DNA of 57,052 bases, the filler included, from Bipalium vagum (lineage: Eukaryota), in NCBI GenBank assembly GCA_037834085.1. It is 3 parts of 3 records of this genome, joined end to end, with 100 filler letters (N's around TTAATTAATTAA, not from the genome) between each part and the next. Parts side by side here need not be neighbours in the genome. Positions count along the whole stretch, not along the records: positions 1 to 18,915 come from JBBMKC010015614.1; positions 19,016 to 36,866 come from JBBMKC010048790.1; 1 more part is not named here. The stretch is one strand, 5' to 3'. The notes beneath the pieces are model-generated. The model was given only the letters and a program-made list of their open reading frames with translations, was not told the DNA's origin and did no database searches. Of this stretch, positions 1 to 57,052 are shown piece by piece (the first letter of the stretch is position 1; every line of letters starts with the position of its first letter). The translations under genes were made by a program, and so were the position numbers.

Positions 1-70
<70 letters not shown>
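1..70 (+). repeat. (AAT)n microsatellite
   Basis: Perfect ATA/AAT trinucleotide run from the window start. Confidence 0.98.
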
Positions 71-72
<2 letters not shown>

Positions 73-289
73 GTGTTCAGTGTCAAATAAAACTAATTAT
101 TAATTATAAATAATTAATAACAATAAATGTGATCTACAATAGAGCTCAACTTTTTAGGATAAGGAGATTCCTCATCTTTAACATTTATTTGTTTTAAATC
201 TATCAAACTTCTCAAACTAATAATTAAAGCAACTCCAATTATGATATTATTTTTAATTTTTAATTATCTCATATCATCTCCTTTATGAA

Positions 290-1280
290 AATTGTGTAAC
301 TTCTTACTTATTTTCTACTATAGAGTCTGTTATGAATTTTCTTTGAAATTTCAATGGGACCTTCAAAATTTTCTGATTTTTCTTTCTCTGTTTCAGTTTT
401 ACAAGGACTTGTTCTCCAATTTTAAAATATATTCCAGTAGTTTCTAGCACTGGTTGGATGGCCATATCGATGAATTCCATTTTCTGATCTGCTCATAGTC
501 ATTTTTCGCGAAATATCTTTTATGTTGGAGAGCACCTTAAAAACCTTTCACGTTTCATCTAAAGTAAACTCGACCTCTTGATTTTTAATGTCCCAGCTTC
601 TAGATTTTTCTTCTTTAAGTGTTGCTACAAGCATTTCAAGCTTTCAAATGCTTTCAAGCACCTCAGAAATGGTCGATCAATCATTTGGTCCGTGATCATA
701 ACGGCGTGAAAAATACACTCTTGAATTAACACTTTTTATAAACATTTTTGTTGCCTTTTAGTCAAACTCTTTTTTAAAATCTACATAAATTTCTATAGGA
801 GCTCTAAATATCTGTATTTCTGATTGAACGTATTATTATTTGCTTTTTTTGGAATCGTAATTAATCTAATAAATGAATTGGGTTGTCTAATGATGGCCTT
901 TTAATGTTCCCATAAAAACTTCACAAATATTAATTATAATTCGATCAAAAAGTTCTGATTCTGGATATTTCGTTACCGTCTCATTTGATACAGTTGTCAA
1001 TGTCTTTGATCTTTGACACATCTCATTGCTTTACAATCTCTTTTGTATATTCCAAAAAATTCTTCATATTAAAGATTGATCACTTTCTCCAATTCAGTGT
1101 GTTAAACCTTTTGTATACCTGCACAAGAAAATCTTTAATTTTTTCTTGTAATATCTACAATTTTATATTTCCATTGATTCATATTATTCTCTTGATTTAA
1201 TTCTAAAGTATTAAGCCCACTTTTTTAGATTTTGAATTGATGAGAAAATAATCAGATCTTGATAAACGGTTAGCCACCAT
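290..1280 (-). mobile_element. Degenerate Ty3/gypsy integrase-region relic
   Basis: Broken minus-strand frames give ATLKEEKSRSWD..EVEFTL and FKIGEQVLVK...FEGP.EI.KKIHNR, resembling the gypsy integrase C-termini at 13700-14050 and 25650-25800. A purine tract near 280 may be the PPT. Confidence 0.6.
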
Positions 1281-1699
1281 TATATAAATTTTTTCTACCA
1301 ATAAAATTTTAATTTGAAATATTACCAATATAATATGAATATCAAAAGTATTGAAGCATTATTATTTTAATAAGTTTTAATACTAAATAATTAATAAAAT
1401 ATATCAAAAATAACTTTATTTAATCATTCGAAATATTTCCAATTCTAAGACAAAATTAGAAATATCTATTAAAAATCCAATTTAATTATGATTACTTAAT
1501 GGACAAAACTTCAAAATAAATCTTATTATTAACATGCAAACATTAATTGATTAAATATTCTCTATCAGTACCAACTACTCTCTGCCATCTATCTAACAAA
1601 AAATGAATATAATCGGAATAAAATTCTGTTGTTTTTTGATCAAAAGTCATGCGTCATTTCTTATGTCGTCCAGGTTTTTATCTTTTTTTTTCCTTTAAG

Positions 1700-2442
1700 A
1701 ACGGAAGTCATTAAGTGGAACACATGATAATCTGAAGTCGCGATGTCTTTGATATATGGTGGACATGGCCAGATTTTACTTCTTTTGTGTCATTTTTGAT
1801 GTATCGAGCTTAGCATTATCATGCAGCAAAATAATAACTAGATCGTATTTTTTGAAGTGCAATGTAAACTGTATAATTGTTTGCGGTAACGTTTAGATTC
1901 AACAGTTTCGTCATTTTTCACGAGTTTCCAATAAATGAATCCTAAGCAATCCCACCAACCGGGGACTAGAACCTTTTCTGATAATAGCCCTGGTTTTCAG
2001 ATCACCAATGGATGCTGTAAAGCCCATACCCATCCCTTGCGATGATCAGGATTAGTGTATTCAACCCAATTCATTGTATGCCACAATTCTTTATCATTTC
2101 TGATAAGGTTTGTATTACAAATTATAATCTGTATAGATTTTTGTTTTCATAACAAACCATATGGTTCCCATCTTCCGGTTCTATATGATTTCCCCATTTC
2201 GTGTAAATAAATTCTTTTCTCCTCTACATGACAATCGAAAATTGTAACCAATTCTTCAATACTTTCTTTCGGGTTCTCGGGGATTTAAATTTTTTAAACC
2301 ATATTTTGCAATGGCTAACAAAGAGTCCTTCAAGAGGAGGGATTTTCAGAATCTTTCATGAGGCCTCTTTCGTTTTGGTTACTTGGTCATACTCATACAA
2401 CAAGCAGAACCGAATATGAGTATTTGTAATACTCTTTGCCAT
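1700..2442 (-). pseudogene. Mariner transposase relic
   Basis: MAKSITNTHIRFCLLYEY...CKIWFKKFKS (mariner N-terminal HTH), then IILLHDNA and CPPYIKDIATSDYHVFH (degenerate HDNA / YSPDLAPSDY motifs); stops and frameshifts. Confidence 0.8.
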
Positions 2443-2898
2443 TAGGGTATCAATAAGAAATATCAAAATATTATCTTAATTTAAATGTAATACACAAATT
2501 GTATTATTTAAACAATTATAACATACATTTTCACAAAGAATTTCAAATATATTTAAATTGATTTTATTAAAATAAAAAGTTTAAGTTTTATAATATACAG
2601 GGCTCACAATTAAATTGGATCCCTAATAGAAAAATAATTAATTAAAAGAAAATTGTGGCGTGATGTAATAATTAACAAATTTAGATTATAAATTAAAATA
2701 TTTTATCATTTGATATTTATTATTAAAATAATTAATTAATTCCAAATTTATTATATTAGTTTCATTTTAAGCTTTCGTTATATTTAATTAGTAAAAATTT
2801 ATAACTTCATTGACTATAAACGAGTTACAATTATTATTAAAATCTGAAAAATAATTAAAATTTTAATAATAAAAATAACAAGAATCCTCTTCAAACAG

Positions 2899-4413
2899 GG
2901 AACATTTTCATTTAAACAAGGTGAGGTTCTTGATATGCGAATAGTAACAGGCTCTCCAGGTCAGTCAACAAAAACAAGTATGCCTGGCGGAGGAGGAGGA
3001 AGTTTTATATTCAACTCTGCTAATAAATTATTAGCGGCAGCAGGAGGAGGAGGAGGTGCTTACGTCGGCTCAAATGGAAATGATGCGTCTATTACTGTAA
3101 ATGCTACCGATGCAACTCGATCTCCAATGGGTGATAATTGTTATCCCAGTAATATATGCAATGGAAAAGGTAAATATATTTATTCTTTTTTTTTCATGCA
3201 CAACTTTTTTTTAACATCATAGGCCTTTAAGTCCACCATTTTGTTTAATTCAAAATTGGAACGTTTCTCGCAAATTATATTTTCACAATTTCTTTTACAA
3301 ATTTACCGATTTAAATCAATTAATATACTTTAAATTAGTTAATTTTAACATTTTGTGTGAACCTAATTTTAATTTATTTTAGTTAACTTTTTAATTTTTT
3401 TTAATTAAAATTTTATATTATTATAAATTACAGTAACGTATGATTAACAAAATTAAATTTTCCATAGCACAACAATAAGTTTTATTTTATCAGAGAATCT
3501 TTATATTAAGGTCATCTTTTGTAAGACATTTTGGTAACCATTTTAATTTGCCTAAGTTTTCTCACTGCGGTAAAAGTTCAAAAGTTAGGTCAATTGAACA
3601 ATTTTGATAATTATTAATTAAAAATAACTAAATAATAATTAAAGTATTAGATAATTATTATTAATTGTTATTATTAGATAATTAGAAAAATTCGATTCAG
3701 ATGAATCTTAATTTCAGTAAAAGTGAATAAGATATGTGCAAAAAACCTTAAGGAAGGTGTGAGACGAAATTTATTTCAATTGTCTGTTATTTCATGCATT
3801 GTTGATTTTTTTAACCAATTTGTACTAAATATGATCACTGCTTAATTATGAAAAAAATAAATAATTAATATTTACATACATAAATCATATTTAGGAGGCA
3901 GAGGTTCACAACATGGTCAATATCCTCAACCAAAGTGCCTTCCTAATAATCATGCATACTTGATCTGTAACAGTACCGGAGGAGCAGGAATAGGCTGGAA
4001 TCCTGATATTATCAAACCACCACAATATATTAATGAAATATTATCTGGTAAACCAGGTAAAAGCTATTCAGAAAAAAAAATAGCCTTTTTTGGGGGTGAA
4101 GGTGGTACAGGAGATGGAACAGGGTAAACCACCAGTTAAAATAATATTAGAATTTTTTTATTATTCAAAACTGCTTTATAGAGGCTATGGAGGATTTGGT
4201 GGAGGAGGTGGAGGAGCTGCTGGTTTAAAAAAAGTTGGAATTGGTGGAAGTGGCGCTGGTGGTGGTTTTTCTGGTGGAGGGGTAGGTATAGGATCTTCAA
4301 CTGGAGGTGGAGGAGGTTCTTCTTATTGTGACACGTTAAGTTGTGAAATAATAATACAAAATTCAACGGTATTCCGAGGAGGATTTACAATGATTTTTAA
4401 GTCAACAAGTTAG
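2899..4413 (+). CDS. 3' exons of a protein ending in an ALK/LTK-type glycine-rich domain; exons 2899-3169, 3895-4123, 4182-4413; 5' exons not located
   Basis: GT-AG introns with matching phases (1, then 2). Translation GTFSFKQGEVL..GGGGGSFIF..AAAGGGGGA..GGAGIGW..GGFGGGGGG..GAGGGFSGG..GGGGGSSY fits the ALK/LTK glycine-rich domain pattern. Stop at 4413 with no TM segment or kinase. Confidence 0.75.
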
Positions 4414-5085
4414 TCTTTCTAAATTGTATTCACGCTTTTGTCTTTAATTATTATAAAATTATATGATATTATAGTTTAATGGTAAACTGTATATGACTAT
4501 AATTTTAAAAATTAATTTTATTTATAAAATAAATGGTATATATATATATATATATAATTTAATGAGATCGTAACTGAATCTAACTTTCTGATAATGTAAC
4601 ATAGGTAATTTGACATTTTCGCTGTGGGCTGAGCATTATTGATTCTTTTCTGATTTTATTTGCTTTAAATAATTAATGTATTCTATTTCATTCAGATAGA
4701 AACGTAGCAGCTCGGAAAAGTAAATATTTAATTATATTGTGATAGAATTATATTATTTTTAAAATTATATATAATATATATTTCTTAGAAATAATTTCAT
4801 TTATTAAAATTTTTGAAACACTCAAAAATCTTAAATAATTCTTTCAGAAATTTCCGCTTTAAACTTTGTGACCCTTTGATATTGAAATTTATTACCTCTC
4901 TTGTTATTTTAGATGTTGAATGACTCTATCAGAAATATAAGGATAGTGGGTCAGAATTTTTACACTATTGTTACTATTATCCTTAAACTGAAATAAGTAA
5001 CTTCACTCGAAATCAATAACTCCTCACTATTCAAGGTTGTGTTCGCTTTAGCTACATTCAATTAAATCAAAACTCCCACAATGAA

Positions 5086-5800
5086 CCTTATTCGCACCCC
5101 AAATTGAATCAAGGCAATCAACGTAAAACTTTTTAATCAATCAAATAATCAATGCTTGTCAAATGTCTAAAAATCACCAAGTCAACTGATTTAATGTCCG
5201 CAAAAATCAACCCTCCTTAATCGCAAATTATCACAAATGAATGAAGAAGAACAAAATATAATATTGACTCAAATAAACGCAAAAAAAATTATGATAAAGA
5301 TTATTATGAATTTCAAAAGAATGTACAAAAGAGATTACTTTGGATTCACAAAAAATTTAAAGAAATCTAGAAAAACCTCGCCAGGAGTAACAACAGGTTC
5401 CTGGGTCGTCATCTAGGTCCTTTTCAGGTCACATAGGGATTCCCAAACTCGCTTGGTCCCATTGTTAAATTCGTTTTCGTTGTCATCAAAAGTAAAATAA
5501 ATGAAGATACTGGAGGAATGGTGATCTCCTCTTTTGTGAAACTGTAATGGTAACTGTTTTTGAAATAGTCTTCTTGCAACTGTATTGATAAGTGCCTTTA
5601 AAATAGTAGTCTTTTGTTTTTCTTAACGGCTTTCTCAGAATTGCTGTCTCTTTATATAGTCGATTGGTCTACGATCACCAATCTCTGCGCTTTGAGACGG
5701 CTATTTACCTTACTAGCCCACAAATTCTAACTTTATCTTCACCTCGAGATAAAATTAGATAAATATTAATAAAAAAATAATTTATTATCCCGTCGACGAG
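5086..5800 (-). mobile_element. Probable LTR with adjacent PBS-like site
   Basis: Minus strand shows CCAAT followed by TATATAAAG (about 5650-5668) and TGGGGTGCGAATAAGG near 5101-5086; no coding frame; boundaries approximate. Confidence 0.35.
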
Positions 5801-5999
5801 ATTTTGATATATTGCTTTTGATATTATTTAAGTATTTTAAAAAGTTGTAATAAATAATAATATTAGTACTAGTAATACTAGATTATTATTATCACTAACG
5901 ATTTTTAGGGTTTTTGCCCTTGCCAAACACAAAAAATACGTATGATGATGGGAAAGTATGGAGATTCTAATACTTGGAAAGACAAACCAAACCAAAATT

Positions 6000-6590
6000 A
6001 AATGTTTTTCAAAATAATCGCCTTAAAGATCAATACACTTTCATAAGCAATTTAAACAATTTTCGTAGATTTTTTTCCAATTTGAATTTGGCACTGCAGA
6101 TACAAATACCATGAATTTTGTAATATCGACCGAATAACTGTTGTTAATTTGGATTCATCTTTAAAAATCCAAACATTAAATTACTGATTTCTTTTAGTCT
6201 TACGAATATGACTAATCTATTAAATTTATGAAGCATTTGTACCATTTAACACGAAATTCTTTTGCAAAAGATGTTAAATTGTGTTTGATTCAACCACTTT
6301 CGTAACTTCAGGTGATTGTGCTGTCATTCCAATACCAAGAGATGCCTCAATTTCACGGTATGTGATATGTTGATCTCTATGTCAATTATTTCATGCACAT
6401 GATAAATATTATTGATTGAACCCGACGTTGACAGCCATCCTCAAGAAATTAGTTCCAGAAATCTTTGAACCATTCGTAAAAGCAGCTATTTGTAGTGCTT
6501 ATTAAAAAAAGGCTAAAAAGTTGATCCTTACTTTGATGTATGGCTATAAATAAATTCATGGTAAATCATTGAACGACAATTTCCTTATAA
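6000..6590 (-). pseudogene. Internally deleted mariner transposase relic
   Basis: Fragments HITYREIEASLGIG, VWIFKDESKLTTVIRS and C-terminal KCIDLxGDYFEK. Confidence 0.7.
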
Positions 6591-7369
6591 AATTTTTATT
6601 TTATTTATAATTTCTATTCCAAATGCCTATCTATTGAAAAAATTCATTAATTTAGATTTATTCAAATGATTTATAGTAATTTATAATTAAAATGCAGTTA
6701 CCATTTACAGTACCCGATTCCATATACTTATCTTATTATATTTTAGTCCCTTTCTAATTTTTTATAAAGTAAATGTGTATTCTTTATAATAACATTTATT
6801 TTTCAGAAAGTAATTTATTTGCTTAAAAATTTTTTAAAATTTTTTTTATTAATTTATATCTTTTATATTTTATGTCTTATTAACATTTTGTTCATATCAA
6901 AAATCCGCAAACAAAAGATATTTTTAAAATAAAATAAAAAGTTTACTTTATTACTTTGAAAATTTTTATATTTATATATTTTTCATTTTCAGTCTTGATG
7001 TTTTCCATAACTTTGTGGATAAATATAGGGCTATTTGGATAGTTCAGTTAATTGAACTTCTTTTGATATTGAGATAATTTCATATAAATCTCTTAGTTCT
7101 TAATTTACACTTATGTCCTGTAATTTGCTATCGAAAAATTGATTTATTTATCAGGATTAGGCTAGTGTAACCTTTTATTAAAATAGTAAATATTTATCGT
7201 ATGGCTGATTTTTTAATATTTTAATGACAAATATTTATTATATAAATCTGAAGAGTTCACTTTGTAAGTTCAAATTTTTTGTGCAATATTTTTATAATCT
7301 TTAATACCACCCAAAAACATTTTAATCATTTTTATAAGTCATCTAAACACGAAAAAAATGAAAAATAAT

Positions 7370-7900
7370 ACTTCCATGGACATCTTAATTCCAGATGATA
7401 TTTTGCAAGAATAATAATGCTAATTGCAACATGGCAGTCATTTCAGGAAACCTCTGACTGTGTTGTGGTGACTTGCACAATGTCGGTTCATTCGAAACAG
7501 CATATATTGTAACACTGTGTGATGTTCCTTCTGGATTAAATGTCTATTATTATACAACAGACGGCTTCCGATAGTAATGCAAATCCTGTAAGTAAAGTAT
7601 GCTCATTCTTTGATAACAGCCGATTGTCTCTTACACAAGTGAACATTGACAGTGAAACGCTTGCTGAGTGGGGAAGTACTGTCGCTTCATCACAAGCTTT
7701 TTGTGGATTGTGATGATGAAATCAACCACACTCAGAATATTGATAATACGAAAACTGCGTAGATAGTTTGAAACATCTGAAGCATTGTTTACGTCGCACC
7801 TTTACGAATTCATTTGGTGTAAATGGCAAAAGTAGAAAAAACGTTTTCAGCCTTTATGTGAAGACTTAATCATAGCTAAACGCTTTGAACTTTATATTCT
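7370..7900 (+). pseudogene. Merlin (IS1016/ISXO2-like) transposase relic
   Basis: N-terminal LAQCRFIRNSIYCNxCDVP..DGF..CKSC zinc-ribbon-like segment; C-terminal FVD....HTQNI and LFTSHLYEFIW motifs. Confidence 0.6.
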
Positions 7901-8379
7901 TACATTAAATGCAGTTTTTATTCAAATATCTTAGTCTATTTTATTTTACGTGGTTCAAGAAACTGGTATCAATTTTTAACTTATGAACTGAAGATTACCA
8001 AAATGTTTAAGTATGTGTTTCGTGTAAAGAAATTTCAAGATAATCACACTTAGTTTTAAATTTTACTGATGTAATTTTGTAAAGCTATAAAGCTTTTGAA
8101 ATGTAATGTAGATTTAATTGTGTCATTTGTTACTATCTACTTCTACCATACCCTTCATTATCATTATCATAAGAAATAAGTATAACATATCATTATAAAA
8201 ATGAAGGATACCAAACTGCGCGCGCATTTTATTGTGATATTTTTAATAAATATTTAAAAGCAAAAACATCTTTAACATCATCGAAAATCAAATGAACATT
8301 TTAATCAAATTTAAATAATTATTAATCAAATAAACTTATTTGATGAACTACCTGAAAATTATAATATATATATAAATAG

Positions 8380-9281
8380 ATCCCTAAAAAGTTTTAAATA
8401 CTCAAGAAGATCAACAGTGATATCAAAGTTTTTTTGAAAAATAGGACATTTACAATCCGCTATTACGAATAATGAATTCTTAAAGATATTTTGAACAGAG
8501 AAATATCCAGGAGAATTACATTGAAAATCTTTAAATACTTTTAACAAAACAACTTCAACATACCAATTTACGGGACCTGGGTCGGATATTCATAAAAAAT
8601 CAAAAAAAGATGAATTAATAAATAATTATATTGAAAAATGAAATTTAAATATTTCCCCAATTCCTATACCAGATTACATTTCAATAAATAGAATTGTTCA
8701 AGCTGCAATAGAATATTATTTAAAATATCTTTCAAAAGAATTCTTGATTTGCTGATGTTCCAATAGTATATAAAATGAACAATATTCAAAATCAAACCAC
8801 AAGAGAAAAACTTGAAATAGCTTTGGTAAAGTTAATTATGAAGAGAAAGGTTGAACTTGGATTAGGATTACCAAGAATTTTAAAATTACTTTTAACAGAA
8901 AAACTATTTAAAAGATCCCAAGAATTAAAACTAGAAAATCGAAAGCAATTTCCAAATGAACTTTATAAAGAATTTAGAAAACCAAAAATATATCTTAAAG
9001 TTAAGGTTTTCACTTTAAATATATTTGGAGTGCTAATTTAACATTTGTACCTACGGAAACTATGTGGTTATTCTAACAGTAATTGTTTTATACGCAAGGT
9101 ATACTTTACTGTTCCTTTAAAAAATAAAACTGGAAAATCTATAACAAATGCTTTTGATGACATTCTTCAGGACTACAAAAGAAAACCTAAAAAACTTGAT
9201 AATTTTTGTAATTATACTGAACTAGAAATTTATTCAACTGAAAATGAAATAAAAGCAGTTGTAATAGAAAGATTTGTCTGA
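8380..9281 (+). mobile_element. Polinton/adintovirus fragment 1: degenerate PLA2-like + rve integrase
   Basis: KYPGELH..YQFTGPGS..INRIVQAAI then TTREKLEIALVKLIMKRK..NELYKEFRKP..VPLKNKTG..YSTENEIKAVVIERF; collinear with 15600-16500. Confidence 0.85.
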
Positions 9282-10348
9282 TTTTCCGTCAATTTATCAT
9301 TCTTTTATTTTAAAAAATTTTGAACCAAAATTTTTAAAATAAGTCATAATAATTTTTTTATAATTTTCAATAATATTTTTTACATCCCATTCAGTTTTTA
9401 GACGAATTAGACTTAGGAATTTTCACTTTAAATTTTTAAAATTAATTAATATAAATATTCATAAAAATACATCTAAAAAGTTTAGTATAATTTATAGTGA
9501 TAGTAAGCACATAGTACATAAATTCTACAGTTCTATAAATATTAAAAGTATAAAATGAATAATTACTTAAATTATATCTACATTGTATTGTTATTGACTA
9601 ATACCTATTATTGTTCTCTGACACCAATGATTTTCTTTAGGTCCGTTTGCTATGCGGGCAAAAATAAAAAATAAATATTGACTATATTTTACAAAATTTA
9701 TTCAATGACCACTGAAGTTACCAAAAGTACCAAATCAAAAATAATCATATGAAAGGTTAACCACTTTTGATTCGGCAAATTCTTCCTTCCTCTATCCTCA
9801 ATTCATCCCCGAATTCGATTCTATCTCTACTTCAATTTAAAATTTCACCAGAATTCTCAATTTGGCTAAAATTTCGATTTCAAATTTATTTCCCACTAAT
9901 TCTCTTTTCCCTATTTTTTTACTCTCAGCAGAATCACGCGTGTGACTATGGAGACTTGGCTATCCATTATATAGGAGTCATAGTCTTTTCACCTGCCAAT
10001 GATCATTTCCCTTTTCTGTTATTTACTGAAGAGAATAGGAACTTTTTATTATTCAGCTCAGCCCAAAAGTATTTGACTAAGCTGAATAATTAATTATTTA
10101 AGGTTTTCTTAATGAAAAAATCTCTTTGATTTATTTTTAATATAGCGTTTTTTTGTTTTATGTTTTTTAATATGGGAGAAATTTAATTATAAGTGTTAGG
10201 AATTCTGAATTTTTATTTTATATTATCAATTATTATTTTATCAGCTAATATTTTTATTATTATCGTTAGGCTAAATTTGTTTGTTTGAACATTAAATAAA
10301 TAGTTTTGAAATCCAAACTGTTATGATTCAATTAAAAGAAGATTTAAC

Positions 10349-13300
10349 TGGCGACCACATTGAAAATGTTAGTGTCATCACAAGACAACAAGGGAAGAAG
10401 AAACTATTAAATGCTTTACCAATGAAGGCACAAGAATTGTTGTCATTCCAAATCCGCAAATTCGATGGGCGAGGCACCCAGGTGGCTTAGAAATGGCTGA
10501 AGTAAATCGAAGAGTGGTTGCATCTCAATGAAATTTGCATGATCCATGTTTTAGACCGGCTACTGACAGATGAGGCCGCTATCTTGTAGAAACATTTTAA
10601 ATCGAAGATACGACAGTACCCAGTGCTAAGCAATGGGTCTTAGTTACCATTACCATCAAGAAATCTTTCACAGACCTCATTATGGAGTTGGCAGAGATAA
10701 AACAAAAAGAAGATGAGAGATTCGCAACCTTTGAGATTAGAATACGAGAACTACTGAACAGTGTCTTAGACTCGGGTTGGACTAGAGACGAAATGATCAA
10801 TAATCTCTTAACAAAGAGATCTAGAAGTGGGAGGTTAAAAGAAGCATTAATCTTGAGGCCAAATATTGATACAACAGAAATCAGAAGCTTGGCGATGCCC
10901 TACGAATCCGCATCAAGTAAATTCCGTTCGCAAACAAAGTTATGCTGAAAGCACGAGAAAGGAATCTCACGATAAACAACCTTACAATGGTAAAATTTCG
11001 GAGATTAAATATTATAGCAACCGTGTTGATCCAATAAAAACGTATGGAGTTACATTTACCAAGCCCACAAAACACTACGAAATTGGAGGAAGCAGGGACA
11101 GAGCAGATACCCCGATTGAAAATTAAAACACACGGACGTCAGAGCATAGAAGGATTAATCCCAGAGTGTCAATGAAACATATACCAATGTGTTTATATAA
11201 CAAACGAAAAGGTTTACCTGTACCGACGGAGATGTAGTTGAATTCAGGACAGTGTTTCTGCTAAGGTGTCATTGATCATAGAAGATTCGAATGCCCACTG
11301 AAAGGAAGGTGTTTAATTTTTGGAAAACGCGGACACCAGTTTCGAGATTGTCACCTATTAGAAGACGACTCGAGAAGTCAGGGAAGGTCGGTATTGTGTA
11401 TACATGAGGAAATGGAAGATTCAATTTCAGAAGGAGAAGATAATTTGGAAACAGAAGAGGATGAAAAAAACCTAGGTGATTACATCACTTCCATTTCGTC
11501 GGTGGGATCTCATCATTAAAGAGTTTTCAAATTCGGAATGTAAACAGCAGAGACGCGATGTTCCTCTCAGAAGATGGACAACGATGGAGTCTAGTGGCGG
11601 TGCATGGTATAAATTTTAAAATGTTGTGGGACTCTGGAGCTTCAGTCACGGTGATGAGTGAAAAATATTGTAAGAAAGTGGGTATGTCACAGTTGATGAA
11701 GAGTAACTTATTGTTGAGTGGAGTTTTTCGGAAGGTGACGAAAAACCTCTTGGTTCCTGTACAATGAGTGTCAGGTAGAAAGAAAAATGTCGTGAAGTAG
11801 ATATCGTAATAGAACGGAATATACAACCAGGTTTCGTCGGTGGTGTAAATTTGATAAGATTATTTGGAGTCGAATTGTGTGAAATCGGCAGTATTGAGGT
11901 TGGTCTAAAGAAGAAAATTATTAACGAAGAGCGCAAGCAATTGATTGCACAATTCTGTGCAGAACAATCGTTGAAGCGATTACGAGATTTATTAATGAGA
12001 TGTGCACACATTTTTATTGGATCGATGTTTGACATTGGGCACACTAAGATGGTGGAGCATGAGATGTGACAGTGACAGTAGTGATCAGTGACAGCAGGTC
12101 CAATATTGCAACATCCAAGATGGCAACCTATGCATCTCGAATCAAATATTGACGAAATTATTGTGCAACTCATGTCACCTGATGTTATCCGGAAATGCAA
12201 GAGGCCGTGGAATTCTGCACTGGTGTAGGTATTAAAGAAGGTCTGGTCGATTCGAATATGTGTGGATTTTAGACGGATTAACGCGATTACGGAAAAACTT
12301 TTCTTCCCAATTCCAGATATGCAGTCATTATTTGATTGTTTGGCCTATTCGATGTGCTTCTCGTCTGTAGATCTCGGACAAGTATACTACCAGGTGAAAT
12401 TCTCAGAAAGATCACGGATTATAACGACTTTTAGCACAAAGCAAGGTCAATACTGTTTCATTTGACTTCTCTTTGGTTTGGCCACAGCTCCAGCTACGTT
12501 CCAGAAACTCATCTACGAATTGCTGGACGGTCTCATATTCAATGATGTCATTGTGTATCTGGATGATATACTGATATATGGGATCTCTGAAAGCCAGCAT
12601 GATCGAGTCTAAGAAGAGGTTTTAAGAAGAATTTCTGTAGCAGGGCTAAAGGTAAATCCAGAAAGTGTAAAATTAATCAAAAAGAAAGTGTTTCTTAGAC
12701 ATACAGTGAGTGTAGCGGGAATTCGTACAAATGAAAAGAAGATTCAGGAGATTATGAAAGTGGAACCGCCGAAATGTGTCTCGAAGCTGCGGTCATTTTT
12801 AGGCCTAACGAACTATTATCGCCGTCTTATTGACAAATATGCGAAGATAGAAGCACCATTATATACCGTCACATCGGAAGGTGATAAACAGTTACAATGG
12901 TCAAATAAATGCCAGAAAAGTCTTGCAGAGCTAAAGAGTAAATTATGCAATGCCCCAATACTCGGTTATTCTAGAAAAGACAAAACATTTGTGTTAGAAT
13001 ACAGGTACTAGCTCCAATGCCATCGGAGCTGTGTTAAGTCAATGGCGGAAGATGGATCGGCAGCAGTAATAGCCTACAGCTCAAGTGGGTTACTGTGTGA
13101 CCCGGTAGGCGTTTCTGGTGGTATATGAATTCGTTTTCTATTTTAAACAATATCTATATGGTAAAGGATTTGTATTCCGAACGGACAATAAGGCATTGGT
13201 ATTGATGAATGTCACAAAAAACCTATCAGTCCCCAATTCCAGACCTGGCTGGGAATTTAGAAGAATTTAATTTTGAGCTCAGCAATAGGAAAGGCAAAGA

Positions 13301-14050
13301 TCAAAGTAATGCGGATGACTTGTCAAGAATTCTGCAGGAAAATAGATCAAACACGCACCAAAGAGTTTTTGATCTTTAGTCGTATTGAGCATTTTCTGGA
13401 ACAGATTGTGGTAGACATTGCTTTTATGGAAAGGTCGAAAGCTAGTCACAAATATGTCCTTGTCATTGTGAATCGTTTTAGTAAGCTGGTGAACTTCAAC
13501 GAGTTGATGATAGAACCATCACAAAAAATTATGAACAACTTGGTTTATAAATTTGGAAGGCCGGAGAGTATCCTGAAAAATAGAGAACGCCGTTTTGAAA
13601 GCGGTTGGTTCAGCAGAAATGAAAAGGTATGAATATCAAGAATTTAGTGCTCCCTATCAGCACCTATCTAATGGTCTTGTGGAGAGGATAATAAGAACAA
13701 TTTTAGACATGATAACTATTTCATTAAAGAGTGGTTATGAAGAACAGGACTAACACGAACTGCTACGGAGGATCGAGTTTAGCTTTAATGCTACTCAGCA
13801 AAGCTCAACAAAATTCTCACCGTTTGAACTCGTCTGCGGTCACAAAAAGAATATCCAATCGGTATTGGGTGAGGTTATCAGAATTGAAACGGATATTACA
13901 AAGAAAGCGAAAGTAAATTTATGTACAACTGCAAACAAAATGGGTCAATTCGAAAGGAGCAAACGCTAGAAACAAATTTTCTCGATTGGAGATTCAGTGC
14001 TGGCCAGGGTAGAACCACAAAAGAGGAAGAAGAATGATTTTCAATATTTC
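10349..14050 (+). mobile_element. Degenerate Ty3/gypsy LTR retrotransposon (PBS, gag, PR, RT, RNase H, IN)
   Basis: PBS-like TGGCGACC at 10349; two degenerate CCHC knuckles about 11255-11355; protease LWDSGAS (11558 ORF); RT CVDFRRIN..FGLATAPATFQ..YLDD (12556-12567); RNase H RTDNKAL; integrase VVDIAF..PYQHLSNGLVER. Domain order PR-RT-RH-IN; many stops. Confidence 0.92.
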
Positions 14051-14289
14051 AGAAATGTTGTGGAATTCTCTATATTTTTAACATACACTCCTAACCAAAG
14101 CACCCTTCACATTCTCCATTGGGTTAAGATCGTGACTTCTTGGTGCCTAATCTAGTACGGTAATTTTATTTTTTTAACCACATTTTTGTTGCTTTTTAGT
14201 GGCATTTTGCTAAATTTTGCTGAAATATCCACTTATCTCCCCCTACAATGGGTCCATAATGGGTATTAGGATGAGTCAAGATTGAATTA

Positions 14290-14758
14290 AAAAATTATAT
14301 GTGTATCCATTAAATTCAAAAGCAGCCAAAACCATAACCGATCCTCCTCCATATTTTATTTTAGAAGCTTTTGCAAGTCGTGCTAATAGTTGGACCAACC
14401 ATTGAAACCGCCCAGGTGAATTTCTTTTCGTCACTAAAGAGTACATGCAACCATTGGTCTTCCTATGTCTGATCATTTTCCGCCCACCTTAATCTTGCTT
14501 CTTTATGCTTTGGAGTTAGTAGCGGTTTTTTAAGCATCTTCCGGTTTTAATGAAAGGATACTTGTGAATATGATTATAAATTGTAGTCTTCCTAGCAGCA
14601 ATATTCAAAGTAGCCTTTACGTTCAATAATGATATTTTTTTGTTACTGATTGTCTTAATTATCTATATGTGTGTCTTTTCATCAATTGCTTTTGGCCTTC
14701 ACATCTTCTTTGGATGTTGATTTTGTTGTTGTCTTTTAAAAAAAACCATTTATGGCTC
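14290..14758 (-). pseudogene. Tc3-like (Tc1 family) transposase relic, truncated at 14758
   Basis: RPKAIDEKT..IIKTISNKKISLLNVKATLNIAARKTTIYN..LKKPLLTPKHKEARLRWAE..FSDEKKF..GGGSVMVLAAF. Confidence 0.85.
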
Positions 14759-14885
14759 AGTAGTGTGTATAACCAGACTTTGAGGACTGGACCCCAACTT
14801 TTTTTTTCACTCACCCTCCAGAGGAAGGCTCCCTCAAAATAGAACAAAAATTTCCTCTCCTCAAAGTCTGGTTATACATACTACT
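14759..14885. repeat. 28-bp inverted repeat (27/28 match) with 5'-AGTAGT...ACTACT-3' ends
   Basis: agtagtgtgtataaccagactttgagga (14759-14786) versus tcctcaaagtctggttatacatactact (14858-14885), 71-nt spacer. Confidence 0.95.
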
Positions 14886-15599
14886 TCATTTATTATATTA
14901 CTAGTTTTTAAAACTGAAAAAATGGAAACCAAAAGAAACGATTTAATAACCTATCCATTCTAGAATTAAATAAAATTGAAAATAAATTTCCACAAAATAA
15001 ATATTATGAAATATTTTTAAGAGCTAAAAATTTTAATTTAGAAGAAAAAAGATTTAAAATCTTATTCTAAAGATTTATTATGGTTAATAGATAATTGCAC
15101 ATTTGAACCATATAAAAATAAAATAAAAGAACAACATAAAAATCTGAATGATATAATTATTCATAATTACTCGAAAATAAATAAAGAATTAAGTTTAGAA
15201 ATATTAAATTTTATTAAGGAAAATTAATAAAATTCTTAAATAAAACTCAATAATTAATTCTTAATAATTTTTTAATTATAATTATTTTTTAATAATCTTT
15301 TTTTCCTAAAAAATGGTTGAAAAAGGTATTGTGAAATTTGTGATAAATCTATTAATAAAAAAATAAATGTCATCATGAAAATACAAAAATACATGAAATA
15401 AATTTTCAATGAAAAAACAACGGGTAAAAACAACGACAATGACGAAAAATCGACGATATCTATGAATAAAAACAACGACCTAAAAAATAAAACAACGACT
15501 CAAAAAACAACGATTAAAAATAACAATAACTTCAATAAAAAAACAACGACTAAAAATAAAAATCGAAATATTCAAAACATTCAAGAAAAATATCCATCT

Positions 15600-16925
15600 T
15601 TTTTATAAAAACAGGAGGAGACATCCAATCACAAATTACAAATAATAAATTTTTAAACAAATTTACAACTGGAAAATACCCAGGTGAATTACATTTAAAA
15701 TCTTTAAATCCTTTAAATAAAACAAATCCAGTCTGCCCAATTTTACTGGACTTGGAACTCATGCTGATCCGCGTTTAGAAAACTATAATAAAATATTAGA
15801 AAATTATGAAGACAGTCAAGATTTATCAATTCTCCCAATTCCAAAACCTGACTCAATTCCAATAAATCGAGTAGATCAAGCAGCTATTAAACATGATGTA
15901 AAATATATGTCAACAGATTTAAAAGATAGACATGTTGCAGATGTTGAAATGATTCATGAAATGAACAATATTCAGAATTCAACTCCAAGAAAAAAACTTA
16001 AAAGAGCAATTGTAAAATTAATTTTGAAAGGAAAAATAGCTTTAGATTTAGGATTAGAAAGAGCAAGTAAAAATGTGGCAAATGAAAAATTATTTGAAAA
16101 CTCAAAAATTTTAAATCCAGAAAAATCAAAAATACTTGCAAACGAACTTCATAAAGAATTTCGAAAACCAAAAACTATTTTAAAAGTAAAATTAAATAAC
16201 AAAGATGTTATTTGGTCTGTAGATTTAACATTTGTCCCAGGAGAAAGAGATTATAAAATAATTCTAACAGTTATTAATTTATATACTTGTTTTGCTTTTA
16301 CTGTTCCTTTAAAAAATAAATCAGGACAATCAATTACAGATGCTTTCGATAAAATATTTGAAGATTCTAATAAAAACCAGAAAAATTATTGGTTGATAAA
16401 GGAACAGAATTTTATAATAAAACATTTGAAAATTTTTCTTATGATAATGAGATTGAAATTTACTCAACAGAGAATGAGGGAAAGCAGTTGTCATTGAAAT
16501 TTTTAAAAGAACTAAAAAATTTAATGTTTAAAAAATTTACAGAACAAGGAAATTGAAAGTGGTTACATCTTTTACCAAATTTAATTAATTTTTATAATAA
16601 CAAAATTCATAGTTCAATTGGAATGACACCTAATGAAGCAAGTAAAAATCCTGAGAAATTAAAAGTTATAAAAGAAGAGAGTAAAACTATTGGAAGTAAT
16701 GAAATTTTGAAATCTAAAACTAAATTTCATATTGGAGATAAAGTTTGAATTTTTAAATATAAAATTAAATTTGAAAAAAGATATACTGTAAAATGGACAG
16801 ATGAAATTTTTATAATAAATAAAATTTATTATACAACTCCAGCTGTATATGGAATTATGGATAAAAATGGAAAAGAAATAATTGGAAGGTTTTATAAAAA
16901 TGAACTTCAGAAAACTTTGTTTTAA
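15600..16925 (+). pseudogene. PLA2-like domain fused to Polinton rve integrase (frameshifted)
   Basis: One open frame from 15721: NFTGLGTH..INRVDQAAIKHDVKY..DRHVAD..LANELHKEFRKP..IWSVDL..VPLKNKSG; after a frameshift KLLVDKGTEFYN..YNNKIHSSIGMTP..GRFYKNELQKT, stop at 16923-16925. Confidence 0.88.
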
Positions 16926-17681
16926 TACCTCTTTTTTATCAATTAAAAAATATTAAATTTAATATAAAAAGATTTTATTATGAACCCACCAAGCTACTAA
17001 TCCATTTTACTAACAGTAAATTTCATTAATTTATTTAATTAAATTTATGATTTTCTAGGTAAAGAAATTGAAGAAAAACTGAAGGAAAGAAAAAGGTATA
17101 AACAATACATGAAAATGAAACAAAATAATCTGACTATGGTTGAGAAAAGACTTCAACAAAATATGAGAAAATGAAACAAAATAATAGAAGAAATTCAAAT
17201 AATGGAAAGGAAGATTTTTGAAGCGAATAAAGCTATCCGAAAATTAAGATTAGGAGTACAGGGAAATAATCCAGTAAATCAAAATGATATCAATTAACTT
17301 TTAGCATAGCTTTAGAGTTAGAGTTAGATTTAAAATTTAATAATTTTTATTATTTTTTATTGAATTTGTTTATGTATTTTATTTTATTATTATTTTATTT
17401 TAAATATGACACCTTTTTTGGACACAGTATCCATAGTAGGTGTCTAATAGTGAAAAATATAGACCTAAACATCTTTTCTTGTTTATGACCTATATTTTTT
17501 AAAATCTGTTTAAACTGTTTAAACAGTTTAAACAGTAGAAATAAAATTAACTAGAATGCAGCAAGCATGAAGAGTAAAAAGCAAGCAAGCGTGAAGGAAA
17601 GCATCATTTATAAAAATGTAAGAACTTAATAAACATGTAAAATCATTGATATACAAAAATATTTCAAATTTTTTCCTAAAA

Positions 17682-18279
17682 ATGGAAATCACAGAAGATA
17701 AATTAAAAGATATAACAGAAGTAGGTAAACAAAAGTCAATTACTTTAAATGGTGAAAAAATGGTTATCCAAAAAAATAATTAATCAAGTTGAGGAACAAG
17801 CCGAAGAACAAAAATCAGGCGGCGTACTTCCATTAATACCAATTTTAGGATTTATATTTGCAGCTTTAGGAGCAGCTGGTAGAGCTGCAGGTGGAATAGC
17901 AACTGCAGTTATAAAATCAAGAGGCTAAAAAAATGCTGAGAAGGAAAAGATTGAATTGGAAAAAAAGAAATTAGAAATGGAAGTTCAAAAACGTAAACCT
18001 AAAGAGGAACAAAAATCTGGAGCTGGACTTTACTTCGATATATATTTTGGGAAAGGATTAAAAGATACAATTTTAAATAGTTCAGAATATAAAGGTTTAC
18101 ATAAATCAGAAAGACAAGAATTAAAAGAATTATTGCAAAAGCTTTGTAAAAATAAAATTAAAATTATTAAACAAGGAAAGGGACTTTATTTTGATCCCTA
18201 TGAAGAAATATCATTAGAAATATTTCCCAACATAAAAAATTTCCAAAAAAATCTAGAAAAAATAAAAAACAAAAATTGA
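17682..18279 (+). pseudogene. Adintovirus virion core / pX-like protein with hydrophobic Gly/Ala-rich helix
   Basis: KSGGVLPLIPILGFIFAALGAAGRAAGGIATAV followed by repeated GxGLYF motifs; internal stops and a frameshift. Confidence 0.65.
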
Positions 18280-18400
18280 TGAATGCGATTGTGAATATTG
18301 TGAGAGACGGAATATTATAGGAAATATGGATTTTACAACTTATGAAATTTTGATTATTTTATTAGAGGTGAAGATTAATTTTTGTTCTTATTTTTTAAAA

Positions 18401-18831
18401 ATGTCACAAAACGTATTAGAATTTTTTGTAAATATGGAATTAATTCAACATCAAATTTTGATTTAATAGATTTTGCTGAGGATTTAAAAATGCCCTTAAA
18501 AGATTTGATGCTGGATGAAGTTAAAGAAAAACATTTCGAAAAAGAAATTCCACTAATTATTAAATACCAAAATACAAATCAAAAAAGAATTCATTGGGTT
18601 GGTTATTTAAAAAATTTATATTTTGATTCTTATGGCTTACCACCACTTGAAGATTTAAAAAAGCATGTTAAAGAATATAATAAATTTGATTTTCAGTCTG
18701 AAACAGATTTAGAGTATTGTGGAAAATTATCTTTATATGTTTTATATCAACTTTTTCAGGGAAACAAATTTGAGGAAAATGAAGTAAAACTTCATGAGAG
18801 TTTCGCTCGCGTTTTAAAAGAAATAGAATAA
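18401..18831 (+). CDS. Adenain-like cysteine protease (Polinton PRO), 5' end frameshifted
   Basis: Catalytic motifs in order IHWVGY, YFDSYGLPP, QSETDLEYCG. Confidence 0.85.
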
Positions 18832-18915
18832 AAATCAAAAATGGGACATTGGCTGCACTCATCTGAAGAAGCATCACATTTTAACCGAAGGTAAACCAAT
18901 TAATATCAAACCTTT

Positions 18916-19015
18916 NNNNNNNNNNNNNNNNNNNNNNNNNNNNNNNNNNNNNNNNNNNNTTAATTAATTAANNNNNNNNNNNNNNNNNNNNNNNNNNNNN
19001 NNNNNNNNNNNNNNN
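18916..19015. other. Assembly gap with TTAATTAATTAA linker
   Basis: 100-nt N block with a central all-frame-stop linker. Confidence 0.97.
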
Positions 19016-20289
19016 CATTGCACGATTATACCTTGATCTCAATACATTTCAATGAATATACTCTTCCAGGCATAAAATCTGATAATTCGTCATCTTTAAA
19101 AAACTATTTTGTTTAAACAAAAATTAGTAAATATCAATATTGTTTTGTATAATTTCATTATTTTTTGAGGGTTATTTTATTTACTGAGTATTTCCAAAAT
19201 AAAATTTCAGGGAATTTTTAAATTACTTTTCGAGTGTTAATTAATTTTTCATTATTAATATTATTAACATTATTATTATTATTTCTAGTCTTTTATGATT
19301 TTACTTAGTTATATTTCCCCTGGGATGGTCTTTTGTCGGACTGTAGATCATCCATAAGCAACAAGATATGACCACCGCCCCATTCATCATGGAAGATCAA
19401 AATCTAAAAAATAAATCTTGTCAAATTAAGTCTGAAAAATAATCTGGGCTGTGTGGATCTGTGCAGACTCCCACCTTCTGACCAACCAATTCAACCAAAC
19501 CCTTCAAAAACGTCAATCCAGCCAAAGCAATCAAAACAATAACATTATCGATTTTAAACATTTTAGTGATTATTTAGTGATTATTTAGTAATTCATTTGA
19601 TGTATAAAAAACAATATATAATTTGTATTTATTTATTTGTAAAAGTTAAAACCCGGAGTTTGATTCTAATAATTTTCTATTAACTCTTTGTCTCGGATTT
19701 TAACTTAAAAGTAAAATTGTATTTAAAAAATAAAGTTGTTAGATTTATATAAAAAATATATTTTATAAAAAGCAACTTTTTATCTCAGTTAATCGATTGA
19801 AATTTTATCGTTTTAAAAGTTTTTAGTTTATCAATTTAAAAGTTTAAAAAGGTTTTGAAATCAGTATCTGTGAGAAGTTTACTTTTAGTAATTAAAATTT
19901 TAACTTCGAACGTACGCTTACTAAATCCTTCTGTATTTGCATATATTTTATGTTAAGTTCCTAAAAAGACCACTATCGATATTCTTAATCCGATTAAATA
20001 TTAACAATTATTTTTATTTTCATAATAAATTATCTTTTTAGGTCGTTTTAAAATTTAACAGATCAGTATAATTTCTCTTCTTCCCGCTTGCACAGAGAAA
20101 GGATATTGAAAGCCACCCGATCACCTTTATAGAAATATTAGAAGTGTTAAAAATGTTATTTTAGAAAAAATAAAAGAATTTAAAATTTTAAACATTAAAT
20201 TTTTTTTAAAAAGTGCAAGCTTAGCTTTTGAAATTAAAGGTTTTGAGTCCTTTTAAGATTGTAAAAACAAATACATTACTAGAGCTTTT

Positions 20290-20660
20290 ATGTAAATATG
20301 GAATTAACTCAACTAAAAATTTTGATTTAACTGATATTGCTGAAGAATTAGAAATGCATTTAAATGCTTTAATGAAAGATGAAGTAACAGAAAAAAGAGT
20401 TAAATAGAAATTCCATTAATTATTAATTATCAAAATACAAATCAAAAAGAAATTCATTAGGTTTGTTATTTTAAAAATTTTTACTTTCATTCCTATGGTT
20501 TATCACCACTTGAGGATTTAACAGAAAATTTAAATGAGTACAACAAATTAGATTTTCAATCTGAAACAGATTTCGAGTATTGTGAACAATAATCCACATA
20601 TGTTTTATGGAAAATTTTTCAGGGAGAAAATAAAAAGAAATTTTAGAAGAAATAGAAAGA
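20290..20660 (+). pseudogene. Second adenain copy (degenerate)
   Basis: CKYGINSTKNFDL..INYQNTNQKEIH*VCY..FHSYGLSPLEDL..FQSETDFEYC; collinear with 18425-18830. Confidence 0.85.
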
Positions 20661-20773
20661 ATTAATTTTGATCTAACTCCATAATTGCCTTTATTTAGTT
20701 TTTCTCTAACCTCTTTTCAATATACTTCTTCAGTTCACAAGGGTCATCTTCAAAGGAAAGATTTTTAAATATT

Positions 20774-21437
20774 GTACACTGTTTAAATTGAAATAAAACA
20801 GTTTTCGCATTTTTTGGTAAAAAAGTGACCTTAATAGCGACCACAAAAAAATTAATTAATTACACTTTTTGTTTTTAATATATTTCCATAATTTATAATT
20901 CTCATTAAAAAGAAATACAAATAAATATCGAAAATCTCTGGAAAAATAAACAAATTATGATAATTTTATGTCAACGTAGAGACCCATTGATTTTTTAAAT
21001 TGTTGCAGAAATATCACAGTTTTATAAATTTAAATAAAAGTGACTTTGACTTCCTGAAAATGGTAATTTTTATTTTATTTTAGTGATTATTTTTCAATCT
21101 GAAACGTTCCTCACAGAGAATGGCAAAATCGGAAACACAGCGCACCAATGGGGTCCAAACAAAGTATCATTTTTCATAGATTAGGGCTTTCGTGACCCAA
21201 AGGCCAGTTGTAAACCAGGACCTGCTCTGCTCTCATTTTAGTCTTTACTTTCAGTGGTTGCACAAGCTTAATTTGCATACATATGTCCGTCCACAATGCT
21301 CGGTAAGAACCTCCACGAATGACATTGATAATTGTCAGATTTTTTTCGAATATTTTATTTAATAAAATAAACATTTTCATTAGTGCTCTCCTCGGCTTAT
21401 TTTGGTGAATCTTTTACATTTCAATTGCGACAGTTTA
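20774..21437 (-). mobile_element. Deleted Tc1/mariner-superfamily element with imperfect TIRs
   Basis: tacactgtttaaattgaaata (20774) versus the reverse complement taaactgtcgcaattgaaatg (about 21437); internal IKLVQPLK and NWP..SPNL fragments. Confidence 0.4.
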
Positions 21438-22281
21438 TTTTGTTGTCATTGTTATAAGGGTAGTATTGGTAGAGTAGGAGTGCAAAGGTGATCGGGTGGC
21501 TTTCAATATGCTTTCTCTGTGGAAGTATCATGAAGAGAAATTGTAATGATGCACACAGCACATTATATTATTTTTCAGATTTAATCTGACGAGATTTATT
21601 TTTTAGATTTCGACCTTCCGTGATGAATTATACGGTGCTCATATCCTGTTGCCTATGGATGATCTTGAGTCCGACGTGCTATTGTAAAACATCTTACTTT
21701 ACAGGTTAGAAGATATTCAATTAGAAAAATGATAACTTACGCTGTAAAGATATTTATATTCGAAGATCACTGTTCTACCTCATTTCATTTCTAACCAAAA
21801 GGAGACAACCCTTCTTCACAGGACTTCTGTAAAAGATGTAATGAAAAATTTCGCAGATTTACCACATAGTTACGTTTTTGATCTCTCTTATACTCACAAG
21901 CTTGTTGATTCAAAACCAGTTTTTCCTTGTCATTCCTGTACTTTTAACAATATATTTTGTTTTAATTGATGACTTTTTTATCTTTACTTTAAATGCTTAC
22001 ATTGTACAACGACGCTTAACGCTTGATATAATTATGAAGGGTTACTTCATATCTTTGTTTGTGGTTGATGAGTTTCATTTCATTTGTTCTACTCCTTTTC
22101 TTTTTTCACTTATATCTCTACTTTTTCATCAGCTTACTTGTGTTTCTTTTGCACATATATCAGAAAAACATATTTCTGATAATATGATACCCCAGGGTCC
22201 AACATTAAGTAAAAACGTCGAAAGAGTAACATCTGATATCAAATTTTATAACGAATAAAAAATATACGAATCCTTTTTCAG

Positions 22282-25200
22282 AAATAGAAAAATGTACCAT
22301 GAATAAACTTGGGAGGGAATACATTGGCACTAAAAACGTGACTAAAATTGGACATCACTGTTTATATTGGAGCAAAAAATTGCTGAAAAAAATTGATGGA
22401 AATAAAATTGAGGGCATCAATCCCAAAATAGATAAAAACTACTGCAGAAACCCTACCAATTTTCCTAATGGACCTTGGTGCTTCATTGATTCAAAAATCT
22501 CCGAATGGGAGTATTGTGATATCCCTCCATGTATAAAGGGTGAGAAGGACTATTAATTAATAATGATTAATCGAAATTATAGAACGAAATTGGTGTAAGG
22601 AAACTGCTTCGGGCTCCGAATATATTGGAACAATGAAGGTTACAAAGTCCGGCAAGGTCTGCCAGCCGTGGATCAATCAAAACAAACATCCTGCTGAATC
22701 ATTTCCGGAAAGGAATTTGGAAGACACGGAGAACTTTTGCCGAAATCCAACCAATGTTGATTCAGGACCCTGGTGTTATGTGGATGACGGATTTTTGACA
22801 TCGGAGCGTTGTGATGTCGAAATGTGTGAAGACGGTAAGGGACTGATACGGAAAATTGAAACATAATAAAGGTCTTGTTAGAACTAAGCCAAATTGAATA
22901 TTTCGGAGGCTATGATTACTTGAAGACGATTCCGGATAATCATCAGATAATTTACTTCAACCCCATGTTAGTAAACTTTACAATCACTGTGGAAATCAAG
23001 TCGGGTAATGGAGACGTAAAGTGAACCATATTGTTATGATGCATATTATAGATTTATGGAACGAGGATGTGCAAATGAAGACTTCTCTATGGATATCAGC
23101 GTATGATTATAAGTGCCAGAAAGACCTAAATGAATACAATTATTGTTCAAAATCTTTCTTCACTCTGAAAAACAACAAAGTGATACTGACTTACCGTTGC
23201 AATTCTGTTACATATTCATCAATATTTATCTCCCCCATAAATAAGGAGGAATGCAAGCTCAGCTACAAAATTTACGAAGTATATGATGTTGATAGTCAAC
23301 CAAGTCAAGTCTACCTGGATTATATTGAAAAGGTAAAGAATAATTAATGTACTATACTCTTAAAATATAAGCAAGATATCACTTTGAGTATCGCTTTTGG
23401 TAGTATAACACAACGAGATTTACCATGTACCTGATATACTGATCAATAACTTGTAGTATTAAACGTTTGCTTCGAAAAGTTTTATTTAACGGCTCATTTG
23501 CTGATAATTTCATTGTATCTTCTTTCATTTTGGTTGTGAGATTTAAGGTTCTGAAAGAATTGACAAACCTCTGTTGCTGTCTCTCTCAGGTTTTCCATAT
23601 TGCATAAATCAGCTGTATAATTAATGACTATTTCGGTCGCAGCATGTGAATCTCTTCCAATAACATTCGACTCTTGGTTTTTGAATCCATAACTTTCCTT
23701 CCACCGTTCTGACCAGACCATCTTTAAAACGGAAATAAGATGTAATTTTCTTTTCAATATCTTCTTTAATCTGATCGATTTCATTTTCATTATTCTGCCA
23801 TTTATACACTGCCTTTTCTTTACTGTTTTTATATCTAGAATGCTGAGATGTTCATCTACGTGAGAAATTATGGTGTTATTAGCTTTTTTGTCTTAAACCT
23901 GAATTCTATTGCTTTGTGATCTGTTCTCAAAAGTAATGCTTAAAGTGGTTACAAAAATAATATATTGCTAATAGATCCTTTCTTGTGATTTAGTATCATT
24001 TTTCATTTACTGTTCATTGCATGTGATCCATACGCGATCACTCTCTCTATTCTACTATCGGTGATCTGTGACAACATTGCTCCAAATTTGTAGAGTTTGG
24101 GTGATGGTCTTAACCTTTCATTTTGACATTACTAATGTGGAACAAATGCCAGACAATCTTTATGGGGCAAAATATTTCATTACGGAAGACTTAGAGAACG
24201 CATAATTCCAAATAATATTAATAAAAGAGCTGCAGGAGAAGACGGACTTTTCTACTAAAACGGACAATAATACTTCACAAGAATACTTTTTGATATTGCC
24301 GCAGTGCCAGGAACGTTCCAGTAATTATTGACATACTTATGAGATGGGTTAGAAGGACCAGTGTTGTATAAAAAATTTGACTACAATCAATAAGCATGAT
24401 GAAGAGATAAAATACGTCATGAAGGAATAATGAATTCTTAGATTTTGAATACCAAAGGTTGTTTAGGTTGACATTTTCAAGTTTTTTGTATTTAGAAACT
24501 TTAGAAATTTGATGGACTCCATGAATATAGAATTGCAATTTCCGAGCCTGTATAATCATAATACTATCGGAATCATAAGAAAGACAATTCCGTACAATCA
24601 AAGATTGCACTAATGTTTCTCTACATGATGATGATTGGAGGAATTTGAGAACGAGCATACCAGATATTAAATAAACAGGTAGAATATCTGGCGACAAAGA
24701 GTAAGGCTGAATGTTTTGAAGGAAGGCTGAAGTTAGCATTTCAGAAGAGGAAAACAAGAATTGAAAAAATTGAGGAAGCTCTTACTTACAGAAAAGTAAA
24801 TGATACTACAGATCTTTTTGTCTCGAAGATTATAGCAATGGTGAAAAGAATTTTGTCGAAGAATCTGGGTGAAGAGAAGCTGACAAAACATCTGCTTTTA
24901 CACTGTGGTAATGCGCAAGGCAGATATATCAGAGGAGATTGTCGAAATCATGAAGATGGTCGACAAAGTAGAAGAAATGGTCAAAGTTTTAATATCGTAC
25001 GAAGGGCCTCAAAGTATGGAAAAAAACATCAGATATGCAGAAGAACCGTCCATATTAGTAGAGAATGTCCGAATAGACCTAAACCAGACTGTTTAGCTTG
25101 CGGAAAGATTGGCCACATTAAGCGACACTGTCTAATTATAATATATACAAAATGCAAAAGGACTGGACGTTGATCTGAGTCATGTAACGAAAATCAAGAA

Positions 25201-28200
25201 TACGAAGAATTGCGAGTAATGGAGTGGAATTTCAGAAACGAGATTTTCGAGAGACTCCGTACAAGAATATCATGGGTAGATTAACGTTTCAGATGGCGAT
25301 CTCAAATTGAGGGCTTCCTCAGGAGTGAAGGTAATAGAGGCCATCAATTAGTTTTACGTAACGAATGTTTGAGTAGATTTGTTGCATATTAAATTATGGT
25401 TTTCGAGCCCATACTACCCGATAAAAAAGGCCAAGTCGAAAGGCAATTCAGGGAAATTCGTGATCTTATCAACGTGACATTCAAGCAAAGAAAGATGTTT
25501 AGTTTGCGATCATTGCTACGGTCTAAAAATCTACGGGGATAAGCCCGGCATAAAATGTTTTGGCAGGAAAATTTTCAGGGAAAACTGGATGCTAAGTATG
25601 GATTTGAGGAGCAGAATGAGAAAGACAGAAACCAAACTAAGTGTGCCCCAAGTCTCAACTGTTAGAATATTTGCTGTCGGAATCAACGTTCTCATAAAAG
25701 CAGAGAACAGGAACATGGAACAAGATCAATATATTGGATGATACAAAGTGATCAGAAAAATTCATGATAGAAGATATGAAAGGGAGGAGCAATCAGGGAA
25801 ACAAATCGAGAGAAATATAGGGAAGAATAAAGAAATTTCTAAAAAAGGGGTTATCAGAAATTAATTATTTAATACCTTAATAAGTGGTTTGTTAGCTGCG
25901 ATATCAACAAAGTCAGTCATTTTGAACAATATATTTTTGCATGGTTTTTAAAACATTAATACTTAAACAAATTGTCCATTCTTAATAAATTAATATATTG
26001 TGCCAATAAAAATTATTTTAAAATTAATATTAAAATTAAATTAAATAAATAATAAAAGTAAATTTACAGTTAATTAAAAATTTAAAAATTAGAAATCAGT
26101 TTCAATAGTCACATCCCCCTTCTCAAGAATTTATTTACTTTTCCAAATTCCTTTCTATTGGTTTTCCTTCTCTATCTTCCAATGCATATACCCTGTCATG
26201 AATTTTCTGTACACCATGTATTGACCTTCGTATCTTTCTTTTTCCTTAGTTCTGCCTTCGGCCATCACAAATACTTGTTTCTCAGGTTGAACTTTCTTTT
26301 TTTTGCTTCAAATTCAATTTCTGGTAACTAATTTTCCCAATCATTGTTTCTTCCCTCAGTCATAGTACTATTCATGTAGTCACAAATTGTTTTGAATTGC
26401 CGTTCTATTATGCAGTTGGTGTTATGGTGATACGGACCGGTAAAACACAGTTTTGCTTTACTCTGTGTGACTCTAGATTCAAAGAGCTTTACACAGTCTA
26501 CATGGATTTCCTTTAGTACGCCATTTTTCCATTTTATTATTATTATTTTTTCATTGTTCTTCCTACACAACTGTTCTAACATTCTTGATTTTTTTGCATA
26601 CCCATTGCTAAATTTTTGATAATAATTACAAATGCCCAGAAAGCTTCTTCAATTATTTACGTATTTTGAGCTCTCCAAGGCTTTAATTGCCTCAATTTTT
26701 GCTCGGTCAGTTTTGATTCCTTGTTTGTCAATTACATGTCCTAGAAATTTGACTTCTGTTCTTAGTAGATGGCATTTCTCTGGGTTCACTCTAAGTCCTG
26801 CTTCTTTATTATTCTTTAGCACTTCACTTAATACGGTGTAATGATGTTCTAGATCATTTGTGTGAATCATAATATTATCTAAATAGACCATCGTATTTTT
26901 CAAAGTTCCTAAACCCTTCGTGATTAGCTCCTCATAAGTTCTGGTGTGGGCGCCATGTTAGCTGTGATATCAACAAAGTCAGTCATTTTGAACAATATAT
27001 TATTGTGAGATTTTAAAAACATTAATACTTAAAAAAATTTTCCATTCTTCATAAATTAATATATTGTATATATAAATTAATATATAATAAATAAGACGCC
27101 TTGGAAAAATAATAAATAATATTAATGAAATTATTATCAGTAATATTTGTCAATTATTATTACGTTTACATTTAGAACAAAAGATATTTGAGTGATCTGA
27201 CTGACATCGGCTCATTGTCACCCACTCCAAATACCGGCTCCTTCAACGCCTATCTGGGCAACGCCATTCCATTTGCAGTGTCCTCAGACTCCAGAGTTGT
27301 GCTCACTATTTCGGAAGTAGGAGAGGGTCGTGTTGGTTTTGCAGGCTCCATCAAATACTTGGATCCAGAATATGAATTCGACATGAGACATTTTTATCAA
27401 AAGGTCTTCGGTGACAATCATGCCAAACCTGAAGAGTTGACAAAAGAACTAGTACAAGAATTGTTTTTACAAATTATTCGCCATGAACCTCTAAAATCCT
27501 CTGTCATATGGAATTGTCACAACTCCATTGGAGTATTACATATTGAGAAACTGCTGGAACTAATCAAGCGCGGACTGAAAATCGTTATTGCCTTTAACCC
27601 GAACTTCTTTGATTTCAGAATAGAGGATACAGAATTCTTCCCCATTTTGAAGGCCGCTGGCATCTGGATAAATAATTTTGATTTCGAAGGTAAAGTGGAC
27701 ATTTTGGTTGAACCTGATTTGAAGACTTTACCCTTGGTTCACTTATTACATTTTGCATCACAAAATTATATAAAACTTTGGGAAACCACTGTTTACATTG
27801 AAGCCCGTATACGGGATATGCCCGATTGGATCTTCACGGAGAATACGATGTCAAATTCTTTAAATGACGACTTGAAAAAATTTTATGACATTTTCTTGCC
27901 CATAGTTGAGTGGGCTATACCTTGTTATGATATGAAACTTCGACATAAATTTTATATAGATACCTTGAGAGTGTATGGATCAATGCTAAAAAAACCACTG
28001 CAACCGGGTTTGGAAGCTCCAGGGGTTGCAGTTTATCCGGGAAAGATGTATTCTGAGACGATCGACTTTATTAATGTTAAAATGAGGGTAAACACTAAAT
28101 TTAAGTCAGAGGTCTATCAGCTCGGACTGTTTTCGAGTCCTGGAGTTGAATTTTCTGTGAAAATCAAAAGTCTCAGGTCCACATATTGCTTGTTACACAT

Positions 28201-29404
28201 AAACTTTCAGTCTATTGAAACTGACTTTCGTCGAAATTTGATTAAGTGGCCTTATGTAAAAACAAACTTTACTTTGCGTAATGATACGAGGAAGAAAATA
28301 ACAACGGGTTTCGGAGGTCTTTTGTCATTACAATGCAAAGAGGATGAAGATATTGTCAACATTCACCTCACTAATGTAATTCAAGCTACAATGTTTGATA
28401 TTAGGGACAAAGATCTAGCCAAGAACTGGACTCATCTCCAAAGGCTCAATACACCTTGGGCGGTTGTCGCTGCTGATTCTGTGGTATTTGTTGTGCCCTC
28501 CTATGCTATTCGTAACATAGCTGACATTAAATCCGTCATGATCCTATATGATTTAATGATCAAGGAAGAATTGCACTTGAGAGGAAGGTCCATCCGGAAT
28601 CGTCGAAGAGATGTTGTATCTACAGATATAGAAATATCAGACGGATATTTCCAAGCTGGCTACCCTATTCAATCTAGAATATCTTATTACACAAATCCCA
28701 AGGATGACATGTATTTGTTTGATATACCAAGAATAAAAAATAAAGGTTCCTGGAGTATTTTGCAAATGGTAGGACATAATCTAAAAAGCAGTTTATTCAT
28801 AATACCAGGTACAAATGACTTAATGGATAATATCTTTACTTTGGTCGCAACGGAATCAGTCACTGGTCAGAGCTCATGGTTACCAAACGAAGGCTGGGCT
28901 CAAGAAGAAGATATCCTCAATTTAGCAGTTACATACATCAACAAAGAAACTTTCTCCGAATTGATATGGAGAAGATATTTACCACTCGCAATCTTTGCTC
29001 AACTTCGAAATAGTTTCGGCTGGGAATTGTACGCTCAGTTATTTCGTCGCTATGATATTATAAGTCAAGAGACGACATATTTATCACCGGATGCAACAAT
29101 TCAAACTTGGATAAACGAATCGTCTTTCATTGCCAGAATGAATTTGGTTCCTTTTTACGATTTATGGCATTGGCCCATTGACCAAGGCTTGAATGAAAAG
29201 CTGTCTCAATTTCCCTATTTTATGCCAGACGATTTTCTTACAAAAGAAGTTGTTGAAGCGGTTGAAAAAATCATGGACAAGTATGGCGGAGCGAAACACT
29301 TCAAACGATATCCCATCCCCATTCCAATCATAGTTGGTCCTGCCTTAAATAAATTGACAATTGAAGGGGTCAGGGTTATAGAAGAAATGACAGTTTTCCA
29401 TTGA
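22282..29404 (+). CDS. Kringle-kringle-unknown domain-TCAF/FAM115 (M60-like) protein; exons 22282-22539, 22583-22834, 22882-23004, 23052-23332, 27176-29404; 5' exon(s) not located
   Basis: Two kringle exons (NYCRNP..GPWCF..WEYCDIPPC; NFCRNP..GPWCY..CDVEMC) flanked by phase-1 introns of 43-47 nt. Phase-0 donor AAG|gtaaag at 23332 joins phase-0 acceptor tttag|AAC at 27176, in frame with the 738-aa ORF. Confidence 0.72.
23400..25889. mobile_element. Nested gypsy relics inside the large intron (minus-strand pol fragment 23450-24120; plus-strand gag/IN 24500-25860)
   Basis: Zinc knuckles CRRTVHISREC / CLACGKIGHIKRHC; integrase SSPYYP..GQVERQFR; PPT-like aaaaaagggg near 25841-25850. Confidence 0.75.
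25890..27067 (-). mobile_element. Miniature internally deleted gypsy element with two LTRs, PBS and PPT
   Basis: About 110-bp direct repeat 25890-26001 / 26956-27067; 3' LTR 26113-25890 is TG...CA; PBS TGGCGCCCA at 26955-26947; PPT GAGAAGGGGGA just before 26113; RT (YLDN) and IN (IERQFKT) fragments. Confidence 0.88.
27176..29404 (+). CDS. Large terminal exon: TCAF/FAM115-like M60-like peptidase domain, zinc motif degenerate
   Basis: Intact frame with PGVAVYPG, YQLGLFSSPG, TGFGGLL, PWAVV..VVFVVPS, DIEISDGYFQAGYPI, LAIFAQLRNSFGWELY, NLVPFYDLWHWPI; the HExxH position reads QMVGH. Confidence 0.85.
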   Translation, partial: NKRYLSDLTDIGSLSPTPNTGSFNAYLGNAIPFAVSSDSRVVLTISEVGEGRVGFAGSIKYLDPEYEFDMRHFYQKVFGDNHAKPEELTKELVQELFLQIIRHEPLKSSVIWNCHNSIGVLHIEKLLELIKRGLKIVIAFNPNFFDFRIEDTEFFPILKAAGIWINNFDFEGKVDILVEPDLKTLPLVHLLHFASQNYIKLWETTVYIEARIRDMPDWIFTENTMSNSLNDDLKKFYDIFLPIVEWAIPCYDMKLRHKFYIDTLRVYGSMLKKPLQPGLEAPGVAVYPGKMYSETIDFINVKMRVNTKFKSEVYQLGLFSSPGVEFSVKIKSLRSTYCLLHINFQSIETDFRRNLIKWPYVKTNFTLRNDTRKKITTGFGGLLSLQCKEDEDIVNIHLTNVIQATMFDIRDKDLAKNWTHLQRLNTPWAVVAADSVVFVVPSYAIRNIADIKSVMILYDLMIKEELHLRGRSIRNRRRDVVSTDIEISDGYFQAGYPIQSRISYYTNPKDDMYLFDIPRIKNKGSWSILQMVGHNLKSSLFIIPGTNDLMDNIFTLVATESVTGQSSWLPNEGWAQEEDILNLAVTYINKETFSELIWRRYLPLAIFAQLRNSFGWELYAQLFRRYDIISQETTYLSPDATIQTWINESSFIARMNLVPFYDLWHWPIDQGLNEKLSQFPYFMPDDFLTKEVVEAVEKIMDKYGGAKHFKRYPIPIPIIVGPALNKLTIEGVRVIEEMTVFH

Positions 29405-29899
29405 AACATTTTATTTATTTGTTCAATGTTTTTGTTTAAACGGTTATGGTAAATGTTTTCAATAAATTTTTATCTTTCACTTAAGTAAAAGAGAGTAAAA
29501 ATGTAAATTTAGCACCATGTTTATGTTCCTGTTATATCGCTATTACTATATATTTATGACGGCAGTAAAACCAAAAAATCGAAAAAAATATTGATAAATA
29601 TATTTGTGAAGTTCGTAATAAGAATATATCAAGATATTATAAGCAATCTAAACAAAATGCAATTTTAAAATTACATGAATATCAAAAAAATATTTTGTCA
29701 ATGTCAATTAAAAGAATTTAAATATTAAAACAAATGGTTCTATAAATTAAAATGATTATAATTATTAAATGTTTTAAGATTATAATGTTAGGTATTGAGT
29801 GCAAGCATTCATTGATAAGGCAGCTGATGAAATTATAGAAAACAAAATAGATATTTAGTAATTTTCGTTTAAAAAATCAATTTTATTTTAAAAAAATGT

Positions 29900-30465
29900 A
29901 ATAATTTGAACTTAGAAAAAATAGATATCATCAAGATTTAACAGTAAATATGTGATTAATTAGAAATTTGTTTAAATCCAAAACAGCAAAAAATTTAAGT
30001 AAAAATGGAAATTTAACTTTTAGTTTATTACTAACTGCAAATACTTTGGATTTATCAGAAGCAATTTTTGTTTTTTGTATTTGAAATAAAAAATATAAAA
30101 GCAGATGAAAGAATAACATTTCAGAATAACTTTTTTCCTTTTTTATTTTCTAATGTAGTTTTAAAATTAGGATCAGCAGAAGTAGAAACAATTGAATATT
30201 TAAGAACTACAAATTCTATAAAAAATTTTGTATTAATTGATGAAAATGATGATGGAGACATTTTTTGGATGGCATTCTGATAAAATTAAAGAAGATCCTA
30301 ATATAGGATTTAAAACAAGAAAAAATTATATTCAAATAAAAAATTTATTGGTGAATTTCTTTTAAAATTAATGTTTGGATTTTTACAATTATTAATAATT
30401 ATATATAATATGCAAGTAGAATTAACTTTTTCAAGAAACCCAACATATAAAGATTCGATAAAATA
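29900..30465 (+). pseudogene. Major capsid (hexon-like) protein, N-terminal half
   Basis: NLSKNGNLTF..LDLSEA..NNFFPFLFSNVVLKLGSAEVETIE..GW..NIGFKTRKK..LKLMFGF..VELTFSR..DSI; matches my recollection of the Polinton MCP pattern. Confidence 0.65.
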
Positions 30466-30870
30466 GAATAAAATATAATACCTATCATAGAAATAGAAAA
30501 CAAGAAAATCCAATTTTAAAACTTCAACAAAAATTATATACCAGTTTAAGTAGATGTTTAAGAGAACGGAGAGAATATGAACAAATAAAAATGTTAATCG
30601 GATGTAGTTTTGATTTTATATATGAGCTGATTGAGTTTCAATTTTATTATGGAATGACATGGGAAAACCAAGAATGTTTTAGGCATATTGATCATGTTCT
30701 TCCAGTTTCTTAATTTGATTTTGAAAATAAAGATCATTTTAAAATATGTTGGAATTGGAAAAATTTAAGACCATTAAGATCTGATAAAAATCTAAAAGTA
30801 ATAAAATTTATTATAAAGAATATTTATTTCAAGAAATTAAATCAAAGTATGCTGAAAAAGTATATAAATA
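30466..30870 (+). pseudogene. NCLDV-type HNH / endonuclease-VII-like protein fragment
   Basis: LIGCSFDFIYELIEFQFYYGMTWEN..HIDHVLPVS*FDF..ICWNWKNLRPL..KNL. Confidence 0.7.
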
Positions 30871-30929
30871 AGAAACAGAAATATTTAAAAATTATTTAAA
30901 ACTAATAAGATAAAAGATTTTTAAGAAAT

Positions 30930-31580
30930 TTCACTTTTTTTGCTTTAATGTCAAAATAAATCATCTTTTCACCTTCAAATTTTATTTCCTTAAATGTTTC
31001 ATGTAATAAAACACAATTCATAATTCCTTTAAAATCATTATCTTTTTCAATAAGCAAAGTAATTGTTGCTTCATTGATACATAAATTATTTGCTTGATCC
31101 GTTAAAACAAAACAAAATATAGAATATAAATTTTGAAATTCTAAGATACTTAATTGTGGATCGTTATTAAAATATTGACAAGAACTTACATAATTTAAAT
31201 TTCACTATTGTAACATTTTTCAAACTTTTTTGGTTTTATAGGATATAATGAATCAACAAGTTGAACTTGAACGATTTAATTTTATTTAAAATAAACAAAC
31301 TATTATTTTTTGTATAATCAAAACGTGTTTCTCTTAAAGCAACAAATAAATAAATTGGAATACTAGGAATATTATATAATTGTAAGGTTTGAGTTGTACC
31401 ATCTGTTAAATTTAGTTCTATACAGTTCCTATTTAAAAAAATCAATATTAATATTTTTACCATCTGTCATTCTAGAGACCAGATTTAATTTTGCGTTATT
31501 ATTTAATTTTAATGAAGGAATAAATAATAACAATTTTTAAAATTTAATTTACTCTCATTTGGTTCCCTAAAATATTTTAT
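30930..31580 (-). pseudogene. Major capsid (hexon-like) protein, C-terminal half
   Basis: KLLLFIPSLKLN..INIDFLNR..PIYLFVAL..NNSLF..SLYP..EFQNLYSIFCFVLTDQ..ITLLIE. Confidence 0.65.
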
Positions 31581-32393
31581 TAAAAATTTTTTCATAATAG
31601 TTATCTGTAATTCTTTTTTGCTTTTTTAATTTATTTAAAAATTTTAAAATTAGATGATCAAGATTATCATGTCCTGATTTTTTAGCTGCTAAATATTTGT
31701 TTAATGCTACAAATTAAACAAGAGTATGTTTTGGTTTGTAAATTTTATAACCTTTTCCTGCTTTTTTCTATTTCATCAAGTTTGGTTATTTGGCTTTTAG
31801 TAAGTTTTATATAATTAGAGTTCATTGCTCCTTTATTATAGTTTATTAGATATACATAATTATTCAAATCTTTTAAACTATAATCTCTTGTCCAGTTAGT
31901 ATAAAATATTTTACTATAATCTTCACCTTCAATTAATGATTTTATACCTTTTGATAGTCTAAAATTAATTTCTTTACCAATTTTAAATAACTCAAAAGAT
32001 ATTTTATTTGTTGTTAAAATATTATTTTTTTATTGAAGATAATAATGTTGGTGGTGATTCTTGATTAATACAAAAATAGTTTTCTAAATTAAAATCTTCA
32101 TATAGTGGTGGTTGATCAATTTTTTTATTAAAAATATTATCAGTTGTTTCATCAATTAAATTCTCAGTTTTAATTTTCTCTCTTTTTTCAGGTTTTTCCA
32201 ATAATTTTTTATTAGCATATTCTAAATCTTTTATTTTTTCAGACGTTTTAGTTTCAATAACTTTATTCTCATCTTTCATATCTGCTTGTCTACGTTTATC
32301 GATTGCACCAGTAACAGGTTTATGAAAAATTTTTAAATCTCGTTGTATTCCATTTTGTAACTCCCATTGATTTATTATTTTATTATTATATTC
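31581..32393 (-). pseudogene. Polinton conserved ORF with C-terminal LAAKKSGHDN motif
   Basis: Coiled-coil N-terminus with IFHKPVTGAID; C-terminal LNKYLAAKKSGHDNL resembles the LxASxxAGN/H motif of Polinton ORFs. Confidence 0.5.
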
Positions 32394-32604
32394 ATTTTAT
32401 ACTGCTATTAATTTTTTTAATATTTCAATTTCATTTTTACTATCAATTAAATTTTGTTTTTTTGAAAAAAAAATAATTATATAATCTTACTATACCAAAA
32501 ATCATAAATATCTTGAAGAGAATAGATTTCAATATATTGTAAGAGAGAAAAATTTTCTAACAAATATAAAATTTTACTTAATTACAATTTTTTTATTAAA
32601 TATT

Positions 32605-33299
32605 TCATTGATTTTTTTCAAAAGAATGTTTATTAATTTTTCTATTAATATTTTTCAGTGTTTTTCGATTCTCTTTTTTAAATTCTTTTTTAAGTTCATT
32701 TTTTGATTCATTATTTATTTTTTCAACAATTTTATTTTCCTTAATTTTTTTAATAATTTCTTTACAGTCATTAATAATTATTTTTGCTTGTTCAATTTCT
32801 TCGTTAGTTAAAATTTTATCACCATAAGCTTTCATTTGAAAAATATATAGTTCACTAACTGAATTTTCTATTGATTCACAAATTTCTCTATAAAGATTTT
32901 TCTTTTACCTGTAATATTTTTACTAATTGTTTTAGTAATAAATAAATTTAATGCAGTAAAAATTGAAGTACTAATAGGAATATAGATAGCTAATCCAATT
33001 TCTAAAGTAGAAACTCCTGGTATTATTGCAGATCAAACTCAAACAATTCCTGTTACAACATTTGTTCCTTATTTTAAATGAGAATCTATTTTAGTATATT
33101 TAAATTATAATTTTTTATAATGTGTTAATAAGTCTTCTAAAACTTTTTTTTCATTCATAAAATTTTCAATATTTAATTTTGCTAATTGATCTATTAAAGG
33201 ATTTGAAAATCTATCAGATTCAAATTTTTCATCTTCATAAAATTTATTTTCTAAATTTGGATATAGTTTTGCAAAAGGAGCAGTTGGCTCAATTTCCAT
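32605..33299 (-). pseudogene. Polinton membrane protein with N-terminal PTAP/LYPNL, hydrophobic hairpin and KAYGDKILTNEE motif
   Basis: ORFs 33105-33299 and 32605-32835 are linked by a hydrophobic stretch (AIIPGVSTLEIGLAIYIPISTSIFTALNLFI) with stops and frameshifts. Confidence 0.6.
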
Positions 33300-33499
33300 T
33301 TTTTAATATAAATTTTGAAAAAAACTTTAAAGATTTTTTAAATATTTTATATTGTATAAAATTTAGAAGAAGTCTCAGAACGGTACATTTTAACGTATAT
33401 TTGGATAAAACTTTTTCAAAAAAATTCAATCTCTTCCATTTCACTTTTGAATAAATTTCTTTTAAAAATCATGAGTTCATAAATTTTTATATTTTTTAA

Positions 33500-34385
33500 A
33501 TTAAATTGAAATTCATACTTTTTATTTGATGGAAAAATTGTTGATTTTTTTTCTTAATTATAGAAAAAATGTAAATATGTTGGAAAATTAAGTACATTTT
33601 CAAAATATTAAATCGGTCCCGAATTTAGATTCTGTTACTTCTGTTCGTCCTATTGATTTTCCATTAACAAAAAAATAATTCCTATTATGATTATATCAAC
33701 CAAAAACATGATATTTATTTTCTGTTCCAAAATTTATAATATTATCTCTTTTTAAACAATTTTTTCTTCAACTAATATTATTGTAAAAGGTTCAATTAAA
33801 GAATAAGAAATATTTCCAAAAAAAATATCCATCATTATTTGCAAATATTTAGACCATGTATTATTTATTTATTTTTAATATTAGTGATTTCCAAAATGAA
33901 TGCCAAATATTTGGTTTAAAAGTTTCATTTAATTTTTTGTAATCATCTTCTGCATAAAAGATTTTTAATTTTGAAATATATTTTTCCGATTTTAGTTTTT
34001 CATCGAGAAGTTCTTTTTCTATATTTTTATTTTTTATTTTTCATTCATTTAAGTTATTTTCAAATTTTTTAATATTAATTGTTTTATCATTTACATTCAT
34101 TGTTTTTTCACTTCTTATTATATTTAATTTATCATCTATATATTTTTTATTTACAACATCATTGTATTCAGTAGGATTTGAAATATTTATTATTTTATTA
34201 TTATTCATATTTAAAATTTCTTTCATGGAATCTGCAGTAACATTTAAAAATTTATTTTCACTTTTATTTCTAAAAAAATTTACTTCTTCTTTTATTTCAT
34301 TTTCTTCATCTTCATCTTCATCATAATGAGTTGGTATAAATATATTCTCCATTTTCAGCAATATTAACAAATACTTGCTCACCAA
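33500..34385 (-). pseudogene. Fibre-like viral protein
   Basis: LNMNNNKIINISNPTEYNDVVNKKYID matches the NKIxNLxxPxxxxDAxNKxYVD repeat of viral/phage fibre proteins; 3' limit uncertain. Confidence 0.5.
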
Positions 34386-34419
34386 TATTTTTAATTAAAT
34401 TTTTAATTATAAATTTTTA

Positions 34420-34775
34420 AAAAAAAGCATGTTCTTTTTCTTCTAAAGATTCCTCAAATATTTTATTATTATATAAATGATATAAAACATATAAAGATAA
34501 TTGCCCACAATATTCCAAATTTGTTTCAGACTGAAAATCAAATTTGTTGTATTCTTTTACATGTTTTTCTAAATCTTCATTTGGTGGTAAACAGTAAGAA
34601 TTAAAGTAAAAATTTTTATAATATCCAACCCAATAAATTCCCTTTTGATTTTTAGCTTGATAATTAATAATTTATGGAATTTCTTTTTAACTCTTTTTCC
34701 TTTAACTTCATCTTTTATTAAAACTTTTAAAGGCATTTCTAATTCTTCAGCAATATCAATTAAATCAAAATTTGT
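34420..34775 (-). pseudogene. Third adenain copy (degenerate)
   Basis: NFDLIDIAEELEMPLK..INYQAKNQKGIYWVGY..YFNSYCLPP..FQSETNLEYCGQLSLYVLY. Confidence 0.85.
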
Positions 34776-35224
34776 AAATGATCTAAATATTCAGTAAACA
34801 TCATTATGTAATTCAAATTGAATTGTCTCATTAGCTCTGTATAAGAAAAATTAAATTCTCCAGCTAGATAACTGTAGATAAATATTTTTATTTTTTTAAT
34901 TATTTAATTTTCGATTAAAGTATTTTCTTCAAGTATACTCATTTTTATAAAATATAAAAATAAAAAGTCTTAATAGTATGATACTAAAATGAAATATTTT
35001 TATTTTTTTAATTATTTAATTTTTGGTGTATCTTAGATATACCATATTAATTTAATTAAATAAATATATTGTGCAAAAAATAACTAAATTGGAATTAATT
35101 AATTTAACTTAATTTAATATTTTTAGATAATTTAATATCTTTAATTTAATTAAATATACTATAAAAAAATAACTAATCTGAAAAAGTCATCTTTAATTCA
35201 TTAGTTTTAATTACTCAAATCCTT

Positions 35225-36110
35225 TAAAAACTACTTCTGTGAAGTTCATTTTCGTAAAAGCGTCCTAAAATCTTTTCTCCCTTTAAATCCATAATTCCAT
35301 AAACGATTGAAGTCGTAAAATAAATTTCATTTGTCCATTTAGCAGTATATCTTTTTGAAATTTATTTTTATATTTAAAAATTCTTACATGATCTCCAAGA
35401 TAATATTTTGATTTTAAATTTAATTGAAAAATAGGGGAAATTATATCAATTGTTGTAGTTTTTAAACTTTATGATTTTTAGAGGCATCATTAGTTGAAAT
35501 ACCAATTGAACTATGAATTTTGTTATTATAAAAATTAGATAAGTTTGGTAAAAGATGTAACCATTTTCGATTTGCCTGTTCCGTAAATTTTTTAAGCATA
35601 AACTTTTTTTAGAGTCTATTAAATCTTTCTGTTACAACTGCTTTTCCCTCATTCTCTGTTTAGTAAATTTCTTTTTCGTTATCATAACAAAATTCTTCAA
35701 AGGTTTTATTGTAAAATTCTGTTCCTTTATCGACCCAAAGTTTTTCTGGAACTCTATTAGAATCTTCAAATATTTTTTTTAAAGCATTTGTAATTGATTG
35801 TCCTGATTCATGTTTTAAAAGAATAGCAAAAGCAAAACGAGTATATAAATCAATCACTGTTAGAATTATTTTATAATCTTTTTCTCCAGGAACAAAAGTT
35901 AAATCTGCAGATCAAATAGCCTTTTTGTTATTTATTTTTAAGAAATTTTGAGGTTTTCTAAATTGTTTAAGAAGTTCATTTGCTAATTGTTTACTTTTTT
36001 CTGGTAGTAAACGTTTTGAATTTTTGAAAAGTTTTTCATTTGCTATATATTTTTTTTGAAGAAATTCCATGTCCTAATCCAGTTTTTCTCTTGGAGTTGG
36101 ATTTTGAATA
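35225..36110 (-). pseudogene. Polinton rve integrase copy (PLA2 part deleted)
   Basis: LANELLKQFRKP..SADLTFVPGEKDYKIILTVIDLYTRFAFA..KLWVDKGTEFYN..VTERFNR..GRFYENELH. Confidence 0.9.
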
Positions 36111-36866
36111 CTGTATTGAATATTATATTACAGATAATTATAACTAAAAATTTATTAAAAATTAATTATTGACTTTTTTTAAAAAAATGATAAATTTTCC
36201 TTCGTAAAATTTTAATTTCTAATCTTACTTCATTTATTTTAAAGTAATTATAAATAATTATATCATTCAGATTTTCATGTTGTTTTTTTATTTTATCTTT
36301 ATATGGGTCAAATGTACAATTTTCTTTTAACCTTAATAAATCTTTAGAATAAGATTTTAAATCTTTTTCTTCTAAATTATGTTTTAAAACTCTTATTTAT
36401 TTTTATTTTTTATTTATTTTTTTATTTATATATTTTATATATGACACATAGTTTACCTCGTTTATAAACACGTTTTTGACGAACGAATGAGTGTGCTTTC
36501 CGAATCAAAACTCCTACTATCTCTATCAAATTCAAAACTGTTAACAAAACCAAATATATCTAAACAAGTAAAATTAGAAATATGTTGTCTAGAAATAAAA
36601 TAACCAAACAAACCATACGAATCAAATTATATCTAATATAAATAATTATAACTAATTATATCCGAAAAAAGATTGCCAACCATAGAATAAATGAAAGTGC
36701 CAATAGCACTACAAAAACAGTTGAGATAGTATATCACTTGAATTGTCGATTTCTAAGAAATCGATTACCATCAATGCGAAGCTTGACACAGAAGAAGCGC
36801 GTTTTAAATTTTTTAAAAAACATTGGCTTTATCAAGTCAATATTCAATATGGAAACTTTAAAGGAC

Positions 36867-36966
36867 NNNNNNNNNNNNNNNNNNNNNNNNNNNNNNNNNN
36901 NNNNNNNNNNTTAATTAATTAANNNNNNNNNNNNNNNNNNNNNNNNNNNNNNNNNNNNNNNNNNNN
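36867..36966. other. Assembly gap with TTAATTAATTAA linker
   Basis: 100-nt N block with a central linker. Confidence 0.97.
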
Positions 36967-37900
36967 GGTGAGCCCAGTTCTAACCTATATTAATAGATTT
37001 AGCATTTTTATATTTTCGAGATTAGATCTCGCAGTAAGCGTCGAAGCAAACACTTACAATATGCATCTGATACTAATGGAATGAATGATTTAAAAATAAT
37101 ATATGATTTCTTACTTTTGTTTATAACTAATGTTAAATATTTTGAGATAAAATATTTACTAACTTTTGTAATGAATCCACAAATTTTATAAATTAAAATT
37201 GGATTAATTTTCATAGCTAAAAAATTAGTCTTGATTCATAAAAGTCTCTTCAGACAAAGTCGAATTCACAAAATAGTTCTTGAGACTCATCGACACATTT
37301 AGGCTTTAAATTCTAAATCACATTATTCTCATACTATAAAAGCAACACGGTGAAGTCACAAAACGCAGAATATTATTCAAAGCAGAAGAACTTTCAGAAC
37401 TACTTGAAAATATTATTATAATTACACATACTCTGTTTGATTTAATCAAAACAGAAGTATCATTAATAATTTTAATTTGATATAAAATAATTTTAAAAAT
37501 TTTAAGCAATCTTAACCGATTGACTTAAATTCCAAAAATACTAATCTTTAAAATAAAAACTCGACTCTTATAGACTCCTTATATACTATTCTGGTCAGAC
37601 GATCAATCAATCGTAGACCAGCTTTATCATTGGGGAATGTCAATTCCCTTTTTAGACCGATAATTCTAAATCAGTCCCTCCTTGCGGACCCTGATCTAAT
37701 CTTGACAATTTGGGTTTGCCATTGTCAAGATTAGATCCTTTTCAGAAATAATTAATGGCCCATTTTTGTACTTTTTAATTAATTAATAATAATTATTTTA
37801 TTAATTTATTTCTGACCCTCTTGCGGTCTTAATAATTATCAATTTAAACCCTATTGTGGTTTCTACCCTATACTTTACAAGGGTTGTCAAGGATGTGTCC
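36967..37900 (-). mobile_element. Probable LTR containing a perfect 17-bp hairpin
   Basis: Minus-strand GTATATAAGGAG near 37575-37586; AAC-TGGGCTCACC (PBS-like) at the gap edge; hairpin 37693-37737. Confidence 0.35.
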
Positions 37901-38189
37901 TTGGCTAACCCAACATTATTGTGACGGTAAATCTCAGTTTTTCTGCTTGAACGTTCATCCGTAAACCCTTCTGATATTAAATATTTTGTTATGTAACCTA
38001 AAAGCCCAGTTTTCGATCTTCTTAATCCATCTAAAATCAGTGACTTTTTAGGAACTTAACAAATTCTTCAAGTGAAAAAAAATCAATAACACGTTAACAA
38101 GTTTATTAAAATTTTCCATTCTTACAGTGTAAAAAAATGAACATGAATTTAAACAGATATTCAACTTATAGATTTATCAAAATTTTATC

Positions 38190-38265
38190 AAAATTTAAAT
38201 TGAAGTTGTTAAAATTTAAATTGAAGTTGTTAAAATTTAAATTGAAGTTGTTAAAATTTAAATTG
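38190..38265 (+). repeat. 21-bp tandem repeat, about 3.6 copies
   Basis: aaaatttaaattgaagttgtt three times exactly, plus a partial copy. Confidence 0.95.
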
Positions 38266-38579
38266 GTCTTGATATCTATTAAATTGAACTTGAAACCCTG
38301 TAAAACTTAATGGATGGCTATTTTATTAAACATAAGTTTTTCAGATAGTAGTGTCATTAATGTGAAAAGCATCATATTTGTATTTAATTAAACAAAATAT
38401 TATTATTTATAATAAAAAAGCCAACTTCAAAAAATTAAAAATTTTATTAATTATCATTTAATATAAAAATATCAAATTGAAATGCATAATTATTTATATT
38501 ACATACAGATATATTAAATTTTTCACAAAAACTATTAAGACAGATCTTCTATTGGTTTTGAAAGTATAAAATGAATATT

Positions 38580-41500
38580 GTATTTGTTATTTTGATAAGG
38601 TTCTTGGATCCTGAAACTAAAGAATACTTTTTCGGAATTATCTGATTTCCTAAATAAAAGAACATTTACGTAATTCTTAATGTAAAGACAAACTTTTGTC
38701 TCAAAACGCAGCAAATTGCCAAAAGTATCGCAGTTGCCAATCCAAGAATCATAAAACTAGGGATTATGATTGGTATTGCTTTATTTTCACCTTCCTTAAA
38801 CATATAAACCATCCATAACTTGTCATTGATTGTTACCTTATCTTTAATAGAGTATTGAGTAGTTTCGTTAATCTTGAAGATCTGTTTTGAAGACTTATGC
38901 GAAAAACCTAGGTATAAAATCAGTTATTATATTAATTTTTTTAACTTGATTTTTGTAAGAGTGTATAGTTAAGATTAAAAATAATTCACTCGTCAAAAAT
39001 ATTTTCTAAATGTCCAGAATTCATCCAACATTTAATTAAGTTAACAAATTTAGTTAAATAAGAAACAACAATCATATATTAAAGTACTAATGATAAAGAT
39101 ATCAAATTTATATAGAACAGATATTAAGTATTTGAACTTTATTATTAAATTCAAGATAAAGCAATAATGGTTTGAAACATCATTCAAAGACTACCATTAT
39201 AATCTAGTATTTCACACTGTGGGACCTCCTAGATTGAATTTTCAAAAGATGAGAATTGATTTCGTTTAGTTATTAAGTGTCAATTAATAATGACATTTAT
39301 AAGCATAAATTTTAAATGTCAAACGTGACTAGTAGTTATATTAAATAATAATACATTATATAATATTTATACTATAAATCCTAGATTAATTCCCCACCAA
39401 GCCTTTTTTGCGATATTAACTTGGCAATAAAAAATAATCCCCCATAGCATAATATTGGTTAAATTAATCCAATTTGAAAAAATTATAAAAGTCAATTATT
39501 GTTTCAATTTCAAGTTTGAAGCATTCATTATAAATTCAAATTTATTAATAATAAAGTTTAATATTTTTATAATTTAATTTGGATTTATAATAATTTTTAG
39601 GATGCGGAACCACGGTCATACGAACGAATTCAAGATAAACGTCATAAGCCATTATCAAAAGGCCGAAAACAAGTCAGAAACAGCCAAGAAATTCAAAATT
39701 GATCGAATTCTTACAAAGAATAGGAATTCTTTATTGTGCTATTCCTGGAGGACTAACTGGATTATTGCAACCTTCAGATACATTTTGGTTCAAACCTCTT
39801 AAATTTAGTCTGCGTTCACTGGTTAGACAATGGTTTCAGAGTGATACTTGTAAAAGAACAAAAACTGGGAAAGTAAAAGTTCCACCTTGTGATGTTCTTG
39901 GAACTTGGTTGTCCACTTCATGGAATGCCCTAAGTAAAGATTTAATCAAAAAGAGTTTTATGTTAAGCTTTCTAGGAGAAAGTGAAAATTTTTTTAATTG
40001 CCAAAGATACACAGTTTGGACAAAAACTTTTGGAAGATCTGAGCTTGAAGATCAAATGGATATAATCTCTATTAGTTCGTCATCTGGAGTATTTGATATA
40101 AACAATTGATAATATCTGAATAAATTTTGGTTTTATATTTATTATTTGGGTTTTATTACTGTATTTTTATTAAGCACTCCAATAATCACCCATCAGATAT
40201 TTTTTGGACCACGGGAGACTTATCCCCATGGGGAATTAATCAAAGATTTAGAGTAATTCAAGTATAATAAACAAGTGAGGTGATATTTAACTGGGAGTAA
40301 AAGATCGAAAGATAGGAAATCTAGGAAAATATGTTCTGATATTGAGGAACTTTTAAATCAAACATTTTATAACTTGTTTACTTTTCCAATAGTATAATTT
40401 TAGTTAAAAACAAAATTGATTTAAACATCCATTACAATGAAACATCTTTCATCTAATTTCTTGATGTTTGAAGTGATTAATTAATAAGATTTTATCATTT
40501 ATTCTGCCAACATGATTTCCTACGTTTTTGAAAAATTATAAATATAGTATTTACTAAATTAAAATAAAATTGACCAAGGATGATCACTTAATCAAAACTA
40601 AAAATCAGATTGAAGCCTGTTATAATAATAATATTATTAAACTATTATCGTATTTTTAAAGTTCTGAAGACCTTAATATTGTGAAATATATTTAATTTTC
40701 ATGATAAGTACAGTACCTGTGAATTAAATTTAAAAATATTTTAAAATTATTGTTAATTAAAATAAATACACAAAATATACCTAATTTTCGATTACTATTA
40801 ACAATTTTCTGGGTACCTAAAAGAATTTTAAAAGGTAAATTTTTACAAGTATCAATATTACTTAAATCTAAAAGATATCGATAGTTCTTTTTCCAGAATA
40901 AACAATCCTTTTTCTGAAAGGTTCCACTTTTAGACTTACAAATGGTGAATTGTCTTAAGAACATAATTAATCATTTATTTCTTTGTATTGATGAGATTTT
41001 TAATCCCAGTCTTAAGCGTCGATTATTCGACCCTGAAAGAATTTCCCAAAATCTTTTAAATAGAGATCATATGAATATGACCATGAAGTAATAAAATATG
41101 ATAGGAATTTTGTGTTGGTATATTTGAGTTATTTACAAGCAGCACTTTCTCTTTAATCCGTTTAATGAAGTTTATTTAGAGATTATCTGCTCAATGATAG
41201 TTAATTTATATGAATATAAAAATATTTAAAGATAATTTAAGATTGGACTTTGATTAGGAAAAGAAAATAGAAAAAATTTTCTATAGAATCTAGAAAGCAG
41301 CGGTTCTCAATCTGATTTCTATGACGACCGATTTTCCCATTTTAAGATCCCAAAGAAAATCAATATTACTAAAAATAAGTCTAAACCCACCATATTTAAT
41401 AAAATAAATCAGAACATGCTGATATTGTTTCCCTTTCACTAGCTTATCAATTCGTGAAAGCGTTGTGGATTATGCACATCGCAAATCATCTTCCACACTA

Positions 41501-42351
41501 AGTCTGTTAATGGACTTTGATTTTATCATCAATAGTGAAGAGAAGTCTGTTTCACACATTTATGTGAATGGAAAAGGCATGATGACACGAAGAATTTTCT
41601 GATAAAGCAGGATACTTAGACAATTGCTTTATCAAAATTGGTACAGCAAATGTTCTATCAGTAGGCTTTGAAATTCATCATCAAATGTGATTTCAGTCGC
41701 GTCTTCTTTCATGTACTTATTAAGTATAGGAAACATAAATTTTTTGATTTGATCTTCTGAAGCAAAATATCTAGCTTCATTCCGAACGCATTAAGTTTTT
41801 CAACAGTCTACTATAATTGCATTTGCACAAAGATGTCTACCAAATAAAATATTCTTGAAAAAGTTGTTATAACATGATTAAGTTATTTTATAAGGATGAA
41901 AAATGAGGAAAGTCGTCTGCTAGATTAAAAACTAAGAGATTCGGCACATCATTTGAATCAAATTAATAATAATTAAGAGTAATATTCATACCACCATTGT
42001 ACTGTGATTTGATTTTCTCAATAATATATTTGAATATAATGTAAAATTTCAAACATTACACAATATACTTGAAATGAAATGTTTGATAAATAATTTAGAG
42101 GTGAAGGGGTGTCATTTAACAATCATTTCAGTGCAGAAAAATTACTAAATACTAAATTATCAATTATAATATTACATTCTTCTAAATATTTTTATAGTAG
42201 AATATAATTACCTGATAAGATCATGACAAAATGAAGAGCACGAGTTGAGATCAAAGTTAAATTCTGGTTCCAATTTTCTTAAGGTTTTGCATAATTTATT
42301 TTGCAAAAGTTTAGGAAGTTGAAATAATTTAAGATCTTTTGAAAGTCCCAC
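38580..42351 (-). CDS. 3' exons of a single-pass membrane protein of unknown family (approximate exons 42351-42212, 40815-40780, 38907-38837, 38794-38694, 38649-)
   Basis: Phase-compatible GT-AG exons give GTQKIVNSNRKL / GFSHKSSKQIFKINETTQYSIKDK / EGENKAIPIIIPSFMILGLATAILLAICCVLRQK / KSDNSEK, i.e. a TM helix followed by basic residues. Linkage of the 42351 exon is not resolved. Confidence 0.5.
39372..40253 (+). mobile_element. Deleted pogo/Tigger-like DNA transposon with TIRs and TA target duplication
   Basis: ta|ctataaatcctagattaattcccca ... tggggaattaatcaaagatttagag|ta; HTH fragment (FKINVISHY..NKSETAKKFKIDR) fused to DDE_1 C-terminus IPGGLTGLLQPSD..W..LIKKSF. Confidence 0.88.
41298..41870 (-). 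mobile_element. hAT (Charlie/Buster-like) transposon 3' relic
   Basis: TIR-like CAGCGGTTCTCAA at 41298; dimerisation-domain fragments MPFP..CETDFSSL..VEDDLRCA and YLVDIF. Confidence 0.75.
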
Positions 42352-44464
42352 CTGAAATCAATTTTTAATTTATTATAAACCATTATATCATTATAATATA
42401 TCACTGAACTCTTAAGATAAACTTATTTGATTATGAGTTTTTTATTATTTATTAAACAATTTTCCAATAAAATTTGGTAAACGAAGGATTATTATTATTT
42501 TAATTATATTTCACTTTTTTTATTCTCATGAAATAGTAAAATATAACGATAAAGATACGTTGTAAAGTCATAAAAATAAATAATAAATTATTATTATTAA
42601 TATATGTAATTAAAAACTTTAATTGCTCAAAATAAATCCTGATAAAATAACATTTCGGAAAAAATATTGTTGCTTATGGCGATTGTTTCATTAATTTTCT
42701 TCCATTGAGCATCAATAAAAATTAATTTTTTAAAATTTATGAAAAAAAAGTTTTTTATAATACTAAGATATGCTAAAAAAAGAATATTCGGTAATTAAAA
42801 ATTATTAAGTACTTTGATTTTTTGTAAATTTCTTTTTCGTATAATGAGTTGTTTATTTGACATTTAATAATTATCAATTGGAAACAGAAACATTTATAAA
42901 AGTAATTACATGATCTGAGATTAAAAATAAAATTATTAATTAATAAAAATTATAATTTTTTACCTCACATATCATCAGATATGAAATGAGCAAATCGGTC
43001 ATCGCAAAATAACCATATCTGTCATATTTTCGGCTTTTAAATCAAATTATCTGTTGCATAATAAAATAACAATAATGATAATTACATCATGATATCCGGA
43101 ATTAACTTTTCAGAGATTATACGTCAAAAGTGATTTTATTATATGATTATGAATACAGTTATACTGCAAGTAAAATTGTGATCTTGATGTGAAATTAATT
43201 GGGTTTTTTATAAATTAGGCATTTTTTAATTAAATATTTTAGCGAAATTTAGAATAAATTAATGATAAACAATTCTTTTTCAAACCTTCGAGTTTGAGAT
43301 TCATTAAACTTCGGTCATAATGCCTTGAGAAGCAATTGGAAATTTCAGTTTTAATCAATTTTTTCATTATAAGCGTTTCATTAAAAGATGTGTTCTTTTG
43401 AAAAAAACTTCCATAATATTAATCGAAAATTCGAAAAAGAAAAGTACAAAGTTGAATTATTGTGGCTTGTTTAATATAAGTGTTTGGAATGGTACAGGTT
43501 GGACTGGAATAAAAATTGATGCAAATTATATTTTAATAAAAAAAGAAAAAGGAATGGTAGTTGTTCCATAATACTTATTCCTTCTTGGACTAACCTCGGC
43601 TCAATTTAAGTACAAATTATGTTTTCCGCCATTTACCTATAATTAATTATATGCATAATACTATTATGAATATTGAGCAAAATAATTATAATCTATTTAA
43701 TAGTAGAACTGAAGTATTTTTCAACTTTATAGCCACTTTCTTATATATATCACTTTAGAATATACATATGTATGTTATGTTTATTAAGTTTTCGATTCAT
43801 TTATTTTTGCCTTATTTTAATCTGAAGTTAATATTTATTAAATGTGTCAAACACAAAGTTCGTTTAATTCCGTTTTATAAATGTAACGTTTGGTGTAATC
43901 ATGTGGAAATAATTAGAAATATAATTCAGGCGTTAAATGTTAAGAACTGTTCTAAACCCATGACAGATCATTTGAAAAAATTATTGGAAACACCAGAATC
44001 AAAAATGCAGATTGTTGCATATTTCTTAAATTTTAAACAAGTTCACATTTAATTCAAATTCAAGTGATGAATTTATTGACATAATAGATTTTCACCACTT
44101 GAACAAAAATTGGAAGGGTTAAGAAATTTTAAATTTGGTTCTTTTGTATTATCTTTATGAAGTCTGGTTCTAATTTTTTTGATCTACAGAAAAATTCAGT
44201 TTAATGAATTTTACTTAAATCATTGAAAAAATTTATTTTAACAAACAATGATAGGCGAAGTAATTAAACTGGAGAGATTTTAACACTATTGAACAATTTT
44301 CAAAATCAATATTTCGCTCATGAATGTTTATGATTATGGTTTGTTTACATTAATTACATTCCATCTTAAGTTTCTTAATAACAGTTTATCTGAAATACAT
44401 CAAAAAATTAAGCAAAAATTTGTTAAATCCGAATGCAAAAATAAGGAATTTTAGCAGCATCCAC

Positions 44465-44690
44465 CAGATGTAACATTTGCTGCAGGAGAAAGAGATTATA
44501 AAATTCATTCTAACTTTAATTGATTTTTTAAACAGAATTTTTCAAATTTTTGGAATATAAAACTGCATTTGAATAAAATACTTGAAGAAAAAAAAATCTA
44601 TTAAAAAAAAGGGTTAATAATAAAACAATTCAATAATAGAAAATTTAAAGAATTTTAGTGTTAACAAAATAGAATTATATGTAATTCAGG
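44465..44690 (+). pseudogene. Short Polinton integrase fragment (fourth copy)
   Basis: DVTFAAGERDYKI..LTLIDF matches DLTFVPGERDYKIILTVI of the other copies. Confidence 0.65.
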
Positions 44691-44959
44691 GCTAAATGGC
44701 GCATAAATTCAAATAAATTATCATAATAATTATAACAAGAAACAAAAGTTATGCTTTAAAAAGACTGTTTATTAAGTTGGGACATAAGTTCTGCAGCACG
44801 TACAAAATATTAGAATATTAGTAGTATTAAATCTAATCAATAATAATATTGAAAATCATTAAAGCCATGATTGACAAGGTACCAATACCCACCTCAAATG
44901 TTTATTATTTGTTTATTAAATTACTATTTAAATTATTGTTTATTAAATTACCATGGAAA

Positions 44960-45110
44960 CGGACAGCCAATAAAAATTGGGACCATTGAACTAAATGATT
45001 ACCGATAAAGGGAGTTTCTCCTGCAATATTGAAAGGTAGGCATGGGCATTAATTGTTGTGCTTGGTGGCATGAACCACAGATTGTCACAACCTTCTGCAG
45101 ATATTAAAAT
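44960..45110 (-). pseudogene. Tc1 transposase fragment
   Basis: ISAEGCDNLWFMPPSTTINAHAYLSILQEKLP. Confidence 0.55.
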
Positions 45111-45559
45111 AAAATAACTTTTTGGTGTGATTGAGTAAGGAAGTATATTTATAAATTTTTAAAAATATTAATCTTTAATATTTGTTATTAATAATAAATA
45201 AAACTATTTCTAAATCCAATTAAAATGGTAAAATAATTACCTAGTCTAATTGATTTTGAAAATCTTAAGGTATAATTATACTATCTAAACATTGTTATAT
45301 TTCATACTCAAGAATAATTATTATAGCAATTCACTTGTTAATTGTTAATAACACTTTTATTGATAATTTAATTAAATTTGGTTTGATAGGTTAAAATACG
45401 TAAAAATATTACTTTTATATATTTAATTTTGATTCCTTTTTACTGTATATGTATAACGTAAAAATTAAAGTTGAAAATTAAAAAAAATCATTTACAAAAT
45501 GATATTTTATTATAATAATAATCGAAAAAGAAGTATAAATATGATTTTTTATAATATTA

Positions 45560-45560
<1 letters not shown>

Positions 45561-45639
<79 letters not shown>
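45561..45639 (+). repeat. (AAT)n microsatellite
   Basis: Perfect trinucleotide run; it produces the spurious poly-I and poly-Y ORFs. Confidence 0.98.
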
Positions 45640-46403
45640 GTTGGTTACTGCAACGTTATCAACAGTTTCCGTATTCATAAAGTCAAGATTTGGTAAAATG
45701 TTTATTCGATGAAAAAAATTGTATCGTTTGAATAATTGTCCTCTTTTTATTATTTACTTAAACAAATTAATTATATAAAACTTTTATTAACATTAATTTA
45801 ATTATTTAATTTTTAAAAGAAAACTTTAAATTTATTAAAATTATTTAAAAATTTATTTTACATTAAGGATTAAATTTTAATATATTACTTAAAAATTTAT
45901 TTTAAGAATATTTATTATTCTTAAATATTAATTAAAATTAAATCCTTACAATAATAATAATAATAATCATCATCATATTGTATTGTAAAAATCTAAACCA
46001 TTACCAAAGATTATTCTGATTATCATTAACAATTTAAAGAAACTTTTCATTATTTGAGTACATTTATAATTAATGAAATCTTTTTTAAAATTGTGTAAAA
46101 TTCTAAAATGTAATAATTTTTAGTAAACATAATCATCAGTATGTTTCAGAAAGATGAAATGGTAATAAATTTACTCTTTTCTACAAATAGATAATCTTAT
46201 ATATTATAAAAGTATTAATATATATAGAATTTGCTATCTGACAAAATGTAACAAAGTAGAGTGTTGTTAATATTTAATGAATAAAGTAAATTTAATGTAA
46301 AAAATTGAAATAATAAATTATAATATGAAAAACCATTATATTTTATTTATTCAAAAATACATCTGTTCCATAAGAAATTAGTTTAAAAATATGATAATTT
46401 TTG

Positions 46404-49400
46404 TTAGGTCGACATCAAATTTGATTTTTTTAAATTCGGATAATGCCTAATCAAGAATTTTGAAGTTGCTGACATAGGAGGTAATCGTTCAACTTCAATT
46501 CGTTTGATAGAGTCCTCTTGCTTTGGTTTGGATAAGTATCCTAATTTCTGGATAATATCATGACGATTTATACTCTGAAGGGCTTCAACTAATGACTTTA
46601 AATTTGCCCTAATATGAGTTCTCCTCCAGGATTGTAAGCTCTGTAAGGCTAATTGTTCTCTTAATCCTCGAACCTTAATAAATTTATTATTTTAAAATTT
46701 AACAATAATAATACTGGATTAAATAAATTAAAATATATTATGAAACATTTGAATAATGTGAACATTACTAACAAATCTTTTCAAATAAAACTAATGATAA
46801 TAAGAAAGATACTTAATTATAATTTTACAGGAATTATTTCCCCACTTTTTTCACATTTTCAATTTGTGCTCAAACGGCTTATTAAAAGGATAATCTATTA
46901 GGATTAATTTTCGACTAATAGGGGCTTTTTCCGGATTTTTGTGGATTCAGATAATGCTTCTGTCGTAATTAATTAAGTTTTTTCAAGTTAGTATTATCTA
47001 CCATAGTTTCTCTGGCAAATACAAGAAGCTACCAGGTCTGTGAATTCTAATTGAATCTCTGGCGATCATATAAGTAGATGGAAAGAATTGGACTGAGAGA
47101 AAAATTAACGGCAAATTTTTCATTTGAAAAGTTATTATCATAACCATTTTCTTTTTATATTACTTTATTGCTAATAAGTTATTAATAATTGACCAGTAGA
47201 GTATTGTTCGCGTGAGTGACCGATCGGACAAAGAGTTGATGATGTTATATTAACTGAGCGTAAATTTGTATTGGGTAGGATTTGGAAGAGGTGTTGACTA
47301 ACTCTCATCTGATTGTGCCGTATATGTTTATCGGTTTTGGCGTTTTGGGATTCGTTTTTTGTGGCAGTTAATAAATATTATTGTTAAATATTGTTTGATT
47401 TCCTGTGATGTTGTTGTACACCCTAATCATGCAAAAAGATATAATTATTATCCATTCTTTTATATTAATACTTTATTTTTATTACTTTTTTAATGTTAAA
47501 AAAAGACAGATATACAGTAAAACCTGTTAATTTGGGCACTTATATATTTTGGACAAAATACTCGATCCCAGTGGTGCCATACATTGACAGTTTCACTGTA
47601 ATTAAATAATTAATAAAAAATTTGTTTAAATCAATATTAAAATTATTTATTAATCTTAGCTTTAGCAGATGAATAACTGTCATTGTTTTCCATAATAAAA
47701 ATATAAGACTAAAATTTAATATAATAATTATGAGATGAATGGTTAAGTTAAATATACCCGTAATACCCATATCTGAATTAACATAACTTATTAAAAAAGC
47801 TACTAATTATAATTAATTATAAGTAAGGTACATAAAATAACAAACCTGAATCTTTATAAATTTCTCAATATCCTTTTCTATTTCTGTTGTACCTCTAGGT
47901 GGATGAAAAGGTAAATTGGTATAAAGTTTGATCCAATCTTTGTCAATCATTTGACTGGTTATGTGTATGGCATATGATAATTCATCTAAACATGATTCGT
48001 TTTTAATTATTATTACTCTAACTTATTCATATGTTATCAATTCTTCCACATCTTTCAGTTTTTCAATATTTCTTTTGACAAGAATAAATCATTCTTAACA
48101 ATTTTATCTAAACAAGATAAGACTACGGCTAGATCAAAACCCTCAATAAAACTTAAGCTGCTTACATTAATCAAATTTTATAATCACGTTTTATTTTATT
48201 TCAACTTTGTTCTTGATTATGAAACGTTAGATATCGTTAAATATCAATATTTTGGAAATCATTACTTCTCAAACTTTATAAAACATTCAGTTTTACAGAA
48301 ATCCAATCCGAGGAGTTTCATAATTGGTTTTTTATAATTCGGAATACATAAAATATTCTCTAAGATCGTTTTTCGTTATATCTACGAGATCTTTATAAGA
48401 ATTACTAAGTATAAATGAAGATAAGAAAGTAATTAGTTAAACAACTTAATCGCTTTTATGGCAACAAATCTAAATTTAATCTTTTATCTATGAAAGAAAA
48501 TATAACATCCGTATTTATGTACGATAATGTTTGATAGGAGGTTTTGTTAATTCTGAAAGTAAGATTGAATGACATTATTCTTGAAAAATAGTTAATTTAG
48601 TCACAAGAACTGAGAAATTTCTAATCTTCATATTGATGAGTACTATCTTTCATGGTCCTTTATCTGTTCTGACTTTGCGTACCTCATAAAACGTCATTCA
48701 TGTTCAATAAAATCAATAAATATGGTTTTTGAGTTTTTTAAAAGAAATTATTTCATCTTCCCCTTCGATGATAACATCTTCATAATAAAAAAATCATTAA
48801 AAGACTTCAAATAATATTAATATTAAAAAATAATTGGTTGAAAAATTGGAATAAATAATTTTAAACTTAAAATAATAAAATAAAAATCAATTTAGCAAAA
48901 TTTAATATTCAGTTTTATTATTCCATTGATTTTTTTATAGTTAAATGGATCGATTCAGAAAACCTTCATACGTTTTCGACTGTATCTTCTTTTGGATAAT
49001 CGTGTTGATAATAAATAAGTTTCTTTTCGTAATATGAAGCATTCGAATTTTAAAAACCGAGTTAAGTTTTCATTTTTTAAAAAATTGTTTTTGAGAATTT
49101 AGTGCTTTTTTATATTGTAACCAAAAACTTCAAGGCAAAATCTGACATTTCATGGGCACTCCGCGAACCTAATATTCCTCCACAAGGTTTATTTTTAATT
49201 AGCATTAACGTAGCTCTTGATAGCCTTTCCCCAAAAACAACAAAATCAATTTTATCAGAAAACAATATTATTTATTACTTACCTTGTGCATACAAGCTTT
49301 TCTTTTTTTCTGTAAAAGGCAATTGAGGTGTTTTTGTCTTTAAATCTAAGTTATAGAATATCTTTTTAAGGGTTGAATTAGACGATTTAACCGCATAAAT

Positions 49401-52400
49401 TAAATGTAAATATTTCATATATTCCTCAATTGTTTCAGAATGTTTGCATAAATCATCCAATTTTATTTTGGAACTGTTCGTCTTACGAATGGAGATGTCC
49501 AACTGGGATTTCTTGGTTAGCAGTGCCTTACCAAATCTCCTGTACCATTTGATTTTCAATTCTAATTTTTGAAGCTAGAATTTAAGACAATTTGTTTAGC
49601 AAAGCTAAAATTTATATAAATTGAAAGATTAAATAAGTTTTAAAAGTGTTTCTAATCTGACGTTGAAAAACTCTGTTTTTGCGAGAGAAAATTTGGCGTC
49701 TATGATTTTCATCAAGAAATTTTTAATTTTTGCGTCAAGATTAAATTTTGTTGATTGTATGCATTTTAATTTCAGGAGAATGCTGCGTCAGGATTTTTCA
49801 ATGGGTCTCATAGAGTTAGGGAACCATAGGCGACCGAACAGGACCAAGCAGACGACTTGGGGACCCATTGACTGCTCCGGTGAAAACAATAATATATATT
49901 ATTTATTTGAGTTTTGTGTTTAGGTATTGACTAACATTATGTTTCATTAACATTATATCTTATATAACATTATATATTTTGTTGTTTCATATTGTGACTG
50001 ATTTTTCTAAATTTGAAATGAAATAAAGTTTTTTGTGATTATTTTTTATTTATTGCGAGTAATTGGAAGTAAAGTGTACTGTGAGTATTTTTGACTTATG
50101 GTGTTAAAATAAAGTTTTCTGCGTGTATTTTGATTCTTTGAAAATAATTGAGAGTAAAACTTATCACGGTTATTTTGATTCACAAACACCAGAATAACCA
50201 TATTAGCTGTCAGGGTATACAAGCACAATGTTAATTTCGAGTATAATAGTAACAATGGTAATGATTTTTATTTCAAGACATCAATATTTTGTCATTGTAA
50301 TCCGCTATATAGTATAGTGAATGTAAATAAGATAAATATAATTTATTTGTCATAAACAATATTATGTATATTATTTTTATCCACATCCCGGCTTTCACAA
50401 ATCACTTAAAAATGGTATATTCAAGTATGGATTTTTATTAAAATGTATTTAAATTAAAAACACTTATCTCACTTTTTTGCCAATAAATCAAAAAAGTTTT
50501 ACAGTGACGGAATTTTGGCTTTACCAAAAAAATGGCAAGACATTGTCGATCAAAATGGTAATTATTTAATTTAATAAAATTTTCAATTCGACTTGATTTT
50601 TCTAACTTTTTTTATTTTACCAAAATCGGTGGAAACTTTTTAGACTGCCCAATATAAGTTAAAAGTTCTGAAACATAAGACAAAATTTATTTTGATCTAA
50701 ATCTTTTTGTGATCATCTTTATTAATATGTAATCATAAGGAAAAAATGAATTTGCGTAAGAAATCAACCTTATAGTAAATTAAAACTGATAATAATTAAT
50801 GGTTCATTTAATAAAAAAATTAATTAAATTTATTTAAAATAAAATAATTAAAAATATTTATTTATTTATTTTGAAAATTTTACAATAAACTAATTTAGAA
50901 TTTTAAAAGACGATTAATAATTAAAATTTTAAAAATTAAATATAGATTTTGTGCACATTCATGTATCCTCGTATTCTGAAATCAAATTTTGGTATGAATG
51001 AACTTCAAATCACATGAAATATAAGAACATGGTTTACGCAAAAGTTATAATAATGAATCTTTCTGTTTAACAATTAGCTTTTTTTATTAGATATTAAACT
51101 GATTTTTTAAAATAATAAAGAGCTTCTTTTAATTATCAATTTAATAGAATCATTGGGTGCTAGAACTTTTCTTTTAGAAAGGGTTTTTTCCTTTATTCTC
51201 TTTATCATGATATCTTAACTTTAAAAGCTCATTATACAGTGATGACAGTTTTAAATTCGAAATTATTAATATTACTTTTATATTATTAATTCCCATTTTG
51301 ACAAGAATTCCAATAGGCTTAACTTTCTTAATCTTTTAGAAATTGTATTATAAAATTATAAAAAAATACGTAATACTTTTGATATTTCGAAAATATTAAA
51401 TAATTATTTTAAATTTAACAAGTAATCCTAAAATTTCATCTCATTATTTAAATTAATAATTAAAAATATTTTAAAAATTTTGAACTTGTTGGGATGGCCA
51501 AAGTTATTGTCCTTTTCATTTGTTAGGATTGAGACCGTAATAGGGTCAAAAAAACAACAATTACAATAATAATAATAAAATTCTTATAATTATAATGAAG
51601 TTCTTTTTAACTAAAAATAATTCTAAAAAATAATAAATTTTATGGTTATTTTAATGTAGACAAGTCGAGATTGTGTAAGACAACAGATAAAATGGCATTT
51701 TAAAAAACTTAAGGCTAATAAATTTCCTGCAATTAGTAATTGGCTGACTACTGAGCCAAGAATGAAGTCCTCTAAGGACTTTCGAGGAATTTTTTTTTGG
51801 AAGAAAAGAATTTATTTATTGGTTATTGCAAGATTTATTATTCAATATCCGAAGATTTAAGAAACCTTTTTTTGTTCAAGATTCAATTTTTTATATGCTT
51901 TTTATTATGCGACAGAAAATAATCACTGTTTTTGTAGTATATTGAAAAAAATATTTATATTCATAATCATTACACCTGTTATCATCAATTCTTTGTTAAA
52001 CGAAGGATAATTTTTAGTTTACATTTCGAAACAAGTTAACTGAAGTCTTTAAGGCCTGCATAAAGATATTGATTCTTAATTGATCGTCGGACCAGGATGC
52101 GTTTTTTGATATCTTATTAATAATACATTTGACCTATAACTCCGTTTCATAATCTACTTGAAATAAAAATAAAATATCATTAAGTTTTTCAAAATGAACT
52201 TAAAGTATCACTTGGACATTTTCAGTCGTCAGTTGTATAAAAATGAATATGAATTTATTTTAGAATTTTCTAAATTTCAAACAAGGGTTAAAATTGATTA
52301 ATAAAACAAAATTATCTGTTTTTATTGTCACTAAATAATATGTTGATAAGTTATTGATATTCTATATATACAAAACATCAATAAACAAAATATATTGTGC

Positions 52401-54663
52401 AACTAATAACTCTAAATTCACTTTTATATCAACTTCATTTTAGTTTTATACTCTTTCTTGAAATTCGTGTGTTATGAATAGTTCAAAATGATACGCTTAA
52501 TAACTAATTAATATTTTGTTTTCCTAAAGAATTCTCTTATGAATACAAATTAATAGAATGATTGATTTTAATAACAAATTGTCTAACATTAGAAAAATGT
52601 TACTATTTATATATAATATAAATTGTTGAGTTTTTTTCTAAAATAAAAAGCTAAAGTGAAAAAAGAGCTAAAATGTAAAATTCAACTCCAATAAGAAATA
52701 TGGGACAAAACAATATAGTCCAAAATTGAAGATAGTAAACGATGCAGTTTTAATGAACAAGCAAAAATTTTAAAAAACAGTGATTTATTTCAAATTAAGG
52801 ATATGGTTTCTATTGACACGGGGAAATATTTTTTTAATGTTTATCTCCGCTCTGGCTCTGAATTTTTTCCAGATATTAAAGAGTGTTAATGATCGTCCTA
52901 GCCGCAAATTTTTCCATAATTGAATTATTTTCTGCTATTTTAAATCCTAATGATCCGAGTGTTTGGTAGTTTGATGGGACCCATGAACCTTCGGCTTCGA
53001 TTATAAATGTTCTGATATTACCAAATTGAAGGAATTAGCATATTTAATTTAATTAAAACTTTTGTTTCATATTTAATTTATCTCTTTGGTTAGATGACTG
53101 GAGTTCTTAGTGAAAGATTTTGTTTGGACAATCCAAAAAGTTATTTTATTCCAAAATATAAATAATGTTTACAAACTGTAGTAATTGTGTAAGTAAATTC
53201 AAAATATGATTTCTTATGAAAGTCTAATTTCCTTGATGAAACAATTTAATTTAAAGAAATTAAAATACTTAATATTAAATAATTAATATCCTTAGACTAA
53301 CCTGTGTTTTATTCTTATCCATTGCTTTGTTTGTTTTAACCAACGTATATTGATGTTCATTCATTTCAGATTTCTCATTATTATCCAGATAATTTTTATT
53401 TTTTAAGTTTTTAATCGCTAATTCGGTTCTGTCGATAGTTGATTCATTAAGTTTTAATAGAATTAGAACTTTATATTCTTCCTCCTCACATCTTTCTAGT
53501 TTTTTTTCCATAGCAGATTTTAATTGCTGCATTTCATTATATTCCCGTTGTAGCTGATCGGTATGATGGCGGGATTTAATAAAATCCTCGTACTCCGTTC
53601 GTTTTTCCAAATCAACTTTGACCTATTCATAAATACTTATTAAAAAAGCAAACCAATTTTAACACCTTTTCATTATTCATATTTTCAATATCCATTTTGA
53701 TTGTATTAGGGTATTCTTTATCTGTTTCGATCCAATCTGATAACAAATTTCTCGATTCCTGGATAAGATCACAACTTTCCGGAAAGAGTAAAAAACATGG
53801 CATTTCCATTGATTTAGATTTTCGAGCTATTTGATTACTATTGTCTCCCAAATCAGAAATTTTTAATCCTTGCTTATTAAACTGATTCGAGAAGATAAAG
53901 ATTTTTCGAAGCATTTGCTATAATGAAAACTTAAAAATTAATATAAAAAAAGAATTATTATTAAACATCATTTTATTTATTATCAAATTATTTTAATTTA
54001 TTTTTAAAAATGAAAGGAAATTGAAAAACTAATTCGGAAGCCGAAAATGTTTATAATTCTTTATATTTTGAAGTATTACTAAATTTATATCATAAATAAT
54101 AATAATAATATTTATTAATAATAATATTTAGCACAAACTTTTATTTCCTGTGGTATTTTGAGGCGTTTATTTTCGTAATTATAAAGGGTTTCTACATATT
54201 TGCTTGGACATAGTTGAGTGTTACCGATATAAAAACTAAGAAAATATTTTTCCATACAAGAAATAATTTTTTCAATTAACTCCACGATCGGAATGAAAGC
54301 ATTAGGATTATATTCTAATATTTGCTTACTAATTTCCTTGATGCCAGATATTTGCTCACTTGGAACATTAGCAAAGCTTGCTCTATCAATCAGAATTTCA
54401 AAATCGGAATTTTTATATATACCAGCCATGTCAGTTTCGCGGAGTAAGAGGTGCAAATTTGCCGCCTTGGATATTATAAAAGATTCATAGTTAACATGTC
54501 CTTCTAAATATTGATGCGTTAACTCTAGTAACATATTATCTATAGTTTTTAAGGAATCTAAAATAGCATCTCTTAGACCACTCATGGATTTTGGATAAAC
54601 TTTATCAAAACTGCTGATTGTTTGCTTGGATCGAAAAAATTCCAAAGTCGTAAAAACTGGCAT
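46404..54663 (-). CDS. Coiled-coil protein with C-terminal DEATH domain; exons ~54663-54139, 53917-53666, 53622-53302, 49574-49283, 47985-47846, 46673-46404
   Basis: All junctions are GT-AG and phase-compatible (0,0,0,1,0). The last two exons read IDKDWIKLYTNLPF..IEKDIE..LREQLALQSLQSWRR..ANLKSLVEALQSINRHDIIQKL (DEATH fold pattern). Start exon uncertain (possibly 54720-54795). Confidence 0.75.
47190..47429 (+). mobile_element. Possible solo LTR in intron
   Basis: GC-richer block with a TATA-like box, AATAAA, a GT-rich tract and a ...CA end. Confidence 0.3.
47515..47598. mobile_element. 84-bp pogo/Tigger-type MITE
   Basis: ta|cagtaaaacctgttaatttgggcac ... gtgccatacattgacagtttcactg|ta; imperfect 25-bp TIRs with TA flanks. 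Confidence 0.65.
50450..50655 (+). mobile_element. Mariner 3' end relic
   Basis: FFANKSKKFYSDGILALPKKWQDIVDQNGNY followed by a TIR-like end ...gactgcccaata. Confidence 0.75.
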
Positions 54664-55059
54664 CTTTCGATTAATATCGCAAAATTAATATAAGCTCAAT
54701 TAAAAAATTACTTTTACACTGATTAATTTTTAACATCTGTGGCTGCTAACGTAGTCATGGTATCTTCAATTGATGAGCACGCATTGATAGCCATGTAGTA
54801 CGTTCTATAAGTTTACAATGATTTTATCTTTTATTGAATTTTATTATATAATGTTCTGATTGGCAGATAATTAAATTAAATATAATTCTATTATAAAGAT
54901 ATAAATTCATATTTTTAAATTTCATTTTAATTTTCTGTTCCTAGCAAATTTTGTTTGGTTTCATGTCTTCCTCTGGTTTTCAGATAAATTTCAATTATAT
55001 ATAAATTAATTTTACTTCCTTTTTGTTATTCAAACTTAATGGATCATATCATTGGATTC

Positions 55060-55610
55060 AGTTGTCAATACCTTTGGTATTTGAAATGCATTACATTGCT
55101 TTACAACTTCTCTCTCATTATTTTCAAATAAAAATTTGATGTTACATTTGCTCACTTTCTCCGCTCCAGCATATAAATGGTTTTGTTTAAGAAAATCTTT
55201 AAATTTCTCTTCTTGTTTCTACAATATTCCGTTTCGCGTTATACGGCCTTCTTCATTATTACATCATATCTTTGGGCTATTATGTTACCACTGATCCATG
55301 GCATTCTGTTATTTTAATTCTAAAATCTTAAGCATATGTGTTTTCATTTTCTCTATTTTAATATATTCATATTGTAGTTAACAGTGTGATCACTGACTAC
55401 AGATCGTTCTTGAAAGCATATACAAATTTTGATGTTCACTTCCTTTCTGTAATCTATTTTAATATTCAAACTACTTAGAAAGTTAATCCACATTTGGAAC
55501 TGCGGAGTGATTGGCTCTCTTGATTTCATCAAAAAAGTAATTGGTTTATCATTGATCATTAAACTGAACTATTTTCCATATAAATAATGCTTTAAATATT
55601 TTGAGCGGAT
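55060..55610 (-). pseudogene. Gypsy RNase H / linker fragment
   Basis: KYLKHYLYGK.FSLMINDKPITFLMKSREPITPQFQMWINFLSSLNIKIDYRK. Confidence 0.75.
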
Positions 55611-56000
55611 GGGCCACGCAAAGAGCTTAGCATTGAGAGCAGTCGCAGAGTCAATTATTCAGCTCAGACGACTAAAGTCTGGTTGAGCTGGATAATTGAA
55701 AGCTCCAGGTTTCTGTGTAAGCAGAACCAGAGGAGGAAAAATATCCCTGCTATGATTAGTGATTGCCAATGGAGGAAAACTGGAGAGTATATAAGCAACT
55801 ACCAGATTTTTCAAAGCAGAAAACAAATTGAGCAGGACAAAATCCGAACAAAATTGAAGTAAGAGAACAAATTCGAACAGAAAAAAATAGAACTAAGTTG
55901 AGAACAAGGACAAAAGTGAATTGATTTTTCTTTTGTGGTGAATAAATTGATTCGAACGAATCATTATTTTGGAATTTATAGTCAGAATTAAATTCAGTTT
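55611..56000 (+). mobile_element. Probable LTR related to 9770-10095 (opposite orientation)
   Basis: Shared hairpin ttattcagctca..agctg(a/g)ataatt, TATA box GTATATAAG near 55786, AATAAA near 55941. Confidence 0.4.
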
Positions 56001-56433
56001 GGTTAATATTTATTTGAATATTAACAGATCTATAGAAAATTTTTCATCGTCATGCAATATCCTTTTTAATGAATTTTCTATTAAAACCCTTCTTGGGCAA
56101 GAAGAAATTAATTGAGAAGATAATGCTGAAAAACAATATTTTAGTTGACTTTCATTATTATGCTTAATATTGATATTATTATTATTATCATTGGTATTAT
56201 CATTATTATTTTTTTATTTATTTTAATATATCATAAATATTTCGACATAACATATTTGACATCAATCACTTTATTATTGTTGAGCTCATGATTGGATTTT
56301 ATTTTCCATTTATCATTTAAAGTATGGAAAAAATTAGGTATCGCACAATGATCATTTTTTTGTTATGGAAGAATTAACAACAGTGCACGCGTAAAAAGTC
56401 TGTTCACCCCCTATCAAAAATACTAATTTTGAT

Positions 56434-57052
56434 ATATTAGGTCAGTCCATAAGTTCATGCGTATTAATAAATATTATGTAAATATAAAAATAAAAAGCAA
56501 ATGAAATCGATATGAAACATTTATGAAAAATCTATTCATGAAAATAAATACCATCGTTTTCTACAATCTTTTTCCACCTGTCAGGAAGTTTTTTAAAACT
56601 ATCTGAATAAAATTACAAAGGTTTTGAAGCAAAAAAATCGGTCAACTTTGTTTCAACTTCGTGTTTTGTTATAAATATTTTCCCAGACAAAAAATTTTGA
56701 AATGACAAAAATAAATGAAAATCACTAGGGGGAATGTCTGGGAAATAAGGTGGATGCGGAAGAAGTTCCCAATTAAAATCTTTAATTTTCTGTACAGTTA
56801 TCTTTGCTGAATGTGGTCGAGCATTATCGTGATGAAATAAAATTGGTCGTCTAGTCACTAATTTTAAATGCTTTTCAATTAAGGCTGAATGCAAACGTGA
56901 TAGTTGTTAACAATATAATTCTGCATTGATTGTTCTATTGGGATCTAATAATTCCCAATGGATGACACCATCCTTATGTCCCACCAGAGAGACATAAGGA
57001 TCTTCTTCGGGTGCAATCCTGCTCTTGCTTTTGGTGAGGCCGGCTTATCTGC
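56434..57052 (-). mobile_element. Mariner element 3' half (runs off the window)
   Basis: LHPKKILMSLWWD..TINAELYCxQL..HHDNARPH..HPPYFPDIPPSDFHLF..LPDRWKKIVENDGIY; TIR-like tattaggtcagtccataagttc at 56434. Confidence 0.92.

What the first reader, a model, noticed from the sequence alone, without database searches (positions are those of the whole stretch)
14759..36400. Recurrent endogenous adintovirus/Polinton family with a virion gene set
Seen: collinear, diverged copies at 8380-9281, 14759-18915, 20290-20660, 29880-36400 and 44465-44690. Together they hold four integrases, three adenains, a capsid protein, a fibre-like protein and a pX-like protein. Known: integrase plus adenain plus jelly-roll capsid defines Polintons/adintoviruses. 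Inference: a high-copy virus lineage of this host, possibly undescribed, repeatedly invaded or duplicated in this region. Neither pPolB nor the FtsK-like ATPase was seen in any copy, so these may be deletion derivatives or a helper-dependent subtype.
Basis: partly seen in the sequence, partly recalled or inferred. Interest (0 to 1): 0.7.

Follow-up and report, generated by a model that had tools for sequence, protein, structure and literature searches.

The report
One virus body, three polymerase kits
These are decayed copies of an abundant integrating DNA virus (Polinton/adintovirus) whose capsid and integrase genes occur in this genome with three very different DNA polymerases, each paired with its own hairpin end, which likely means the replication kit (polymerase plus ends) was swapped repeatedly while the rest of the virus stayed the same.

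Summary
The copies are real: three integrase remnants plus a 61-bp scrap, three adenains (profile hits adenovirus protease, E 3e-8), and capsid, fibre-like and pX-like genes. Two inferences fail. The window joins three separate contigs, so nothing clusters 'in this region'. And pPolB and the A32 ATPase sit next to the same genes in other copies, so these are deletion derivatives, not a helper-dependent subtype.

The new point is that one gene body is joined to three unalignable or barely alignable polymerases (Alpha-like, Beta-like, and a third). Each has its own ~125-bp terminal hairpin: 45 of 45 ends followed by a polymerase matched type. Capsid DNA is 93% identical across Alpha- and Beta-linked copies, and integrases behind the two end types are intermixed. 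The window holds one copy of each of these two end types.

Polymerase swaps are published (Starrett 2021; Jeong 2023, ends conserved; Barth 2024/2026, ends and integrase proposed to move together). Ends travelling with the polymerase but not with the integrase was not found in my searches. The scan had not noted this family before. No full-length element was seen in this fragmented assembly.

The parts
8396..9275 (+). PLA2-integrase remnant of a more diverged sublineage; broken
   Evidence: 68% to the copy at 15566-16385; tblastn, 2 stops
14759..14885 (+). End type T1: true left terminus, 5'-AGTAGT, 127-bp hairpin with 28-bp arms; elsewhere paired with the Beta-like polymerase
   Evidence: genome matches start sharply here with unrelated flanks; fold z -7.5; tally
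14922..15300 (+). first ORF, broken, function unknown; T1 and T2 left arms become alike at 14914-14917, just before it
   Evidence: 5 of 8 T2-left loci
15315..16922 (+). zinc-finger/PLA2-rve integrase gene, frameshifted and with stops
   Evidence: PF08398 E 3.5e-4, PF00665; 424-aa homologous frame in another copy, rve E 2e-15; zinc-finger label from the CxxC motif seen in the sequence
17791..18279 (+). pX-like ORF (GGxLPLIP motif) and basic continuation; broken
   Evidence: motif resemblance recalled; no Pfam or PHROG hit; present in 20-26 other contigs
18418..18777 (+). adenain (maturation protease); the contig ends at 18915
   Evidence: contig length
20252..20671 (+). isolated adenain remnant, 10 stops
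29861..30438 (+). N-terminal half of the major capsid gene, inverted relative to the rest of this copy; many stops
   Evidence: PF21738 on a homologous ORF
30444..30880 (+). free-standing endonuclease VII/HNH-like gene, an optional ~700-bp cassette at the capsid gene's 3' end; seen with Alpha-like and third-type polymerases
   Evidence: phrog_1035 E 4e-9 on a homologue, 0.016 here; presence/absence
30884..31577 (-). C-terminal half of the major capsid gene; minor capsid and ATPase are missing upstream of it
31572..32460 (-). conserved ORF of unknown function (working label PZ-like, untested); broken
32653..33302 (-). conserved ORF with a hydrophobic stretch (working label gasX was a guess; no family hit); broken
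33660..34394 (-). fibre-like ORF; broken
   Evidence: PHROG tail fibre/decoration E 2e-6 to 1e-3
34453..34781 (-). adenain remnant, frameshifted
35227..36112 (-). integrase remnant lacking the PLA2 part
36440..36499 (-). inner half of end type T2 (5'-ACACA hairpin; outer half missing here); elsewhere paired with the Alpha-like polymerase
44465..44526 (+). 61-bp integrase scrap

Best explanation
The window holds decayed, internally deleted copies of a high-copy Polinton/adintovirus family whose integrase-to-capsid gene body occurs in this genome with three different protein-primed polymerases, each flanked by its own hairpin terminus, likely because co-resident elements repeatedly recombined inside the body while each polymerase would only copy its own ends. 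SHOWN: gene order in other copies is end > zinc-finger/PLA2-integrase > pX-like > adenain > fibre-like > two unknown ORFs > minor capsid > ATPase > major capsid >< optional endonuclease < pPolB < end. There are three end types and three polymerases in strict pairing; capsid and integrase sequences are shared across the Alpha-like and Beta-like kits; copy ages are similar. INFERRED: the terminal-protein domain of each pPolB recognises its own end, so an element can replicate only when both ends match its polymerase. Crossovers near the first ORF and in the AT-rich spacer behind the capsid gene move the body between kits. One integrase pool accepts both AG- and AC-starting ends. The endonuclease cassette may start such exchanges. 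Nested and tandem insertions supply partners.
For: End-to-polymerase tally, first gene within 1.8 kb inward. T1: 63 ends, Beta-like pol 19, integrase 15, other 2, none 27. T2: 55 ends, Alpha-like pol 16, integrase 12, other 2, none 25. T3: 24 ends, third pol 10, integrase 4, other 1, none 9. So 45 of 45 are on type. Using only contigs found by end searches: 9/0 versus 0/8, Fisher p 4e-5. In 20 T1 contigs fetched afterwards: 7 Beta-like, 0 other polymerase. Capsid C-half identity: Alpha-Beta 93.1% (28 pairs), Alpha-Alpha 92.0%, Beta-Beta 94.4%. Both capsid sublineages hold Alpha- and Beta-linked copies, and an Alpha-only clade is rejected (AU p 1e-27). Integrase T1-T2 85.0% versus 85.9% and 84.0% within types; 6 label changes on the tree against 5.6 shuffled. 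Capsid-to-polymerase junction DNA is shared among independent contigs. All three caps fold (z -7.5, -3.4, -7.6) and share no alignable sequence beyond short T/C runs. Polymerase copies are 83-90% identical within type, like the body genes. A T3-bounded element has a perfect 6-bp target duplication. Left end and polymerase match within one element in 4 contigs (C200496, C209419, C213699, C86811). The terminal protein is a domain of polinton pPolB (PMC11161782, passages).
Against: No full-length element with both ends and all genes was seen; the assembly has 272,664 contigs. The right end and the polymerase are neighbours, so part of the pairing is plain linkage, and copies are not independent draws. 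Two contigs show a mismatch (C198831: T1 left with Alpha-like pol and T2 right; C141191: T2 left with Beta-like pol) and two are unclear (C81694, C219268). No contig shows a T2 left end and an Alpha-like polymerase together. The one T2-T2 pair has no target duplication (2 of 6 letters). The capsid star tree is mostly unresolved (15 of 22 inner branches open). T3 integrases (82-84% to the others) and capsids (clustered, 3 changes against 6.1 shuffled) are partly separate, so sharing is weaker for the third kit. Alpha/Beta labels are inferred without named references in a tree. Polymerase specificity for ends is untested.
Confidence: 0.7

Rival explanations
1. Separate Polinton families inserted into one another and were then deleted, giving dead chimeras that never replicated as such.
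For: Nested arrangements exist: a Beta-like pol interrupted by T2 plus Alpha-like pol in C200218, both polymerases in C253634, and pol inside integrases in C252455. Two end/polymerase mismatches.
Against: All three end types precede the same integrase pool at many different host flanks, so each transposed with this body. Junctions recur at the same places in independent contigs. No second capsid or integrase family tied to one polymerase was found among these loci.
Confidence: 0.12
2. Each polymerase with its two ends is a semi-autonomous mini-replicon (transpoviron-like) that captures the capsid/integrase body.
For: End-bounded units holding only polymerase remnants: 996 bp T3-T3 with a target duplication (C86811) and 2817 bp T2-T2 (C257550). 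Proposed in general by Barth et al. 2026 (section 13 read).
Against: Both units hold only part of a polymerase and no integrase. Simple internal deletion explains them, and such deletions are the rule in this family.
Confidence: 0.12
3. The pairings are short-read assembly chimeras.
For: Very fragmented assembly. The one independent laying showed no contig spanning a whole junction.
Against: Copies differ by 5-15%. Each junction type recurs in 5-11 contigs with their own substitutions. Random mis-joins would not give 45 of 45 on type.
Confidence: 0.04
4. A helper-dependent subtype without polymerase and ATPase.
For: Neither gene is in the window copies.
Against: Both genes lie in the expected places in other copies. 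Each copy lacks a different set of genes.
Confidence: 0.02

Closest known systems
Adintoviruses, Alpha and Beta (Starrett et al. 2021, PMC8502044; part 2 of 6 and passages read)
   Same: rve integrase, adenain, double-jelly-roll major capsid, minor capsid, packaging ATPase, pPolB, PLA2-like and pX-like sequences, inverted ends. The paper already reports Alpha PolB with Beta-class virion modules.
   Different: There the swap is seen across species at protein-cluster level. Here the near-identical body (93% DNA) has both classes and a third in one genome, PLA2 is fused to the integrase rather than to pX, and end sequences track the polymerase.
Nematode Polintons with pPolB1 and pPolB2 (Jeong et al. 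2023, 10.1101/2023.08.22.554363; passages read)
   Same: Two distant polymerases (16% identity) on one conserved body within a species; other genes interspersed in trees; nuclease domains tied to polymerases.
   Different: They state that TIRs were highly conserved across the swap and that both polymerases fall in group 2. Here the ends are unrelated between kits, the polymerases appear to span both groups plus a third type, and the endonuclease is also a free gene.
End-module turnover model and replicase mosaicism (Barth et al. 2024, PMC11296320, passages; Barth, Ha and Aylward 2026, 10.64898/2026.10.13.758929, abstract and sections 11 and 13)
   Same: Morphogenic module kept while TIRs and replicase are replaced; tandem or nested elements and endonucleases proposed as drivers.
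   Different: Their model replaces the integration gene together with the ends and argues that pPolB and DDE integrase share end specificity; their recent cases are single contigs. Here the integrase stays with the body, and the pattern is seen over dozens of copies.
Trichoplax MELD virus integrase and coral (Oculina) PLA2-rve-chromo proteins
   Same: Nearest named homologues (47% and 44%). The PLA2-integrase fusion is common among the 120 listed homologues.
   Different: Best homologue overall is 54% identical, so the family itself is not in the collection.

Membership tests
Polinton/Maverick (adintovirus) | rve integrase | tested here: met
   PF00665 E 2e-15
Polinton/Maverick (adintovirus) | protein-primed family B polymerase in the same element | tested here: met
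   absent from the window copies; convergent with the capsid gene in 26 contigs; PF03175
Polinton/Maverick (adintovirus) | A32/FtsK packaging ATPase | tested here: met
   PF04665 E 5e-11; between minor and major capsid genes in other copies
Polinton/Maverick (adintovirus) | adenovirus-like protease | tested here: met
   His, Asp, Gln, Cys columns conserved
Polinton/Maverick (adintovirus) | [quoted passage not shown] | tested here: met
   PF21738
Polinton/Maverick (adintovirus) | minor capsid protein | tested here: inconclusive
   ORF in the expected place with a recalled penton-like motif; no Pfam or PHROG hit
Polinton/Maverick (adintovirus) | terminal inverted repeats | tested here: met
   the same end precedes integrase or polymerase; both ends in C209419, C86811 and C257550
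Polinton/Maverick (adintovirus) | 5-8 bp target site duplication | tested here: inconclusive
   1 of 2 paired-end units has a perfect 6-bp duplication; the window copies lack a second end
Alpha adintovirus (group 2) polymerase, for the T2 kit | PF03175-type PolB clustering with Alpha references | tested here: inconclusive
   PF03175 above cut-off; nearest Mytilus 52%, then aphid and snake proteins; no named reference tree
Beta adintovirus (group 1) polymerase, for the T1 kit | divergent PolB under 30% identical to the PF03175 type, clustering with Beta references | tested here: inconclusive
   23-25% to Alpha-like pieces over short stretches; endonuclease VII insert; fold hits MELD/adintovirus PolB without separating classes
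Helper-dependent (polymerase-less) subtype | family-wide lack of pPolB and ATPase | tested here: not met
Repbase planarian Polinton families (recalled to exist) | sequence identity to a catalogued family | not testable with these tools
   Repbase not available; host group untested here

The most novel reading that the evidence does not exclude
Polintons here behave as a modular population. Three unrelated polymerase-plus-end kits (one with no close relative found) compete for one shared integrase/capsid chassis and exchange it repeatedly, with a single integrase that accepts both AG- and AC-starting ends. The hairpin caps are the polymerase-specific origins, so virus classes defined by polymerase are interchangeable within one host.
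Probability: 0.4. Interest if true: 0.8.

Novelty: new variant of a known kind. Interest (0 to 1): 0.62.

Why it matters
What in a Polinton's ends is read by the polymerase and what by the integrase is not established in the papers I read. This genome supplies a natural cross: ends co-vary with the polymerase (45 of 45) and not with the integrase. That points to the ~125-bp hairpin caps as replication origins and to a sequence-tolerant integrase. It separates two things that a recent model (Barth 2024/2026) couples, and contrasts with nematodes, where ends stayed the same through a swap. It also shows that Alpha/Beta adintovirus assignment by polymerase can split copies whose capsid DNA is 93% identical.

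Tried and rejected
Pfam on raw six-frame window translations: only weak PLA2 and rve hits. Pfam gave no hit for adenain, minor capsid, fibre-like, pX-like, the two unknown ORFs or the endonuclease; adenain was settled by profile and fold, fibre and endonuclease by PHROGs. The fold search of the Beta-like polymerase piece (pLDDT 70, pTM 0.37) confirmed pPolB but not its class. Third polymerase: no relative in viral contigs or metagenome contigs by single-protein pattern scans (these find close relatives only), and one weak hit among 240 fetched homologues. Sequencing runs: one holder, no RNA holder listed. Its contigs were too short to bridge the capsid-polymerase junction, so no verdict; the inversion in the window copy was not checked against reads. 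The first T2 tally showed one Beta-like case; it lay on the host side of a palindromic end and vanished with orientation-safe patterns. Loose T2 and T1 patterns inflated 'no gene' rows; cleaner counts are (T2, T3; T1). Eight extra 1-kb T2 stretches were too short: 4 matched the patterns, 1 reached an integrase, none a polymerase. The script flag for the endonuclease undercounted third-kit cases (1 of 8; the DNA columns of the same call show 5 of 8). Reading 14759-14885 as a stand-alone MITE was rejected: it is the cap of a longer end. The Atlas gave no answer, so the host group was not tested. The literature search for adenovirus end repair found nothing usable.
Full report
Layout. The window is three stretches that are three whole or separate contigs of G000: C15614 (1-18915), C48790 (19016-36866) and C260901. 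The genome is 441 Mb in 272,664 contigs and the window is 25-29% GC. Two earlier notes of this scan call the host a planarian; I did not test that. Polintons are known piRNA targets in Schmidtea (PMC8532177, passages).

Observation. Self-BLAST links the listed places at 68-84%. Mapping with natural open frames from other copies places integrase at 8543-9275, 15739-16940 and 35227-36112, and adenain at 18418, 20260 and 34453. The minus-strand copy also has a fibre-like ORF, two unknown ORFs and a capsid gene. Nearly all of these remnants carry stops or frameshifts; the 18418 adenain reads without a stop. The site at 44465 is a 61-bp scrap. Adenain is confirmed by a profile of 86 sequences against PDB (1avp, E 3.3e-8) and by fold (pLDDT 91; TM 0.72 to 1nln). 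The capsid matches PF21738, the fibre-like ORF matches PHROG tail-fibre repeats, and pX is a recalled motif only. The integrase is fused to a parvovirus-type PLA2 domain, a fusion common among its homologues; the best is 54% identical.

The missing genes are elsewhere. PF03175 gave 75 matches from 91 scored of 676 candidates, and PF04665 gave 26 from 150 of 318. Seven of 12 ATPase loci share DNA with the window's capsid region. Gene maps of the fetched loci give one order: end, zinc-finger/PLA2-integrase, pX-like, adenain, fibre-like, two unknown ORFs, minor capsid, ATPase, major capsid, then on the other strand an optional endonuclease and pPolB, then end. Each copy lacks a different part. 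The window's minus-strand copy lacks PLA2, pX, minor capsid, ATPase and polymerase, and its capsid N-half lies inverted beyond the endonuclease. So these are deletion derivatives.

Three polymerases on one body. Twenty-six contigs have the capsid gene followed by a convergent polymerase: 11 of one type (A), 7 of a second (B), 8 of a third (C). A and B align only over short stretches at 23-25%. C gave no tblastn hit at E 1e-3 to the long B copies yet matches PF03175. By Starrett's working definition (passages), A looks Alpha/group 2 (PF03175-type; nearest Mytilus 52%, then aphid and snake proteins). B looks Beta/group 1 (divergent, with an endonuclease VII insert). These labels are inferred. 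Over 700 bp of capsid DNA, 7 A-linked and 4 B-linked copies are 93.1% alike between types, 92.0% within A and 94.4% within B; one divergent A copy was left out of these means. A second capsid sublineage (about 70% to the first) also has A and B copies on short branches (support 100/97), and an A-only clade is rejected. That needs at least two exchanges. C copies are more clustered but fall in both halves of the tree. Junction DNA from capsid to polymerase is shared among independent contigs of a type. The endonuclease is a ~700-bp presence/absence cassette at the capsid gene's end: 3 of 11 A, 0 of 7 B, and 5 of 8 C by DNA match. B carries a related domain inside the polymerase.

Three ends. 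Window 14759-14885 is a true terminus (T1, AGTAGT): genome matches begin there with unrelated flanks. The minus-strand copy ends in half of another terminus (T2, ACACA). A third (T3, AGTAGT then a different sequence) was found upstream of polymerase C. Each begins with a ~125-bp hairpin (z -7.5, -3.4, -7.6), and they share no real similarity. The first gene inward was: T1 (63 ends) B 19, integrase 15, other 2, none 27; T2 (55) A 16, integrase 12, other 2, none 25; T3 (24) C 10, integrase 4, other 1, none 9. No end led to another type's polymerase. Restricted to contigs found by end searches the split is 9/0 against 0/8, and 20 T1 contigs fetched later gave 7 B and no other polymerase. The integrase does not follow the ends: T1-T2 identity is 85.0% against 85.9% and 84.0%, intermixed on the tree (16 labelled of 33 copies). 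T3 integrases are slightly apart, at 82-84%. T1 and T2 left arms become alike about 30 bp inside the T1 hairpin, just before the first ORF (5 of 8 T2 loci). Within-type polymerase copies are 83-90% alike, as are body genes (84-90%), so the kits spread over the same period.

Against. No complete element was seen. Left end and polymerase stand in one contig only rarely: 4 matched, 2 mismatched, 2 unclear. Target duplication: 1 of 2 paired ends. Nested insertions exist. Copies are related, so p values overstate independence.

Mechanism. Shown: the pairing, the shared body and the similar ages. From the literature: the terminal protein that primes replication is the N-terminal domain of polinton pPolB (PMC11161782, passages). 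Inferred: each polymerase starts only at its own end, so a viable element needs two matching ends. Two crossovers, one inside the left end and one in the repeat-rich spacer behind the capsid gene, transfer the body between kits. Single crossovers give hybrids like C198831. The integrase tolerates both end sequences, and the endonuclease may cut partners. None of these steps was tested.

Comparison and novelty. Alpha/Beta exchange (PMC8502044), pPolB replacement with conserved TIRs in nematodes (Jeong 2023) and an end-module turnover model in which ends, replicase and integrase change together (Barth 2024; Barth 2026) are in print. My searches and the scan's own notes found no report of several polymerases, each with its own ends, sharing one integrase and capsid pool in one genome. 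The library lacks most subscription papers and Repbase; the supplements of these papers were not read (those of the two preprints are closed) and may hold such cases. The coral survey (PMC11131425, passages) did not bear on it. Verdict: a member of the Polinton/adintovirus kind, new variant, interest 0.62.

Noticed in passing
window 27176-29404 (+): Intronless 742-aa M60/enhancin-like metallopeptidase ORF (PF13402 E 7e-25), 460 bp from the minus-strand Polinton copy; host gene or acquired gene, not resolved.
   Followed up: partly
window 22230-22866 (+): Two kringle-like exons (motif recalled), upstream of a retrotransposon remnant and the M60 ORF.
   Followed up: no
window 19335-21675: Two pairs of inverted ~70-130 bp repeats (84-87%) bracket the isolated adenain remnant.
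   Followed up: no
window 10600-14050, 23400-27100, 320-1020: Decayed LTR (Gypsy-like) retrotransposon pieces; the first ends about 700 bp before the T1 end.
   Followed up: no
window 39648-40109 and 56613-56906: DDE transposase remnants (pogo-like and mariner-like; labels recalled from motifs).
   Followed up: no
window 2848-4413 (+): Glycine-rich exons resembling the ALK/LTK glycine-rich domain (recalled).
   Followed up: no
L321 (C86811) 1593-2588: 996-bp T3-bounded mini element with a polymerase remnant and a perfect 6-bp target duplication: a non-autonomous derivative that moved.
   Followed up: partly
L120 (C257550) 4773-7589: 2.8-kb T2-bounded unit with only Alpha-like polymerase remnants and no target duplication.
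   Followed up: partly
L073, L113, L263-L282: Third polymerase type (40 copies scored of 193 candidates, 75-93% identity) with no close relative found; class unknown.
   Followed up: partly
L013/L057, L014, L022, L025, L031, L075: Further Polinton-type polymerases, ATPases and a capsid-like ORF not tied to T1-T3 ends: the genome likely hosts other families.
   Followed up: no
L158 (C200218), L096 (C253634), L037 (C252455): Elements of one kit nested in or abutting another, possible recombination substrates.
   Followed up: partly
T2 ends, e.g. L046, L060, L062, L103: T2 comes in two loop lengths (about 120 and 270 bp) with the same stem; both go with the Alpha-like polymerase.
   Followed up: partly

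What the first reader, a model, noticed from the sequence alone, without database searches (positions are those of the whole stretch)
22282..29404. Spliced kringle-kringle-M60/TCAF gene: unusual domain architecture hidden across a TE-filled intron
Seen: four small exons (two complete kringles, then about 135 aa of an unrecognised Cys-containing domain) splice in frame, via a phase-0 donor at 23332 and a phase-0 acceptor at 27176, onto the 2.2-kb M60-like exon. That ORF has no ATG start (the track uses TTG), which fits a terminal exon. Known: kringles are extracellular binding modules usually paired with serine proteases or receptor kinases; animal TCAF/FAM115 proteins lack kringles; microbial M60-like mucinases carry carbohydrate-binding modules. 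Inference: exon shuffling produced a probably secreted kringle-M60 protein, an architecture I do not recognise from described proteins.
Basis: partly seen in the sequence, partly recalled or inferred. Interest (0 to 1): 0.8.

Follow-up and report, generated by a model that had tools for sequence, protein, structure and literature searches.

The report
Kringle-kringle-TCAF/M60 gene, dead active site
An invertebrate-type gene joins two kringle modules and a small orphan domain to a complete TCAF/M60-like metallopeptidase body across a 3.8-kb intron full of retroelement debris; this domain order has only one other database example, and this copy has lost its zinc-binding catalytic motif.

Summary
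Pfam finds complete kringles in exons 22282-22539 and 22583-22834, and Peptidase_M60 in the 742-codon exon 27176-29404. All proposed splice sites are GT-AG, and the model is in frame with no internal stop.

No RNA data exist; the only run holding the stretch is DNA. Indirect support is strong:
- One public protein (P0001, UniParc, 919 aa) carries the end of kringle 1, kringle 2, the exon-4 domain and the M60 body in one chain. It is collinear at 41-57% identity, with the same spacing at the junctions.
- The M60 exon opens directly after a TAG and has no Met before residue 70.
- All 12 indels in related copies fall in predicted introns.

The architecture is real but very rare. P0001 is the only kringle carrier among the 150 best of 1039 relatives.

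- The terminal exon alone is a whole TCAF-like protein (AF2 pLDDT 90.5, fold of IMPa).
- HExxH reads QMVGH here, the third zinc ligand is Asp, and the losses cluster at the active site. This copy is probably a non-catalytic binder.
- Exon 3 (22882-23004) has no counterpart in P0001, so it may be a cassette or lineage-specific exon.

Secretion is inferred only.

The parts
22034..22208 (+). Candidate first exon: ATG, hydrophobic N-terminus (possible signal peptide or anchor), phase-1 donor TAA|GTAAAA, 73-nt intron to exon 2. Unverified.
   Evidence: Enumeration of ATG-plus-phase-1-donor candidates upstream; frame check. Inference only; no RNA or homologue covers it.
22282..22539 (+). Exon encoding kringle 1 (phase 1 to phase 1), six Cys
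   Evidence: Pfam Kringle E 3.7e-19. PDB kringle matches. Last 30 aa are 57% identical to P0001 residues 1-30. Splice sites read.
22583..22834 (+). Exon encoding kringle 2 (phase 1 to phase 1), six Cys
   Evidence: Pfam Kringle E 2.6e-14. PDB matches. 42% identity to P0001 33-113.
22882..23004 (+). Exon 3: 41 codons, phase 1 to phase 1. Optional or lineage-specific; no recognisable domain.
   Evidence: Open frame between a good acceptor (CTTGTTAG|) and donor (CGG|GTAATG). No indel in related copies, while the two flanking 47-nt introns carry four. But no counterpart in P0001 and no Pfam hit.
23052..23332 (+). Exon 4: orphan 93-aa Cys-containing domain (phase 1 to phase 0)
   Evidence: 42% identity to P0001 116-208, with three conserved Cys. 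No Pfam hit, no word-search hit, Atlas hits at noise level, AF2 pLDDT 48.7.
23333..27175 (+). Intron 5, 3843 nt, GTAAAG...TTTAG, filled with retroelement debris in both orientations
24649..25170 (+). gag-like open frame with a CCHC knuckle, inside the intron (weak)
   Evidence: zf-CCHC E 0.052, below cutoff; motif CLACGKIGHIKRHC read.
26652..26957 (-). Reverse-transcriptase fragment inside the intron
   Evidence: RVT_1 E 1e-11. High-copy depth in X1. Flanked by 121-nt direct repeats at 25890-26010 and 26956-27076. X1 contigs skip 25920 to 27010.
27176..29404 (+). Terminal exon: complete TCAF-like body (N-terminal alpha/beta domain, M60-like_N, Peptidase_M60), 742 codons plus stop
   Evidence: Pfam. 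1039 HMMER relatives, the nearest named being animal TCAF homologues. AF2 pLDDT 90.5. Foldseek to IMPa E 1e-24, TMq 0.63-0.66.
28763..28777 (+). Degenerate zinc motif QMVGH in place of HExxH (H530Q, E531M). The third ligand position 548 (28817-28819) is Asp.
   Evidence: translation. 147 of 150 relatives have HE.GH. Column analysis. PDB alignment to 5ev7 HEVGH.
29461..29466 (+). AATAAA polyadenylation-like signal 57 nt after the stop codon

Best explanation
This is one real, multi-exon animal gene of about 7.4 kb, encoding 1064 or 1105 aa. Two kringle exons and a small orphan Cys-containing domain were added by phase-1 exon shuffling to the front of a complete TCAF/M60-like protein, which is encoded by a single 2.2-kb terminal exon. 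The last intron later swelled to 3.8 kb through retroelement insertions.

Kringles are disulfide-bonded extracellular modules, so the product is most likely secreted or surface-exposed. That differs from mammalian TCAFs, which act on the cytosolic tails of TRPM8.

In this copy the gluzincin centre is destroyed. HExxH has become QMVGH, the third zinc ligand Glu is Asp, and the conserved His of the GYMHxGYP motif is Gln. The fold-determining residues and the 742-codon frame are kept. The protein therefore most likely works as a non-catalytic binding protein (pseudo-peptidase): the M60 groove would hold a glyco- or peptide ligand, and the kringles would supply a second binding or anchoring function. 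Its two closest relatives (P0001, P0002) keep HExxH and may still be enzymes.

Shown: the domains, frames and splice signals, collinearity with P0001, loss of the catalytic residues, and a confident fold. Inferred: actual splicing, secretion, binding function and ligand.
For: - Domains.
- In-frame GT-AG model with no internal stop.
- P0001 has Kringle + M60-like_N + Peptidase_M60 in one chain. It is collinear with the window: K1 end 57%, K2 42%, exon 4 42%, M60 41%. Spacing is identical at the K1/K2 and K2/exon-4 junctions, and an NKR motif sits at the exon-4/M60 junction.
- The terminal exon opens right after a TAG, with the first Met at residue 70.
- P0002's genomic contig L001 has its ORF starting right after 'ttttag' at the same place, so the intron position is conserved.
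- All 12 indels in related copies of run X1 lie in predicted introns: 0 in 1988 exonic nt against 12 in 4012 non-exonic nt.
- AATAAA lies 57 nt after the stop.
- WIN, P0001 and P0002 form a 100%-supported clade beside the remaining TCAF-like relatives, several of them named animal TCAF homologues. The WIN tip is 1.06 against 0.53 for P0001.
- Active site: 147 of 150 relatives have HExxH and the window has QMVGH. Window-specific losses of conserved columns are 11 of 28 in residues 484-556 against 6 of 50 elsewhere, Fisher p 0.009.
- Fold is intact: pLDDT 90.5, pTM 0.88; IMPa, ZmpB, AM0627 and BT4244 matches.
- An inactive E326A AM0627 is crystallised with a bound glycopeptide (title of PDB 7yx8). 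This shows that M60 folds can bind without cleaving.
Against: - There is no transcript evidence. The only run holding the stretch is DNA-like and covers the introns.
- P0001 is itself a gene model, N-truncated and missing 35 conserved core residues, so it is not proof of splicing.
- Without splicing at 23332 the kringle frame would stop 5 codons later, so a separate short kringle gene is formally possible.
- Of 16 listed exonic differences to X1 copies, 11 are non-synonymous. This fits relaxed constraint.
- Active-site loss plus a long branch would also fit a gene on its way to decay.
- The signal-peptide exon is only a candidate.
- Neither kringle keeps the Asp-x-Asp of plasminogen lysine-binding kringles (alignments), so their ligand is unknown.
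Confidence: 0.72

Rival explanations
1. Decaying paralogue or young pseudogene. The architecture is real in the family, but this copy lost its catalytic centre, took up retroelements in its intron, and is no longer under selection.
For: QMVGH in place of HExxH, plus other active-site losses. The tip branch is twice that of P0001. 11 of 16 listed exonic differences to related copies are non-synonymous. 32 of 78 highly conserved columns differ, against 20 in P0001 and 13 in P0002. No expression data.
Against: A 742-codon frame, and 1064-1105 codons in all, has no stop in a genome where intergenic GC is about 20%. On a branch of about one change per site, neutral drift would have introduced many stops. 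Indels in related copies avoid all exons. The losses are concentrated at the active site rather than spread evenly (p 0.009), and Gly, Pro and Trp fold positions are kept. AF2 folds it with pLDDT 90.5. All splice sites are intact.
Confidence: 0.15
2. Two neighbouring genes. One is a small secreted two-kringle protein ending at the TAA at 23345-23347. The other is a separate TCAF/M60-like gene whose real first exon lies inside the 3.8-kb 'intron' or was missed.
For: Read-through at 23332 gives a stop after 5 codons, and ATTAAA follows at 23458. Most TCAF-like relatives have no kringle. No junction reads are available.
Against: P0001 joins the exon-4 domain directly to the M60 body, with matching residues at the junction. 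The exon-4 donor AAG|GTAAAG is phase 0 and the acceptor TTTAG| at 27175 is phase 0 and keeps the frame. The space between holds only retroelement fragments in mixed orientation. The conserved N-terminus of the TCAF body (aligned from residue 10-17 in P0002 and P0009) lies upstream of the first Met at residue 70.
Confidence: 0.1
3. Active secreted metallopeptidase after all. The enzyme would use an unconventional metal site (His534, Asp548 and other residues) and act as a kringle-targeted O-glycoprotease.
For: The fold and the second His are kept, and Asp can ligate zinc. The sister proteins keep HExxH.
Against: The general-base Glu is Met and the first His is Gln. All 40 aligned relatives have H and E in these columns, and 147 of 150 relatives carry the HE.GH motif. 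Further conserved residues near the motif have also changed: Q537K, H493Q, W541F, T542I and T550M.
Confidence: 0.03

Closest known systems
P0001 (UniParc UPI0005FFB7D8, 919 aa, unnamed, N-terminally truncated gene model)
   Same: Same domain order and collinear throughout: end of kringle 1, kringle 2, exon-4 domain, TCAF/M60 body, at 41-57% identity per part. Sister to the window in the tree.
   Different: It keeps HEVGH. It has no counterpart of exon 3. It lacks 35 conserved core residues, probably a model error. Its organism is not given by the tools.
Animal TCAF / FAM115 proteins (TRPM8 channel-associated factors; Lottia, Patella, Lingula, Brachionus, Branchiostoma, Limulus and Mytilus homologues)
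   Same: The terminal exon aligns over almost the full length of these roughly 700-aa proteins at 20-30% identity, E 1e-40 to 1e-50, with the M60-like_N + Peptidase_M60 layout. The Atlas names the P0001 neighbours TCAF_N + M60-like_N + Peptidase_M60.
   Different: None of them carries kringles or the exon-4 domain, and they keep HExxH. Mammalian TCAF1/2 bind cytosolic tails of TRPM8 (PMC4284226), which is hard to reconcile with disulfide-rich kringles. The window clade sits on a long separate stem of 1.67 changes per site.
Bacterial M60-like O-glycopeptidases (IMPa of Pseudomonas aeruginosa, ZmpB/ZmpC, AM0627, BT4244)
   Same: Same fold. IMPa matches nearly the whole terminal exon (Foldseek E 1e-24, TMq 0.63-0.66). 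The catalytic domains of the others match at E 1e-11 to 1e-13.
   Different: Identity is 12-18%. Those enzymes have the HExxH...E zinc site and carry carbohydrate-binding modules rather than kringles. The window protein lacks the catalytic His and Glu.
Kringle proteins (plasminogen, HGF, prothrombin, ROR1/2)
   Same: Canonical six-Cys kringles, with best PDB hits at E 1e-49 to 1e-54 for multi-kringle chains. The exons are phase 1-1, as in the vertebrate protease genes (established knowledge).
   Different: The partner domain is not a serine protease or a kinase. The Asp-x-Asp anionic centre of lysine-binding kringles reads T-N-F in kringle 1 and T-N-V in kringle 2 (alignments).

Membership tests
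Kringle (PF00051) | Profile score above Pfam gathering threshold | tested here: met
   69.2 and 53.8 bits against a cutoff of 34.3
Kringle (PF00051) | Six conserved cysteines of the triple-loop fold | tested here: met
   Both exon translations show six Cys at the aligned kringle positions
Kringle (PF00051) | Lysine-binding site (anionic Asp-x-Asp centre), which defines only the plasminogen-type subclass | tested here: not met
   Aligned to plasminogen 'NPDNDPQGPWC', the window has 'NPTNFPNGPWC' and 'NPTNVDSGPWC'
Peptidase M60 / M60-like (PF13402, gluzincin) | Profile score above gathering threshold for the catalytic domain | tested here: met
   88.5 bits against 25.8
Peptidase M60 / M60-like (PF13402, gluzincin) | M60-like_N accessory domain | tested here: inconclusive
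   22.5 bits against a cutoff of 23. The region folds confidently, and the model as a whole matches IMPa over nearly its full length.
Peptidase M60 / M60-like (PF13402, gluzincin) | HExxH zinc-binding and catalytic motif | tested here: not met
   QMVGH at 28763-28777. All 40 aligned relatives have H and E in these columns, and 147 of 150 relatives carry HE.GH.
Peptidase M60 / M60-like (PF13402, gluzincin) | Third zinc ligand Glu downstream of HExxH | tested here: not met
   Asp at residue 548, where 93% of relatives have Glu. P0001 also has Asp.
Peptidase M60 / M60-like (PF13402, gluzincin) | M60 three-dimensional fold | tested here: met
   AF2 pLDDT 90.5. Foldseek to IMPa, 4fca, ZmpB, AM0627 and BT4244, probability 1.00.
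Animal TCAF (TRP channel-associated factor) family | Full-length sequence relationship to TCAF homologues | tested here: met
   Nearest named relatives are all annotated TCAF homologues, with alignments covering residues 17-700
Animal TCAF (TRP channel-associated factor) family | TCAF_N domain (PF27016) | tested here: inconclusive
   Nothing was reported for residues 1-300 by the local Pfam copy. The Atlas lists TCAF_N for the clusters nearest P0001.
Animal TCAF (TRP channel-associated factor) family | Cytosolic protein that binds TRP channel tails | not testable with these tools
   The property is known from PMC4284226. Kringle modules argue for an extracellular location instead (inference).

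The most novel reading that the evidence does not exclude
A small, fast-evolving, lineage-specific family of secreted kringle-TCAF proteins exists in an AT-rich invertebrate lineage. Within it a former M60 O-glycoprotease scaffold has been turned into a non-catalytic, lectin-like mucin or glycoprotein binder, tethered or targeted by kringles. That would be an extracellular role for the TCAF fold unrelated to TRP-channel regulation, and a natural counterpart of the engineered inactive mucinases used as mucin probes.
Probability: 0.35. Interest if true: 0.55.

Novelty: new variant of a known kind. Interest (0 to 1): 0.42.

Why it matters
Animal TCAF/FAM115 proteins are known only as intracellular partners of TRP channels, although they keep the fold and the zinc motif of bacterial mucin-cleaving M60 peptidases. 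Their ancestral biochemical role in animals is open. A clade in which the same body is fused to extracellular kringle modules would suggest that at least some animal TCAF-like proteins work outside the cell.

The pair of an HExxH-bearing relative (P0001/P0002 type) and a QMVGH copy (the window) gives a natural enzyme versus pseudo-enzyme comparison that can be tested directly.

It is also a clean invertebrate example of phase-1 kringle exon shuffling onto a non-protease, non-kinase partner. For annotation, the gene is easily split in two by the TE-filled intron, and the one public relative is visibly mis-modelled.

Tried and rejected
- RNA evidence: the look-up of sequencing runs gave one run (X1). 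It proved to be DNA-like contigs covering the introns, so no splice junction could be tested.
- The look-up of encoding contigs has no record for P0001, so its locus could not be checked for an exon-3 homologue.
- The exon-4 domain stays unrecognised: no Pfam hit, no word-search hit, an AF2 model too poor to search (pLDDT 48.7), and Atlas hits at noise level (two earlier tries found the service busy).
- Exon 3: no Pfam hit and no match in P0001.
- Literature searches for kringle with M60, TCAF or enhancin found no paper on this architecture.
- A first frame check used a wrong end for candidate exon 1. It was corrected.
- A first local MAFFT run timed out.
All searches were exon by exon, by reference. 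The joined CDS was translated only inside scripts; one search printed only counts (length and number of stops), and the miscounted first try also printed the first 330 letters of an out-of-frame translation.
- Rejected: a bacterial or contaminant origin of the M60 exon. The nearest named relatives are animal TCAFs, the exon lies in eukaryotic intron-exon context, and its composition fits its neighbours.
- Rejected: exon 3 as a chance open frame. Its splice sites and the absence of indels argue against that, but it remains unconfirmed.
Full report
**What is in the sequence.** The piece (19016-36866) is AT-rich eukaryotic DNA. Intergenic GC is about 20% and the gene region is 31-45%.
- Pfam finds a complete kringle in each of two small open frames (E 3.7e-19 and 2.6e-14).
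- It finds Peptidase_M60 (E 7.3e-25) and a near-threshold M60-like_N in the 2.2-kb open frame.
- Both kringles carry the six cysteines and align with plasminogen, HGF, prothrombin and ROR kringles.

I read the following exon borders from the sequence:

| Part | Coordinates | Phase in / out |
|---|---|---|
| Kringle 1 | 22282-22539 | 1 / 1 |
| Kringle 2 | 22583-22834 | 1 / 1 |
| Exon 3 | 22882-23004 | 1 / 1 |
| Exon 4 | 23052-23332 | 1 / 0 |
| Terminal exon | 27176-29404 | 0 / stop |

The introns are 43, 47, 47 and 3843 nt, and all are GT...AG. AATAAA lies 57 nt after the stop. The joined frame has no internal stop and gives 1105 aa with exon 3 or 1064 aa without it. These totals include a candidate first exon.

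**Is it one gene?** No transcript data could be obtained. The single public run holding the stretch (X1) is DNA-like and covers the introns as well as the exons. The case rests on four indirect lines.
1. **A collinear relative.** The word search and the exhaustive HMMER search both give one close relative, P0001 (UniParc UPI0005FFB7D8, 919 aa, N-truncated). It has Kringle, M60-like_N and Peptidase_M60 in one chain.
   - It is collinear with the window exon by exon. The last 30 aa of kringle 1 are 57% identical to its first 30 residues. Kringle 2 is 42% identical to residues 33-113. Exon 4 is 42% identical to residues 116-208. The M60 exon is 41% identical to the rest.
   - The residue spacing at the kringle 1/kringle 2 junction, and at the kringle 2/exon 4 junction, is the same as my splice model predicts.
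   - Both proteins have N-K-R at the exon 4/M60 junction.
2. **No independent start.** The terminal exon's frame opens immediately after a TAG that contains the acceptor AG. Its first Met is residue 70, downstream of sequence conserved in relatives from residue 10-17. It cannot start a protein by itself.
3. **A conserved intron position.** The second relative, P0002, lies on a 2.5-kb genomic contig (L001). Its ORF begins right after 'ttttag' at the homologous place.
4. **Indels avoid the exons.** X1 holds several diverged copies, with 4-15 contigs per exon site, many only 90-95% alike. All 12 indels seen against the window fall in predicted introns and none in 1988 exonic bases. Four of them fall in the two 47-nt introns that flank exon 3. 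By chance alone this pattern has a probability of about 0.008.

P0001 is a gene model, not a cDNA, and it visibly lacks 35 conserved core residues. It supports the fusion but does not prove it.

**What the parts are.**
- **Terminal exon.** It is by itself a whole TCAF-like protein.
  - It aligns over almost the full length of roughly 700-aa relatives.
  - The nearest named relatives are all annotated TRPM8 channel-associated factor homologues of molluscs, a brachiopod, a rotifer, amphioxus and horseshoe crabs.
  - With 41 aligned sequences AlphaFold2 gives pLDDT 90.5 and pTM 0.88.
  - Foldseek matches IMPa of P. aeruginosa over nearly the whole length (E about 1e-24, TMq 0.63-0.66). It then matches the M60 catalytic domains of ZmpB, AM0627 and BT4244, and the B. 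anthracis protein 4fca/5ev7 (sequence match).
- **Family position.** In a quick maximum-likelihood tree the window, P0001 and P0002 form a clade with 100% support on a long stem (1.67). The window's tip is twice as long as P0001's.
- **Exon 4.** It is an orphan. There is no Pfam hit and no word-search hit, the Atlas gives only noise, and the model is unusable. Its only relative is P0001, with three conserved cysteines.
- **Exon 3.** It has good splice sites, an open frame and no indels. It has no counterpart in P0001. It may be a cassette exon, a lineage-specific exon, or an exon missed in P0001's model.
- **Intron.** The large intron holds a reverse-transcriptase fragment on the minus strand (E 1e-11) and a weak CCHC gag-like frame on the plus strand. 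It also holds 121-nt direct repeats and stretches at about 10,000 depth in X1, against about 400 for the exons.

Where 147 of 150 relatives have H-E-x-G-H, the window has Q-M-V-G-H at 28763-28777.
- The third zinc ligand is Asp in place of Glu at residue 548.
- The His of the conserved GYMHxGYP motif is Gln.
- Q537, W541, T542 and T550 are also replaced.
- Losses specific to the window, where P0002 keeps the consensus and P0001 keeps it or is gapped, hit 11 of 28 highly conserved columns in residues 484-556. Elsewhere they hit 6 of 50 (Fisher p 0.009).
- Gly, Pro and Trp fold positions and the whole frame are kept.

This is the pattern of a pseudo-enzyme rather than uniform decay. A 742-codon frame surviving a branch of about one change per site in such AT-rich DNA argues for continued selection.

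Against that, 11 of 16 listed exonic differences to X1 copies are non-synonymous. The sample is small, but it fits fast evolution or relaxed constraint, so a young pseudogene cannot be excluded.

**How it most likely works.**
- Kringles need the oxidising secretory pathway, so the product is most likely secreted or on the cell surface.
- A candidate first exon (22034-22208) supplies an ATG, a hydrophobic N-terminus and a phase-1 donor 73 nt upstream of kringle 1. It is unverified.
- Mammalian TCAFs bind cytosolic tails of TRPM8 (PMC4284226). A kringle-bearing relative therefore probably does something different.
- The M60 fold binds O-glycopeptides. An inactive E326A mutant of AM0627 is crystallised with one bound (PDB 7yx8, listed).
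- I therefore propose a non-catalytic glycoprotein or peptide binder, with the kringles as a second binding module.
- The kringles lack the Asp-x-Asp centre of lysine-binding kringles, so their ligand is unknown.
- P0001 and P0002 keep HExxH and may be active enzymes.

**Novelty.**
- Among the 150 best of 1039 HMMER relatives only P0001 has a kringle or the exon-4 domain.
- A word search with P0001's N-terminal 230 residues found only plasminogens.
- No large Atlas cluster combines the domains.
- No paper on the combination was found.

The architecture is thus very rare and undescribed, but it is present in one unnamed database entry. All the domains are known. I rate it a new variant of known kinds, of moderate interest.

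**Limits.**
- The organism is not identified. The nearest named relatives are invertebrate TCAF homologues.
- There is no RNA evidence.
- Everything was done exon by exon, by reference. The joined CDS was translated only inside scripts as a frame check.

Noticed in passing
window 29500-36866: Very AT-rich (18-25% GC) stretch downstream of the gene with mobile-element remains. There is an integrase core fragment (rve, E 3.4e-13) at 35663-35911 on the minus strand, and a sub-threshold match to a double jelly-roll-like domain (PF21738, E 1.5e-3) at 30035-30277 on the plus strand. By eye there is an HNH-like motif (HIDHVLPVS ... NLRPL) split over two frames at 30462-30896. Possibly a decayed Maverick/Polinton-like or other integrating element.
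   Followed up: partly
window 32022-34385, minus strand: Four open frames of 64-114 aa, rich in Lys, Glu and Asn, in DNA of about 18-20% GC where long open frames are unexpected. No Pfam family. They could be exons of a low-complexity gene or part of the element above.
   Followed up: partly
window 20304-20608 and 34482-34786: 305-nt inverted repeat (83%) whose arms bracket the whole kringle-M60 gene, 13.9 kb apart. Most simply two copies of a dispersed repeat in opposite orientation.
   Followed up: no
window 19335-19443 / 21567-21675 and 20062-20128 / 21484-21550: Two further inverted repeat pairs (86-87%) upstream of the gene. One alternative candidate first exon (21623-21704) lies inside such a repeat and is therefore unlikely.
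   Followed up: partly
window 25890-27076: 121-nt direct repeats (88%), 1066 nt apart, flank the RT fragment. Contigs of run X1 join 25920 to 27010/27011, with 11-26 other letters between the two sides. Related copies therefore lack or replace this 1.09-kb block, pointing to a polymorphic insertion or recombination between the repeats.
   Followed up: partly
P0001 residues about 700-702 (public protein): The public relative lacks 35 residues of the conserved core (the GYMHxGYP region) that both the window and P0002 have. It also starts inside kringle 1. The database gene model is probably wrong at an internal splice and cut at a contig end.
   Followed up: partly
window 22250-28249 in run X1: Each exon site is covered by 4-15 different contigs, many only 90-95% alike, and none carries the window's allele at the listed sites. 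The sampled organism is a close relative rather than the same strain. It probably holds several paralogues or haplotypes of this gene.
   Followed up: partly
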